Notes: generated by a model not told the origin, from the letters alone. Shown: positions 1 to 64,000, counted from the stretch's first letter. The stretch is DNA of 64,000 bases from Selaginella moellendorffii (GCF_000143415.4 NW_003314280.1:806001-870000), one strand, 5' to 3'. Translations and numbers: made by a program.

Positions 1-885
1 CTCGGCCGCACTCATAACCCCGCACCTCCCGTAGAAGTTTACCATCCAGTCCCCACAACATGGTCGTCTTCCAGCCCACGCCTGTAAAACTCAGTCTGGA
101 TTTTCCTTCCAGCTTCACTGTACCCAACGTTCCCACAGGCCGTAAGTCCCGCTACAAGAGTCCGAGAGTTTGGAGCACAGTCCATGCTCTCCAAGAGTTC
201 CAGCCCGAGCTCATTCTCACCGTTGTCTACATATCCCTGTATCGTGATGTCGTGCTCTGGACGAGCTTGATACAAGGCTTTGTGGACAACGGGGAAAGCG
301 AGCTGGCTCTCATGTTCTTCGAAGATATGAAGCTATCTGGGTGCTGTCCAAACTCCCAAACATATTTTGCTGCGCTTGCCGCCTGTGCGAGCTCGGCAAT
401 GCAAGAGGAAGCGGTGGATGTTGACAACGCAATGATCCAGGGATCTGCTGGAAGTGGAGACAGCAAGCTGGCCTTGGAGCTGGTCTTCGGCATGGCTAGG
501 GAGAATGATCCGGATGAAAGAACGTTTATTGCTGCGGTCATGGCCTGTGTCCACCTTTCAAAACAACCTGTTCCACGAGAAGATGGAAAGCTATTGCGAA
601 TCCAGAGCCTAGAAAAGGGGATGGAGATTCATTCTCTCGCCACAAAGTTTGGATGCTGTGAGCACTGATTTTTTGGGAGCAGCTCGGTGGACATGTATGC
701 CAAGTATGGAGATATGGTGAAAGCTCCAGTAGTTTTCAAACGCATGCCTAGCAGGGATGTTGTCGTTTGGACAAGCTTATGCTCTCAAAAACCATCAGCA
801 CATTGACCATGCTCCCACACTTTGAGTACATGTCCACAAGGTTGCTCCCCATGAAGATATCTCCACAACAATGGTTTTTCACAAC
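1..885. pseudogene. Scrambled PLS-class PPR gene fragments on both strands (module copy 1)
   Basis: PPR motifs RDVVLWTSLIQGFVDNGESELAL (+) and IQGYVDNGENELGLELLESM (-). Near-identical to pieces of 14180-16462 and 29969-32320 but inverted, deleted and with stops. Confidence 0.85.
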
Positions 886-1572
886 TTTATGTTTTTAAAT
901 GCTTTAACCATGTGGTTAAAGTGAGGTTCTAATGAGCTATGCCAAGTATTCAAATAGGTAGTAGCCATTTATATTTAAATTATCTTTTAAGGAATTAAAG
1001 ATAATTTTTGAACACTTCACTAAATTATTTTATTTGTTTATCTGTATTCATTTTAACCTTGGACTCTTTAATGGTTATATTATCACCTAAGTATAAAATG
1101 CAACTTTCAAACTTCTTACAAAACATTATAAATCTCATTTAAGACCATGGCCATTAATTAGACTGATGTTCAAAGAAAAACAATCAACGATAGATCACTT
1201 TGAAGCGTGCTGGACCATCAAAGCTGGAAGAAAGACGAAATAACTTATCCTCGATATGACTTCAACAAGCGAATGGCATGCAACAGTGCAGGATGGCACC
1301 AGTCGGCTTGGATCAAGCGATCACGCTCCACGAGCTTGTGGCTCCAGCAGATTGAAATAACAGCCAAGCGCCTGAAATCATGCCGGATGTCCAAGAGGTG
1401 CCACCAAGAGATCCAGCATCCGGCAGCCAAACGACTTCTCTGGAACATCACACCACGGCACCCACAATCATCAACAGAAGCTCTCAGCTGAAGTATGGCT
1501 TTGACAGAGAGTTTCTTGGGACTTATTCTGCGCCTTGCTCTTCACCTCGCAAGTGAAATGACCCCTGTGATT

Positions 1573-4472
1573 CATAGCTTCAAAACACGAACACGAACAC
1601 GAACAGGGCATTCAATTTTTTGAACACGAACATGGAACACGGAAATGAACACAGATAAACATGGGTGAAAACATGAATATTCTCTAGAATATTCTACTTA
1701 TCACTCCATCTCATCTAGAAGCTCCTCATTAGCAAGATCATCATCTTCGTCTTCGTCCTCTTCTTCCATAGCTTCAATATCAGCATCAGTAATTTGAGGA
1801 ATACTTCTTGTCTGGCTCAATCCCACAAACTTGTCATAGGAAGTGTGGCTCCCTATCAACTTGGTATTATTGGCCACAAATACCAAGTTTGCAATCCGGC
1901 TTACTACTAAGCAATTCCTCTTATTTGAAGTGATGTGCCCAAAAATGCTGAACAATCGCCCCACAAATGAGGAAGAACTTGTCTGACTAAGCACTCGAAT
2001 TGCCAACCTTTGCAAATCTAGACCTGAGTAGCCATTATCCTCCCACCACTGCACAGAACCCTTTGTTGTACGATCCATCTGAGAGTCCCTGGTGCCAAAA
2101 CTACCCTCCAAGTTCCTGTATTGGCAAAGCTGATTTTTTATAGTTGACCTTTGCTGATAGTCAGGGAACTGGATCTCCAAGTACATGTTTCAATCTTTGG
2201 AAACTTCCCTGGATTTTTCCTGTCCTCACCCCTGAAACTCTGGATCAAGCATGTATGCCACGGAGTGAAAGGTGCTATGATAAGCCCACCACCTGTTTGA
2301 AATCAGTTGGTTTAGCTCCTCATACCTAAGATTGTTCTCCTCTTGTTGACGGATGTTCTCGCTCATTTGATCCATCCCCTCATAGACCTTCCCAATCACA
2401 GGCACGTCTCCGTCAACCATTCGTAGCAAATGCATCACCCTCCTTGAAACACCCAGCATGTGGTTAACCTCGTTCCAGTATGTATTGTTGAACACAATTC
2501 CTCGGCATGCTATCCCAGAATCTGTCCTTGACTCTAGCCTTGCATTGTAAGCATCGCTCACAAACATTTGTTGTAGCTTTGGCCTTAGCTCCACCAATCT
2601 CTCCATCATAAGAAAGTTGAAGGCAAATCATGTTTCGCTGAACTTCAACACTCGTCGTGAAGAGAAGTATGCCAAAATCACTACTAGATGCGAATGGTTC
2701 CGGAGGAAGCCAACTAGAGTCTTTCCCGTGTCTAGCAGCCCAACCATCCATGGTAGTTTTGCAAAATCCTTGAGAATGTTGTTCAAACAATGAGCTAAGC
2801 ACGGAGCCCACATAATCCTTGGCTTCCTCACCTCTAGAAGTCTAGCAGAAGCCTTGTTTGAAGCCTCACCATCAGTGACAATAAGAACAACATTCTCCTC
2901 TCCAACAATCTCGACACCTCGCTCCCATGTCGCAAAAACGTTATCAGCCATCTTCCCACTAGAAGATATATCAATGGCCTTGAGAAAAGTCGACTGTCCT
3001 CTGCTGTATGCAACAAGCCCCATGATATGTCGATTTCTTGTGTCATTCCATGCATCAGCAACAAGAGTAACCCCACAATTCTTCCAACGTGCCTTCACCT
3101 TGGCAAGTTGAGCTTCAAGATTGGCTTTCTCCACTTACAACAATTGCTCTCGCAATGCTGTCTCTGTTGGAAGATCGTAGGGAATTCCATGCCTTGCAAT
3201 CTGCTGCACCATCTCCTTGAAATGGTGAGAACAAGCTTTCACAAATGGTATGTGCTCGTTCTAGAAAAATCGTCCTATAGCCATATCCACTGTTTCCTTC
3301 CTTTTTGGATCAAAAGAATCCCAGATTCCTTGCTGTCGTTGCGAAAAAAACCTGGAAATTCCTTCTATAGAATTGCCACCTGGTGTGGAACTCTGGGAAG
3401 CAACAAAACTCTCTCCTCCAATGCTTTGGATGCCTTCGACATGTGTAGAAACTGCTCATTTCTTGCTTTGGTGTTTTCCAGCCAAAACCTGGTCATCGAT
3501 GGTTTTAGCCATCTCCCTAAGTTGTTGTCTCTTCTCTGCTGAGATGACATCACAACTTAAGATTTCATGACCAGCTTCCCCTGTGAGATGTCCCCTCACA
3601 CGATCCACACCTGAAACTTTGTCTCTCAACGAACACCACTTGCAAGACCAGTGTCGATGCCCACTACAGCAGTTTGTTTGATCACCAAGGATCACTTCTT
3701 CCCACCAAACGGATGATGGATGTTGCCCTGTTGAAGTCCTCTTGCTCTGGCTCCCAGATGCCATCACTCAGCTCAACCTCTAAAATCCTGCACCTGCTTC
3801 TACTCCAATCCACAATCACTCAATCCAACCTCTAAAATCCCACACCCTGCTGCTGCTCCAATCACAATTGCTCAGCCTCTAAAATCCCACACCCTGCTCC
3901 TGTTCCAATCCACAATTGGTCATGCCCTGCACCTAAGTTTTTTTTGAAAAACTCAAAATTTTAGAATCACGCCGTCAATAACACAATCACAACTCCAAGC
4001 AACTAAAAATCACAGCAATCTACAAAGATGCAATGCCAAGCAACTAAGAATTATGGCAGAAGCAAGGAGAAAATTTGGGAGAGAAAATTTACAAACTTGG
4101 AGACAATGATCAGGAATTTTTTGCAGCGAAATCAGGCGTGGCTGAGCGCCATTCCTCCCACTCTAGCACTAGAATCCTAGAGAGGGCATTCCTTGCCCAA
4201 GAAAATCGCCATAGATCGCTGGAAAAACCTTTTGATTGATCGCAGGAATTTTTTATTGATTGCAAGACCACGTGAACCACGTAAACCACGTGAGCTATTG
4301 TTTTAGAACACGGCGTGGTCACACAGTATTTAACCGTGTTTCAACCGTGTTTGGAGCCGTGTTTTGGAGCATTGACCGAGTCAATGAACACGGCCCGTGT
4401 TAACATGGCTGGGGGCCGTGTTCATGTCACCACGCCAACACGCCGTGGTGCACGGCATGTTTTGAAGCACTG
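1573..4472 (-). mobile_element. hAT-superfamily DNA transposon, about 2.9 kb, defective
   Basis: Imperfect TIRs CATAGCTTCAAAACA and CAGTGCTTCAAAACA (reverse complement of right end). Perfect 8-bp TSD CTGTGATT at 1565-1572 and 4473-4480. AACACG/CCGTG subterminal repeats. Empty site at about 17100-17115. Confidence 0.95.
1701..3767 (-). pseudogene. hAT transposase with frameshifts and stops
   Basis: BED-finger-like WSCKWC...VRGHL (3456-3767), DUF659-like GVTLVADAWND (2628-3134), hATC dimerisation WW...LQRLAIRVLSQTSSSS (1701-2186), acidic tail. Split across several ORFs. Confidence 0.9.
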
Positions 4473-4974
4473 CTGTGATTTGCAGACAACCTCAAAGCAC
4501 TACACGGGCATCTACCACGCGCTTTCCACAGGAGAGCTTTCTTGGCCTTTACAAGGGGCTCTGGCCGACGCTTTTAGTACGTTCTACGAGAGCTTATTGG
4601 TTTTTCTCCCTGCAAAACGCCATAGACTGTACTCCTGCCAGTCCGTAGGCCCAACAATTGCGATAAACTTCTGCGTGTACGAGACTCTCTACAACTACTG
4701 GAACGCTCAAAGGTGGATTTTTTCTTAGTTTCCAGTCCTTGGGCTAGAGTGTGAGCATGTTTACTTTCAGACCCGACTCGTCCAGGATGGTGACGAGCTT
4801 GATCTCCGGTGGAGTAGCCCTCAACAGGTAAGAGTCTTAAGATCGATTACGTTTGATCGCCATCGCTCCTGTTTTCAGTGGTGTTTCCGATCGATTTGGG
4901 AAAGAGAAGGATGCAACTCGAGGGCGATCGGAGATGGGGATTGCGAGCTCGCTGAGGCACATTGCTGGCGATGG

Positions 4975-5517
4975 ATGGGAAGAGTTCGCTTGTTCCGTGG
5001 CTTGGCGACGGCAGCGATTCGATGCGCCGCACCAGCATTCGCTCCTTCGGCAGCGCAGCCCGATCAGCAGGCGGTCGCGCTGGTGTCGGCGCTGAAGGTA
5101 TGTGGGAGCACAAGGGATTTGCGCAAGGGCAAGGCGATCCACGCCCAGGCGGCGGAGAGCAAGCAGCTGGGGATCCACGTCGTCATGGACATGTACGCAA
5201 AATGAAGCAGCATGGAGGATTCTCGCCGCGTGTTCGACAGCATTCTTCACCCAAACGTGATGTCCTGGAACGTTTTGATGCTGGGCTCCCGGCTACTATG
5301 GCGAGAGCGATGTGGCTCTGGATCTCTTCGAGAGGATGCAAGCCAGGCGGTCGGGCTGCAAGCCAAACTCCGGGAGCTTCATGGCCGCGTCGAAGGCTTG
5401 TAGCAGCCTCCCGGCGAAGGAAGCCGCTGTTTTGGTCAATGGGAAGCTCGTCAAGGAGGCTAGTCTTGAGACCGGCAGAGGCATCCATTCTCAAGCCAAG
5501 CAGATAGGACCATCTTG
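4975..5517 (+). pseudogene. PPR pseudogene N-terminal part (copy 1, inverted)
   Basis: MGRVRLFRGLATAAIR... then MDMYAK followed by a stop and frameshifts. Reverse complement of about 15915-16462. Confidence 0.85.
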
Positions 5518-5995
5518 CCCGAGGAATCCATCCGGGATCGTCAACGACACACAGGTTCTCTCTCTCTCGGAGTGGCATCAACGTGTGGAACGAGACTGTC
5601 AATCCAAACGCATGGTCGGGGCTGTCTCGCCTGGACCTCTCTCATAACAGCATCTCCTCGCTGAAGGTGGTTGGCTGCAAGAACATGCAGCTCAAGCTTC
5701 TCAACTTCTTTGCAAGAGTTCCTGGAAAATCTCTCTAGCCTTGAGAGTTTAGAAATCTTGGATCTCAGTTAGAACATCTTACAGTCCCATAACGACCTTG
5801 TCTCCATCAGGTGGAGCTCTCGCACAACGAATTCAGTGGCTCTGTTCCAGAGACTCACGAACTTGATGTGCCTGGACATCTTGTATAACAAGTGGAGATC
5901 TACCTGATATTTGAAGCAAGAACGTCTGTGGAACGTCTCGAACAATTCCAGACCAGGCTTGTGTTTGTGAGCTTCAAGTAACTTTGTCTCTGAAC
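5518..5995 (+). pseudogene. Extracellular LRR gene fragment (copy 1)
   Basis: LSRLDLSHN and ELSHNEFSGSVP plant LRR consensus, with stops and frameshifts. Confidence 0.65.
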
Positions 5996-6559
5996 CATAA
6001 TTTCAATTCTCAAAAAAAATTTGAATATATGTTTAGTTTGCAGAAGTCTGGTAATGGATATATCTAAAATATGCTTGAATATTTTATTCCTTTATTAATC
6101 CAATTGATCAAATGGAAGTTTATAATTATAAACATATTTATAATTTATAAACACAAAATTAATCTTATTGAATATTAACCATTATATGGTAGAATAAACT
6201 AGAATATACTAGGAAGTATTTAAGAAAGTTTGGAAATTATAAATAAAAGATTAATCTAAATGAATAAAAACCATTAGATGGTAGAATATCCTAGAATATC
6301 CAAAAATATTCTAGGTATATTCACTAATGGTGTATATACATTTAGATTAATCGTGCGTTTTTAATTTATAGTAAATTTAACTTATATTAAAAATAGTTTA
6401 TGATGTTTTTATACACTTTTAGAGCGCTTTTTCTACTGGCTTTGCAAGTAATGGTTCAAAGATCCTACAAGGGACTTATGGTAGTATTATGAAATATCAC
6501 TTCTCTTTGCTTTTTGGTTTTCATCCAAACACCTATATATTTCTATCTTCTTGCCAACT

Positions 6560-7401
6560 TGTAATTAACTAAAGAGAATGACTTGAGAAATGCTTTGAAG
6601 TGGTTCAAAATGTCTTTGGGTTGAAATAGTACCGTGTTAGATGACCTTCTGGAAAATCTAAATTTAGGAGCTTACATTTAGTATTAAAGTGGTTTAGATT
6701 CGACTCTGTTAGTTGATTAAGGGAATCATACAATATATTAATTGAAATTTAGTATATCTAATTTGCTTTCACTAGACTCAACTAGAGAGTGTGAATTTAT
6801 AGAGAATTATAATGGATTATAAACAACCAAAGAGAATGACTTGAGAAATAATTTATAATGGTTCAAATATAGAGGGAAAATGCCCATGAACAAAAGTGCA
6901 CCCCTTTTTTCAATCAGTTAAAGTTTTGAGACACATAGGATTAAGTGTCCTTAAATTTAAATAGTACTAAGCTAAGTGACTTCCCAGGAAATTCAAATTC
7001 AGGAACTTACATTTGGTATTAGAGCGGTCTAGATCTAACTCTATTAGTTGGTTAAGGGAATTACACCATATATTGATTGATATATAGTATGTCTAGATTG
7101 CTTTCATTGGGTTTGATCAGAGGGTGTGAACTTACAGAGAAGTGTAATAAACTATAAATAACCAAAGAAAATGACTTGAGAAATAATTCATATTGGTTCA
7201 AATATATAAAGAAAAGGCTTATGAACAAAAATGCACCCCCTTTTCCAATTGATTAAGGTATTAGGATACTTGGGATTAACTTTTAAGTCTTTCTCTTTGG
7301 TTGCTTACATAGGGATTTTCTTTTACATCCAAATGTGTTCTTGGGTTTGAATAGTATTAGGCTAGGTGACTTTTTAGGAAGTTTAAATTCAGAAGTTTAC
7401 A
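6560..7401 (+). mobile_element. Tandem array of a Cassandra-like TRIM (LTR-int-LTR-int-LTR), decayed
   Basis: Three copies of the LTR seen intact at 25279-25472: 6560-6676 (internally deleted), 6818-7011 (194 bp) and 7153-7401. Each ends TTACA. tRNA-iMet-type PBS TGGTATTAGAGC at 7014-7025. Internal domain about 141 bp. 5S box A/C remnants. Confidence 0.8.
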
Positions 7402-7760
7402 CAGCAAAAACTATATTGAAGTAGTTTAAGGAGAAATTTAATTTTTAAGGAGAAGTTTAAGTGGAGAGGGCAAAGTTATTATAAAGGATATTTCTTTGGA
7501 TCCTTATATGACTTTCTCTAATTCTTTGATTATTTAAAACAAGGTAGTAATGAATATACATGCAATATGCTTGGATATTCTAAGATATTCTATCATGTAA
7601 CAATTGTTATTCATTTAGATTAATTTGGTAATTATAATTTATATACATGCTTATAATTTATAAACTTTCATAAACACTTACCAGTATATTCTAGTTTATA
7701 CTAGTATCTAATAGTTAATATGCAATAAGATTAATCTTGTTTTTATAAATTATAAATATA

Positions 7761-9360
7761 ACCACCTCCGACCACTTCGAGGAGTCTCACTGACAACCTC
7801 TATAAGTTTTATTCTAAACTTGGGGATTTGTTAGCCCTATGAATGACATCTATACCACTTAGCCTTTGCATTTGGTCTAAGTGCTTCACGTGTCTAATCC
7901 TATGACTAACACCCAAAGGTATCATCAACATATCAACCCGTTACATTAAGGCTATGCCCATTCACCCTTGTTATAATAGTAATCCAAGACTACCTACATC
8001 ACAATCCTATCTTTCAAAGATTAAGCCATTTGTCTATGAGTGGTCATCCTTTGACCACCCTTTAGTACCATTAAAATGCCCAAAGATATAAAAAAACACC
8101 CTTCACCAATATCTCTTCTTCCGTGCTCACCAAGTCCCTTTTTATCCATAGCCGTGCTCACTCATACTGCCACTGGACCAAAGCTCAAAGGCTTGACCAC
8201 TAAGTTCCATTGTCTTTTAGGATTTCTTTACCATATGACCATATCTTTAGTCACTACATTAGAGGATTGTTTTTCTTCCTTTCCATAGTCTAGAATTTTA
8301 AGATAACATTTTGGAACACTATAGCCCTACGCAAACCTTGTGGGTACTCTCCCCACCTTTTGCCTTTGGGTGTCTTAGCCATGAGGCTAGAGCAAGGTTT
8401 TGTTAAGCTATATTACATATCCAAATAGGTAGTGCCACCCATACTTGGATTAAGAGTATTAACCATTTGATCTCTCGGGGGAACTAGAGTCAGCTCTTGA
8501 ACATTTCACAAGCTACCTTGTTTATTTATCTATATTCACTCTAGTGTTAGACTCTTTAGTGGTTATATCATCACCCAACATGTGGGTATAACCTTCATTT
8601 GTCACACTAATCTTTCCTGGCCAAACTGGCTCCGCTAGAGTCCTCCCTCTACTATACTTTTGGAGCTCACCAAACCCTTTAAGGTTTGGGAAATAATCGC
8701 TTTGGGCTTTTATTCTTGGACTTGGATTCAAACTCGGACTTAGACTCGGACTCTGTCTCGGACTCAGTCTCGGACTCAATCTCAGACTCAATCTCGGATT
8801 TGGTCTCAGTCCCGATCTTGGTCCTAGTCTGGGTCTGGGTCTGGGTCTCGATTTTGGACTCCATCTCAGACTCCATTTCAAGTCTATCTCAAACTCCATC
8901 TCAGGTCCATCTCAGACTCTATCTCAGACTTCATTTCGGGTCTATCTCGAACTCCATCTCAGACTCCATCTTAAACTCCATCTCGAACTCCATCTTAGGT
9001 CCATTTCGGATTTCATCTTGGGTCCATCTCGAACTTCATCTAGGGCCCATCTTGGATCTATATCGGATTTGTCTCAGGTCCATATTGGACTCTATCTCGA
9101 ACTCCATCTCGGACTTGTTCATGACCCTTCCATGTGTCATGACACTTGCCATGTGTTAGTCCTTTTTGTGCCCCTTTTAGAAACTCATTCATCGATTATT
9201 TCATAATCATCTTTTGAGTACTTCATTTGGAGTTCCACTTTCATTCTCGATTTTCAAAGTTGAAGCCTTAAGTCTAAACATATTATGCTTGTTGAACTTC
9301 CACTTCAACCACTACCATATAACACCTTTTCTAGTCCACTTTAGGGCTTAGATTTGTATC
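7761..9360 (-). mobile_element. Degenerate insertion unique to copy 1, possibly the gag region of an LTR retrotransposon
   Basis: Absent from copies 2 and 3. Many stops. Weak gag-like LGSKALEFW...TW motif and a TGGTAG PBS-like stretch near 9300-9317 on the minus strand. Confidence 0.35.
8715..9120. repeat. Degenerate 6/12-bp tandem repeat (approx. GACTCCATCTCA)n
   Basis: Visible periodicity. Produces low-complexity ORFs (SDSISDSI, ESEIESE). Confidence 0.85.
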
Positions 9361-9990
9361 TCATATTAAGCAAACTAAGCTCTTGTACATGCCATGAGTA
9401 GCAATTTTTTTTTATAAATACAGTTAACAAGATTAGTATATTCTCAATTATAAACCATATATTATTTCAAATTTAAAATTATTTATTACAGTAGCTGAAA
9501 TATTAAGTTTTAAAATGTATATATTTTAAGTTTATTATAATTGATATAAAGTATACAGATTAAATAAAATTTATATCATTATAATTAATATTCCAATGCA
9601 ATACACAACAAATTAGTTTTGTGTATTTAATAAATTCTATTTCAATTTATAGAGTGACAGTAAAAACCTTGAAAAGAAATATTCAAAACACATCTAAATA
9701 AAAATTGAAAATTGGGTAAAGCCAACAATGAGAAAAAAGAAGAAATATTAAATAGGTATTGTAATACTAAGGTTAGGATTACAACAGAATGAGTGAAGAA
9801 GAGATATAAGAATAACAAAAATAAAATATTAATTTAATAAATATATAATATAATTATTTCCAGAAATTTTATAGGGAAAAGTGTTACTACCTAGATCTAA
9901 CAAAAACTACTAAAGATAGCTGTTTATATATAGAGAGACTAGCTTTTATATTTTTTAATATTAAGTTAGGCAATAAAAAAAATTAAAATG

Positions 9991-11460
9991 TATGAGTGCA
10001 TGGAATATAGAAATGAAATATAGATATATGTATATTCAATTAATCTAAAAATCCTAGCTTATATATAAGAGCAAGTGGTTTGAATTAAAACTAATCCAAT
10101 GGCTATTAAAATCCCACTATGCTAATATTAATATATGCAATTATAACATCATCCCCTTCTTTTGAAAAGATGGAAGGTACTTAAGGTTGCTTGGTTGATG
10201 GGTTGGGATTTGAAAGAACATTATGAAAAGACACTTGTGTATCTGTAGGCAATCTTGATCCTTTTACACAACCACATAGCGTAACATTAAGATCATCCAT
10301 AAATAAATGATTATAATAGTTAAGTGTTCAATAGACTCCTCTCAAATCACTGGAAGAATACTTATCATATATTGATCCTAAGACTTAGCATCAACAATTC
10401 ATAGTAATTAGGAAGGTAAACTCAACTTTGTTAGCAATATTAGATCATCACTATATAAAACTTTATATAGTTAAATATCAATAAAAATCTCTACCCTTAT
10501 GACATATAAATACTAAAGAGATAGTAAATAAATATTTTAATCTAAATCATTAAAAGTTCATATACTTTATAATCATCCCTTTGAAGGTTTGAATTAGTTA
10601 TTCTACTAAACCATCTGTATGTGGATGATAAACACTTGTGATAGTGTTGTGTATCCTTAGTTGAAATATTAAGACGTAAAATGCCTTAACTATAAATGTA
10701 AGACCATTATCCAAGATAATTTATTTCGGATATAACCCAACTTCCACCCAACGAGTTAAGTAGTTAAAAGTAATAATAACATATTCAAGTTAATCATAAA
10801 AAACCCCCATCAAATAAAATGCCACAAGCTCAAATATAATATCACTTGCTAATAACTTATTATGTTGATATTTACATTTTCAATACTGCATTAAAGATGA
10901 CTTTCTTTACTTTGTGAAGATTGATCTTAATGACTAATGGTGCCTTCAATCTTTATTCCACACTTTTTTTATGTTTACCATGACTCTTCTATTCTACTCA
11001 TACATATGATATATTAACATATAACTTAGAAGCTATGTAAGTTTTTTTATTGGTCGAAGATGCGCCATAATGTTATCTAGTGTTTATATAGCTGTGTAAA
11101 TTCGTAATACTCCCCCTTGTGTTACAAAAGGATAGTTAGAGTTGATTGTAATTTCCCATCCTTTTAAGTTAGTGGCATTTGATTTAATAGAGTTTTTTCC
11201 ATGATAATTACTAATAATGAGTATGTTATTATTGCTTTTAACTATTTGACTTATTAAGTGGAAGTTAATGCTCTTTCTAATGCATCTGTAACTATTATTA
11301 AATATTTCTTCTTCAATCAAGTGGTGTTTTAGCATTCATGTTCATAGTAGATTCTTTCAAATAATAGTCTTGCATTTATGGCTAAAATATTTTATGTTTT
11401 GACATTTTAGTTAGGGATACATCACACTTTCAACTATACTTATACAATAATTGATGTCTA
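9991..11460 (-). mobile_element. Old, AT-decayed Gypsy remnant: LTR, PPT and integrase (copy 1)
   Basis: TATGAGTGCATGGAATA... LTR and ATCATCCCCTTCT (PPT, reverse complement) homologous to 19811-20010. Integrase DNA TGGATGATAAACACTTGTG matches about 20680. Confidence 0.7.
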
Positions 11461-12906
11461 CATTGCATTGACTTGGCAGCCTATATTAGTGTAGTTAATC
11501 TGGTTATTATTAATTCAAATTAAGAATTTTCATTATTAGCTATTTGAACTTATAGATTCTTTCCTTCTAGAGGGGCGTCAAACAAGTCATATATATATCT
11601 ATAAATATTCTCCTCTTTTAACTCTGATATATAGTAAAAAGTATCCTCTACATTGAGCTCAAAGGTACAACTTATATAAATTTTCTCTTTTGCAATTAAA
11701 AATATTGAAAGAGCTTAAACTTATATAATAAAAAGGAAAATTTTCATTTTCATTAAAGGATGAAAAGTAAATTAATAATTTATTATAAAAATGGCTTAAA
11801 ATAATCCAAAGTATTCTAACTAGTAGTTTATTGCATTTTGTATTTTTAGTTTATGGTTATATCATTGTTTAATTTGGGCTGTTACGGATCCCAAGCTCAA
11901 CCCCGGTCTTGTGCTCGAAGTCCACTTGGGACAGAGCCTGCCCCGAGCACCCCGCACACCCCGATGCTGGCAGGCGGACCGATGGGGAGTCACTGGTTGG
12001 ACGACCGAGACTCTCAAAGTACGGCCCACAGGTGTCTTGCTTGTGTGAGAGCGTATACATTCATGTTGTCCAACCAGGACTCCTGATGGAGCTTTTATCT
12101 TTTTTGTGATTTTACACTTAAATGTAGGGACTTTCTTACTTGGCTTCTCCATCCCGTGGCAGTCTGAAATCATGGGCCATGGTGTGGTGGGGATCTTGCT
12201 ATTGTAAATTTCCTGCAAAATTCCTCCCACTCCCGTCAGCTTGTGGTATCTATAAATCTATGTAAAGTTCCGCTTACCCTCGTCAGCGTGTGGTCATTTT
12301 CTTCTTTGCGAGTAGGTAATGAAGTTTGGCAAAGGGAAGGTAGAGATTGCTGCTTTTGCAGGTTTGGTTTGCGACCTGGTTTGCGATCGTCTAACCTGGT
12401 GTCTTTTGATTTTTAAAAGGATCTAATTAACTCTAAATCTTCCAATGCTCTAAACGAAGCCTCATATAATATGGGTACAAGGGATCCACTTGATGATGAA
12501 TCAACTTTCCACTTCCAAGCAACGAATCAATTTAATTTTGTTTACAGTCCACTTGTACCCGCTTAGGAAGCACGGACATTCCAAGCACCAACCCAGCTTT
12601 GCTCTAGAATGCACTATTGCCAAGTTCGCTTTCTTGTCACGAGGCTTAAAAGTACAAATAATTGGAGTGATAACTAGGTTCAAATCCTATACGTGATTCG
12701 GCTGGCCAAGGATATCCGAGGAGACTTAATCGAGATTACATTAGATCGAATCAAATATTCAAGATATACTTGTCTCAAAAGTCTTGCTTTGCTTTAGAGG
12801 TGGCCTAAAGTTTGGTGTGATTTTGTCGAGTATTTAAAGGCATAGATGTCCCTCAGATTATTAACTCACACTATCCAAGCAATATTAGAAGATTAAATCG
12901 AAGAAA

Positions 12907-13519
12907 ATGGCAAAATCAAGCATAGCATTCATTCTCCCACTTGCATGCCTCCTGCTTGCGAGTGCTGTTCATGTTTCAGCTTTAGACAATGATGCTAGTG
13001 GAGACCTCTCTGGTATGGTATATAACCTGGTCTAAACTTTTGTTTGACTCTTTGTCCATGTAAATGGTTTTGCAAGGCACTATGAGATCTCTAAAGACGG
13101 TGCTTCCTACAAATGGAACTTCATCAAACATTGGTGTCCCATTGGATCTAGTTGCGAAAGTACTTGGAATTGTCACTCAAGTTATAGCTAGTTTAAAGGA
13201 CCTCGTCCTCAAAGTTCCTTTGCTATGTGTCATCCTTTATCCAGTGATTATCATCCTTGAGATCATTGTGATCTACATCCCTGGTGGCTACCCTTGCCCG
13301 ATTATCATTGGCGTCATCTGCAAGTATCTGGGCAATGCCATTCCTGTGTGGACTCCAATCAAGTTCATCAAAGTTGATCTAACGGTTATCTTGAGCCTCA
13401 CCGCAACTATCAAGCTTCTGCAGAGTGTGATTATCCTTGTTACTCCAAACAGCTGCATTTTCCTTGTGCTGAGTGCAGTGGTTAGTATCCTTAAGTCGGT
13501 GCTTGCATTACTCTATTAA
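12907..13519 (+). CDS. Orphan secreted, highly hydrophobic protein, 182 aa (copy 1); exons 12907-13012 and 13077-13519
   Basis: ATG plus signal peptide MAKSSIAFILPLACLLLASAVHVSA. 64-bp phase-1 GT-AG intron joins in frame. TATTTAAA about 75 bp upstream and AATAAA downstream. ORF intact in all three copies. Confidence 0.85.
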
Positions 13520-14179
13520 GCTGTAATAGCGGATAAAATGCAAAATGTTTAGAATAAACAATCAAATAAAACTATACTAATATTATTGATCATTGGAGTT
13601 ATTTTAGAGTTGGATTTCAGGAATCTCATACTTTCAGCCTTAAAAACATTAAACTTGAGCGTGCTCTTATTCACGTCCATGGAGCGTGCCGATGTCGATC
13701 GACTCCAGCTCTCGCTCCTTAAGCTGCAAGCCCTTCATCACACAGAATTCCTTCAGCGCCTTTGTTCGATCAACAACCGTTGATCGAAGTGACAATGCCT
13801 GTGAGATAGGCATCTGAGGCCGCAGCTGCTCGCCACAAGAAACTCCACTTCTTCAACTTCATGCTGCTCATGGGATTTTCCCAGCAGCTCCACCCATCGT
13901 CGTTTTCGTTGTCGCTCGCCCGCCACTCCTAGAAAAGCGGGAGTCGAACCTTTAGATCTGGCAACAATCGGACATCCACGTGCCGCCATTAGCAAATTTG
14001 CTAATTTATACTTAATTAACACTGTATACCAAACGTATTTTAATAATGTACGTATATAATAAAATGAATAATGATCAAATCTCCAGCTCGTCCACCTTGC
14101 CGCTGCCGTCCTTTGTAGCTTCAAGCGTGTGACTTTTGATGAATATCAATCCGCTCGTAGATGAATATTTGGACCCTTC

Positions 14180-16462
14180 TTATCCGGCCGCCTCCTGTAT
14201 AGTCTTGAGCTTATCATGATCCTTCCACAGCCCCGCGCTCCGGTAGATGCTCGCCATCAGAACGTACGCAGCCGAGTCTTTCTCGTCGATCTTCGTCAGT
14301 GCCTCGAACGCAATCCTCCCCACTTCCACGTTCTTCCACTTGCGGCAGGCCCCGAGGACGGTCCTCCAAACCACAGATCCACCATGCACTGCTGTAGTGA
14401 TGAATCCCGCAAACAATGCCAGAGTTCGGGTCCATTGCCTGGAAAAACTCCCTGCCTCGTTCAACCAGGCCGCCGTGGCTGCAAGCAGTGATGACCGAGA
14501 CAAACGTGATCGCGTTTGCTCGCACGCCATCTCCTCGCATCTCGCGGAAGGCTTCGAACACGCGCGACGTGTTACCCGGTTGGCCGATTCCTGTGATCAG
14601 TGCATTTCTCGGACTGCCAGAGATCCAAACAAGTGCTCGGCCGCACCTCCCGTAGAAGTTTACCATGCACGTCCCCACAACATGGTCGTCTTCCAGCCCA
14701 CGCCTGTAAAACTCAGTCTGGATTTTCCTTCCAGCTTCGCTGGACCCAATGTTCCCACAGGCCGTAAGTCCCGCTACAAGAGTCCGAGAGTTTGGAGCAC
14801 AGTCCATGCTCTCCAAGAGTTCCAGCCCGAGCTCACTCTCACCGTTGTCTACATATCCCTGTATCAAGCTCGTCCAAACGACAACGTCCCGGCTAGGCAT
14901 GCGTTTGAGAACTGCTCGAGTTTTCACCATATCTCCACACTTCACCAAGCTGTTCTCGACAAATCTGTCCTTGCAGCATCCAAACTTCGCGGCGAGAGAA
15001 TGAATCTCCATCCCCTTTCTAGGCTCTGGATTCGCAATAGCTTTCCATCTTCTCGCGGAACAGGTTGTTCGGACGCTGAAAGGTGGACGCAGGCCATGAC
15101 CGCAGCAATAAACGTTCTCTCGTCCGGATCGTTCTCCCGAGCCATGCCGAAGACCAGCTCCAAGGCCAGCTTGCTGTCTCCACTTCCAGCAGATCCCTGG
15201 ATCATTGCGTTCCACGAAACCACGTCTCGGCCAGCCATGCCATCGAAGACCTTGCGAGCTTCCTCTAGCTTCCCATACTTCGCGTACATATCGATCAGTG
15301 CGTTCCCCACGAACACATCCTCACAGCACCTGTTGTTTGAAGCTTTAACGTGGATAGCCAGCCCAGTTTCCAAGCTCTTTCTCTTCACGAGTTTCCCGTC
15401 GACATCCACCACTTCCTCTCGCATTGCCGAGCTCGCACAGGCGGCAAGCGCAGCAACATACGTTCGAGAGTTTGGACAGCACCCGGATAGCTTCATATCT
15501 TCGAAGAACACGAGAGCCAGCTCGCTTTCCCGTTGTCCACAAAGCCTTGTATCAAGCTCGTCCAGAGCACGACATCACGGCGAGGCATGCTCTCGAAAAC
15601 CATCCGCGCGTCGACCATGCTCCATCGTGAACAGCGAGCCCCTTCTCCAGGCTCTTCGTCTTATCTCCTTGAGTGGCCTCCTCTTTCACTGCTAGATTCG
15701 CACAGGCCTTGGCAGCAGCAACGAAAGTCCGAGAGCTTGGCGAGCGGTCCATCTTCCCAAAGAACTCGAGAGCGACCTCGCTTTCTCCCTTCTCTACGTA
15801 GCCCAGTATCAAAGCGTTCCAGGAGACCACGCATCTCATCGAAGACCGATCGAGCATCGAGCATGCTGCCGCACTTGGAGTAAATATCGATCAGCGAGCT
15901 CGAAAACGTCTTCGCTGCAAGATGGTCCCATCTGCTTGGCTTGAGAATGGATGCCTCTGCCGGTCTCGAGACTAGCCTCCTTGACGAGCTTCCCATCGAC
16001 CAAAACAGCGGCTTCCTTCGCCGCGAGGCTGCTACAAGCCTTCGACGCGGCCATGAAGCTCCTGGAGTTTGGCTTGCAGCCCGACCGCCTGGCTTGCATC
16101 CTCTCGAAGAGATCCAGAGCCACATCGCTCTCGCCATTGTAGCCCAGCATCAAAACGTTCCAGGACATCACGTTTGGGTGAAGAATGCTGTCGAACACGC
16201 GGCGGGAATCCTCCATGCTGCCGCATTTTGCGTACATGTCCACCAGCGCATTGACGACATGGATCCCCAGCTGCTTGCTCTCCACCGCCTGGGCGTGGAT
16301 CGCCTTGCCCTGGCGCAAATCCCTTGTGCTGCCACATACCTTCAGCGCCGACACCAGCGCGGCCACCTGCTGATCGGGCTGCGCTGCCGAAGGAGCGAAT
16401 GCTGGTGCGGCGCATCGAATCGCTGCCGTCGCCAAGCCACAGAACAAGCGAACTCTTCCCAT
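14180..16462 (-). pseudogene. PLS-E subclass PPR pseudogene (copy 2)
   Basis: Repeated NALVDMYAKCGS/DVVSWNAMI motifs and an E domain (VWRTVLGACRKWKNVEVGRIAFEAL...AAYVLMASIY). No DYW domain. Many small deletions and frameshifts. Confidence 0.9.
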
Positions 16463-16489
16463 CCATCGCAAGAACCCTAAATATTTGCT

Positions 16490-17560
16490 AGCAACATGGA
16501 AATTCAACCAAGGCCGTCGATTCAAGAATATCGGACGGTTGGAACTGAATCTGGGACCATTTACATTCACCAATGTTCTTCTCATACACCGTGAAGGCAA
16601 TCCCCACGCCCGGAAAAAAGGCACTCGAGCAAAATCCCCCTGTACAACCCAGCAATGTGCCTCAGCGAGCTCGCAATCCCCATCTCCGATCGCCCTCAAG
16701 TTGCATCCTTCTCCTTCCCAAATCAATCGGAAACACCACTGAAAACAGGAGCGATGGCGATCAAACGTAATCGATCTTGATCTGTTGAGGGCTACTCCAC
16801 CGGAGATCAAGCTCGTCATCATCCTAGACGAGTCGGGCCTGAAAGTAAACATGCTCACACTCTAGTCCAAGGACTCGAAACTAAGAAAAAATCCACCTTT
16901 GAGCGTTCCAGTAGTTGTAGAGAGTCTCGTACACACAGAAGTTTATTGCAATTGTTGGGCCTACGGACTGGCAGGGAGAAAAACCAATAAGCTCTCGAAG
17001 AACGTACTAAAAGAGTCGGCCAGAGCCCCTTGTAAAGGCCAAGAAAGCTCTCCTGTGGAAAGCGCGTGGCAGATGCCCGTGTAGTGCTTTGAGGTTGTAT
17101 GCAAATCACAGGGGTCATTTCACTTGCGAGGTGAAGAGCACGGCGCAAAATAAGTCCCAAGAAACTCCCTGTCAAAGCCATACTTCAGCTAAGAGCTTCT
17201 GTTGATGATTGTGGGTGCCGTGGTGTGATGTTCCAGAGAAGTCGTTTGGCTGCCGGATGCTGGATCTCTTGGTGGCACTCGGACGTCCGGCATGATTTCA
17301 GGCGCTTGGCTGCCGTTTCAGTCTGCTGGAGCCACAAGCTCGTGGAGCGTGATCGCTTGATCCAAGCTGACCGGTGCCATCCTGCACTGTTGCGTGCTAT
17401 TCACTCGGAAGACTACGCTTGAAGTCATATCGAGGATAAGTTATTTCGTCTTTCTTCCAGCTTTGATGGTCCAGCACGCTTCAAAGTGATCTATCGTTGA
17501 CTGTTTTTCTTTGAACATCAGTCCAACTGGTGGACTAGATAGTCATGGTCCTAAAGGAGA
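16490..17560 (-). pseudogene. Mitochondrial carrier (SLC25) pseudogene (copy 2)
   Basis: GLYKGL, VGPTIAINFCVYETL, RRMQLEG, GLYRGILLE and PGVGIAFTVYE motifs, with frameshifts. Confidence 0.7.
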
Positions 17561-17689
17561 TGTACTGTGTTCCGTAAGAAGTTCCAAGTCCACATTCTAT
17601 ATTCCAGATCCCGCTACCTTGTGCAGTTTTCTGATCTATCAAATGGTTTGAATAAGAAGTAGCGGCCACGTCTTTCTCCAATTTGCTGC

Positions 17690-18200
17690 GGTTTTGTTTC
17701 TACTCTGCCTTTTTCACAACATCTCGGTCGCAGTGCCCCAGGAATCCATCCGGGATTGTCAACGACACACAGGTTCTTCTCTCTCTCGGAGTGGCATCAA
17801 CGTGTGGAACGAGACTGTCAATCCAAACGAATGGCTGGGCCTGTCTCGCCTGGACCTCTCTCATAACAACATCTCCTCGCTGAAGGTGGTTGGCTGCAAG
17901 AACATGTGGCTCAAGCTTCTCAACTTCTTTGCAAGAGTTCCTGGAAAATCTCTCCAGCCTTGAGAGTTTAGAAATCTTGGATCTCAGTTAGAACATCTTA
18001 CAGTCCCATAACGACCTTCTTTCCATCAGATGGAGCTCTTGCACAACGAATTCAGCGGCTCCATTCCAGAGACTCACGAACTTGACATGCCCGGAGATTT
18101 TGTATAACAGGTTTAATGGAGATCTACCCTCTGTGGAATGTCTCCAAACATTCCAGACCAGGCTTGTGTTTGTGCGCTGCAAGTAACTTTGTCTCTGAAC
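17690..18200 (+). pseudogene. LRR gene fragment (copy 2)
   Basis: Signal-like hydrophobic start, LSRLDLSHNNISSL and ELLHNEFSGSIP, with stops. Confidence 0.65.
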
Positions 18201-19810
18201 CATAATTTCAATCTCAATAAATTTTTGAATATATGTTTAGTTTGCATAAGTATGGTAATAGATATATCTAGAATATGCTTGAAAATTTTGGTTTATTCTT
18301 TAATGTTGTGTTTATAATTTATAAACATGTATATCATTTAAAATTTGCTATGTGTTGCATGCAGCAATGCTTTGGTTTTCTTAATAGTAGTGTTATTCCT
18401 TTATTAATCCAATTGATCAAATGAAAGTTTATAATTATAAACATATTTATAATTTATAAACACAAAATTAATCTTATTGAATATTAACCATTATATGGTA
18501 GAATAAACAAGAATATACAAGGAAGCGTTTAATAAGAAAGTTTATAAATTATAAATACAAGATTAATCTAAATGTATAGCAACCATTAGATGGTAGAATA
18601 TCCTAGAATATCCAAGAATATTCTAGGTTTATTCATTAGCAACGGGTTTGCTTAAGCAAACCAAAAATTTCCATAAACACCTCCAAGTATATTCTAGCAT
18701 ATTCTACAATCTAATGATGTATATACATTTAGATTAATCATGTGTTTTTTATTTATAGTAAATTTAACTTATATTAAAAATATGTTTTTATACACTTTTA
18801 GAGCACTTTTCCTGCTGGCTTTGCACGCAATGGTTCAGAGATCCTGCATGGGACCTGTGGTAGCAATATGAAATATTACTTCTCTTTGCTATTCTGTTTT
18901 AACCCAAACACCCACACATCTCCATATTCTTGCCAACCCAGACTGCCTTGAAGCTTATTAACTAACTCACTAAGTGATATTGTAACTTCTATAGAGGTGC
19001 AGAAGTTCACGTGGAGAGGGCAGCTCATTATGGAGGATATTTCCTTGGATCCTTATATGACTTTCTCTAATTCTATAATTTTTTAGTTTACTTAAACAAA
19101 GTAATACACATAGATATGCTTGGATATTCTATTATCTAACAGTTGTTATTCATATTTATTAATTTGGTAATTATAATTTATATACATGATTATAATTTGT
19201 AAACTTTCATAAACACTTACTAGTATATTCTATTTTATACTACCATCTAATGGTTGATACACAATAAGATTAATGATGGATAATTATTGATCAATTAGAT
19301 AATACTAAACAGGAATACTACTATTAAGCAAACTATACATGCAATGAGTAGCAATTTGTTTTATAAATAAAGTTCCCTATTCTCAATTATAGACCATATA
19401 TTCTTTCACATTTGAAATGATTTATTATAGTAGTTGATATATTAAGTTTTAATATACATTAAATTTTAAGTATATTATAATTGGTACAAAATAGACAGAT
19501 TATAAAAAACATTTATGTCATTGTAATTAATATTCCAATGCAATACACAACAAATTAATTTTCTGTATTTACTAAATTCTATTTAACTTTATAAAGTGAC
19601 ATAATAAAAACCTTGAAAAACAATACTCAAAACACATCTAAAAAAATTGAAAAGCTAAAGAAATTAGGTAAAGCCAATAATGAGGAAAAAAGAAGAAATA
19701 TTAAATAGGTGTTGTAATACTAAAGTTAGGATTAAAATAGAATAAGTGAAGAAGAGATATAAAAATACCAAAAAAACTTAATTTAATAACTATAAAATAT
19801 AATAATTAGT

Positions 19811-22800
19811 TGTGAGTGCTTGGAATAAGGAAAGAGAATACAGAAAATGTGTATATTAATTACTCCAAAAACCCTAGCTTATATACAAGAGCAAATGGTC
19901 CGAATTAAAATTAATCTAATAGCTATCAAAATCCCACTATGCTAATCCCACTATATATTAGTATACGGCATCATAATCGTACATTTGGACTTCATATCAT
20001 CCCCTCTTCTCAGAATAATGGAAGACCATCAAGGTTCTCTTGTAGGTGGGCCAGGATCTAAAGGAATGTCAAGAGGAGGCATCAGTAGATCTATAGATGG
20101 TATTAGGTGTTCCTGATGCCTTTGTATAAAGCGCTCTAACTGTTGCACATGCACAATTTCTGGAGGATCAGTCTGCTGGATATCATGCCGAACTTCATAA
20201 ACTTGCGGTCCAACTTGCTATAACACCTATATGGTCCTTTCCACTAAGCAAGGAGCCTCTTAAATAAACCATATATTGTAAAATGGGGAAAACAAACTAA
20301 CACCAAGTCATCCACTTTGTACTCTGCAAGTGGACGATGATAGAGTTATAACACCATTGTTATTCCAGTTGTATGCAGCCTAAGTGTTTGGCAGATTCTG
20401 CTTGGACAAGTGGAAGAATGCTCATTAAATATTGATCCCACGACTTAGCATCAGCAGCTCATGGCAATTGCAAAGGTAAACCTAATTCCGTTGGTAATAT
20501 TAAATAATGACCATATAGGAGTTTATATGGTGATGCACCAACAGAATTTTGCACCTCTGTGACATATGCATATCGAAGAGATGGCAAATAACCATCCCAA
20601 TGCGAATGCTGAAAGTTCACATACTTTGCAATTATTCCTTTGAATGTCCAAACGAGCCGTTCCACCAAACTGTTTGACTGTGGATGATAAGCACTTGTGA
20701 AAGTGTGGTGTATCCCCAACTAAGACGTCAAAACATGAAATGCCTCAGCTATAAATGCGGAACTATTATCTGAAAGAATCCGCTTTGGACAAGAATGCTG
20801 GAACACCACTCGATTGAGGAGGAAGTATTCAACAACAGTTGCAGAGGCACTAGCAAGAGCACCAACTTCCACCCAAAAAGTCAAATAATTAAAAACAATA
20901 ATAATATATTCATTGCCAGCAATCGATAATGAAAAAGGTCCCATAAGATCAAATGCCACCAACTCAAATGGACGGAAAGCTGCAATTGACTCCAACCGTC
21001 CTTCCATGGCACAAGGGGGAGTATTACAAACTTGGCATTAAACGCAGCTACGCACATACCAGATAACATCATGTCACATCTTTGGCTAATAGAAAGACCT
21101 GTGCAGCTTCTTGGTTACACAATGATGTCCCATATTCTCGCCTAGAATAAGAGAATCATGGTAGACATGGAGAAACTGTGGAATAAAAACGGAAAGCACC
21201 ACCAGCCATAAAGGATCATTAGGATCCATCCCTATAAAATAAAGAAGGCCGTCTTCAAGGCGATATAGAGAATGTAAATGCTAGAATGGCAAGTCATCAG
21301 CAAGTGATGTAGGATTCTCAAACCCATTTCGAAGCCTTCAAATCCAGAGCTCAAGCTTTTAAGCCTCGCGAACCTCATCAAAAAAACTATAGATCTTGCT
21401 CTGCACCTTGTGGATATTACATATCAAGTATAGCAACTGCCAACGGGACAAAATCCTCATCTAAAAAATCCAAAGATGCTGGAACAATAGGCTTGTAAAA
21501 AATATGAGAAGAGAGTGGAGAAGGAAGAGGAGCTCGAGAAAGGGCATTAGCATCAGCCATAGAACTCCCTAGGCGATGAACAACATCAAAATTATATCTC
21601 TGAAGTTTCAAAGCCCACTAAGCAGTACGACCAACTAGGTTCTTTCGCTTCAATAATGAAGTAATGACAACATGATTACCTTCAAGTAACATTTGAGAAC
21701 CATGTAGATATGCATGAAGTTTCTCGAAACCCCAGACTACTACTAAACACTCCTTCTCTGTCATGGAGTATTTCACCTTTGCTAGTTGTAATATACTGCT
21801 TATATATACAATGGGATAGCATTAACCAAGCACACTTAGACTCTCTTGCATCAACACACCTCCAAAACCAATATCAGAAGCATCTACGCACAAAATAAAA
21901 GGTCAAGTGTAGTCAGGATATGCCAAAACTGGAGGAATCGTCAAAAGCTCTTTAAGATCCACAAACACCCACTCACTGTCTAAAGACCAAATGAAAGATG
22001 ATATTGATGACTTCAGTAACATTTGCAATAATGCAATGCAATCAGAAAAATGATCCACAAAACAACTAAAATACTACACCTTGCTTAGGAAGCATTGCAT
22101 ATCATTCATACACTTCAGAGTAAGGAACTTTAGAACAGCCACAAGTTTGTCAGTATCAACTTGCAAACCCTTACGAAAAATACGGTACCCAAGATAAGTT
22201 GTATCCTTGGACCTAAACATGTATTTCGACCGCTTCAGCTTTAAACTAACATCCCGTTGCCGATCCAACACTTTACAAATGTCATGAATGTGCTCCTCCC
22301 ATGTCCTCTCTAAGTGGATCAAGACATCATTAATGAAGTCAGCAATTACCTCTAATATATTGCAAAGAACCTTGTCCATCATCCGCTAGAAATTTGCTAG
22401 AGCATTGTTCAAACCAAATGGCATCACCAAGAATTTGTACAAACCAAATGGTGTATGAAAAGCAGTCTTAGAAATATCTTCTTTAGCCATTGGTACTTGC
22501 CAGTACCCAAAAGTAAGATTTAGCCTTGTGAACCAACGACTTTGCCCCAGACGATCCAAGAGATTAGTAGTATGAGGAAGAGGGTACATATCTAGGATCA
22601 TCACTTCGTTTAACGGACGATAGTCGATGCAAAAATGAATACTCCCATTAGACTTCGTTACAAGATGAGGTTCACATGCCCAAGGACTCCACGACATCCG
22701 AATAACACCCTTCTCCAACATCTCCTTGACATTTGCACATAAAACCTTGATCTCTTTGGGTGACCGACAACGAACAGGAACCTTGATTGGATGAGCATCC

Positions 22801-24472
22801 CTAGTTGGAATCAGATGACGTGTGGCAATCTTGGTCCCAGACGATAGGTCAAATTCAAAAAGATCAGAATACTCCTTCATGAGTCAGTCAACCGCTGCAA
22901 CACAAAAATTGTCAGAGGGATTGGAAAATTGGTTCCACCGCACAACGCAAGTGTAGATGGCAATATGTGGCAATAGGTCAAGAAATAGAAGATAAACTCG
23001 AGTTTATCTTCTATTGAATAATAAACATAGAGAGAATAATAGGAAACCTCTTGTTTTAAAAATGAGTTTGGAAAATAAACACTAGATGGACTAGTGTCAA
23101 GTGAACCACTTGATGATACTCCCGAAAGAAAGATAGAGGGGTCACTGACTTATTTGTGCAAGGTCCCTTCATTACTCACGCAACTCCTTGTTTCCCGGAT
23201 GCATCTCGGTGTCTAGACCTTCCACTGCATCAACACCAATAAGACGTTGTTGACGCCAAGGTCTCCACCCAGGAAATGGAGGTCACCAATCCAGAAAATG
23301 CCGACAACATCGATAAGTGTGACCAACTTCATCACATGCCCAACAGCGAATGTCACGGCTACTACCACATCTTCACTCTTGTTTCTGGACTCAAGCAGTA
23401 GCAACATCGACCTCCATTGGAATAAGACCATTGCTCACAGAAAGTGGAGCGAAAGGATGTGCAACGAGAAGTGGAACAGGTGATGTCTCATAATGTTATG
23501 CCAAATGAAGAGCATCATCAAGGGTGGTTGGAATAAATGCATGCACAAGTCCAACAAAATTTTGACGAAATGCTGGCCACAACATTCCTGGCTTGATACA
23601 TTCTAACATATTTGGATCCACATGAAGCAAGAGGCTAAAAAAACGAACGCCAAATTGCATTATTGACTCAGATGGCTCTTGACGAAGACGATGCAATTGC
23701 TGGAAGGCATCATCACAATCGTCAGCATGTCCAAATGCGCATTTGAAGACGTCCAGGAGAACACTCCAATCCCCACGAGTGGCTACACTCAAATCATTGT
23801 ACCACCGCAATGCCGTCCCTTAAAGACACGTGGGAAACTTATGCAAATGTCAAGCATCATCCTAAAAATGATATATGGCAATCACCGTGAAGTGATCGAA
23901 CCAATTGTACACATCATCTCTAAAATTCCCACAAAAGAACTCTAGTTGAATGCGAAGATTGGCACAAGGAGTAGGAGGAGTTGTACCATGTGCCGTGAAT
24001 GCCGCCATCAACTAAGTTTGGTTGTTCAATTGCAATTGCATTGCATTAAACAATTGAACCAACTGTTACGTTAGAGTCAAAGGAGGAGACTGCTACTCTA
24101 CCATAAAGGTGAATGAATAGGAAAGAGCAAAAGACGAGAAATGAGAAAAAAAACTAGAAGGAAAAAGAGATTTAGACAATGGAAAAGTTAGACCTAAACC
24201 AAAATCCTGAAAAGAAAGAACAAAAGAAAGGAAATGGAAAAAACTAGATCTAGATGACGCAAAAGTTGGATTTAAACCAAAATCCCAAATCTAAGCACTC
24301 CTCAGGGACAATAAAAAATGCCCCTCAACTCCACCAATATGAGTGCTTGGAATAAAAAATGGAAATACATGTAAGAGCGAGTGGTCCGGATTAAAGCCAA
24401 TTTGATGGCTACCAAAATTCCACTATGTTAATATTAGTATATGGCATCATAGCTGTACACTTGGACCTCATA
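19811..24472 (-). mobile_element. Ty3/Gypsy LTR retrotransposon, defective, with two LTRs
   Basis: LTRs 19811-19996 and 24338-24472. PPT (reverse complement TCATCCCCTCTTCT) at 19997-20010. PBS-like TGGTGGAGTTGAGGGG at about 24320-24336. Order gag-RT-RH-INT. Empty sites at about 9855 and 35270. Confidence 0.92.
20130..23950 (-). pseudogene. Gypsy gag-pol remnants
   Basis: gag (QQLHRLRQEPSESI), RT (SPWACEPHLVTKSNGSIHFCIDYRPLN, KTAFHTPFGLYKFLVMPFGL, FINDVLI), RNase H end (LQRYNFDVVHRLGSSMADANALSR), integrase (PFELVAFDLMGP, TSAYHPQSNSLVER). Confidence 0.9.
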
Positions 24473-24603
24473 TAATAAATTTATAGAGAAAAGTATTATT
24501 ATCTCAACCTCTAAAAAATGCTAAAAATAGTTGTATATATATGTAGATAGACTAGCTTTTAAATAATTTTTAATATTAAGTTAGGTATTAAAAACATAAA
24601 ATG

Positions 24604-26930
24604 TATGAGTGCATAGAATATAAAAATAAAATACAGAAATGTGCATATTTGATTAATCTAAAAACCCTAGCTTATGTACAAGGGTTTGAATTGAAACTAA
24701 TCCAATAGCTATTAAAATCCTACAATACCAATATTAATTTATGCAATTGTATATCATCCCCTTCTTCTTAAAAGATGAAAGCAATTAAGGTTGTTTGGTT
24801 GATGAGTTGGGATTTTGAGAAACATTAGAAAAAGACACTAGTGTATTTGTAGGCAATTTTAATCCTTTTATATAACCACATAGCATAAAGTTGAGATCAT
24901 CCACTTTATACTCTATAGGTAGATGATGATAATAGTTGAGTGTTCAATAGATTCTTCTCAAATCATTGGATGAATACTTATTGTATATTGATCCTAGGAC
25001 TTAACATCAATAACTCATAGTAATTAAGAAGGTAAACTCAACTTTGTTAGCAATATTAAATCATCATTATATAAAAATTTATTTAGTGAAACATTAATAA
25101 AAATCTCTCTATGATATACGAATACCAAAAAGATAAAAAATAACTATCATAGTCTAAATTGTTAAAAGTTTATATGCTTTATGATCATCTATTTGAAGGT
25201 CTGAATTACCTATTCCACCAAACCATCTGTCTATGGATAATAAACACTTGTGATAATGTGTTGTATCCTCAATCAAGATGTAAGCAACCAAAAGGAACGA
25301 CTTGAGAGACGATCCATGGGGTTCAAATATAGAGGGAAAGGGCCCATGAATAAGAGTGCACCCCCTTTTCCAATCGGTTAAGGGTCTTGGGATATTTGGG
25401 GTTAAGCGTCCTTGGGTTTGAATAGTACTGGGCTGGGTGACCTCCCGGGAAGTCCAAACTCAAGAGTTTACACAAGACATCAAGATATAAAATGCTTTAG
25501 CCATAAATGCAAGACCTTTATCTAAAAGAATCTACTCCGGATATAAATGTTAAACCACCAAAAAGCAATACTGACATACTCATTGTTAACAGTTGATTGT
25601 GGAAAAAACTCTATTAAATCAAATGTCATAAGCTCAAAAGGATGAAAATTACAATTAACTTTAACCATGGTTTTCAAATATTGCTATTGCAATTACTTCA
25701 TTATTAAAGTGGAGGTACTATTGTTTTTACTATTTAATAGGTATAAAACTTTAAGTATATAATTTTGAGATTGTTTATTACTTAAACAGTTTTATGGTTA
25801 ACGTTAACACCCTTTTTTGAGTTTTTATCTTTTCTTTACTCTCTTTTTATGTTCTTGACCATATTATTCTAGTATCAAAAAATTTTTTAGATAAGGATTC
25901 CATGGCATTGGTAATTGTTATATTTAATATTTAATGTCCATAGAGTGTAAAACTAAATTTATCTTTTCTTGACAAAGTTCGTGAGGCTCAAAAAGTTAAG
26001 CCATAAATCTAAAGCTTTTGATGGGTTTGAGAATCTTACATCACTTGTTAATAATTTATTCTTTTGATATTTACATTTTTAATACTGCCTTAAAGATGAC
26101 TTTCTTTACTTTGTGAAGATTGATTTTAATAATTATGTGGTGCCTTTAATCTTTATTCTACACTTTCTTTATATATACCATGACTTTTCTATTCTAGATA
26201 AGCATATAAGACATCAATGTGTGAGTGAGAAGCTATGCAAGTTTTTTTTTATTGGTGGAAGATGCAACATAATGTTATTTAATATTTGCATAGTTGCATA
26301 AACTTGTAATACTCCCCTCATGGTGCAAAAGGATGATTAAAGTTGATTATAACTTGTCTTGTTAAATGGAAGTTAGTGCTCTTGCTAGTGCATATATAAC
26401 TATTATTAGATATTTTTTCCTCAATTGAATGGTGTTTTAACATTCATATTTAGAGCAGATTTTCCCAGATAATAATTTTGCATTTATGGCTGAGACATTT
26501 TATATTTTGACATCTTGACTAGGGATACATCACAATTTCACAACACAAATGGATGGTTTAGTGAAATTGTTTATTTAGACTTTTAAGAGGATAATCTTAT
26601 AAAGTATACGAACTTTTAACATTTAGATTGGGATGGTTATTTGTTATCCCTCTGGTATGTATATATCACAAGAATGTAGATTTCAATTAGTGCTTTACCA
26701 TAAAAACTCTTATATGATTGTGACTTGATATTGCTATTAGAGTTGAGTTTATCTTCACGATTGTTATAAATTATCAATACTAAATCTAGAAATCAATATT
26801 TGACATGCTTTGTGGAGGACTATCTTCACTCTATTGCACCATACTTAGAAGAGAATCAAAGAATTTGAGTAAGAGATGAAAAGCTAAGATAATTTGAGAT
26901 TATTAAAGACCTATACTTATACAACAATTG
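24604..26930 (-). mobile_element. Old, AT-decayed Gypsy remnant (copy 2)
   Basis: Homologous to 9991-11460 and 35398-37680. LTR and PPT related to the 19811 element. Confidence 0.7.
25279..25472 (+). mobile_element. Cassandra-like solo LTR (194 bp) with a 5S rRNA-derived Pol III promoter region
   Basis: TGTAA...TTACA ends. 5-bp TSD CAAGA at 25274-25278 and 25473-25477. Empty site AATCAAGACAT at about 36062. 25401-25455 GTTAAGCGTCCTTGGGTTTGAATAGTACTGGGCTGGGTGACCTCCCGGGAAGTCC matches the plant 5S rRNA box A-IE-box C segment. Confidence 0.9.
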
Positions 26931-28681
26931 ATGTTAGATTGTGTTGACTTGACAGCCTATATTAGTGCAGTTAATCACTCAAATTAAAGAAATTCCATTT
27001 TTAGCTACTTAAACTTATTACAAAATACTAGATTCTTTCCTTCTAGAGGGGCTTCAAACAAGTGATATATATTTACAAGTACTCTCCTCTTTTTAAGTTT
27101 GATAGATAGTAAAAAGTCTCCTCTACATTGAGCTCAACTTAGTTTAATAAAAAGGAAAATTTTAATTTTCATTAAAGGATGTATGAAAAGTAAATTAATA
27201 ATTTATTATAATAAATTACTATGTGTTGCATATAGCAACACTTGGTTTGCTTAATGGTAGTTTTATTATTACTTATTAATCCAATCGATCAAATAAACTT
27301 TATAATTATAAGCATGTATGTTATTTATAAACACAAGATTAATCTTATTGCATATCAACCATTAGATGATAGAATAAAAAAGAATATACTAAAAAGGGTT
27401 TAAGAAAAGTTTATAAATTATAAGTACAAGATTAATCTAAATGAATAACAACCATTAGATTGTAGAATATCCTAGAATATCCAAGCATATTCTAGGTATA
27501 TTCACTACCATCCATAGGTTTGCTTAAGAAAACCAAAAATGGCTTATACTACCGTTACCTTGATATAAAAATGAAATTTTTTTTTAATAATATTCTAATT
27601 AGTAGTTTTTTGTGTGATATGCTATAATAGTTTTAGTTTGTGGTTATATCATTGTTTAATTTGGATCCCAAGCTCAACCCCCAGTCTTGTGCTCAAATTC
27701 CACTTGGGACATCCCCCCAACAGACCCTGCCCCGAGCACCCTGCGCACCCCGACGCTGGCGGGCAGACCGATGTGGAGTCATTGGTTGGGCGACCGAGAC
27801 TCTCTAAGTACGGCCCACAGGTGTCTTGCTTGCTTGTGTGAGAGAGTATATATTCAACCAGGACTCCTGATGGAGCTTTTATCTTTTTTGTAATTTTACA
27901 CTTAGAAGTAGGGACTTTCTTACTTGGCTTCTCCATCCCGTGGCAGTCTGAAATCACGGGCCATGGTGTGGTGGGGATCTTGCTATTGTAAATTTCCTGC
28001 AAAATTCCTCCCACTCCCGTCAGCTTGTGGTATCTATAAATCTATGCAAAGTTCCGCTCACCCTCGTCAGCATGTGGTCATTTTCTTCTTTGCAAGTAGG
28101 TAATGAAGTTTGGCAAAGGGGAGGTAGAGATTGCTGCTTTTGCAGCTGTGGTTTGCGACCTGGTTTGCAATCATCTAACCTGGTGTCTTTTGATTTTTAA
28201 AAGGATCTAATTAACTCTAAATATTTCAATGCAAGCCTCATATAATATGGGTACAAGGGATCCACTTGATGATGAATCAACTTTCCAGTTCCAAGTAACG
28301 AATCAATTTAATTTTGTTTACAGTCCACTTGTACCCGCTTAGGAAGCACGGACATTTCAAGCACCAACCCAGCTTTGCTCTAGAATGCATCATTGCCAAG
28401 TTCGCTTTCTTGTCACGAGGCTTAAAAGTACAAATAATTGGAGTGATAACTAGGTCCAAATCCTATACGTGATTCGCCTGGCCAAGAATATCCGAGGAGA
28501 CTTAATCGAGATTACATTTGATAGAATCAAATATTGAAGATATACTTGTCTCAAAAGTCTTGCGTTGCTTTAGAGGTGGCCTAAAGTTTGGTGTGATTTG
28601 TCGAGTATTTAAAGGCATAGATGTCCCTGAGATTAATAACTCACACTATCCAAGCAATATTAGAAGATTAAATCGAAGAAA

Positions 28682-29294
28682 ATGGCAAAATCAAGCATAG
28701 CATTCATTCTCCCACTTGCATGCCTCCTGCTTGCGAGTGCTGTTCATGTTTCAGCTTTAGACAATGATGTTAGTGGAGACCTCTCTGGTATGGTATATAA
28801 CCTGGTCTAAACTTTTGTTTGACTCTTTGTCCATGTAAATGTTTTTGCAAGGCACTATGAGATCTCTAAAGACGGTGCTTCCTACAAATGGAACTTCATC
28901 AAACATTGGTGTCCCATTGGATCTAGTTGACAAAGTACTTGGAATTGTCACTCAAGTTATAGCTAGTTTAAAGGCCCTCGTCCTCAAAGTTCCCTTGCTG
29001 TGTGTCATCCTTTATCCAGTGATTATCATCCTTGAGATCATTGTGATCTACATCCCTGGTGGCTACCCTTGCCCAATTATCATTGGCGTCATCTGCAAGT
29101 ATCTGGGCAATGCCATTCCTGTGTGGACTCCAATCAAGTTCATCAAAGTTGATCTAACGGTTATCTTGAGCCTCACCGCAACTATCAAGCTTCTGCAGAG
29201 TGTGATTATCCTTGTTACTCCAAACAGCTGCATTTTCCTTGTGCTGAGTGCAGTGGTTAGTATCCTTAAGTCGGTGCTTGCATTACTCTATTAA
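28682..29294 (+). CDS. Orphan secreted hydrophobic protein (copy 2); exons 28682-28787 and 28852-29294
   Basis: Same structure as 12907-13519 with only a few substitutions. Confidence 0.85.
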
Positions 29295-29710
29295 GCTGTA
29301 ATAGCGAAATGCAAATGCAAAATGCAAAATGTTTAGAATAAACAATCAAATAAAACTATACTAATATTATTGATCATTGGAGTTATTTTAGAGTTGGATT
29401 TCAGGAATCTCACAGCTCTTATTCACGTCCATGGAGCGTGCCGATGTCGATCGACTCCATCTCTCGCTCCTTAAGCTGCAAGCCCTTCATCACACAGAAT
29501 TTCCTTTAGCGCCTTTGTTCGATCAACAACCGTTGATCGAAGTGACAATGCCTGTGAGATAGGCATCTGAGGCCGCAGCTGCTCGCCACAAGAAACTCCA
29601 CTTCTTCAACTTCATGCTGCTCATGGGATTTTCCCAGCAGCTCCACCCATCGTCGTTTTCGTTGTCGCTCGCCCACATTGCACTCGCCACTCCTAGAAAA
29701 GCGGGAGTCG

Positions 29711-29760
29711 AACATCCACGTCCATCCACGTCCATCCACGTCCATCCACGGACATCCACG
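29711..29760 (+). repeat. 10-bp tandem repeat (TCCATCCACG) x5
   Basis: Direct reading. Absent at the homologous site near 13950-13980. Confidence 0.9.
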
Positions 29761-29968
29761 TGCCGCCATTAGCAAACTTGCTAATTTATACTTAATTAAC
29801 ACTGTATACCAAACGTTCACTATCAATTTTAATAATGTACGTATATAATAAAATGAATAATGATCAAATCTCCAGCTCGTCCACCTTGCCGCTGCCGTCC
29901 TTTGTAGCTTCAAGCGTGTGACTTTTGATGAATATCAAACCGCTCGTAGATGAATAGTTGGACCCTTC

Positions 29969-32470
29969 TTATCCGGCCGCCTCCTGTATAGTCTTGAGCT
30001 TATCATGATCCTCCCACAGCCCCGCGCTCCGGTAGATGCTCGCCATCAGAACGTACGCAGCCGAGTCTTTCCCGTCGATCTTCGTCAGTGCCTCGAACGC
30101 AATCCTGCCCACTTCCACGTTCTTCGGCAGGCCCCGAGGACGCTCCTCCAGACCACAGCGTCGCTCTCAAAGGCCTGCTCTCGAGGACTTTGACGGCCTC
30201 TTCCAGTCGGTTTGCACGCCCGAAGAGATCCACCAAGCTGCTGTAGTGATGAATCCCCACTTCCACGTTCTTCCACTTGCGGCAGGCCCCGAGGACGGTC
30301 CTCCAAACCACAGATCCACCATGCACTGCTGTAGTGATGAATCCCGCAAACAATGCCAGAGTTCGGGTCCATTGCCTGGAAAAACTCCCTGCCTCGTTCA
30401 ACCAGGCCGCCGTGGCTGCATGCAGTGATGACCGAGACAAACGTGATCGCGTTTGCTCGCACGCCATCTTCTCGCATCTCGCAAAAGGCTTCGAACACGC
30501 GCCCTGTTGGCCGAATCCTGTGACCAGTGCATTTCTCCGACTGCCAGAGATTCAAACAAGTGCTCGGCCGCAGTCATAACCCCGCACCTCCCGTAGAAGT
30601 TTACCATGCACGTCCCCACAACATGGTCGTCTTCCAGCCCACGCCTGCAAAACTCAGTCTGGATTTTCCTTCCAGCTTCACTGGACCCAACGTTCCCACA
30701 GGCCATAAGTCCCGCTACAAGAGTCCGAGAGTTTGGAGCACAGTCCATGCTCTCCAAGAGTTCCAGCCCGAGCTCACTCTCACCGTTGTCTACATATCCC
30801 TGTATCAAGCTCGTCCAAACGACAACGTCCCGGCTAGGCATGCGTTTGAAAACTGCTCGAGCTTTCACCATATCTCCATACTTGGCATACATGTCCACCA
30901 AGCTGCTCCCGACAAATCTGTGCTCGCAGCATCCAAACTTCGCGGCGAGAGAATGAATCTCCATCCCCTTTTCTAGGCTCTGGATTCGCAATAGCTTTCC
31001 ATCTTCTCGCGGAACAGGTTGTTCGGATGCTGAAAGGTGGACGCAGGCCATGACCGCAGCAATAAACGTTCTCTCGTCCGGATCGTTCTCCCGAGCCATG
31101 CCGAAGACCAGCTCCAAGGCCAGCTTGCTGTCTCCACTTCCAGCAGATCCCTGGATCGTTGCGTTCCACGAAGACCTTGCGAGCTTCCTCTAGCGTCCCA
31201 CACTTCGCGTACATATCGATCAGTGTGTTCCCCACGAACACATCCTCACAGCACCTATTGTTTGAAGCTTCACCGTGGATAGCCAGCCCAGTTTCCAAGC
31301 TCTTTCTCTTCACGAGTTTCCCGTCGACATCCACCGCTTCCTCTCGCATTGCCGAGCTCGCACAGGCGGCAAGCGTAGCAACATACGTTCGAGAGTTTGG
31401 ACAGCACCCGGATAGCTTCATATCTTCGAAGAACACGAGAGCCAGCTCGCTTTCCCCGTTGTCCACAAAGCCTTGTATCAAGCTCGTCCAGAGCACGACA
31501 TCACGGCGAGGCATGCTCTCGAAAACCATCCACGCGTCGACCATGCTCCCACACTTCGAGTACATGTCCACGAGGCTGCTCCCCTCGAAGATATCTCCAC
31601 AGCAGTGGCTTTTCACAGCTCCATCGTGAACAGCGAGCCCCTTCTCCAGGCTCTTCGTCTTCACCATCTTTCCATCTCCTTGAGTGGCCTCCTCTTTCAC
31701 TGCTAGATTCGCACAGGCCTTGGCAGCAGCAACGAAAGTCTGAGAGTTTGGCGAGCAGTCCATCCTCCCAAAGAACTCGAGAGCGACCTCGCTTTCTCCA
31801 TTCTCTACGTAGCCCAGTATCAAAGCAGACCACGTCTCGCCGTGGCATCTCATCGAAGACCGATCGAGCATCGAGCATGCTGCCGCACTTGGAGTACATA
31901 TCGATCAGCGAGCTCGAAAACGTCTTCGCTGCAAGATGGCCCCATCTGCTTGGCTTGAGAGTGGATGCCTCTGCCGGTCTCGAGACTAGCCTCCTTGACG
32001 AGCTTCCCGTCGACCAAAACAGCGGCTTCCTTCGCCGCGAGGCTGCTACAAGCCTTCGACGCGGCCATGAAGCTCCTGGAGTTTGGCTTGCAGCCCGACC
32101 GCCTGGCTTGCATCCTCTCGAAGAGATCCAGAGCCACATCGCTCTCGCCATTGTAGCCCAGCATCAAAACGCTCCAGGACATCACGTTTGGGTGAAGAAT
32201 GCTGTCGAACACGCGGCGGGAATCCTCCATGCTGCCGCATTTTGCGTACATGTCCACCAGCGCATTGACGACATAGATCCCCAGCTGCTTGCTCTCCGCC
32301 GCCTGGGCGTGGATCGCCTTGCTAGCAAATATTTAGGGTTCTTGCGATGGATGGGAAGAGTTCGCTTGTTCCATGGCTTGGCGACGGCAGCGATTCGATG
32401 CGCCGCACCAGCATTCGCTCCTTCGGCAGCGCAGCCCGATCAGCAGGCGGCCGCGCTGGTGTCGGCGCTG
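29969..32470 (-). pseudogene. PLS-E PPR pseudogene (copy 3); N-terminal ~150 bp (about 32320-32470) inverted
   Basis: Same motifs as copy 2 with different indels and an internal duplication of the E-domain region. Confidence 0.9.
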
Positions 32471-33430
32471 GATTTGCTGGAAATTCAACCAAGGCCGTCG
32501 ATTCAAGAATATCGGACGGTTGGAAATGAATCTGGGACCATTTACATTCACCGCGACGCTAATGTTCTTCATCACTTCATACACCGTGAAGGCAATCCCC
32601 ACGCCCGGAAAAAAGGTACTCGAGCAAAATCCCCCTGTACAACCCAGCAATGTGCCTCAGCGAGCTCGCAATCCCCATCTCCGATCGCCCTCGAGTTGCA
32701 TCCTTCTCTTTCCCAAATCGATCGGAAACACCACTGAAAACAGGAGCGATGGCGATCAAACGTAATCGATCTTAAGACTCTCACCTGTTGAGGGCTACTC
32801 CACCGGAGATCAAGCTCGTCACCATCCTGGACGAGTCGGGCCTGAAAGTAAACATGCTCACACTCTAGTCCAAGGACTCGAAACTAAGAAAAAATCCACC
32901 TTTGAGCGTTCCAGTAATAAGCTCTCGAAGAACGTGCTAAAAGCGTCGGCCAGAGCCCCTTGTAAAGGCCAAGAAAGCTCTCCTGTGGAAAGCGTGTGGC
33001 AGATGCCCGTGTAGTGCTTTGAGGTTGTATGCAAATCACAGTGGTCATTTCACTTGCGAGGTGAAGAGCACGGCGCAAAATAAGTCCCAAGAAACTCTCT
33101 GTCAAAGCCATACTTCAGCTAAGAGCTTCTGTTGATGATTGTGGTGTGATGTTCCACAGAAGTCGTTTGGCTGCCGGATGCTGGATCTCTTGGTGGCACT
33201 CGGACATCTTGGCTGCCGTTTCAAGGAGCGTGATCGCTTGATCCAAGCTGACCGGTGCCATCCTGCACTGTTGCGTGCTATTCACTCGGAAGACTACGCT
33301 TGAAGTCATATCGAGGATAAGTTATTTCGTCTTTCTTCCAGCTTTGATGGTCCAGCACGCTCTATCGTTGACTGTTTTTCTTTGAACATCAGTCCAACTG
33401 GTGGACTAGATAGTCATGGTCCTAAAGGAG
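32470..33430 (-). pseudogene. Mitochondrial carrier pseudogene (copy 3)
   Basis: HIAGLYRGILLEY, PGVGIAFTVYEVMK and GLYKGL motifs, with deletions. Confidence 0.7.
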
Positions 33431-33559
33431 ATGTACTGTGTTCCGTAAGAAGTTCTAAGGCCACATTTTATATTCCAGATCGCTACCTTGTGCAGTTTTC
33501 TGATCTATCAAATGGTTTGAATAAGAAGTAGCGGCCACGTCTTTCTCCAATTTGCTGCG

Positions 33560-34075
33560 GTTTTGTTTCTACTCTGCCTTTTTCACAACATCTCGGTCGC
33601 AGTGCCCCAGGAATCCATCCGGGATCGTCAACGACACACAGGTTCTTCTCTCTCTCGGAGTGCCATCAACGTGTGGAACAAGACTGTCAATCCAAACGAA
33701 TGGCCGGGGCTGTCTCGCCTGGACCTCTCTCATAACAACATCTCCTCGCTGAAGGTGGTTGGCTGCAGGAACATGCGGCTCAAGCTTCTCAACTTCTTTG
33801 CAAGAGTTCCTGGAAAATCTCTCCAGCCTTGGGAGTTTAGAAATCTTGGATCTCAGTTAGAACATCTTACAGTCCCATAACGACCTTGTTTCCATCAGTT
33901 GGACCTCTCGCACAACGAATTCAGTGGCTCCATTCCAGAGACTCACGAACTTGACGTGCCTGGACATTTCGTATAACAGGTTTAGTGGAGATTTACCCAA
34001 TATTTGAAGCAAGAACGTCTGTGGAACGTCTCAAACAATTCCAGACCAGGCTTGTGTTTGTGCGCTGCAAGTATG
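33560..34075 (+). pseudogene. LRR gene fragment (copy 3)
   Basis: LSRLDLSHNNISSL, LDLSHNEFSGSIP, LDISYNRFSGDLP. Confidence 0.7.
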
Positions 34076-35397
34076 AACCATAATTTAAATTCTCAATAAA
34101 TTTTTGAATATATGTTTATTTTGCATAAGTATGGTAATGGATATATCTAAAATATGCTTGAAAATTTTGGTTTATTATTTAATGTTGTGTTTATAATTTA
34201 TAAACATGTATATCATTTAAAAATTTGGTATGTGTTGCATGTAGCAACACTTGGTTTTCTTAATAGTAGTGTTATTCCTTTATTAATCCAATTGATCAAA
34301 TGGAAGTTTATAATTATAAAACTATTTATAATTTATAAACACAAAATTAATCTTATTTAATATTAACCATTATATGGTAGAATAAATGAGAATATACTAG
34401 GAAGTGTTTAATAAGAAATTTTATAAATTATAAATACAAGATTAATCTAAATGTATAACAACCGTTAGATGGTAGAATATCCTAGAATATCCAAAAATAT
34501 TCTAGGTATTTAGTAGCAACAGGTTTCCTTAAGCAAACAAAAAATTTCCATAAACACCTCCAAGTATATTCTAGCATATTCTACAATCTAATGGTGTATA
34601 TACATTTAGATTAATCATGTGTTTTTTATTTATAGTAAATTTAACTTATATTAAAAATTAGTTTATGATGTTTTTATACACTTTTAGAGAGCTTTTCCTG
34701 CTGGCTTTGCAAGCAATGGTTCAGAGATCCTGCAAGGGACCTGTGGTAGCAATATAAAATATTACTTCTCTTTGCTATTCTGTTTTAATCCAAACACCCA
34801 CACATCTCCATCTTCTTGCCAACTCAGACTGCCTTGAAGCTCATTAACTAACTCACTAAGTGATATTGTAATTTCTATAGAGGTGCTGTTATTCTCAAGG
34901 AGAAGTTCAAGTGGAGAGGGCAAGTCATTATGGGGGATATTTCCTTGGATCCTTGTATGACTTTCTCTAATTCTATGATTTTTTAGTTTACTTAAACAAA
35001 GTAATACACAAAGATATGCTTGGATATTCTATTATCTAACAGTTGTTATTCATTTATATTAATTTGGCAATTATAATTTATATACATGGTTATAATTTGA
35101 GAAATTGAGAAGCTAAAGAAATTACGTAAAGCCAATAATGAGAGAAAAGAAGAAATATTAACTAGGTGTTGTAATACTAAGGTTAGGATTAAAATGGAAT
35201 AAGTGAAGAAGAGATATAAAAATAACAAAAATAAAATATTAATTTAATAAATATATAATATAATTATTAGTAAATTTATAGGGAAAAGTATTACTACCTA
35301 GACCTCTAAAAAATACTAAAAATAGTTGTATATATATGTAGACAGACTAGCTTTTAAATATTTTTTAATATTAAGTTAGGTATTAAAAATAAAAATG

Positions 35398-37680
35398 TAT
35401 GAGTGCATGGAATATAGAAATGAAATACAAACATGTGCATATTTGATTAATCTAAAAACCCTAACTTATATACAAGGGTTTGAATTGAAACTAATCCAAT
35501 GGCTATTAAAATCCTACTATACCAATATTAATATATGCAATTGTATATCATCCCCTTCTTTTTAAAAGATGGAAAGTAGTTAAAGTTGCTTGATTGATAG
35601 GTTGGGATTTGGAGAAACATTAGGAAAAAACACTAGTATATCTGTAGGCAATCTTAATCCTTTTATATGACCATATAGCATAAAGTTAAATCATCCACTT
35701 TATACTCTATAGGTAGACAATGATAATAGTTGAGTGTTCAATAGATTCTTTTTAAATCACTAGAAGAATACTTATTATATATTGATCTTAGGACTCAATA
35801 ATTCATAAAAATTAGGAAGGTAAACTCAACTTTGTTAGCAATATTTGATCATCATTATATAAAAATTTATATAGCAAAGCACTAATAAAAATCTCTACCC
35901 CATGATATACAAATACTAAAAAGATAATAAATAACTATCCTAGTCTAAATTGTTAAAAGTTCATATGCTTTATGATCATCCCTTTGAAGGTCTGAACTAA
36001 CCATTTCATTAAAGCATTTATCTATGGATAATAAACACTTCTGATAGTGTGGTATATTTTCAATCAAGACATTAAAATATAAAATGCCTTAGTTATAAAT
36101 GCAAGATTATTATCCAAAAGAATCTACTCTGGATATAAATGTTAAACCACCACTCAATTGAGGATGAAATATTTAATAATAGTTGCAAATGTATTAGTTA
36201 AAACACAAACTTCCACCCAACAAATCAAGTAGTTAAAAGCATAATTAATATTAAATTAAATGCCATAAAATCAAAAGGATGGAAAATTATAATTAACCCT
36301 AACCATGGTTTTCAAATATAGTTACTATGGTTACTTTATTATTGAAGTGGATGTACATAGTTTTTAATATTTATTGAGTTCTAAAGCTTTAAATATATAA
36401 TTTTGAGGTTATTCATTGCTTAGACAGTTTTATGGTTAATGTTAACACCCTTTTTCAAGTTTTTCTCTTTCTTTACTCTCTTTTCATATTCTTAACCTTT
36501 ATTATTCTAGTATCAATAAATTTTTTAGATGAGGATTCCATGGCATTAGCAGTTGTTATATTTAATATTCAATGTCCACAAAGTGTAAAACTATATTTAA
36601 TTTTTTTGATAAAGCTCGTGAGGTTTAAAAAGTTAAACCATAGATTTAAAGGCTTTATGATGGATTTGAGAATTCTATATCACTTATTAATAATTTATTC
36701 TTTTTATATTTACATTCTCAATACTACATTAAAGATGACTTTCTTTACTTTGTGGAGACTAATTTTAATAACTATGTGGTGTCTTCAATCTTTATTCTAC
36801 ACTTTCTTTATATTTATCATGACTCTTTTATTTTAAATAGACATATAAAACATCAGTGTGTGAGTGAGAAGTTATGCAATTTTTTTTTATTGGTAGAAAA
36901 TGCAATATAATGTTATTTAATATTTGCATAGTTATATGAGTTTGTAATACTCCCGTTCGTGGTGCAAAAAGATGATTAAAGTTGATTGTAATTTTCCGTC
37001 TTTTTAAGTTTGTGGCATTTGATTTGATGAGGCTTTTTCCATGATCAATTATTAACAATGAGTATGTTATTATTTCTTTTAACTATTTGACTTGTTAAAT
37101 GGGAGTTAGTGCTCTTGCTAATGCATCTACAACTACTATTAAATACTTTTTCCTTAATTAAGTGGTGTTTTAACATTTATATTTAAAACAAATTTTCTCA
37201 GATAATAATTTTGCATTTATGGCTGAGATCTTTTATATTTTGACATCTCAACTAAGGATACATCACACTTTCACAAATTTTTATCATTCATAAATGGATG
37301 GTTTAGTGGAAGTGCTTATTCAGAATTTTAAAAGGATAATATTATAAAGTATACGAACTTTCAACATTTAGATTAGGATGGTTATTTGTTATCTCTCTTA
37401 TATGCATATGTCACAAAAATGTAAATTTCAATTAGTGCTTTACCATAAAAACTCTTATATGATTGTGACTTGATATTGCTATTAGAGTTGAGTTTATCTT
37501 CATAATTGCTATGAATTACTAATACTAAATCTAGAAATCAATATTTGACATGCTTTGTGGAGGACTATCTTCACTCTATTGCACCATACTTAGAAGAGAA
37601 TCAAAGAATCTGAGTAAGAGATGAAAAGCTAAGATAATTTGAGATTATTAAAGACCTATACTTAGACAACAATTGATGTC
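35398..37680 (-). mobile_element. Old, AT-decayed Gypsy remnant (copy 3)
   Basis: Colinear with 24604-26930 but without the solo LTR. Confidence 0.7.
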
Positions 37681-39169
37681 GAGATTGTGTTGACTTGACA
37701 GCCTATATTAGTGCAGTTAATGACTCAAATTAAGAATTTTCATTTTTAGCTACTTAAACTTATTATAAAATACTAGATTCTTTCCTTCTAGAGGGGCTTC
37801 AAACAAGTCATATATATCTACAAGTACTCTCCTCTTTTAAATTTGATATATAGTAAAAATTATCCTCTACATTGAGCTCAACTTAATTTAATAAAAACGA
37901 AAATTTTAATTTTCATTAAAGGATGTATGAAAAGTAAATTAATAATTTATTATAAAAATGGCTTATACTAATCCATCGATATAAAAATGAAATTTGTTTT
38001 TGATAATATTCTAACTAATAGTTTATTGCATTTTGTATTTGTGTGATATGCTATAATAAGTGATCTGATTATGAAAAATCATAGATATGTAATATGTATA
38101 GCAATCAATTTGTTGTTGGTAATTAACACCTTCATCCCAAACCTACGTGTACGGCAGGGGCGAAATACACGTATTTTCAGGTAAAAGTATGAAAAAGACT
38201 TCTTGATGAAAGATTTTCACTATGGGCATGCATTTTCATCTTACTTATGGTTATATCATTGTTTAATTTGGATCCCAAGCTCAACCCCCGGTCTTGTGCT
38301 CGAATTCCACTTGGGACAACCCCCCAACAGAGCCTGCCCCGAGCACCCTGCACACCCCGACGCTGGCGAGCGGACCGATGGGGAGTCACTGGTTGGACGA
38401 CCGAGACTCTCTAAGTACGGCCCACAGGTGTCTTGGTTGCTTGTGTGAGAGAGTATACATTCATGTTGTCCAACCAGGACTCCTGATGGAGCTTTTATCT
38501 CGTTGCTTGGAACTGGAAAGTTGATTCATCATCAAGTGGATCCCTTGTACCCATATTATATGAGGCTTCATTTAGAGCATTGAAAGATTTAGAGTTAATT
38601 AGATCCTTTTAAAAATCAAAAGACACCTGGTTAGATGATCGCAAACCAGGTCGCAAACCACAGCTGCAAAAGCAGCAATCTCTACCTTCCCTTTGCCAAA
38701 CTTCATTACCTACTCGCAAAGAAGAAAATGACCACATGCTGACGAGGGTGAGCGGAACTTTGCATAGATTTATAGATACCACAAGCTGACGGGAGTGAAT
38801 CAATTTAATTTTGTTTACAGTTCACTTGTACCCGCTTAGGAAGCACGGACATTCCAAGCACCAACTCAGCTTTGCTCTAGAGTGTATTATTGCCAAGTTT
38901 GCTTTCTTGTCACGAGTACAAATAACTGGAGTGATAACTAGGTTCAAATCCTATACGTGGTTCGCCTGGCCAAGGATATCCGAGGAGACTTAATCGAGAT
39001 TACATTAGATAGAATCAAATATTCAAGATATACTTGTCTCAAAAGTCTTGCGTTGCTTTAGAGGTGGCCTAAAGTTTGGTGTGATTTGTCGAGTATTTAA
39101 AGGCATAGATGTCCCTCAGATTAATAACTCACACTATCCAAGCAATATTAGAAGATTAAATCGAAGAAA

Positions 39170-39782
39170 ATGGCAAAATCAAGCATAGCATTCATTCTCC
39201 CACTTGCATGCCTCCTGCTTGCGAGTGCTGTTCATGTTTCAGCTTTAGACAATGATGTTAGTGGAGACCTCTCTGGTATGGTATATAACCTGGTCTAAAC
39301 TTTTGTTTGACTCTTTGTCCATGTAAATGTTTTTGCAAGGCACTATGAGATCTCTAAAGACGGTGCTTCCTTCAAATGGAACTTCATCAAACATTGGTGT
39401 CCCATCGGCTCTAGTTGACAAAGTACTTGGAATTGTCACTCAAGTTATAGCTAGTTTAAAGGACCTCGTCCTCAAAGTTCCCTTGCTGTGTGTCATCCTT
39501 TATCCAGTGATTATCATCCTTGAGATCATTGTGATCTACATCCCTGGTGGCTACCCTTGCCCGATTATCATTGGCGTCATCTGCAAGTATCTGGGCAATG
39601 CCATTCCTGTGTGGACTCCAATCAAGTTCATCAAAGTTGATCTAACGGTTATCTTGAGCCTCACTGCAACTATCAAGCTTCTGCAGAGTGTGATTATCCT
39701 TGTTACTTCAAACAGTTGCATTTTCCTTGTGCTGAGTGCAGTGGTTAGTATCCTTAAGTCGGTGCTTGCATTACTCTATTAA
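39170..39782 (+). CDS. Orphan secreted hydrophobic protein (copy 3); exons 39170-39275 and 39340-39782
   Basis: Same structure as copies 1 and 2, ORF intact. Confidence 0.85.
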
Positions 39783-40482
39783 GCTGCAATAGCGGACAAA
39801 ATGCAAAATGTTTAGAATAAACAATCAAATAAAACTATACTAATATTATTGAGTGATTGTGGCACGTGGATGTCCGATTGTTGCCAGATTGAAAGGTTCT
39901 GGTGGTTCGACCAGGAGTGGCGATCGCAATTTGGGCGAGCGACGAGGATCCAGACGAAAACGACGATGGGGTGGAGCTGCTGGGAAAATCCCCATGAGCA
40001 GCATGAAGTTGAAGAACTGGAGTTTCTTGTGGCGAGCAGCTGCGGCCTCAGATGAGGGGCCTATCTCACAGGCATTGTCAGTTCGATCAACGGTTGTTGA
40101 TCGAACAAAGGCGCTCAAGGAAATTCTGTGTGATGAAGGGCTTTGCAGCGTAAGGAGCGAGAGCTGGAGTCGATCGACATCGGCAGAGAGACGCTGGACG
40201 TGAATAAGAGCACGCTCAAGTTTAATGTTTTCAAGGCTGAAAGTATTAGCAAATTTGCTAATTTATGCTTAACACTGTATATCAAACGTTCACTATCAAT
40301 TGGAAACTTAATAATGTACGTATATAATAAAATGAAAAGCTGGGAAATGATGATTGGTTGACCAGCTGGTTGATCATACCAGACACATGAGACCAAAGTT
40401 GGGGCCAAACACGTGTCGCGGTACCAGCCGTCTAAACAAAACCCATGCCATACAAAACTACTAAACTCACCCACGACCACTA

Positions 40483-41838
40483 ATGACGCCTGGATCATCG
40501 GCAGCGGCGCTCTTGGCCTTCCTGGCGGCGCTCTACGCCGCCACTGATCCGCTGCGAATCGGCCCCACTGTCGGCTTCACCGACTTCCGCGCCATTCATG
40601 TGGAGCAGCCCTCGCCCGCGCAGCTAGGTGATTTCCAGGGAGATCCACACAATCGCCTCGCCGCCCGGGCGGAGGTTCGCTTCTCGGGCCAAATCTGCGG
40701 CCCCGAGAGCATCGCCTTCGATCCGCAAGGCCGCGGCCCCTACACTGGCATCTGCGATGGCCGTGTCCTTCGCTGGGATGAGGAGCAACAAGCATGGATC
40801 GAATTCGCGGTCACTTCTTCCAATCGGTGAGCTTGGGCGCCTCGAAATCCTCGTCTCGTGATAGCCTGTTCGTTTGTTAGATCTGCGTGCGCGCCCAAGG
40901 ATCCTCCGCGGCCCAATCTCGCGAACGAGCACATCTGTGGGAGGCCGCTGGGCTTGCGATTCAAGAAGAGCTCGTCCGAGCTCTACATTGCCGATGCTTA
41001 CAAGGGATTGCTGGTGGTGGGATCGCAAGGGGGTCTCGCCACGCCGCTCGTCACCGAGGTGGAAGGCCAGCCCCTGCTATTCACCAACGATCTAGATCTG
41101 GACGAGGATGGACGCGTCTACTTCACAGTTACAAGCTCCAAATATCAAAGAAGGTATGAACATAGCGTTAGAATTCACGAAACTTGGGAAAGTTTTCATG
41201 GCATTATCTTGCCAGGAACTTCATACTGCCGATTCTCGAGGGAGATGACACTGGCCTTCTGCTCAAGTATGATCCTTCCACAAAGCAAGTGAGCGTTTTA
41301 CTTCGCGGGCTCCAGTTTCCAAACGGTGTCTCCATGAGCAAGGATTACTCCTTCCTAGTGTTTGCTGAAACCACCAATGGAAAGTAAGTTTTCGCCATCT
41401 CGATCTATCTATCTAGCTCGCTATCCAATTTACAACTTTGCTTTGATCCAGATTGACTCGCTACTGGCTCAAAGGTCCCAAAGCTGGAACTCCAGAGCTC
41501 TTCGCCATTCTTCCTGGCCACCCAGACAACGTTAGAACTAACGAGAATGGAGAGTTTTGGGTAGCGATACATGCCTTGAGAAACCCGCGATGCGTTTCCT
41601 GGGGCCCCGTCCAAGGCTGAGAGACTTCCTCGTCAAGCTCCCAATCCCTGCCAAGATGATTGCCGGAGGAAGTCCTTACGCTCTGATTCTCAAGTATGAT
41701 GCCGATGGTAAGCTAATCGACGCCCTCGAGGATCACAAAGGCCAAGTTGCTTCTTATGCGAGCGAAGCCGAAGAGCACGATGGTCACCTCTGGCTGGGGA
41801 CGGTCCTGTTGAACAAGATCGTTGTTTACAAGCTGTGA
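40483..41838 (+). CDS. SSL: Strictosidine synthase-like (SSL/APMAP) protein, 4 exons, apparent 1-bp frameshift near 41585
   Basis: [68 protein letters not shown] introns. Confidence 0.9.
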
Positions 41839-41964
41839 GTGATTCCATAGGCAAGGCAAAATTCGGTGCTGCTCACAAAGAAGTTGGATAAGTACAACAT
41901 ATATTTCCAAGCAATTACATTCAAGAAAACGACTCGATTTCACAGACTGGACTGGTATATCTTT

Positions 41965-42859
41965 TTAAGCCGACGCCGCTGCATGGCTCATGCCGGACAT
42001 TAATGGCTCCCTGGCACCCACGGCAGAGGCCGGAGGAACACTAATGGACCTCTTGCCTGACATCGAAAGAGCAAGAAAGTTATCAGCGTCGAGTAGAAAA
42101 TCCACCAGAATTTTAATAAGAACGTACCGAAGAAAGCTACGCACGAGAGGAGCAGCATTGAAACCCCTGATAGAAGCAAATCCATACCAAATACGACAGC
42201 AAGCGTTACCAGGCCCAAGCGCGGTGCCAGGAGTAGCACTAAAAATGCTAGTACCACGGATATAACACCACTTCCCATCAAAGTCGGCCAAGTCGCGAAG
42301 TTCCGGACCTGGGAGGCCATCACAGCCTTGAACACCCCCTAAACGAAGAAGAAAAATAAACAAGAGGTGTTAGTGATCAAAAGAAGAATCAAGCGCTTAC
42401 ATGAAGAAGAAACCACATAGCCATGACGACGATGAGCAAGGTGCCGCTGCGTAGAGGATGGATGACCATCAGTAGCCCGACGATCATATAGAGAGCTCCC
42501 AGCAACAAGAAAGAGCTAGTCCCAGGTGCTCCACACATGAAGAAGAACTGGATGAGAGCCATAGCACCGCCAAACACGAGCAGCCAAGAGATCAACTTGC
42601 CGATAGCCAGCGTGAAGCTCAGGGGGAAGACGATAGCCACCAGGCCAACGAGTACCAAGCCAGCTCCATACACAGCCAGGTTGATCGTAACTTTGTCCAG
42701 GTGATCCTCGGAGATGTTTCCAGTGATCGTTCTCATCTGGAAACGCCTGAAGTAGCTCCCGGTGCCTGGCAAAGCAGCGGTGGAGTCCCCTGGAACGTAA
42801 GAATCACCTGGTCTTGGTGATGTTGCTGCTGCTGGATGAATCGCATCCTTACTCGCCAT
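41965..42859 (-). CDS. HdeD/DUF308-like multi-pass membrane protein, 253 aa; exons 42859-42401, 42338-42128, 42056-41965
   Basis: Six Gly-rich hydrophobic helices with the HdeD pattern (GLVAIVFP...ISWLLVFGG...GALYMIVGLLMVIHPL...FLLHGVFK...GSGVISVVL...FGMDLLLSGV). In-frame GT-AG introns. Confidence 0.75.
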
Positions 42860-43138
42860 CGCTATCGCTTACTCTGAGCACTGCCTTCCTTCCAGTCGAG
42901 AACCTCAGCTCATATAGACTAAAAATCCCGGATCATGCATCGCCCTTCTAGCTCTATCCTCCAAGTTTTAGAAGTATCTTGCAGGCTGCCAAGTGTACCA
43001 ACATGCAGACCCTGCCCCCAAACTGGCATTTACGTAAATAACTGGGAGCTGGAAGCGCGCGGTTATTTGGAAACAGCTTGTTCGATTCTTTGCTAAAGGA
43101 TACGAGCCTAAGGTTTTCACTTTTGTACCCAGGGCTGT

Positions 43139-44401
43139 TTAGTAGCTCTCGTCTTCACTTTCTGACCTCCGCAAGTGGAAGCGTAGACAATTGACCAGAA
43201 CCTGGAACAAGCAAAAGCATAGTTTGAGGCAACATTGCCGTTAACATGTTAGTATAGTACCTCTGCTAGAGACTTGGTCAAGGCTGCACCTCCGTAGCTC
43301 ACATGAAACCTGTCTCTCGCCACCAGGCCCTGTTTAACGCATTAGTATTTGAAAAAGAAAAAGATCGTCTCCTTACTTCTGTATCAATTTCTGCAGATTC
43401 CACTGTGACGCTAGTTGCAGTGATCATCTCCACAATGTCCAGGAGTAAGCCCGGTTTATCGGCTGTCTCAATTGTTAACAAGCTGCATTGATCAAAGTCT
43501 ATATAGCGTTTGTGTTTTCAGTCTTAAAATGTGATACCTTCTAGCGGGTCCCTGATCGGTGACAGTGATATGAGTTTTAACGTCAATCTGAAAAAAAAGT
43601 CACCGAGTTATGTGGTTGTTTTTTCATGGAATCGAACCTTCTTTGGAGGTTTCTTCCCGAAAGCTTCTCCCATAGCCAGTTTTTCGCTGGACTCCTGGAA
43701 GCATTTGCGTTTTAGCGTCATGACTTTGGAATAAAAATAGAAAACACTTACTGGATGATACTGCAAAAGGTTGCTGATGATTGTCAAGCGGATCGATTCC
43801 AAAAGCTCGGGATCTTCAACCTTGCGTCCAGTAGCTCTACAGTCATTTCCTTTTAGAAGACCTTGTCGTATAGAGGGGCGTAAGCACTTACGCACGGGTG
43901 ATGGAGAGCCTGTTGGACTTTGTCTTCCCTGACACAGCCACAGAGCCTTTCACCACATTAAGCCCCAAATCCTTCAAAGCCTTCATCTATCACGATGAGA
44001 AGCATAAAAAGCGCATGAGAAACTTGGAAGGAAATCGAAAGAACCGTATCAAGAAGAGCTCCAAGCCGATCCCCATAGCTGAGCTCCACGATGGTAACGT
44101 GAGGATCGGACTCCTGATCGATGTGAACTATCGGCAATGGAACTGGCTCCTCTTTGATGACGACGGAATCTTTCGGTGCGCATGAAAACCTGGCGAAAAG
44201 AAAGTGAGAATCATCGCGAGGACCTCGCATTCTACGCTACCTGCTGGAAATCCTGCGGATCGCTGTGAGACGCAGCTCGGAAAGCCTCGCCGTCGTCGTC
44301 GCTCTGATCGCCAGGATCGGCGACGCCAGCGCGTGCTCGCGATCGGCCGCAGCAATGCCGATCGATAATCCATCCCTGAGCGCCGGGTGCGCGATCGCCA
44401 T
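43139..44401 (-). CDS. ACR11: Plastid ACT-domain repeat protein, ACR11/ACR12-like
   Basis: Transit-like N-terminus [10 protein letters not shown]..., [71 protein letters not shown]-terminal EDESY. Confidence 0.88.
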
Positions 44402-45026
44402 GCCCTCCGCCAACACGATCGAGGAGGAGCCCTAGAATAATCGGCGCCATCCTCGATTCTTTTTTTTTCCTCGGCCCGTCCGTACATGCCCCATAACCGT
44501 ACGGCACCCAGCTCTTTTTTATCATACTTTAGGGTTTTAGTAGACCTAGGTTTTGAGGGGAGGGCGAGGCGCGTGGAGCGTGCGCCTTGGTGCGGCAGTT
44601 CGAGGTGAGTGGCCACATCGCGTTTTTGGGTGCGTCCATAGATCAAGCACTAGTGATTTTGGCGCTTGCATCGGCCGGCTGGGGTTATGAGAGCTCGCGC
44701 TCTTCACTGGTGTGGCGGCGTGAGTGCGTGGTGTGTGTGGCGTCTTTGTTGTGGAAGCTTTTTTAGGATATTTACTTGTTTTGTGCATGACTAGATGCGT
44801 GGCGGCCTTGGACGGAGGAGAGTTAGAAAGCAATGTAGGAGGGTGGCATGTTTTGGATGTGGGGGATTTTTTGTGGAGTAATGGAGGGAGCGATGGAGCT
44901 TTCCTCGGGCCGAAAGTCGTCCTGGTCTGCCTCGCACCGCTGAATGCTACGTCCTGCTTGTTTATGCGGAGTTTCTACCGTAAGCCCTCTTTTTCTAATC
45001 TCCCGGTGATTGTCCTTGTTTTAGCC

Positions 45027-46700
45027 ATGAGTCGTTCCAGCAGAACAATATACGTTGGCAACCTTCCCGGTGATGTGCGAGAGAGTGAAATCGACGATTT
45101 GTTTTACAAGGTAAGACCCTTGTTTCGTTTTTATTTCGTCTAAAAATCTCATTTTTTTCTTCTTGCTGCAGTATGGGCGTATCTTAGATATCGATTTGAA
45201 GCTGCCCCCCAGGCCTCCTGGTTATGCTTTTATAGAGGTATTCAGCTGAAGCATTTGTCCTTTGCAGCTTACCAAAGTTTTTTGTTCTCGCTCTGTCAGT
45301 TTGACGATCCTCGGGATGCTGAAGACGCCATCAAAGCTAGAGATGGCTATGTTTTTGACGGCCACCGTTTGCGGGTATGCTAGAGCTTTGGATGTGGACT
45401 GACGGGCTTACTTTTACCCCACAGGTAGAATTTGCTCATAGTGGTGGTCGTGGTCATCCCTCTTATGGCGGTGATCGGCATAGCAATAGCTACCGTGGTG
45501 GTGGTGGTGGAGGGGGAGGCGGCGGTGGAGGCGGCCGCGGGGTTTCTAGGCGCTCAGAGTACAGAGGTAGGATTTTTATTTTCTCTTGCTGTAAAAACTC
45601 ACATTATTGTGCTGCAGTTGTAGTGACGGGTTTACCATCGTCGGCCTCCTGGCAGGATCTGAAAGTGAGACATTCTTTCCTGTCTTTTAGCCGATTAAAC
45701 TTTGTCTGGTGTATAGGATCATATGCGTACAGCTGGAGATGTTTGTTTCGCTCAAGTTTTCCGGGAGTCGAATGGTAATGAATGCTCTTATTCTAGGCTT
45801 TTTGTTCTGACTTCCCTGACGACAGGAACCAGAGGCATTGTCGACTTTACAAACTATGATGACATGAAAAACGCGGTATACATTCTTTCTTTTTGTACTT
45901 GTCAATGTTCTTATACTCTTCTTAACAGATACGAAAACTCGACGACACTGAGTTTCGCAATCCTTTTTCGCATTCATACATTCGGGTGAGCTGCACATGC
46001 TTATTGTTTGTGTCATTGATTTGGAACGTGTTTTGTAGGTGAGGGAGGATAAATCGGGAGCAAAGCGGAGCACAAGCCGCAGCCGTAGCCGCAGCTGGAG
46101 TCGCGGCAGCCGTAGCCGCAGTCGGAGCCGCAGCCGCAGCAGGAGGTAGCGATCGAGTTTTCCTTTCTCTTAAACCGAACCTGTCTTGCAGTGCGAAAAG
46201 CCGGTCGAGGTCGAAGAGTAGATCTCGCTCCCCAGCGCGTCGATCCCGCTCGCCAGTGCGTCGCTCTCGCTCGCGCTCGGCATCACGCTCTCCTGCGCGG
46301 AATGAGCTTTCAAGGTATAAGTTAAACTTTATTCGGAGACATTGTTCCTTGGTGGTATTCTCACGGTGGTGATTGTCTCAGATCAAAGTCGCCAGTTGTG
46401 AAGCGTAAATCAACGTCTCGCTCCCGCTCTCGCTCGCGGTCACGATCGCCTACACCCCGGGTAAGCCGATAGTTTAAAGGTTCGTTGAGGCGAGAACGAT
46501 CGATTTGTCTCTGGCAGGCACAAGACACGGCTGCAAACAACAAATCCGGCAGCCCAAACGGACGCGGTAGTCCCAGTCCCAGCAGGAGCCCCAGCCCCAA
46601 GCCCGAGAACAACAACATCGCCACCGAGGAGAACGACACAGTCATGAACGATAAGTCGCCTGGTGCTCGGAGCCCATCACCCGTTTCGGAGGGTGCTTAA
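45027..46700 (+). CDS. SR34: SR splicing factor, ASF/SF2-like (SR30/SR34 family)
   Basis: [28 protein letters not shown], Gly hinge, [14 protein letters not shown] domain. Confidence 0.92.
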
Positions 46701-46983
46701 ATCTAATCTCAAGAGCAAGGAACAAGCAAGCAAGCAAGCAAGAAGAAAAACAATTTTTCTAACTGTTGTAGAATACATATGCTTTTTTTTATTTTATTTT
46801 TATCAATCTGGATTCGATGTTTGTGTGCTATCGTTGTTTCGAAATAGAGACTAAGGCATAAAACTCGACAGTTGACGAAGGTTAGATAATCGATCCGGTT
46901 CCCAAGATGTACAAATCGACTTTACCAATGGATCCTCGAAAGAAGTGTGAGAAAAAAAAATATCGAGAGAGAGAACTTGGTTT

Positions 46984-48382
46984 TCAGACAATGGCAATGG
47001 CTTCTTCGAGGACTGGAGTGACGCTGCTCACTGGAGCCTGCGAATCCGGCGAGGGCCTCAAATGCCATCTATACGGGTCATCCGGAGCTAAAACCTTAGG
47101 AACTGGATGACTGCTAACGGGCTCGCTCAGGCTTTCATACTCCTTCTTGAGATAGTAGCCCCACTTCACTTGTATTCCTAGCCTGCCAAAGTAAACATCT
47201 TGAGTAGCGAGAAACTTTGGTGGCAGCGTACCATGCGACAAACGAGATGCCAATGACTGTGGTGAATGAAAGTGCTACTCGGTCATCCGAGAACTTGATG
47301 AACCTGCATTTTAGAGAAGAGAGTTATCAAAGCAGCATTACACCGTGGAAAAACATACCCCATAGTGCACAGCAATGCGAGAAAGAATGACACACCTGCA
47401 GGAAAGGACTCGACGTAAACCACTCGTCTCAAGTGAGTGACGACGAAATACCCCAGAAGAAGAGAGAGAACGCAGTGTTCCAGTAGTCTTTGCACCTGCA
47501 ACGAAGCAAACCAGGTGTGTCAAACACTAGGCTTTTGGATTGAGATATGACTACCTGGCCGCCCAGAAGTTTTGAAACGTCCGGGAGGGAACGGGAGGGG
47601 GTTGCGACGGAGCAGCCGATTCAGCATAGGAATGGCACAGGGCCATGAATTCTTCCTCGGCATGCTCGGAAACAAACGACTTTCCCATCCGGAGAATGCA
47701 TCCGAGGAGATAGACGCAAATAATCGTCGAAGTTGTCATCAAAGTTGGCTGAAAGGTTTCTTAGAATCAACCAAAGCTAAGATGTGTCTCAAAAGCACAA
47801 AAGACTTACAACGATGGCTGTACAGATCGCGTAAGGCATCAAGCGTCCCTGTCAAAAGGAAGTGTCACAGAAAGAAAAGGATGTAGGTAGAAAACTTTAT
47901 CGCTTTTACCGCACGGATGGATTTTGGTGTGTTGAATTCGACCGGGGCCGTCATGGTGAAGCTCGTCACCAGTCCAGTGATCCAGCTCAACGATCGCAAA
48001 TGCTCAGATTTTTCTTCCACATCTCGCCTGTTTAGCTCGGAAAATCTGTGCAAAATTCCATCTCTTCCTCCAACACTTCACAAAAGAAGAAACACTCGCC
48101 TTGACCACACGTATCGCGAATTCTCGATTCTCCGCTGCTTCATATCCTCCTCCCTCCACCTGAAAATCGAAGCTCAAATCGATCCGAGCGATCAGAACAT
48201 ACGATTCACCTGTGCATTTCTTCCCGGAACGCGGCCTCCTCGGCGCGGGCCTCGATCTCCTCGGCCCGAAGCTCCATATCCTCCGCCCGCCAGGCGCGAT
48301 CCTCCTCTCTCCAAGCCCTCTCTCGCTCCCTCCATTCCCTCACGAGCCATGTATCCAGAGCGCTCAGCCCAACGTACGCCAT
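46984..48382 (-). CDS. ORAI: Orai-like (CRAC-type) Ca2+ channel protein, multi-exon
   Basis: Manual splicing: MAYVGLSALDTWLVREWRERERAWREEDRAWRAEDME...WREEDMKQRRIENSRYVWSRFSELNRRDVEEKSEHLRSLSWITGLVTSFTMTAPVEF. TM1 aligns with human Orai1 SALLSGFAMVAMVE. Further TMs YAICTAIVPTLMTTSTIICVYLL, GVSFFLALLCTMGFIKF and ALSFTTVIGISFVAW. Confidence 0.78.
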
Positions 48383-48722
48383 TTACTCCAAAAACCCTAA
48401 AATCTCGAAACGTTGACTTCTTCTGGTCAAAGTATCATAACTGGGATATTCCCTATTACATTAAAGCCATTTGCCTCCCAAACTTTCAAACCTTGGGCGG
48501 GACAAATGGCCCGATCCGAGGGCCCAGATGCTGCCAACCGGTCTGGCTGCATCTCGACCGCCGGATCGCGGCCTTAAGCTCCGGCTGTGGAGCTTGTTTT
48601 TCCCCATCCCTAATCTTCCGGATTGCGGGGCTGGGCGCTCTCAATGCTGCGGGGCAGATCGGTGCCTCGATTGACGCGCTGTGATTAGGCATAGCAAGGA
48701 TCGTCTCAGGTATTCTGGAAGA

Positions 48723-50619
48723 ATGTCGAGCGATGGGGCGGATCGGAGGCTGCGGAGCCGGACCAGCTCGTGGACTGGATCTCAGAAGAGCGCGGGGCAG
48801 TCGTCCCAGCCAAGATTGGCGTCCAAGCGAGCGGCATTGGACGATGGTCGGGCTTGGAGCAGCGGCGGCAGCAGCAGCAGCAGCGCCGTTACGGCGCTTT
48901 CCCAGGGCAAGAAGCGGGCGGCATTGTCGAGCCTCTCCAACTCGGCCAACGTCCCAGCCATGCGAGCTACAGTGACCCCGAAATCCCAGGTTCTTCTTTT
49001 TTCCCTGTCTGTTCGTTTGTTCGTGGGCTTACTTTTAAGAGGGTGTGACTCTTTGTTGTGTAGATTGTGGTTACAAAGCCAAAGTCTCGTGGGCTTCACG
49101 AGAAGAAGGCCTCGAAGAAAGTCTCCAAGCCCGTCGTCAAGGCTGTGGCGATTGAATCGGTGCCAGACAAGAGTGATAGTGTAGCTGAGGTGGGGGTGGA
49201 GAATCTGGAGTCCCCGGCTGTGAAGGCTGACCCTCAAGCTGTCCTCTCTCTTGAACGAAAGACCGTCCAGAGTTTGTACATTTCGAGGGAGCCCAAAGAG
49301 ACCGGTAAGTTGTTTCTCGACCGTCAACTATTGTAATGTCGATTGCTTTTCGAGTGTAGAATTGCAGCAGGGAGTTGCAAGCAGCAATTCCATTGATGCG
49401 TTGAAGGACATCGATGCTGGGATCAAGGATCCACAGATGTGTGGGCTATATGCTACAGACATATACCAGCATCTTCGAATGGCTGAGGTATGAAATAGTT
49501 CTGGTTGATAGTTCGTAGTAAGCCTTCAGCCTTGTAGCTCAAGAGGAGGCCGTCGACGAACTTCATGGAATTCATACAACAAGATATCAACCCCGGTATG
49601 CGAGGGATACTTGTAGACTGGCTTGTGGAGGTAAAGTCTCTCGTTCTGATTCATCGATTAATTTGAGTGCTTTCACAGGTTGCTGAAGAGTATAAACTGG
49701 TTCCAGACACGCTATACCTTACTGTGTCCTACATCGATCGCTTCCTTTCTGCGAACGTCGTCAGTCGGCAACGGTTACAGCTGCTGGGAGTCTCTTGCAT
49801 GCTTATTGCGTCGTAAGTATTATCCGATCAAATGGTGGATAATAAACATTATTTTTCAGGAAGTACGAGGAGATATGTGCGCCCCAGGTGGAGGAATTCT
49901 GCTATATCACCGATAACACGTACTCAAAGTCGGAGGTCGTAGATTGATCTGTACTTCGCTCTTTTCATACGCTAACTGTGTTGTGTAATCAGCTCGTTGA
50001 CATGGAGAGGCAAGTGCTCTGCCAGTTGCGGTTTGAGCTCACAACTCCGACAATTAAGACATTCATCCGACGATTTATGAGGGCTGCTCAGGCAGCGTAC
50101 CAGGTTTGTCTTTCGATAGCAAGTGTTGCTAATTCGAATTGAGTTAAAATTTAGGAACCATCTCTTCAGCTGGAGTTTCTTGGAAATTATCTAGCAGAAC
50201 TTAGTCTTGTGGAGTACAGCTTCTTAAAATACATGCCGTCGATGATTGCTGCATCAGCCGTTTTCCTGGCGAGGCTTACTCATAATCCTGCGGCAAAGCC
50301 TTGGGTGAGTGTTACAAGCTTCCGCTATTAAAGCTTAACTGTCACTGTGTTTGCATTGCAGGATGCAACATTGTCTCGTTACACCCGCTACAAAGCCTCG
50401 GAATTGTCAGAATGTGTGGCTGATATGTATGATCTACAGCGGAACATCAAAGGCTGCGGACTGCCAGCAACTAGAGAAAAATACAAGCAACACAAGGTAA
50501 GCTTGCTTTTGTAAATAAAAACCACATGCAAACTATCTATCTCGTCCTGGCAGTTCAAGTGTGTCTCAAGTTTGCAACCCCCGGTTTTGGCTCCCGAACA
50601 CTTTCAAGACGACGTGTAG
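48723..50619 (+). CDS. CYCA: A-type cyclin (copy A)
   Basis: D-box [74 protein letters not shown]. Confidence 0.95.
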
Positions 50620-50821
50620 AAATAAGCCACCACGCTCGAGCTCGAGCTTCTATCCTGTGCTCCCAGAAATGCGAGGAGGAGCCGTCTGTAAACTACAGAA
50701 CCTTATAAATTATCACGAAAGCTCCTTTTATTTCGGTAAAACAGGCTGCGTTACATAGGTACTTATAAGAACACTACTGTGAATTCGACTTAGACAACGT
50801 CCCAAAGATCGTTTGCGCCTC

Positions 50822-51236
50822 TTAACGAGAGAACGTCAGTGCTAGAAAGAAAGAACAGACAGAACAGTGAGACAACGAACGAGAACTACGAGACAGGAGA
50901 AGCAAAGAGTGGAAACCATCTCATCTTACCTCCACACTTTTTTGGAAGCGTTACTTTGCAGGACGCTGCCATGGACTTGATGCGAGCGACATTGACTGCC
51001 GTGGCAGACGTGACGAGGTAGCAGCAAGAGACTGGAGCAGCTTTGATGGCCTTGCAACACGGCAGATGAGGAGGGCCAGTGCCAATGTAGTCACTGTAAC
51101 AATTGGTGAGGAGACTCGCGGCGACGTTGTTACAAACATTCGGAGGAGGAAGAGCCGACTCGACTTTGAGAAGCAGCAACAGCACTAGTGACACTAGCAG
51201 GATCAAGACGTTGCTAAGGTACTCTTTTCCTTCCAT
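50822..51236 (-). CDS. nsLTP/prolamin-like Cys-rich secreted protein, 2 exons
   Basis: Signal peptide and C-C-CC-CC-C-C pattern. Short phase-1 intron near the 3' end gives the ending ...KKCGALTFSR*. Confidence 0.8.
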
Positions 51237-51521
51237 CTCTCACAGCCTCTTTTGTTTTCATGTTTTTGCAGTGTCCGAAATTTATGGTGAAGGGGGTGAC
51301 GAGGAAAACAATGCTGAGTGTTCGAGCTTTTATTATTTTTGTTTGATTTATGCTTGCTTTGAATACTTGTCGAGAGCCAGAATAATATCGTAAAGCAAGC
51401 TAAACACGAGTTACAAACGAACTCAAATGAAAACCAACAAAAACAAACGAAGACAAACAAAAACATGTGGCAGCTCGTGAAATACTTTTGAGCAGTGTTT
51501 CTAGAATATTCACTCACATCT

Positions 51522-52314
51522 TTGGGGCATCTATGGCGCCATTCTTATGGGATAATCACCTTTGTGGCACAACTGACTGCAGAGCGATCTTTCTGTAGAG
51601 GAGCTGCATCTTTGTGGAGATGCCTATGGACATGAAATTGGCATACTTAGCGGAAAATGACATTAGATTTCATCTTCCACAAAGAAGAGTTAGCAAGGTA
51701 GGCTTTTGCCTTTGAGACAAGACTCCAAGGAAACCAAACATGGAAGGATACCTTGCCTTCAGCTCTAGATGCAAATTCCTTGCCTTATTCCCAGGAGATT
51801 GGAAGGATAGTATATACTTCACTCCTACTCTTCACCCCATGTTTACAATTTTTTCATGGAGACCGAGCTCATAAGACTTGTTCTCGGTGGTGAAGTAGAA
51901 GTTTTTTATGACAGTTGCGGCTGGTGAAGTCGAAGCCACCACTATAAATCAAAGAGCTTGACTTCGTCGCAAGAATCAAAGGTGATTTAAAACTCATGGT
52001 CATGGTGGGGACGTGTAAGATTTGATGGTGGTAAGTGTATTGTCCATGATGCTACCAGGAAGAAGACAACTCATCATGGGCGAGGCAATGCTACAGCTAT
52101 TGTTACTAGAGCTAGACTAGAGGTGGTAAAGCTAGAACCACCAAAGCTCTAGACTAAGAACTTAGCTCAAACTTGAGTTGCCCCATCCCCCAGAGTACTT
52201 CACCAAAAATTTCCACCTGAGTTCTGTGACTCTCCATCACTGCTTTGCACTCAGCTGTGCCATGGAGGTGATTAGAAGAATGGACAGTATTAATGGGCTA
52301 TATAGATGCCCCAA
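51522..52314. mobile_element. Putative non-autonomous TIR element
   Basis: 13-bp perfect inverted repeat TTGGGGCATCTAT / ATAGATGCCCCAA, extending imperfectly to about 23 bp. No clear TSD. Confidence 0.4.
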
Positions 52315-52350
52315 TGTCTAAAAAAGCTGCCACTTAATTCGTTTGTCTTC

Positions 52351-52379
52351 ATTTGATTTGATTTGATTTGATTTGATTT
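52351..52379 (+). repeat. (ATTTG)n microsatellite
   Basis: Direct reading. Confidence 0.9.
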
Positions 52380-53214
52380 TGTCTGAATTCCCTTGAATTC
52401 GTTTCAATTCTTTTGTCTTTTTCTGTAATTCGCTTTTAACTTGGTTTACAAATTGCAATTATAGTGGAAACTCTTTAAGGGATTGTTTCATGGTTTCAGC
52501 CAATCAAACAATCAAACAAGAGATTCTTATCTTATAGCTTGCAAGTCATGAGATAAAAGAGTACTTTATTTTACTTAACCTTTAAAAATTTTAACCTTTA
52601 TAATCCATAGTTTTCTGACAATCCAATGTTATACAATAAACATGGGCTGTAAACATGATTTAAATTAGTATCAAAACATCTATAATTACAAAGGAATTAG
52701 AAAATGTTTAAGATTAAAAAATATTCTAGGATATACTTGAATATATTAGGTATTTACATACTTAAATTACTAATGTGAGGGCCAAGTATCTAAATACTTG
52801 TGGGTATAACCTACGTGGTGTTTAATAATCTCCAAGAATTTGAATGTAGGGCCCATATATTCGTATCTTATTGGTATGCCCCTCTTAAAGCTGGGAGCCA
52901 CTTTGTCTAAGGTCGCAGCTCCTCCATGCAATCTGTATATTGGTAGACTACATAGCCAAAAGGTGACAGTTTTTGTTTCTATAAGATTAATCACTAGTCT
53001 TGTGTAATTGAAAAACCAAGCAAGTAACTCAAGCTGTTCTGTAGTACTATGCAGGTGGAAGCTAGAAATAGCAAATCATCCACATAGAGTAGCATGTATA
53101 AATATAATCCGGCCATTTGTATCTTTGAGAGGTGGTTATCAATGAACAACACTTCAATTGCGCTGATGTAAAGGCTAAGGAGACAGTCACAAAATCAGCG
53201 AGGATGACTACGTA

Positions 53215-53400
53215 CCTGTCAAAAACTTTTTTAAAGTGTACGAAGCGACAAAGCAAACGCTTGCCATTCACCATCATCCTTTCACGTATGGTACGAAGCA
53301 TGATGAGGTGGTCAGGACAATTGTATTGTGGTCAAAAACCCGCTTGCTCGTTTCCCATAGGTCTCACGCCATTTAACCAATTTCTTCTCGACCACAGGCG
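53215..53400 (-). mobile_element. Non-LTR (LINE) reverse transcriptase fragment
   Basis: EQAGF*PQYNCPDHLIMLRTIRE...LLCRFVHFKKVFD resembles the LINE RT motifs QAGFR...DH...L...FVDFKKAFD. Confidence 0.65.
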
Positions 53401-53689
53401 AAAAAGTTTCGAGAAGATGGGGGAAACAATAATCGTGCGGTAATCATCTCATCTCTTAAAACTTTTATTTTGGCCATGGCCCCAGCACACAAATGCGAGC
53501 TCATGTAGTTAGCCTAGTTAGCTTAACCAATCAGTAAACTAGATTATGCCAACGTTTTATTCAGAAAGGTTGAGGCCGAAACGATCTAGACTCGATGATG
53601 TAGAATTCCCACCATGCTAAAACTCAGGAGTTCCGAAACAAGCTCGAAAGATTGTCTCCCAGGACTGCGATGCACTCCACATAGACGCA

Positions 53690-53845
53690 CCACAATGCAC
53701 CCCATGGATAGAGCATTCAGCTGGAAGTCTTGAAGTTCCATAGCCGCAGCTCAGTGTCACTGGGATCAAAGCGAGGCCACTCCAGCCGCAAGAGACGAGC
53801 GCGTAGCCAGCCGTGAAGGAGCCAATGCCTGCCACAAATGCGGGC
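53690..53845 (-). pseudogene. Amino-acid transporter (AVT1-like) N-terminal fragment
   Basis: AGIGSFTAGYALVSCGWSGLALI resembles GxGxLSxPYALxxxGWxGL. No further exons found. Confidence 0.4.
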
Positions 53846-54099
53846 GAAATTATAGAATGGGAGAGTTTCTTTTAACATTGTGCCTTGTGGAGAGTTTGGG
53901 AGGAATTGGAGTCTTTGTATTGAGATTTTGAAGAAAAAAAATGGCGGCTGATGGACGATGCTTGTGAGTGGAAGGACAAATGCTCTTGGAGCTTTTGCAT
54001 GGACTTATGGTAGAAAACAAGATTACTTATCACCGTTTTAATATAGAGTCCAATGTCACCATTGGCGGTGCTGATTTCTAGGGTTTGGCGTGCGCTGGC

Positions 54100-56932
54100 A
54101 TGGCACCGTCCAGCGAGAGGACGCCATTGCTAGAGCAGCAGCAGCAGCAATTGAATGGTGCTCCATCGGTAAGATTCTGGCAATTCTCCGGCCAGGTAGA
54201 GGCAGCTGAGATTGTGGATTCATTCTTGTGAAGGGGGCGAAGGCTGCTCGTGCTCGATCAGACCTTGAGAGCGGGGATGTCCAGGTAGTCTTGAGCTGAG
54301 TTTCTCGTGTTTGCGATGACAACTCTTCGTTTTCCAGGCAGAGAATGTGGGGTTTGGGCGAATCCTTCGACTGGTAAAAAAGTTCTTCGAGCTTGCAAGA
54401 CTCAAATGCTTTGTTCTTTGGTGTTTTTTCTTCACAGGCTCGGCCAGAGTCGGGGATGCTGGCGCTCGCAACGTTTTCTCTCGTGATTTCCTCGCTATCA
54501 AATATTTTGCTGGTAAGGTGTCACTGGTTTTCCACTCGAGGTGATGACGCTGTTTGGCAGCCAAAATTTGCAGGGAACATCATCGACATTGTTACGCAGC
54601 ACCCTGGCACTCCACAAGGACGCGCCGAAGCGCTGCACGAAGTCCATGGGATTATCATAGAAATCGTCGTTATAATTCTCGTCGGGTATGTCCTTTATGG
54701 GTTTGTGGTTTTCATCCAGTTTTTGCTGGTTTGCTGGCAGCACAGCCGCAACAATGCTGAGATCTTACTTGTTCACCGCTGCAAGCGAGCGAGTTGTCGC
54801 TCGTTTGCGGAAGAACTTGTTCTCGCATCTCCTCTCGCAGGTAAGTAAGAGCATTGGCTATGGTCAGCTAGAGATCTCACCATTTTACTTCAGGAAATTG
54901 CCTTCTTTGACGTGACAAGAACAGGAGAGCTCTTGAGTAGGCTCTCTGAAGACACTCAGATAATAAAAAACGCCGCCACCGTCAACTTATCGGAGGGTCT
55001 ACGAAGTTTAGGGACGTCACTGGTTGGCCTTGGATTCATGTTTGAGACGTCGTGGCGCCTTACCCGTGTGTATGCTTTGTTTTGACACTCACTGAGTGGT
55101 CGGGAGTTTGTCTAATGTGCTCTTGTGGTCGCAGTGCTGGCGCTGGCGATTGTTCCAGCGATTTCTTTCGGCGTCAGGGCATTCGGCCGCTACGTTAGAG
55201 AGCTCTCGCACAAAACGCAGGCGGCAGCTGCGGCTGCGGGCGCTATAGCAGAGGTAAGTGTTGCGTATCCGTGCGATTTAGGCTGATCAGCTTAATTGCG
55301 ATGTTCCAGGAGGCGTTTGGAGCGGTGAGGACCGTTAGATCCTTTGCTCAAGAGAGCTACGAGTGCGCTCGTTATGGCGAGAAAGTGGACTACACGTTAA
55401 AGCTTGGAATTAGACGAGCCGTAAGTCTTTTATTGCTCCATGTTACGTTCCTAAACTTTTAAGAACTTTTCAGCTGGTTGGAGGAATTTTTGCCGGAACA
55501 GTTTCTGGTGCGTCTACACTTTCAATTGTTGCTGTTGTTGTGTATGGTGCAAACTTAACTCTGCACGATAAAATGACGACGGGATCACTCACGGCGTTTA
55601 TACTCTACAGCCTCACCGGTGAGAGAGACTCTCAATACGTATTGCTCATTTGATTTTGCTCCGCCTTTGCAGTTGGAATGTCACTAGCTTCTTTGTCCGG
55701 GCTCTACACTACTGCCATGAAAGCCGCAGGAGCTAGCAGGCGTGTTTTTCAGCTTTTAGACCGTGTGTCAACAATGCCCAAGTCCGGGAATACTTGTCCT
55801 ATGAGGTAAGCCAGAGCGTATTTGCGAATGTTGTCACATCTGTAATTTATTTTCAGTGATTCCGAGGGAGAAGTTCAGCTGGTGGATGTTTGGTTTGCGT
55901 ATCCATCCCGTCCAAAAGATTGGGTTCTTCAGGTATTAAAATCGTCTCTATCAGCATGAAACCTGTGATTCCTTTTTATTTTCCGCAGGGCGTGAACCTT
56001 TGTTTGAAACCGGGAGCAAAAGTTGCTTTAGTTGGGCCAAGCGGTGGTGGGAAGGTAATTAATCCTCCAAAAGTTTCGTAACTCCCAACTATAATGACTT
56101 TTGTTTGATGTAGACTACTATTGCTAACTTAGTAGAGAGATTTTACGATCCCCAGAAGGGAAAAGTTCTTTTCAACGGGGTGCCGTTGCCTGAAATAAGT
56201 CACCGGCATTTGCATAGAAAGGTACGTACAGTATATATAAAATATTCGCGCTCTAGATTTTCTCGTTCTTTATTCAGGTGAGTATTGTAAGCCAAGAGCC
56301 GGTGCTCTTTAATTGCACCATTGCCGAAAACATATGCTATGGGCTGGACGAGATCTCTCCTTCCGAGGAAATTCAAAGAGTATCTGTATGTTAATCGTAT
56401 CATGCGCGAATTTTTGCTATAATTCACTGCACTTGTTTTGCAGATGATGGCCAATGCTCACGAGTTCATCTGCAAATTCCCGGAGGGTTACGACACTCAC
56501 GTTGGAGAACGAGGCGTACGACTCTCGGGAGGGCAGAAGCAGCGTATTGCCATCGCAAGAGCATTGCTGATGGATCCAAGAGTCCTTCTTTTGGACGAGG
56601 CAACGAGTGCACTTGATGCGGAGAGTGAGTTCCTAGTACAGGTAAGCAAGGCATTCTCAAATCTTTGTCAAAGCAACTTCATGCTTTTTGTCTTGTCACT
56701 CTAGGATGCGATGGATCGTTTGATGAAAGGACGAACTGTCCTCGTGATCGCACACCGCTTGTCAACTGTCAAGAGCGCTGACACCGTAGCAGTAGTCACT
56801 GATGGGAAGATTGTGGAGAGCGGAACTCACGACACCTTGCTCGAGAGAAACGGGATCTACGCGGCACTAGTCAGGAGACAACTCCAGGGATCACAGAGAG
56901 AGCTTTCGCCGGACTTGGGAAATGGCATATAG
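54100..56932 (+). CDS. ABCB27: ABC half-transporter, ABCB27/ALS1 (TAP-like) type
   Basis: [11 protein letters not shown] (dileucine motif), [41 protein letters not shown], Walker [35 protein letters not shown]. Confidence 0.92.
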
Positions 56933-57903
56933 TCAGGTAACGTAACAGGCACATTCTTAAGATCGAACCTTCATAATTGCTTGTGCAGGGGAAGTTTTTA
57001 GCCTCTACTACGAGTATAAGTTCCCTCTCTCGAAACAGCTCTCGGCGGTACGACTTCTCATTGCTGTTTTTGGATGCAGTGATAGGATCCAGTCTCGGTT
57101 GGATCAAATCACTCGAGACAAAGTTTTCTCCCCACGAATTTAGTAGAACTTTGACTTGCGAGCTTCGATCGATCCAGCTTACTTACGAACAATTCAAACA
57201 AACCATTGTTTTGTTTTGTTTGTCTCTCTCTTTGTTTTGAAGAAACCCAGAAACCCAGAGCCAGCAAGCCAGGAAGGAGGAGACAGACACTCCCAAGTAA
57301 GCAAGCATGTTCTTCAAGGCTTTAAAATCGCCAGTGGCTTTCTCTTGTATTAAACAAAGAAAGGTCCCTTTACAAGCAAGGGAATATGCTGGCTATGGAG
57401 GGAGGCCGGCCCCCAAAACTTAAAAATCCCCCATTTGAATTGTTTGCTTCCGCAACGGACTTTTCAGTTCCAGTCCCTATCGCCAGCTTCTTCTCTTTTT
57501 TTTTTTCTCTCGCGTTCTTAGATTATAAGCATGCTTAAAGCTTTTAACCCTCCCAAAAACATTCAAAAACGGGCGGGATGATTTAACATGTGCCACGTCG
57601 GCAAAGACATGGCATAAAGCTGGCCCTTGGATGCGGCTCATCGACGGCCAATGCCGTTGCGGCTTCCCTTCCCCTAATCTTTAGCTCGCTGCGCTGGGGC
57701 GTCTAGCTCGATCGATCGATCGATCCACACTCTCTCCGCGGCTACTGATGCCCGGATTTGCTCGGCGATCGGATTGATGCTGTTGCTGGCCGCGCCTGCG
57801 ATGACCCCCGGGGGAGATGCCTGGCAATGCCTGTGCCGCTGCGCCACCAGGGCCGCCCGGGTGAGCGAGTAGCAGATCTGGAAGGGAAAAGAAGCTGCAA
57901 GAG

Positions 57904-59790
57904 ATGGCGTCCAAGCGATCTGCCATGGACGACGACGCGCGCCTGGCGGCGGCGCCTTCCACTCAGGCCAAGAAGCGCCCGGCGCTGGCCAGTCTTTCCA
58001 ACTCGTGCAATGTGCCAGTGGTTCGCCCCGCCATGGCTGCCGCCGCCGCGCAGGTAAGCGTAGCAGTGCCGAGTTCTTCGCTTTCTTGGGTCGAATACTT
58101 CTTGGGCTGTGGCAGATTGTGGGAAAGGCCAAGGCTTTATGCGCAGGGGACGAGAACGCCCCATCTTTGATGCATCGCGAAGCTCAGCAGCTTTTACAGA
58201 TCGATGAAACGTTTGAGTCTCCGGCTGCCAAGGCGAATCCGGCCGCTGTCGCTTCCTTGGAGCGTAAAACGGTGCAAAGTTTGTACATTTCGAGCTCGCG
58301 ATCTTCAGGTAGGAATGAAAGAACGCTTCTTTCTTTTTATCCTTGTGGCAACAAAAGTTTCTTTTTTTTTTCCTTTGTTTGTAGAAACATTGCTCAAGAG
58401 CTTCAAAGACATTGATCTGGAAAACAAGGACCCCCAGATGTGTGGAGTTTATGCCACAGAGATCTACCACCATCTCCGAATCAGAGAGGTTTGTAGTTTA
58501 TGTTCTTCTCGTTCTTTTTTTTCTTGTTGGATTTTTGGTTGTTGGTTGATTGTCTAACAATCATAATTTGATTGTGTTGCTCCGCCAGCTGAAACGAAGG
58601 CCAACAACTAATTTTATGGAAGTCGTGCAACGAGATATCAACGCTAGCATGCGAGGAATTCTAGTGGATTGGCTGGTGGAGGTAATGCATTCGGCTTTCT
58701 TCTTTGTTTGTTCTTGTGATCTGTTCTTGACTGGAATTTCCTGCGGTGATTTTCCTCTTCGCAGGTTGCCGAGGAGTACAAGCTTGTACCCGACACACTA
58801 TATCTAACTGTTTCATATATAGATCGTTACCTTTCTGCAAACGTTGTCAATCGTCAACGGTTACAGCTGCTTGGAGTTTCTTGCATGCTTATTGCCGCGT
58901 ACGTTCATTGTTATAAGCCCGGGCATGCAGTGTAAAAGGCGAGTTTTTTTTCCTTTCAGAAAATACGAGGAGATTTGTGCTCCCCAGGTTGAGGAATTTT
59001 GCTACATAACCGACAATACGTACTCGAAGGAGGAGGTATGTTGAGTTGCTTTCTCTCATTGATTAGATCTAATCTGTTTCTTTGGACAGGTTCTTATCAT
59101 GGAGAGACAAGTACTGAACAATTTGCGGTTTGAGCTTACTACTCCCACGATCAAGACATTCCTAAGGTGAGGACTTTACGTTTTGCACTGGTTGTATTAA
59201 CAACTCTGAATTAGACGGTTCATGCGGGCAGCGCAGGCTTCTTACCACGTAAGTTTTTGAGTTGCAAACTAGTGGAGTGTTTCTTATTTGCTTATCTTTT
59301 CTCAGACCCCGTCTCTTCAGCTGGAATTCCTTGGCAATTTTCTAGCCGAACTCAGCCTCGTTGAGTACACATTCCTCAAGTACAAGCCATCGATGATCGC
59401 TGCGTCGGCCGTTTTCCTTGCAAAGCTTACAGTCGACCCCACTGAAGATCCTTGGGTAAGCCATTTTTTAGCGGATCACATATCAACAAAATAAATTCTT
59501 GTCTGTTCCAGAATGGAACGTTACGACACTACACCGGATATTGTGCGTCAGAGTTAGCACAGTGTGTGCGCGACATTCATGAGCTGCAGTGTAACACCAA
59601 AGGCTGTGGCCTACCGGCTGTGAGAGAAAAGTACAAGCAGCACAAAGTAAAGTTTTTTCACCGCTCCATATCTACCAGAAGTTTTTCCATCTCACGGACT
59701 TCTTCTCAATCGTTTCTGCAGTTCAAATGCGTCGCAACTTTGGCAGCTCCATCGCCTATCGCTGCGGAGAAATTCGAGGACGAGGTGTAG
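57904..59790 (+). CDS. CYCA: A-type cyclin (copy B)
   Basis: KKRPALASLSN D-box and cyclin box [18 protein letters not shown]. Paralog of 48723-50619. Confidence 0.95.
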
Positions 59791-59973
59791 AAGAGTTGGG
59801 GGCGGTGCTCGTAAACTAAGAGCACACTTGTACACTGGTACTTTTACTAACTTTATGGAGACAAATTCTTTATTTTCTTCCTTTGGTGATTTTTATTCCA
59901 TTGACGACGCTTACACAGTCAGCAGCAGCAGAGTTTCGATCGATCCAGCGGCGAGTTTGGGTCGTGAGATTCG

Positions 59974-60361
59974 TCACGGGACAGTGTAATCTGCCAGATA
60001 AATCAGTGTTCGTGAGACGCGAGACAAGATCTGGAAGAGGAGCGAAGGGCTTACTTCCACATTTAAATCCGTGTGGGATGTTTCGGCCGCACGTAGCAGC
60101 GATGTGGACGACCCTCTTCATGTTGACGAGGCGGACGACCATGGGCGTGACGTAGCGGCAAACGCAGCGCGTGTCGGCGGCCAGAATCGCGTCGCAGCAA
60201 TCCTTGGTGGGCGCCTCCGGATCGTTGCTGCCCAGGAGAGCGCTGCAATCGTTGGCCAAGCTCGCCATTTGGGTGCTGCAGCTGGCAGCGTCGATCGATC
60301 GGGCGGCAATGGCCACGAAGATCGCGAAGAAGAAGACGATCCAGCAAGCTCGAGCACCCAT
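59974..60361 (-). CDS. nsLTP-like 8-Cys secreted protein, 2 exons
   Basis: MGARACWIVFFFAIFVAIAA signal, C-C-CC-CVC-C-C. Intron then NYTVP*. Confidence 0.88.
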
Positions 60362-60643
60362 TTCCTTCACTGTTCTTCCCTCCAGAGGGGAGGGGGTGGA
60401 TTTAAATAAAAAAGCGCGCGAGCGAGGAGGGTAGGTTTCTGGATCGTAACGTTCTCGGGAATCAGCGGCTGGGATCTGGGGGATGTTACGAATCGGGTGG
60501 CTGATTCTGGCCCGGAATCTATCCGCTACCCCTGTTCTAGGGCTCTTGGGAACGAGAAGATAGAAGGTACGAATGGTCTCAGCTCCTCGGCAAATGGAGC
60601 TGCCGCATTCCAACCGCGATTTCTCTTTGCAGAAGGGCAGGGG

Positions 60644-61147
60644 ATGGCAGCGATACCGGCAGCAGCAGCGGCGGCGGCGGCGATTTGCCCTCTCGTCTCG
60701 ATTCAGTCGCGGCGGCGGCGGTGGCGGCTGGGCCGAATTGCCGTGCGCGCGGCGGCGAGTGAGGAGGTGGCCGTGCACACGGTGACCGTCCACGATCGGC
60801 AGCGAGGGCTTGTGCATCGGTTCCAGGTGCCGGAGGATCAGTACATCCTCCACACCGCCGAGGGGGAGGAGATCGAGCTGCCGTTTTCGTGCCGGCATGG
60901 GTGCTGCACGGCGTGCGCGGTGAGGATCAAGTCGGGGAAGATCAATCAGCCCGAGGCGCTGGGGATCTCGGCGGAGCTCAAGGCGCAGGGGTATGGGCTG
61001 CTGTGCGTGGGCTATCCTCTGTCGGACGTGGAGGTGGAAACCCAGGACGAGGACGAGGTGTATTGGCTCCAGTTTGGGCGATACTTTGCGCGGGGGCCTG
61101 TGGAGCGCGACGATTATGCCCTGGAGCTTGCCACTGGGGATGAGTGA
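60644..61147 (+). CDS. FdC2: Plastid ferredoxin C2 (2Fe-2S, C-terminally extended), intronless
   Basis: Ala/Arg transit peptide, LPFSCRHGCCTACA, ETQDEDEVYWLQFGRYFARGPVERDDYALELA. Confidence 0.93.
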   Translation: MAAIPAAAAAAAAICPLVSIQSRRRRWRLGRIAVRAAASEEVAVHTVTVHDRQRGLVHRFQVPEDQYILHTAEGEEIELPFSCRHGCCTACAVRIKSGKINQPEALGISAELKAQGYGLLCVGYPLSDVEVETQDEDEVYWLQFGRYFARGPVERDDYALELATGDE

Positions 61148-61612
61148 GCGAGATAAATTTTGTGCTTATAATTTATAAACATGTTTATAGTATAGTATAA
61201 AACTTGGGTTTAGACTGAGCTAATTTAATGATTCTAGTATTTTATAGAAATATTTTTTAAATTTAAACTGAATTTTCCTAACTACTTTTTGCAGCAAGAA
61301 TCAATGCACAAAACCTAGTCAATGAAAAGTCAATGTACAGAACCTAGTCAATGCAAAGTCAATAAAAATCAGAAAGTAGACAGAAAATCTTTTCAACGGA
61401 ATATCTTCTCATTGGCCATGACGGATGAAACTTTTGTAAGAATTTTTGCGGGACGCCACGAGTAGTTTTTTGGCATTTCAATGAAAATATTTTCTTCATT
61501 TCACTCTTGAAAACCAGTGATTTTCATTTTATAACAATGGTTGTATATTCGAATGTACAAGGTGACTGCGAAAAGAAAAATAAAAATGAAAATTGGATGT
61601 GTACGCAGTTCT

Positions 61613-64000
61613 CTAGAACTGGTAGCAACTGGACTTGGAGTAGCCGTGCTTGGCCAGGTTTGGGAGGCAAGCCAGATCGATCATCGCCGGCGGGCCACAC
61701 ATGAACGCCACCGCCTCGTCCGACCCTCTGGCTAGGTGATCCCGGACAACCTCCTCGCTGATGTATCCCACACTGTACTTCCAATTGCTCGGCTCGCGAG
61801 GATGACTCAGGACGTACCACACCCGGAACTTGGCGGCGTGGCTCTCAGCCCACGAATCCAACTCCGCTCGCAGCATTATATCCTCGTCCGTCCGGTTGGC
61901 GTAGACGAGCGAGATCCGGGTGGTGTCCTCCTTGTCTCGAAGAATCGCCTTGATCACCTGGTAGACCGGCGTGATCCCAGTCCCTCCCGCGAGCATGGCG
62001 ATGTCGCTCGCAAACTTTGCGTCGCCGTTGACGGTGAACTTCCCCCGCCCGAGGTACTGGATGTGTCCGATCGGTCCCTTGAGATTGATCGAGTCGCCGA
62101 TGGCGAGCGAGTCGAGGTGCTGGGACATGATCCCTCCGCCCGGGAAGTTTGGGTGGACGTTCTTGTAGTAGACCCGGATGAGGAGCTCGACGTGGCCGAT
62201 GGAGTCCTCGTCGTCGTCCGAGGAGATCGGCGTGTAGGCGCGGATGCAGAGCTTGGAGTTGACGGTGGCGGAGACGAGGACGTGCTTGCCAGTAGGGAGG
62301 CCGAGGACTTGATCGCGGGATGGGAGAGCGAAGCGGAGGCGGCGGAGATCCGCGCTGATGTTCACGCGCGCGACGAGCTTGCAGGGGATGTTCTGCCGCG
62401 GGTTGAGCGCCACTGGCCTCGATGCCGGGAGGGCTTCCAGGATTGGAGCGAGCGTGTTGAGGCTGAGCGCCGAGAGCGCCCGGTTGCCGCCGTGGAGCGA
62501 CGTCTCCGGGCTCGTGTCCGCCGACGAGAAGCTCCCGGCCGTGCTCACGAGCTCCCCAATCTTATAGTCCTCGAGCAGCGCCTTGGCGCGGGCCGAGTGG
62601 ATGGCCTCGAACTCCTCCGTGCAGTCGGTGCCGGCGTTGATGAGGATGCTGTCTGCGCCGCCGGGGTGATCCTTGAGGAAGGACGTGCAGTCGTAGACGG
62701 AGCTGTTGACGACGATCCAGGGCGAGTCGGGCTTGCTGTGCTTGCGCACCTCGGACATGGTGATGGAGGAGAGGCCCTGGTTGAGGAAGGGCGAGGAGGC
62801 GCTCTTGATCATGGCCTTGCCGGGCTTGCTCGACGCAATCAGGTCGCTGCTCTTGGTCTCCTCTTCCTTTTGCTTCACCATCCAGCCGCCGGGCTGGTTG
62901 CCCGGCCGCGTCGGGTGCTCGAACGCCAGCGCCACGCCCCCCAGCTTCCCCTTGCAGGGATGGACCTTCACCCGGAACCAGCAGTTGTTCATCATCCCCT
63001 GCCACCATAGCCCGAGAGATCGAACCATCAGAACTACCGATCAATCCCAAAGATCCACTGCCACTTACCATGAGGTTCCAGATGAGCTCCTTGGGCTGCG
63101 TGTTCATGCTCTCGTCCCACGCGCGCACCGCGATCTCCCGCGCCTGGAGGAGCTCCATCGCCTCCACGCCCAGCTCCCAGAAGCTCCAACACCAGTGCTT
63201 GCCATACTTGGTGGGCCGCTCCGGGTGCGTCAGATCCGCCAGCGCCCACGTCTCGCCGCCGTCGAGCGTCACCTCAACCCTGATCACCTTCCTCCCGCCC
63301 CCTGCCATCGCCATTTTCAAAAGTCAGCATATTCTCGTGCAAAATATCTCCCGTACCGGAATATGCGTAGCCGCTCATCTTGTACGGCGACTGTATCGAC
63401 ACCGGGTTGATGGGCAGGCTGTCGCCGTGCGCGGGAGTGGTGATAACCGAGTTGATGTTGAGCTCGTTGATCACATACTCGGGCCTCTTCCACCACCCTA
63501 GAAATGGAGCAAAACAAAAAAAAAACAAAAATGGAGATGAGAGCGAGCTCTTCCCAGATTCTTGGAGTGGAGATTCTATGACGCGAGAGAAACAAAAGAG
63601 ATGGGGAACAAGGAAAGAATTATACTACTGACCTTCGGCGCTGGCAATGTCGGAATCGACGTGTGAGGGCAGCACCTTGTTGTCCTGGTAGTGGTAATAG
63701 TTGGTGGACTCGGCGGCGGTGACCTCGATCTTACGCAGCCACTTGACCATCCGGCCGCCGATCACGCCTGGGATGATCATCCGTACGGGGAAGCCGTGGT
63801 CGGGCGGGAGAGGGCGTCCGTTTTGCATGTAGGCGACTAGCACGTCCTGCGTCACGTCCATGGCCTTCTCCACCCGTATCCCCGTGCCGTACCCGTCGCC
63901 CCCGCATTTGGGGAGCGAATCCCCGCCCTCGAAGCACACGAAGCGGGCCCCGCGGCGAAGGCCGCCGCAGGCTTTGAGCACGTCGCGGAGAAGGGCGCCC
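61613..64000 (-). CDS. NIA: Assimilatory nitrate reductase (5' end beyond the window)
   Basis: Moco domain ([22 protein letters not shown]), dimer domain ([14 protein letters not shown]), cytochrome b5 (HPGG), FAD/NADH domain ([21 protein letters not shown]). Three introns visible. Confidence 0.97.

Follow-up and report, generated by a model that had tools for sequence, protein, structure and literature searches.

The window, a 64,000-nt stretch of Selaginella moellendorffii scaffold GL377584.1, contains three copies of a gene that is real, spliced, and transcribed, and whose protein is under purifying selection. The gene belongs to a lineage-restricted, selected family, which is real but already annotated as hypothetical proteins. 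We consider it probable that the window genes are functional copies of this family and that their product is a small integral membrane "proteolipid" with three to four embedded helices in the secretory pathway; the membrane reading is based on hydropathy and composition.

Gene copies, transcripts, and tandem array

Near-identical two-exon genes (98–99% identity) lie at 12907–13519, 28682–29294, and 39170–39782. Over the 613-nt gene, copy 1 is 98.7% identical to copy 2 and 98.0% identical to copy 3, with zero indels; copies 2 and 3 are offset from copy 1 by +15775 and +26263. The exon translation is open in 3/3 window copies, each product is 182 aa, and each intron is 64 nt (GT..AG, phase 1). 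The original prediction of three such genes with intact frames and splice sites is thus upheld, as is its remark that the ORF track misses their 5′ ends: exon 1 is absent for all three copies because the mechanical ORF list gives only 13064–13519, 28839–29294, and 39327–39782. All window copies are already public gene models, present in GenBank/RefSeq as hypothetical proteins, and the copy 1 protein is identical to SELMODRAFT_441799 (P0012). The features of the array are as follows.

11841..19199, no strand: repeat unit 1, comprising the gene, PPR pieces, and AT-rich spacer; segmental tandem duplication (self-BLAST, repeat families D1–D10, substitution profile)
12790..12862, + strand: copy 1 core promoter, block GGTGGCCTAAAGTTTGGTGTGATTTTGTCGAGTATTTAAAGG common to all paralogs (seven upstream regions, drawn from three scaffolds, aligned)
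12907..13012, + strand: copy 1 exon 1, ATG to splice donor; encodes signal peptide MAKSSIAFILPLACLLLASAVHVSA and acidic spacer LDNDASGDLS; the final base is the first base of a split Gly codon
13013..13076, + strand: copy 1 intron, 64 nt, GT..AG, phase 1; transcript contigs join 13012 to 13077 exactly
13077..13519, + strand: copy 1 exon 2 including stop codon; TMRSLK, NGT sequon, amphipathic helix H1, hydrophobic helices H2–H5
13520..13578, + strand: copy 1 3′ UTR, with AATAAA at 13553–13558 and 13565–13570
14214..16858, − strand: PPR gene remnant, fragmented, 3′ of copy 1 (PPR Pfam matches in overlapping ORFs of different frames; tblastn matches in pieces)
28682..29294, + strand: copy 2, exon 1 28682–28787, intron 28788–28851, exon 2 28852–29294; SELMODRAFT_441800 (P0001)
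39170..39782, + strand: copy 3, exon 1 39170–39275, intron 39276–39339, exon 2 39340–39782; SELMODRAFT_412885 (P0011)

Transcript contigs from four public runs (four studies; runs taken as RNA) skip exactly the copy 1 intron, and their coverage is confined to 12863–13578, with zero depth over 12068–12655 and 13580–14167; spliced mRNA therefore exists. The contigs begin at 12863 and 12880, approximately 30 nt 3′ of the TATA-like TATTTAAA at 12831–12838, and stop at 13571–13578; the TATA-like box and polyA signal that had been proposed are both present. One contig (X8) carries exactly the copy 2 variants at 13155/6, 13200, 13219, 13225, and 13300.

Repeat unit 1 is collinear with unit 2 (27628–35099), while unit 3 comprises only a 1.07-kb gene core (38797–39859) with rearranged flanks. 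The gene had been described as triplicated; three copies do lie in the window, but a fourth intact copy is found 1.2 kb upstream of it (GL377584.1:804209–804821), giving four copies on GL377584.1 as compared with two on the sister scaffold. The multiple copies derive from recent unequal crossing-over of a 10–16 kb unit, and the copy-number pattern fits a birth-and-death family with clusters and fragments at other loci. This unit also carries junk DNA (degraded PPR genes and TEs) and differs from one sister scaffold to the other; selection for dosage, proposed in the original prediction, is therefore not needed as an explanation and is not supported.

The description of the neighboring PPR, carrier, and LRR pieces as broken holds for the PPR pieces, which are fragmented over several frames (the unit 2 counterpart lies at approximately 30003–32257; on sister scaffold GL377626.1 the corresponding PPR is intact, at 657 aa), whereas the carrier and LRR identities reflect only sub-threshold Pfam hints (E 0.03–0.09). 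Likewise, the three copies are intact, but they are not the only candidates in the array, where annotators also call PPR models (184, 273, and 552 aa) and a further model of 193 aa. TE domains were identified at 22386–22880 (RVT_1) and 1701–3134 (hAT/DUF659), both outside the gene copies.

A lineage-restricted family under purifying selection

The family numbers at least 17 gene models, spread over at least 7 S. moellendorffii scaffolds, and every database match is to this species. A word search, an exhaustive phmmer search of 1.84 billion representatives, Pfam, PDB sequences, and three fold searches returned no relatives outside S. moellendorffii, in agreement with the proposed orphan status. 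This species restriction may reflect a genus restriction, with other Selaginella genomes possibly absent from protein collections. Exon 2, P0001, and P0003 had no Pfam match at E ≤ 10. Several family members carry the automatic UniProt name "Transmembrane protein."

The intron position is kept in all paralogs (lengths 57–68 nt). Even the 59%-identical paralog P0009 keeps the phase-1 intron, DLSGTMRSLK, VIIILEIIVIY.PGG.PCP, the NSC motif, and the polar residues predicted to be buried. Dispersed paralogs share only approximately 0.85 kb, from 100–250 bp 5′ of the ATG through the polyA site, and their homology to copy 1 ends at approximately 13585. The ends of this shared unit showed no terminal repeats, and Pfam identified no TE protein domain in the family product; a transposable-element ORF is not supported. 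A clear match to a known family or TE ORF, raised in the original prediction as evidence to the contrary, was looked for and not found.

Between loci, dN/dS ranges from 0.22 to 0.41 (0.19–0.28 in the hydrophobic core), with Fisher tests giving p = 1e-4 for w1 vs L004a, p = 1e-3 for w1 vs L005a, and p = 2e-14 for w1 vs L001. Values of 0.2–0.4 point to purifying selection on the protein. None of the six recent copies has an indel in 613 nt, and each is intact. However, intact frames in the window copies alone are weak evidence of constraint, being expected by chance at a divergence of only 1.5–2.4%; the strong evidence comes from older paralogs, including one with dS above 1 that keeps its frame, intron phase, and 59% identity at a dN/dS of 0.22 (p = 2e-14).

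Predicted protein and membrane placement

The product contains each of the features initially noted: a signal-peptide-like N-terminus ending in VHVSA, an acidic spacer, RSLK, an NGT sequon, and an Ile/Leu/Val-rich remainder, with four Cys in the mature protein (86, 109, 117, 162; in P0009 a Lys replaces C86). Residues 26–182 have a GRAVY of 1.27 and residues 83–182 one of 1.69; the latter are 51% I+L+V and fall into four helices of approximately 20 residues (83–102, 109–126, 137–156, 162–181) that abound in beta-branched residues and have short turns between them; the Pro/Gly turns PGGYPCP and TPNS are conserved. The Kyte–Doolittle threshold for membrane spans is approximately 1.6, and three 19-residue peaks exceed it (2.83 around residue 92, 2.16 around 148, and 2.56 around 172). 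Helix 109–126 is only marginally hydrophobic (KD 1.1–1.9, mean 1.6), with a Lys mid-helix, and helix 58–81 is strongly amphipathic (hydrophobic moment 1.55). AlphaFold models of moderate confidence (mean pLDDT 62–66, shallow alignment) predict five helices of 18–24 residues (pLDDT 70–87) in an up-down bundle (pTM 0.60–0.62). With such a model as query, the best Foldseek match in the PDB had E 0.72, and the best hit of the VIA wide fold search (Z 11.2) was to generic ferritin/Dps-type bundles.

The sequence R39-S-L-K42, downstream of the signal peptide, does not vary among 10 aligned members. These include the 59% paralog, which retains it despite six synonymous codon changes around the motif; Arg39 is encoded by AGA in the window copy and by CGT in the paralog. 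RSLK is the proven B-site of human S1P, and Ac-RSLK-AMC is the standard S1P assay substrate (PMC12067269); sites of plant SBT6.1 follow RXXL and RXLX (PMC4983112). These sources agree with the earlier reading of RxLx as an SBT6.1/S1P-type motif. R39-S-L-K42 has the R-x-L-x form required of a lumenal substrate, and is thus a possible S1P/SBT6.1 cleavage site. Processed precursors such as RALF23, GOLVEN1, pectin methylesterases, and bZIP17/28 similarly carry a lumenal R-x-L-x after the signal peptide; here it is RSLK, the same tetrapeptide as in the B-site of human S1P (PMC12067269). In contrast to those precursors, what follows here is neither peptide hormone nor enzyme nor transcription factor but a 140-aa hydrophobic helical domain.

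From these features we infer signal-peptide cleavage, RSLK processing, membrane integration and topology, and any molecular activity. Each copy has a TATA promoter of its own and yields a spliced mRNA, and the 182-aa product would enter the secretory pathway via a cleavable signal peptide, with a predicted cut after VHVSA25. Next would come a short acidic stretch that closes with the invariant DLSGTMRSLK, where the Golgi subtilase S1P/SBT6.1 may cut, putatively after K42. The amphipathic helix 58–81 would then lead into four Ile/Leu/Val-rich helices of approximately 20 residues joined by the turns PGGYPCP and TPNS, with the invariant polar residues E97, K118, D136, Q151, N160, and S161 predicted to face the interior of the helix bundle. 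The product would be membrane-integral rather than a soluble secreted protein; the four segments, the GRAVY of 1.27, and the helices rich in beta-branched residues make the "secreted" label originally applied less likely. The only Lys-rich loop spans 118–136 (K118, K131, K134). In a 4-TM N-out topology this sole positively charged loop would sit outside, contrary to the positive-inside rule, whereas a 3-TM N-out/C-in arrangement would accommodate it.

The closest analogy may be with small polytopic proteolipids (V-ATPase/F-ATPase c subunits, PMP3/RCI2), which share a very high GRAVY, small size, helices of approximately 20 residues with very short turns, and a lone invariant carboxylate (here E97) halfway along the most hydrophobic helix. 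There is no sequence or specific fold match, so the likeness is one of analogy only, and these proteins are without the signal peptide, acidic RSLK pro-region, and amphipathic pre-helix found here. Saposins and surfactant protein B, a likeness floated in the original prediction, are also helical, hydrophobic, Cys-containing products of secretory precursors. In the SapB domain, of approximately 80 aa, six conserved Cys pair into three disulfides; this protein is far more hydrophobic, has four Cys, and does not conserve C86. Exon 2, P0001, and P0003 had no Pfam match to SapB_1/SapB_2 at E ≤ 10, nor P0009 to SapB, and no saposin fold appeared among the listed Foldseek PDB and VIA wide matches of the moderate-confidence model; the likeness is not supported. 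Oleosins resemble the protein in having a long hydrophobic stretch (here 82–117) broken by a conserved Pro/Gly turn (IPGGYPCP). They lack a signal peptide and have a 72-residue hairpin with a PX5SPX3P knot (Pfam PF01277); the signal peptide, the turn PGGYPCP, and the absence of a match to PF01277 set this protein apart from them. Pectin methylesterase/invertase inhibitors (PMEI), which are 4-Cys four-helix bundles, are likewise not supported as relatives, with no Pfam match at E ≤ 10 and the PMEI structure 1x8z_C ranking only 47th (E 3.5, TM 0.24).

Alternative readings

The original prediction, of a secreted, S1P-type-processed, extremely hydrophobic lipid- or surface-active protein (coat, surfactant, or membrane-lytic defence) amplified for dosage, is rather unlikely, at something like one chance in a handful. 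The signal peptide and invariant RSLK, the amphipathicity of helix 58–81, and the intactness of all six recent copies are compatible with it, as is a word depth of 422 in one run, though contig depth measures expression poorly. Among the recent copies the N-terminal part shows 6 non-synonymous and 0 synonymous changes as compared with 4 and 7 in the core, a pattern that diversifying pressure of the kind acting on defence genes could produce; however, these counts are small. Pfam (E ≤ 10) returned no saposin, hydrophobin, or LTP signature, fold matches are to generic helical bundles only, and beta-branched segments of approximately 20 residues with short turns are the pattern of membrane spans rather than of a soluble amphipathic lipid binder; the makeup of the duplicated unit and its difference between the sister scaffolds make the dosage component unnecessary. 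Anchoring at the outer face of the plasma membrane, through a GPI signal at 162–182 or through helix-pair hairpins dipping into one leaflet, appears doubtful. The hydrophobic segment does reach the very C-terminus directly after the invariant N160-S161-C162, the hairpin turns are conserved, and the simple 4-TM model seems to fit the positive-inside rule poorly. However, no polar spacer separates the candidate omega site from the hydrophobic tail, and the C-terminal helix shows the same conservation as the remaining core (dN/dS about 0.2), while GPI signals usually evolve freely.

That the locus has no protein function, being a lineage-specific transcript, young or in decay, or else mobile-element cargo, left intact only through recent duplication, is highly improbable. 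Such a reading would suit the low divergence of the window copies, the approximately 0.85 kb common to dispersed paralogs (as a small mobile or captured unit), and the many family fragments at the L004 and L005 loci, but it is largely refuted by the dN/dS results for the divergent paralog. Synonymous turnover within the conserved motif, the lack of a Pfam TE domain or terminal repeats at the shared boundaries, and the conserved TATA promoter and spliced mRNA of every copy also count against it. A further speculative variant would make the product a plant "proteolipid precursor" that loses its signal peptide, is cut by SBT6.1/S1P at the invariant RSLK, and delivers an extremely hydrophobic 140-aa helical protein to the cell surface, there surface-active or membrane-perturbing in defence or in water-repellent or lipidic layers, with an N-terminal ectodomain diversifying among recent copies. 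We regard this as improbable; if true, it would represent a lycophyte-specific, de novo functional analogue of animal surfactant proteolipids.

Other lineage-restricted tandem families of S. moellendorffii share the two exons, signal peptide, tandem clusters, lack of outside relatives, and hypothetical-only annotation seen here. The small integral membrane protein we favor differs from these in its hydrophobic helical sequence class, and its family in showing clear selection, expression, and a copy-number difference between sister scaffolds.

Gene copies, transcripts and promoter

The window corresponds to about 806001-870000 of S. moellendorffii scaffold GL377584.1; locus L003 on this scaffold (808907-829519) matches window 2907-23519 at 100% identity. 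The window contains three intact copies of a two-exon gene for a 182-aa hydrophobic protein, confirming the originally predicted coordinates and exon structure. Exon 1 had been said to be absent from the ORF track, and the mechanical ORF list does hold the exon-2 ORFs alone (13064-13519, 28839-29294, and 39327-39782).

Gene copies in the window
12907-13012, + strand: copy 1 exon 1, with ATG at 12907
13013-13076, + strand: copy 1 intron, 64 nt, GT..AG
13077-13519, + strand: copy 1 exon 2, stop included
28682-29294, + strand: copy 2, offset +15775 from copy 1
39170-39782, + strand: copy 3, offset +26263 from copy 1

Compared with copy 1 over 613 nt, copy 2 shows 98.7% identity and copy 3 98.0%, both free of indels. 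Their products match public models SELMODRAFT_441799 (P0012, copy 1), 441800 (P0001, copy 2), and 412885 (P0011, copy 3); P0001, which equals the copy 2 exon translations, served as query in full-length searches. The description of the gene as triplicated holds for the window but not for the scaffold, as a fourth intact copy lies just outside the window, 1.2 kb ahead of its first base (GL377584.1:804209-804821; L006:6001-6613), and encodes a protein identical to that of copy 1. The RefSeq model of this fourth copy is a 279-aa read-through product (XP_002972279.2, P0010); the 182-aa frame and its normal stop are intact.

Contigs from four public runs, representing four studies and three organism labels, were aligned to window 11900-14400. 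Reads across the 64-bp intron had been proposed as a check, and contigs from all four runs join 13012 to 13077 exactly, skipping 64 nt bounded by GT..AG. Coverage of the copy 1 region extends from 12863/12880 to 13531-13578 and is zero over 12068-12655 and 13580-14167 in the four runs; the exact intron skipping and bare flanks indicate spliced mRNA rather than genomic DNA. The contig from run X8 carries exactly the copy 2 variants, that from X1 a copy-1-like variant, and that from X12 represents a paralog bearing the 9-nt deletion characteristic of the branch on GL377573.1 and GL377565.1. A TATA-like TATTTAAA occurs at 12831-12838, ~30 nt ahead of the first contig start, within a block that is nearly invariant in an alignment of seven paralogous promoters, and AATAAA occurs at 13553-13558 and 13565-13570, ahead of the contig ends.

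A separate 191-nt stretch of PPR remnant (14186-14376) has exact contig matches in all four runs, with both ends continuing into unlike sequence; these contigs probably derive from an expressed relative elsewhere, not from the window locus. Several paralogs also carry a tRNA B-box-like GGTTCGAATCC ~230 bp upstream of the ATG (L004:9700-10000 and L005:14740-15100, on GL377573.1 and GL377565.1, respectively), the window version being GGTTCAAATCC at 12650-12700. This box may be left over from a SINE or a tRNA; an upstream tRNA or SINE, the candidate it prompted, was rejected, as an ARAGORN scan of the window returned no tRNA.

Selection and distribution of the family

The deepest paralog, P0009 (GL377694.1), is 59% identical; its intron is likewise phase 1 and interrupts the same codon. 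It also retains DLSGTMRSLK, in which 6 of 10 codons are synonymously different (including Arg AGA vs CGT), the VIIILEIIVIY.PGG.PCP block, and residues E97, K118, D136, Q151, and N160-S161-C162. The proposed dN/dS comparison (Nei-Gojobori, exon by exon, split codon dropped) reveals purifying selection between loci, with values of 0.22-0.41 overall and 0.19-0.28 in the hydrophobic core; the synonymous excess is significant in three comparisons (Fisher p = 1e-4, 1e-3, and 2e-14). Between branches dS exceeds 1, marking the family as old within its lineage.

The six recent copies (four on GL377584.1 and two on GL377626.1) show zero indels in 613 nt, and their differences amount to 10 non-synonymous events and 7 synonymous ones. 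Ahead of residue 83 there are six events, each of them non-synonymous; the remainder of the protein, beginning with residue 83, has 4 non-synonymous and 7 synonymous. These counts are small, and hint at an ectodomain that is relaxed or diversifying and a core that is constrained. Among the window copies, the gene has diverged by 0.5-3.0% in substitutions vs 3.1-7.9% for the upstream kilobase, and the flanks are gap-rich. The gene is almost certainly real, expressed, and selected.

Sequence searches recovered the family in S. moellendorffii only: 7 proteins by word search with exon 2, 5 by exhaustive phmmer of P0001 against 1.84 billion cluster representatives, and 8 by a profile search with 10 members. 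This species restriction is an upper bound on what the searches show, as other lycophyte genomes may be absent from the collections. By cluster look-ups, the family numbers at least 17 gene models, spread over no fewer than 7 scaffolds, with gene clusters, inverted copies, and many fragments on GL377565.1 and GL377573.1. Both of these clusters adjoin a PAP_fibrillin (plastid lipid-associated protein) gene (L005:14873-15744 and L004:7551-9682, respectively); the two loci are near-identical (dS 0.026 for L005b vs L004a), so this is probably one neighborhood seen twice rather than an independent linkage.

A clear match to a known family or TE ORF was sought across Pfam, PDB sequences, phmmer, the Atlas, and fold searches, and was not found. 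Exon translations and three full-length members gave a sole Pfam match at E<=10, to OrgC, an assignment dropped because its E of 0.099 is at chance level. The family profile had no match among PDB sequences at E<=10. ESM Atlas features of the whole protein and of residues 43-182 yielded nothing usable against named clusters; arthropod clusters were discarded as relatives, their best scores (0.80 and 0.77) being at chance level. No paper mentioning the four locus tags searched was found in the literature. The family is an already annotated, uncharacterized, lineage-restricted one of an ordinary kind, its sequences public as hypothetical proteins ever since the genome release. Plant genomes commonly contain tandem arrays of orphan small membrane proteins. 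This one opens no long-standing question, and its function is not assignable from sequence; it makes a clear case of a taxonomically restricted family that is expressed, under purifying selection, and old within its lineage, and such families are candidates for lineage-specific lycophyte biology.

Predicted product and its alternatives

Residues 1-25 comprise a Lys-bearing n-region, a 16-residue hydrophobic core, and VHVSA ahead of the likely cut; an acidic stretch (26-42) that closes with RSLK follows. The N48-G-T sequon is confined to the branch of the window copies, being NET in the family member P0003 and deleted in P0009. AlphaFold predicts helices at 58-81, 83-102, 109-122/126, 137-156, and 162-181 (pLDDT 70-87), with overall mean pLDDT of 62-66 and pTM of 0.60-0.62 from a single sequence or a 10-member alignment; the alignment brought no gain (mean pLDDT 62.1 vs 65.8). 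Helix 58-81 is strongly amphipathic (hydrophobic moment 1.55), and for the four later helices Kyte-Doolittle hydropathy averages 2.62, 1.60, 1.99, and 2.56. The mature protein has a GRAVY of 1.27; over residues 83-182 it rises to 1.69, and this stretch is 51% Ile+Leu+Val with 8 Pro in turns. Such hydropathy, together with beta-branched-rich helices of ~20 residues and turns of 5-10 residues, typifies integral membrane proteins.

Foldseek against the PDB returned generic up-down bundles (best E 0.72). The wide VIA-align search peaked at Z 11.2 (ferritin/Dps types), short of the ~13 cited for helical bundles, and the top shape match in the Atlas, at TM 0.57, was an unnamed bacterial cluster. As the matches are all generic bundles (ferritin/Dps types and some transporter membrane domains) under the level meaningful for helical bundles, no fold family is assigned.

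On the main reading, the product would be a small integral membrane protein that bears a signal peptide and embeds 3-4 helices; its membrane integration is somewhat favored. The N-terminal part would lie on the lumenal or apoplastic side, and the invariant polar residues would point inward in the helix bundle; the positive-inside rule is better satisfied by three spans (N-out/C-in) than by four. By analogy, small proteolipid membrane proteins would be closest to it in way of working. The secreted surface-active or lytic protein of the original prediction is unlikely, and membership tests place the product in none of the saposin/SP-B, oleosin, PMEI, or TE ORF groups. Less probable still is a GPI-anchored or monotopic hairpin protein. 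That the ORF is non-functional or TE-borne is highly improbable, being largely refuted by dN/dS. The original interpretation is partly supported overall.

For the membrane-protein reading, the invariant RSLK (residues 39-42) would be a candidate trimming site for the Golgi subtilase S1P/SBT6.1. RSLK is the human S1P B-site and a standard assay substrate (PMC12067269), and plant SBT6.1 recognizes RXXL/RXLX (PMC4983112). Judged from the motif, processing of the predicted precursor is a tentative proposal, somewhat short of an even chance; the product may be made as S1P-processed precursors are. The invariant motif offers a concrete, directly testable biochemical handle.

Origin of the array and neighboring elements

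The genes are carried inside a segmental tandem repeat. Units 1 (11841-19199) and 2 (27628-35099) are collinear with each other, whereas unit 3 retains only the gene core, 1.07 kb at 38797-39859, and its flanks are locally inverted. Two ~300-bp segments are inverted in copy 3 relative to copy 1 (12228-12525 vs 38500-38797, 96.6% identity; 13628-13909 vs 39954-40246, 92.8%), with gene orientation unchanged between them; copy 2 vs copy 3 shows the same pattern. The sister scaffold GL377626.1 (L008/L007, 1043503-1074057, compared with window 1-49726) is 97.3% identical downstream of copy 3 and is probably the other haplotype. It has two gene copies only, separated by ~9.9 kb in which an intact 657-aa PPR lies, and no further gene copy in the 10 kb upstream. 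GL377584.1 has four copies and broken PPRs, vs two copies and an intact PPR on GL377626.1, so that the scaffolds differ in both copy number and pseudogenisation. Together, the repeat structure and the difference in copy number between scaffolds (four vs two) identify the array as a recent product of unequal crossing-over, by which the family is still turning over; the selection for dosage originally suggested is not needed as an explanation. Dispersed paralogs have only ~0.85 kb in common, starting 100-250 bp before the ATG and ending at the polyA site, and no terminal repeats or TE domains were seen in this segment.

Neighboring features in the window
1701-3134, − strand: hAT transposase remnant, separate ORFs with DUF659 (E 4e-34) and the hAT C-terminal dimerisation domain
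14214-16858 and ~30003-32257, − strand: PPR pieces, scattered over different frames
16855-17178, − strand: mitochondrial-carrier hint, sub-threshold (Pfam E 0.087)
17694-17960, + strand: LRR hint, sub-threshold (Pfam E 0.027-0.057)
22386-22880, − strand: reverse-transcriptase ORF (RVT_1), inside the 19200-24472 insertion
40858-41289, + strand, and 42389-42856, − strand: SGL/strictosidine-synthase-like gene and DUF308 membrane protein gene, ordinary genes right after the array

The PPR pieces are broken, as described, being spread across frames. The pieces called carrier and LRR correspond to sub-threshold Pfam hints only. Gene-PPR synteny at the P0009 locus was rejected, as the PPRs downstream there are only ~26% identical. 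Collinearity of units 1 and 2 is broken in unit 1 by the insertion at 19200-24472, which is younger than the duplication. The SGL/strictosidine-synthase-like and DUF308 genes have intact counterpart models on the sister scaffold (L007:11335-13720).
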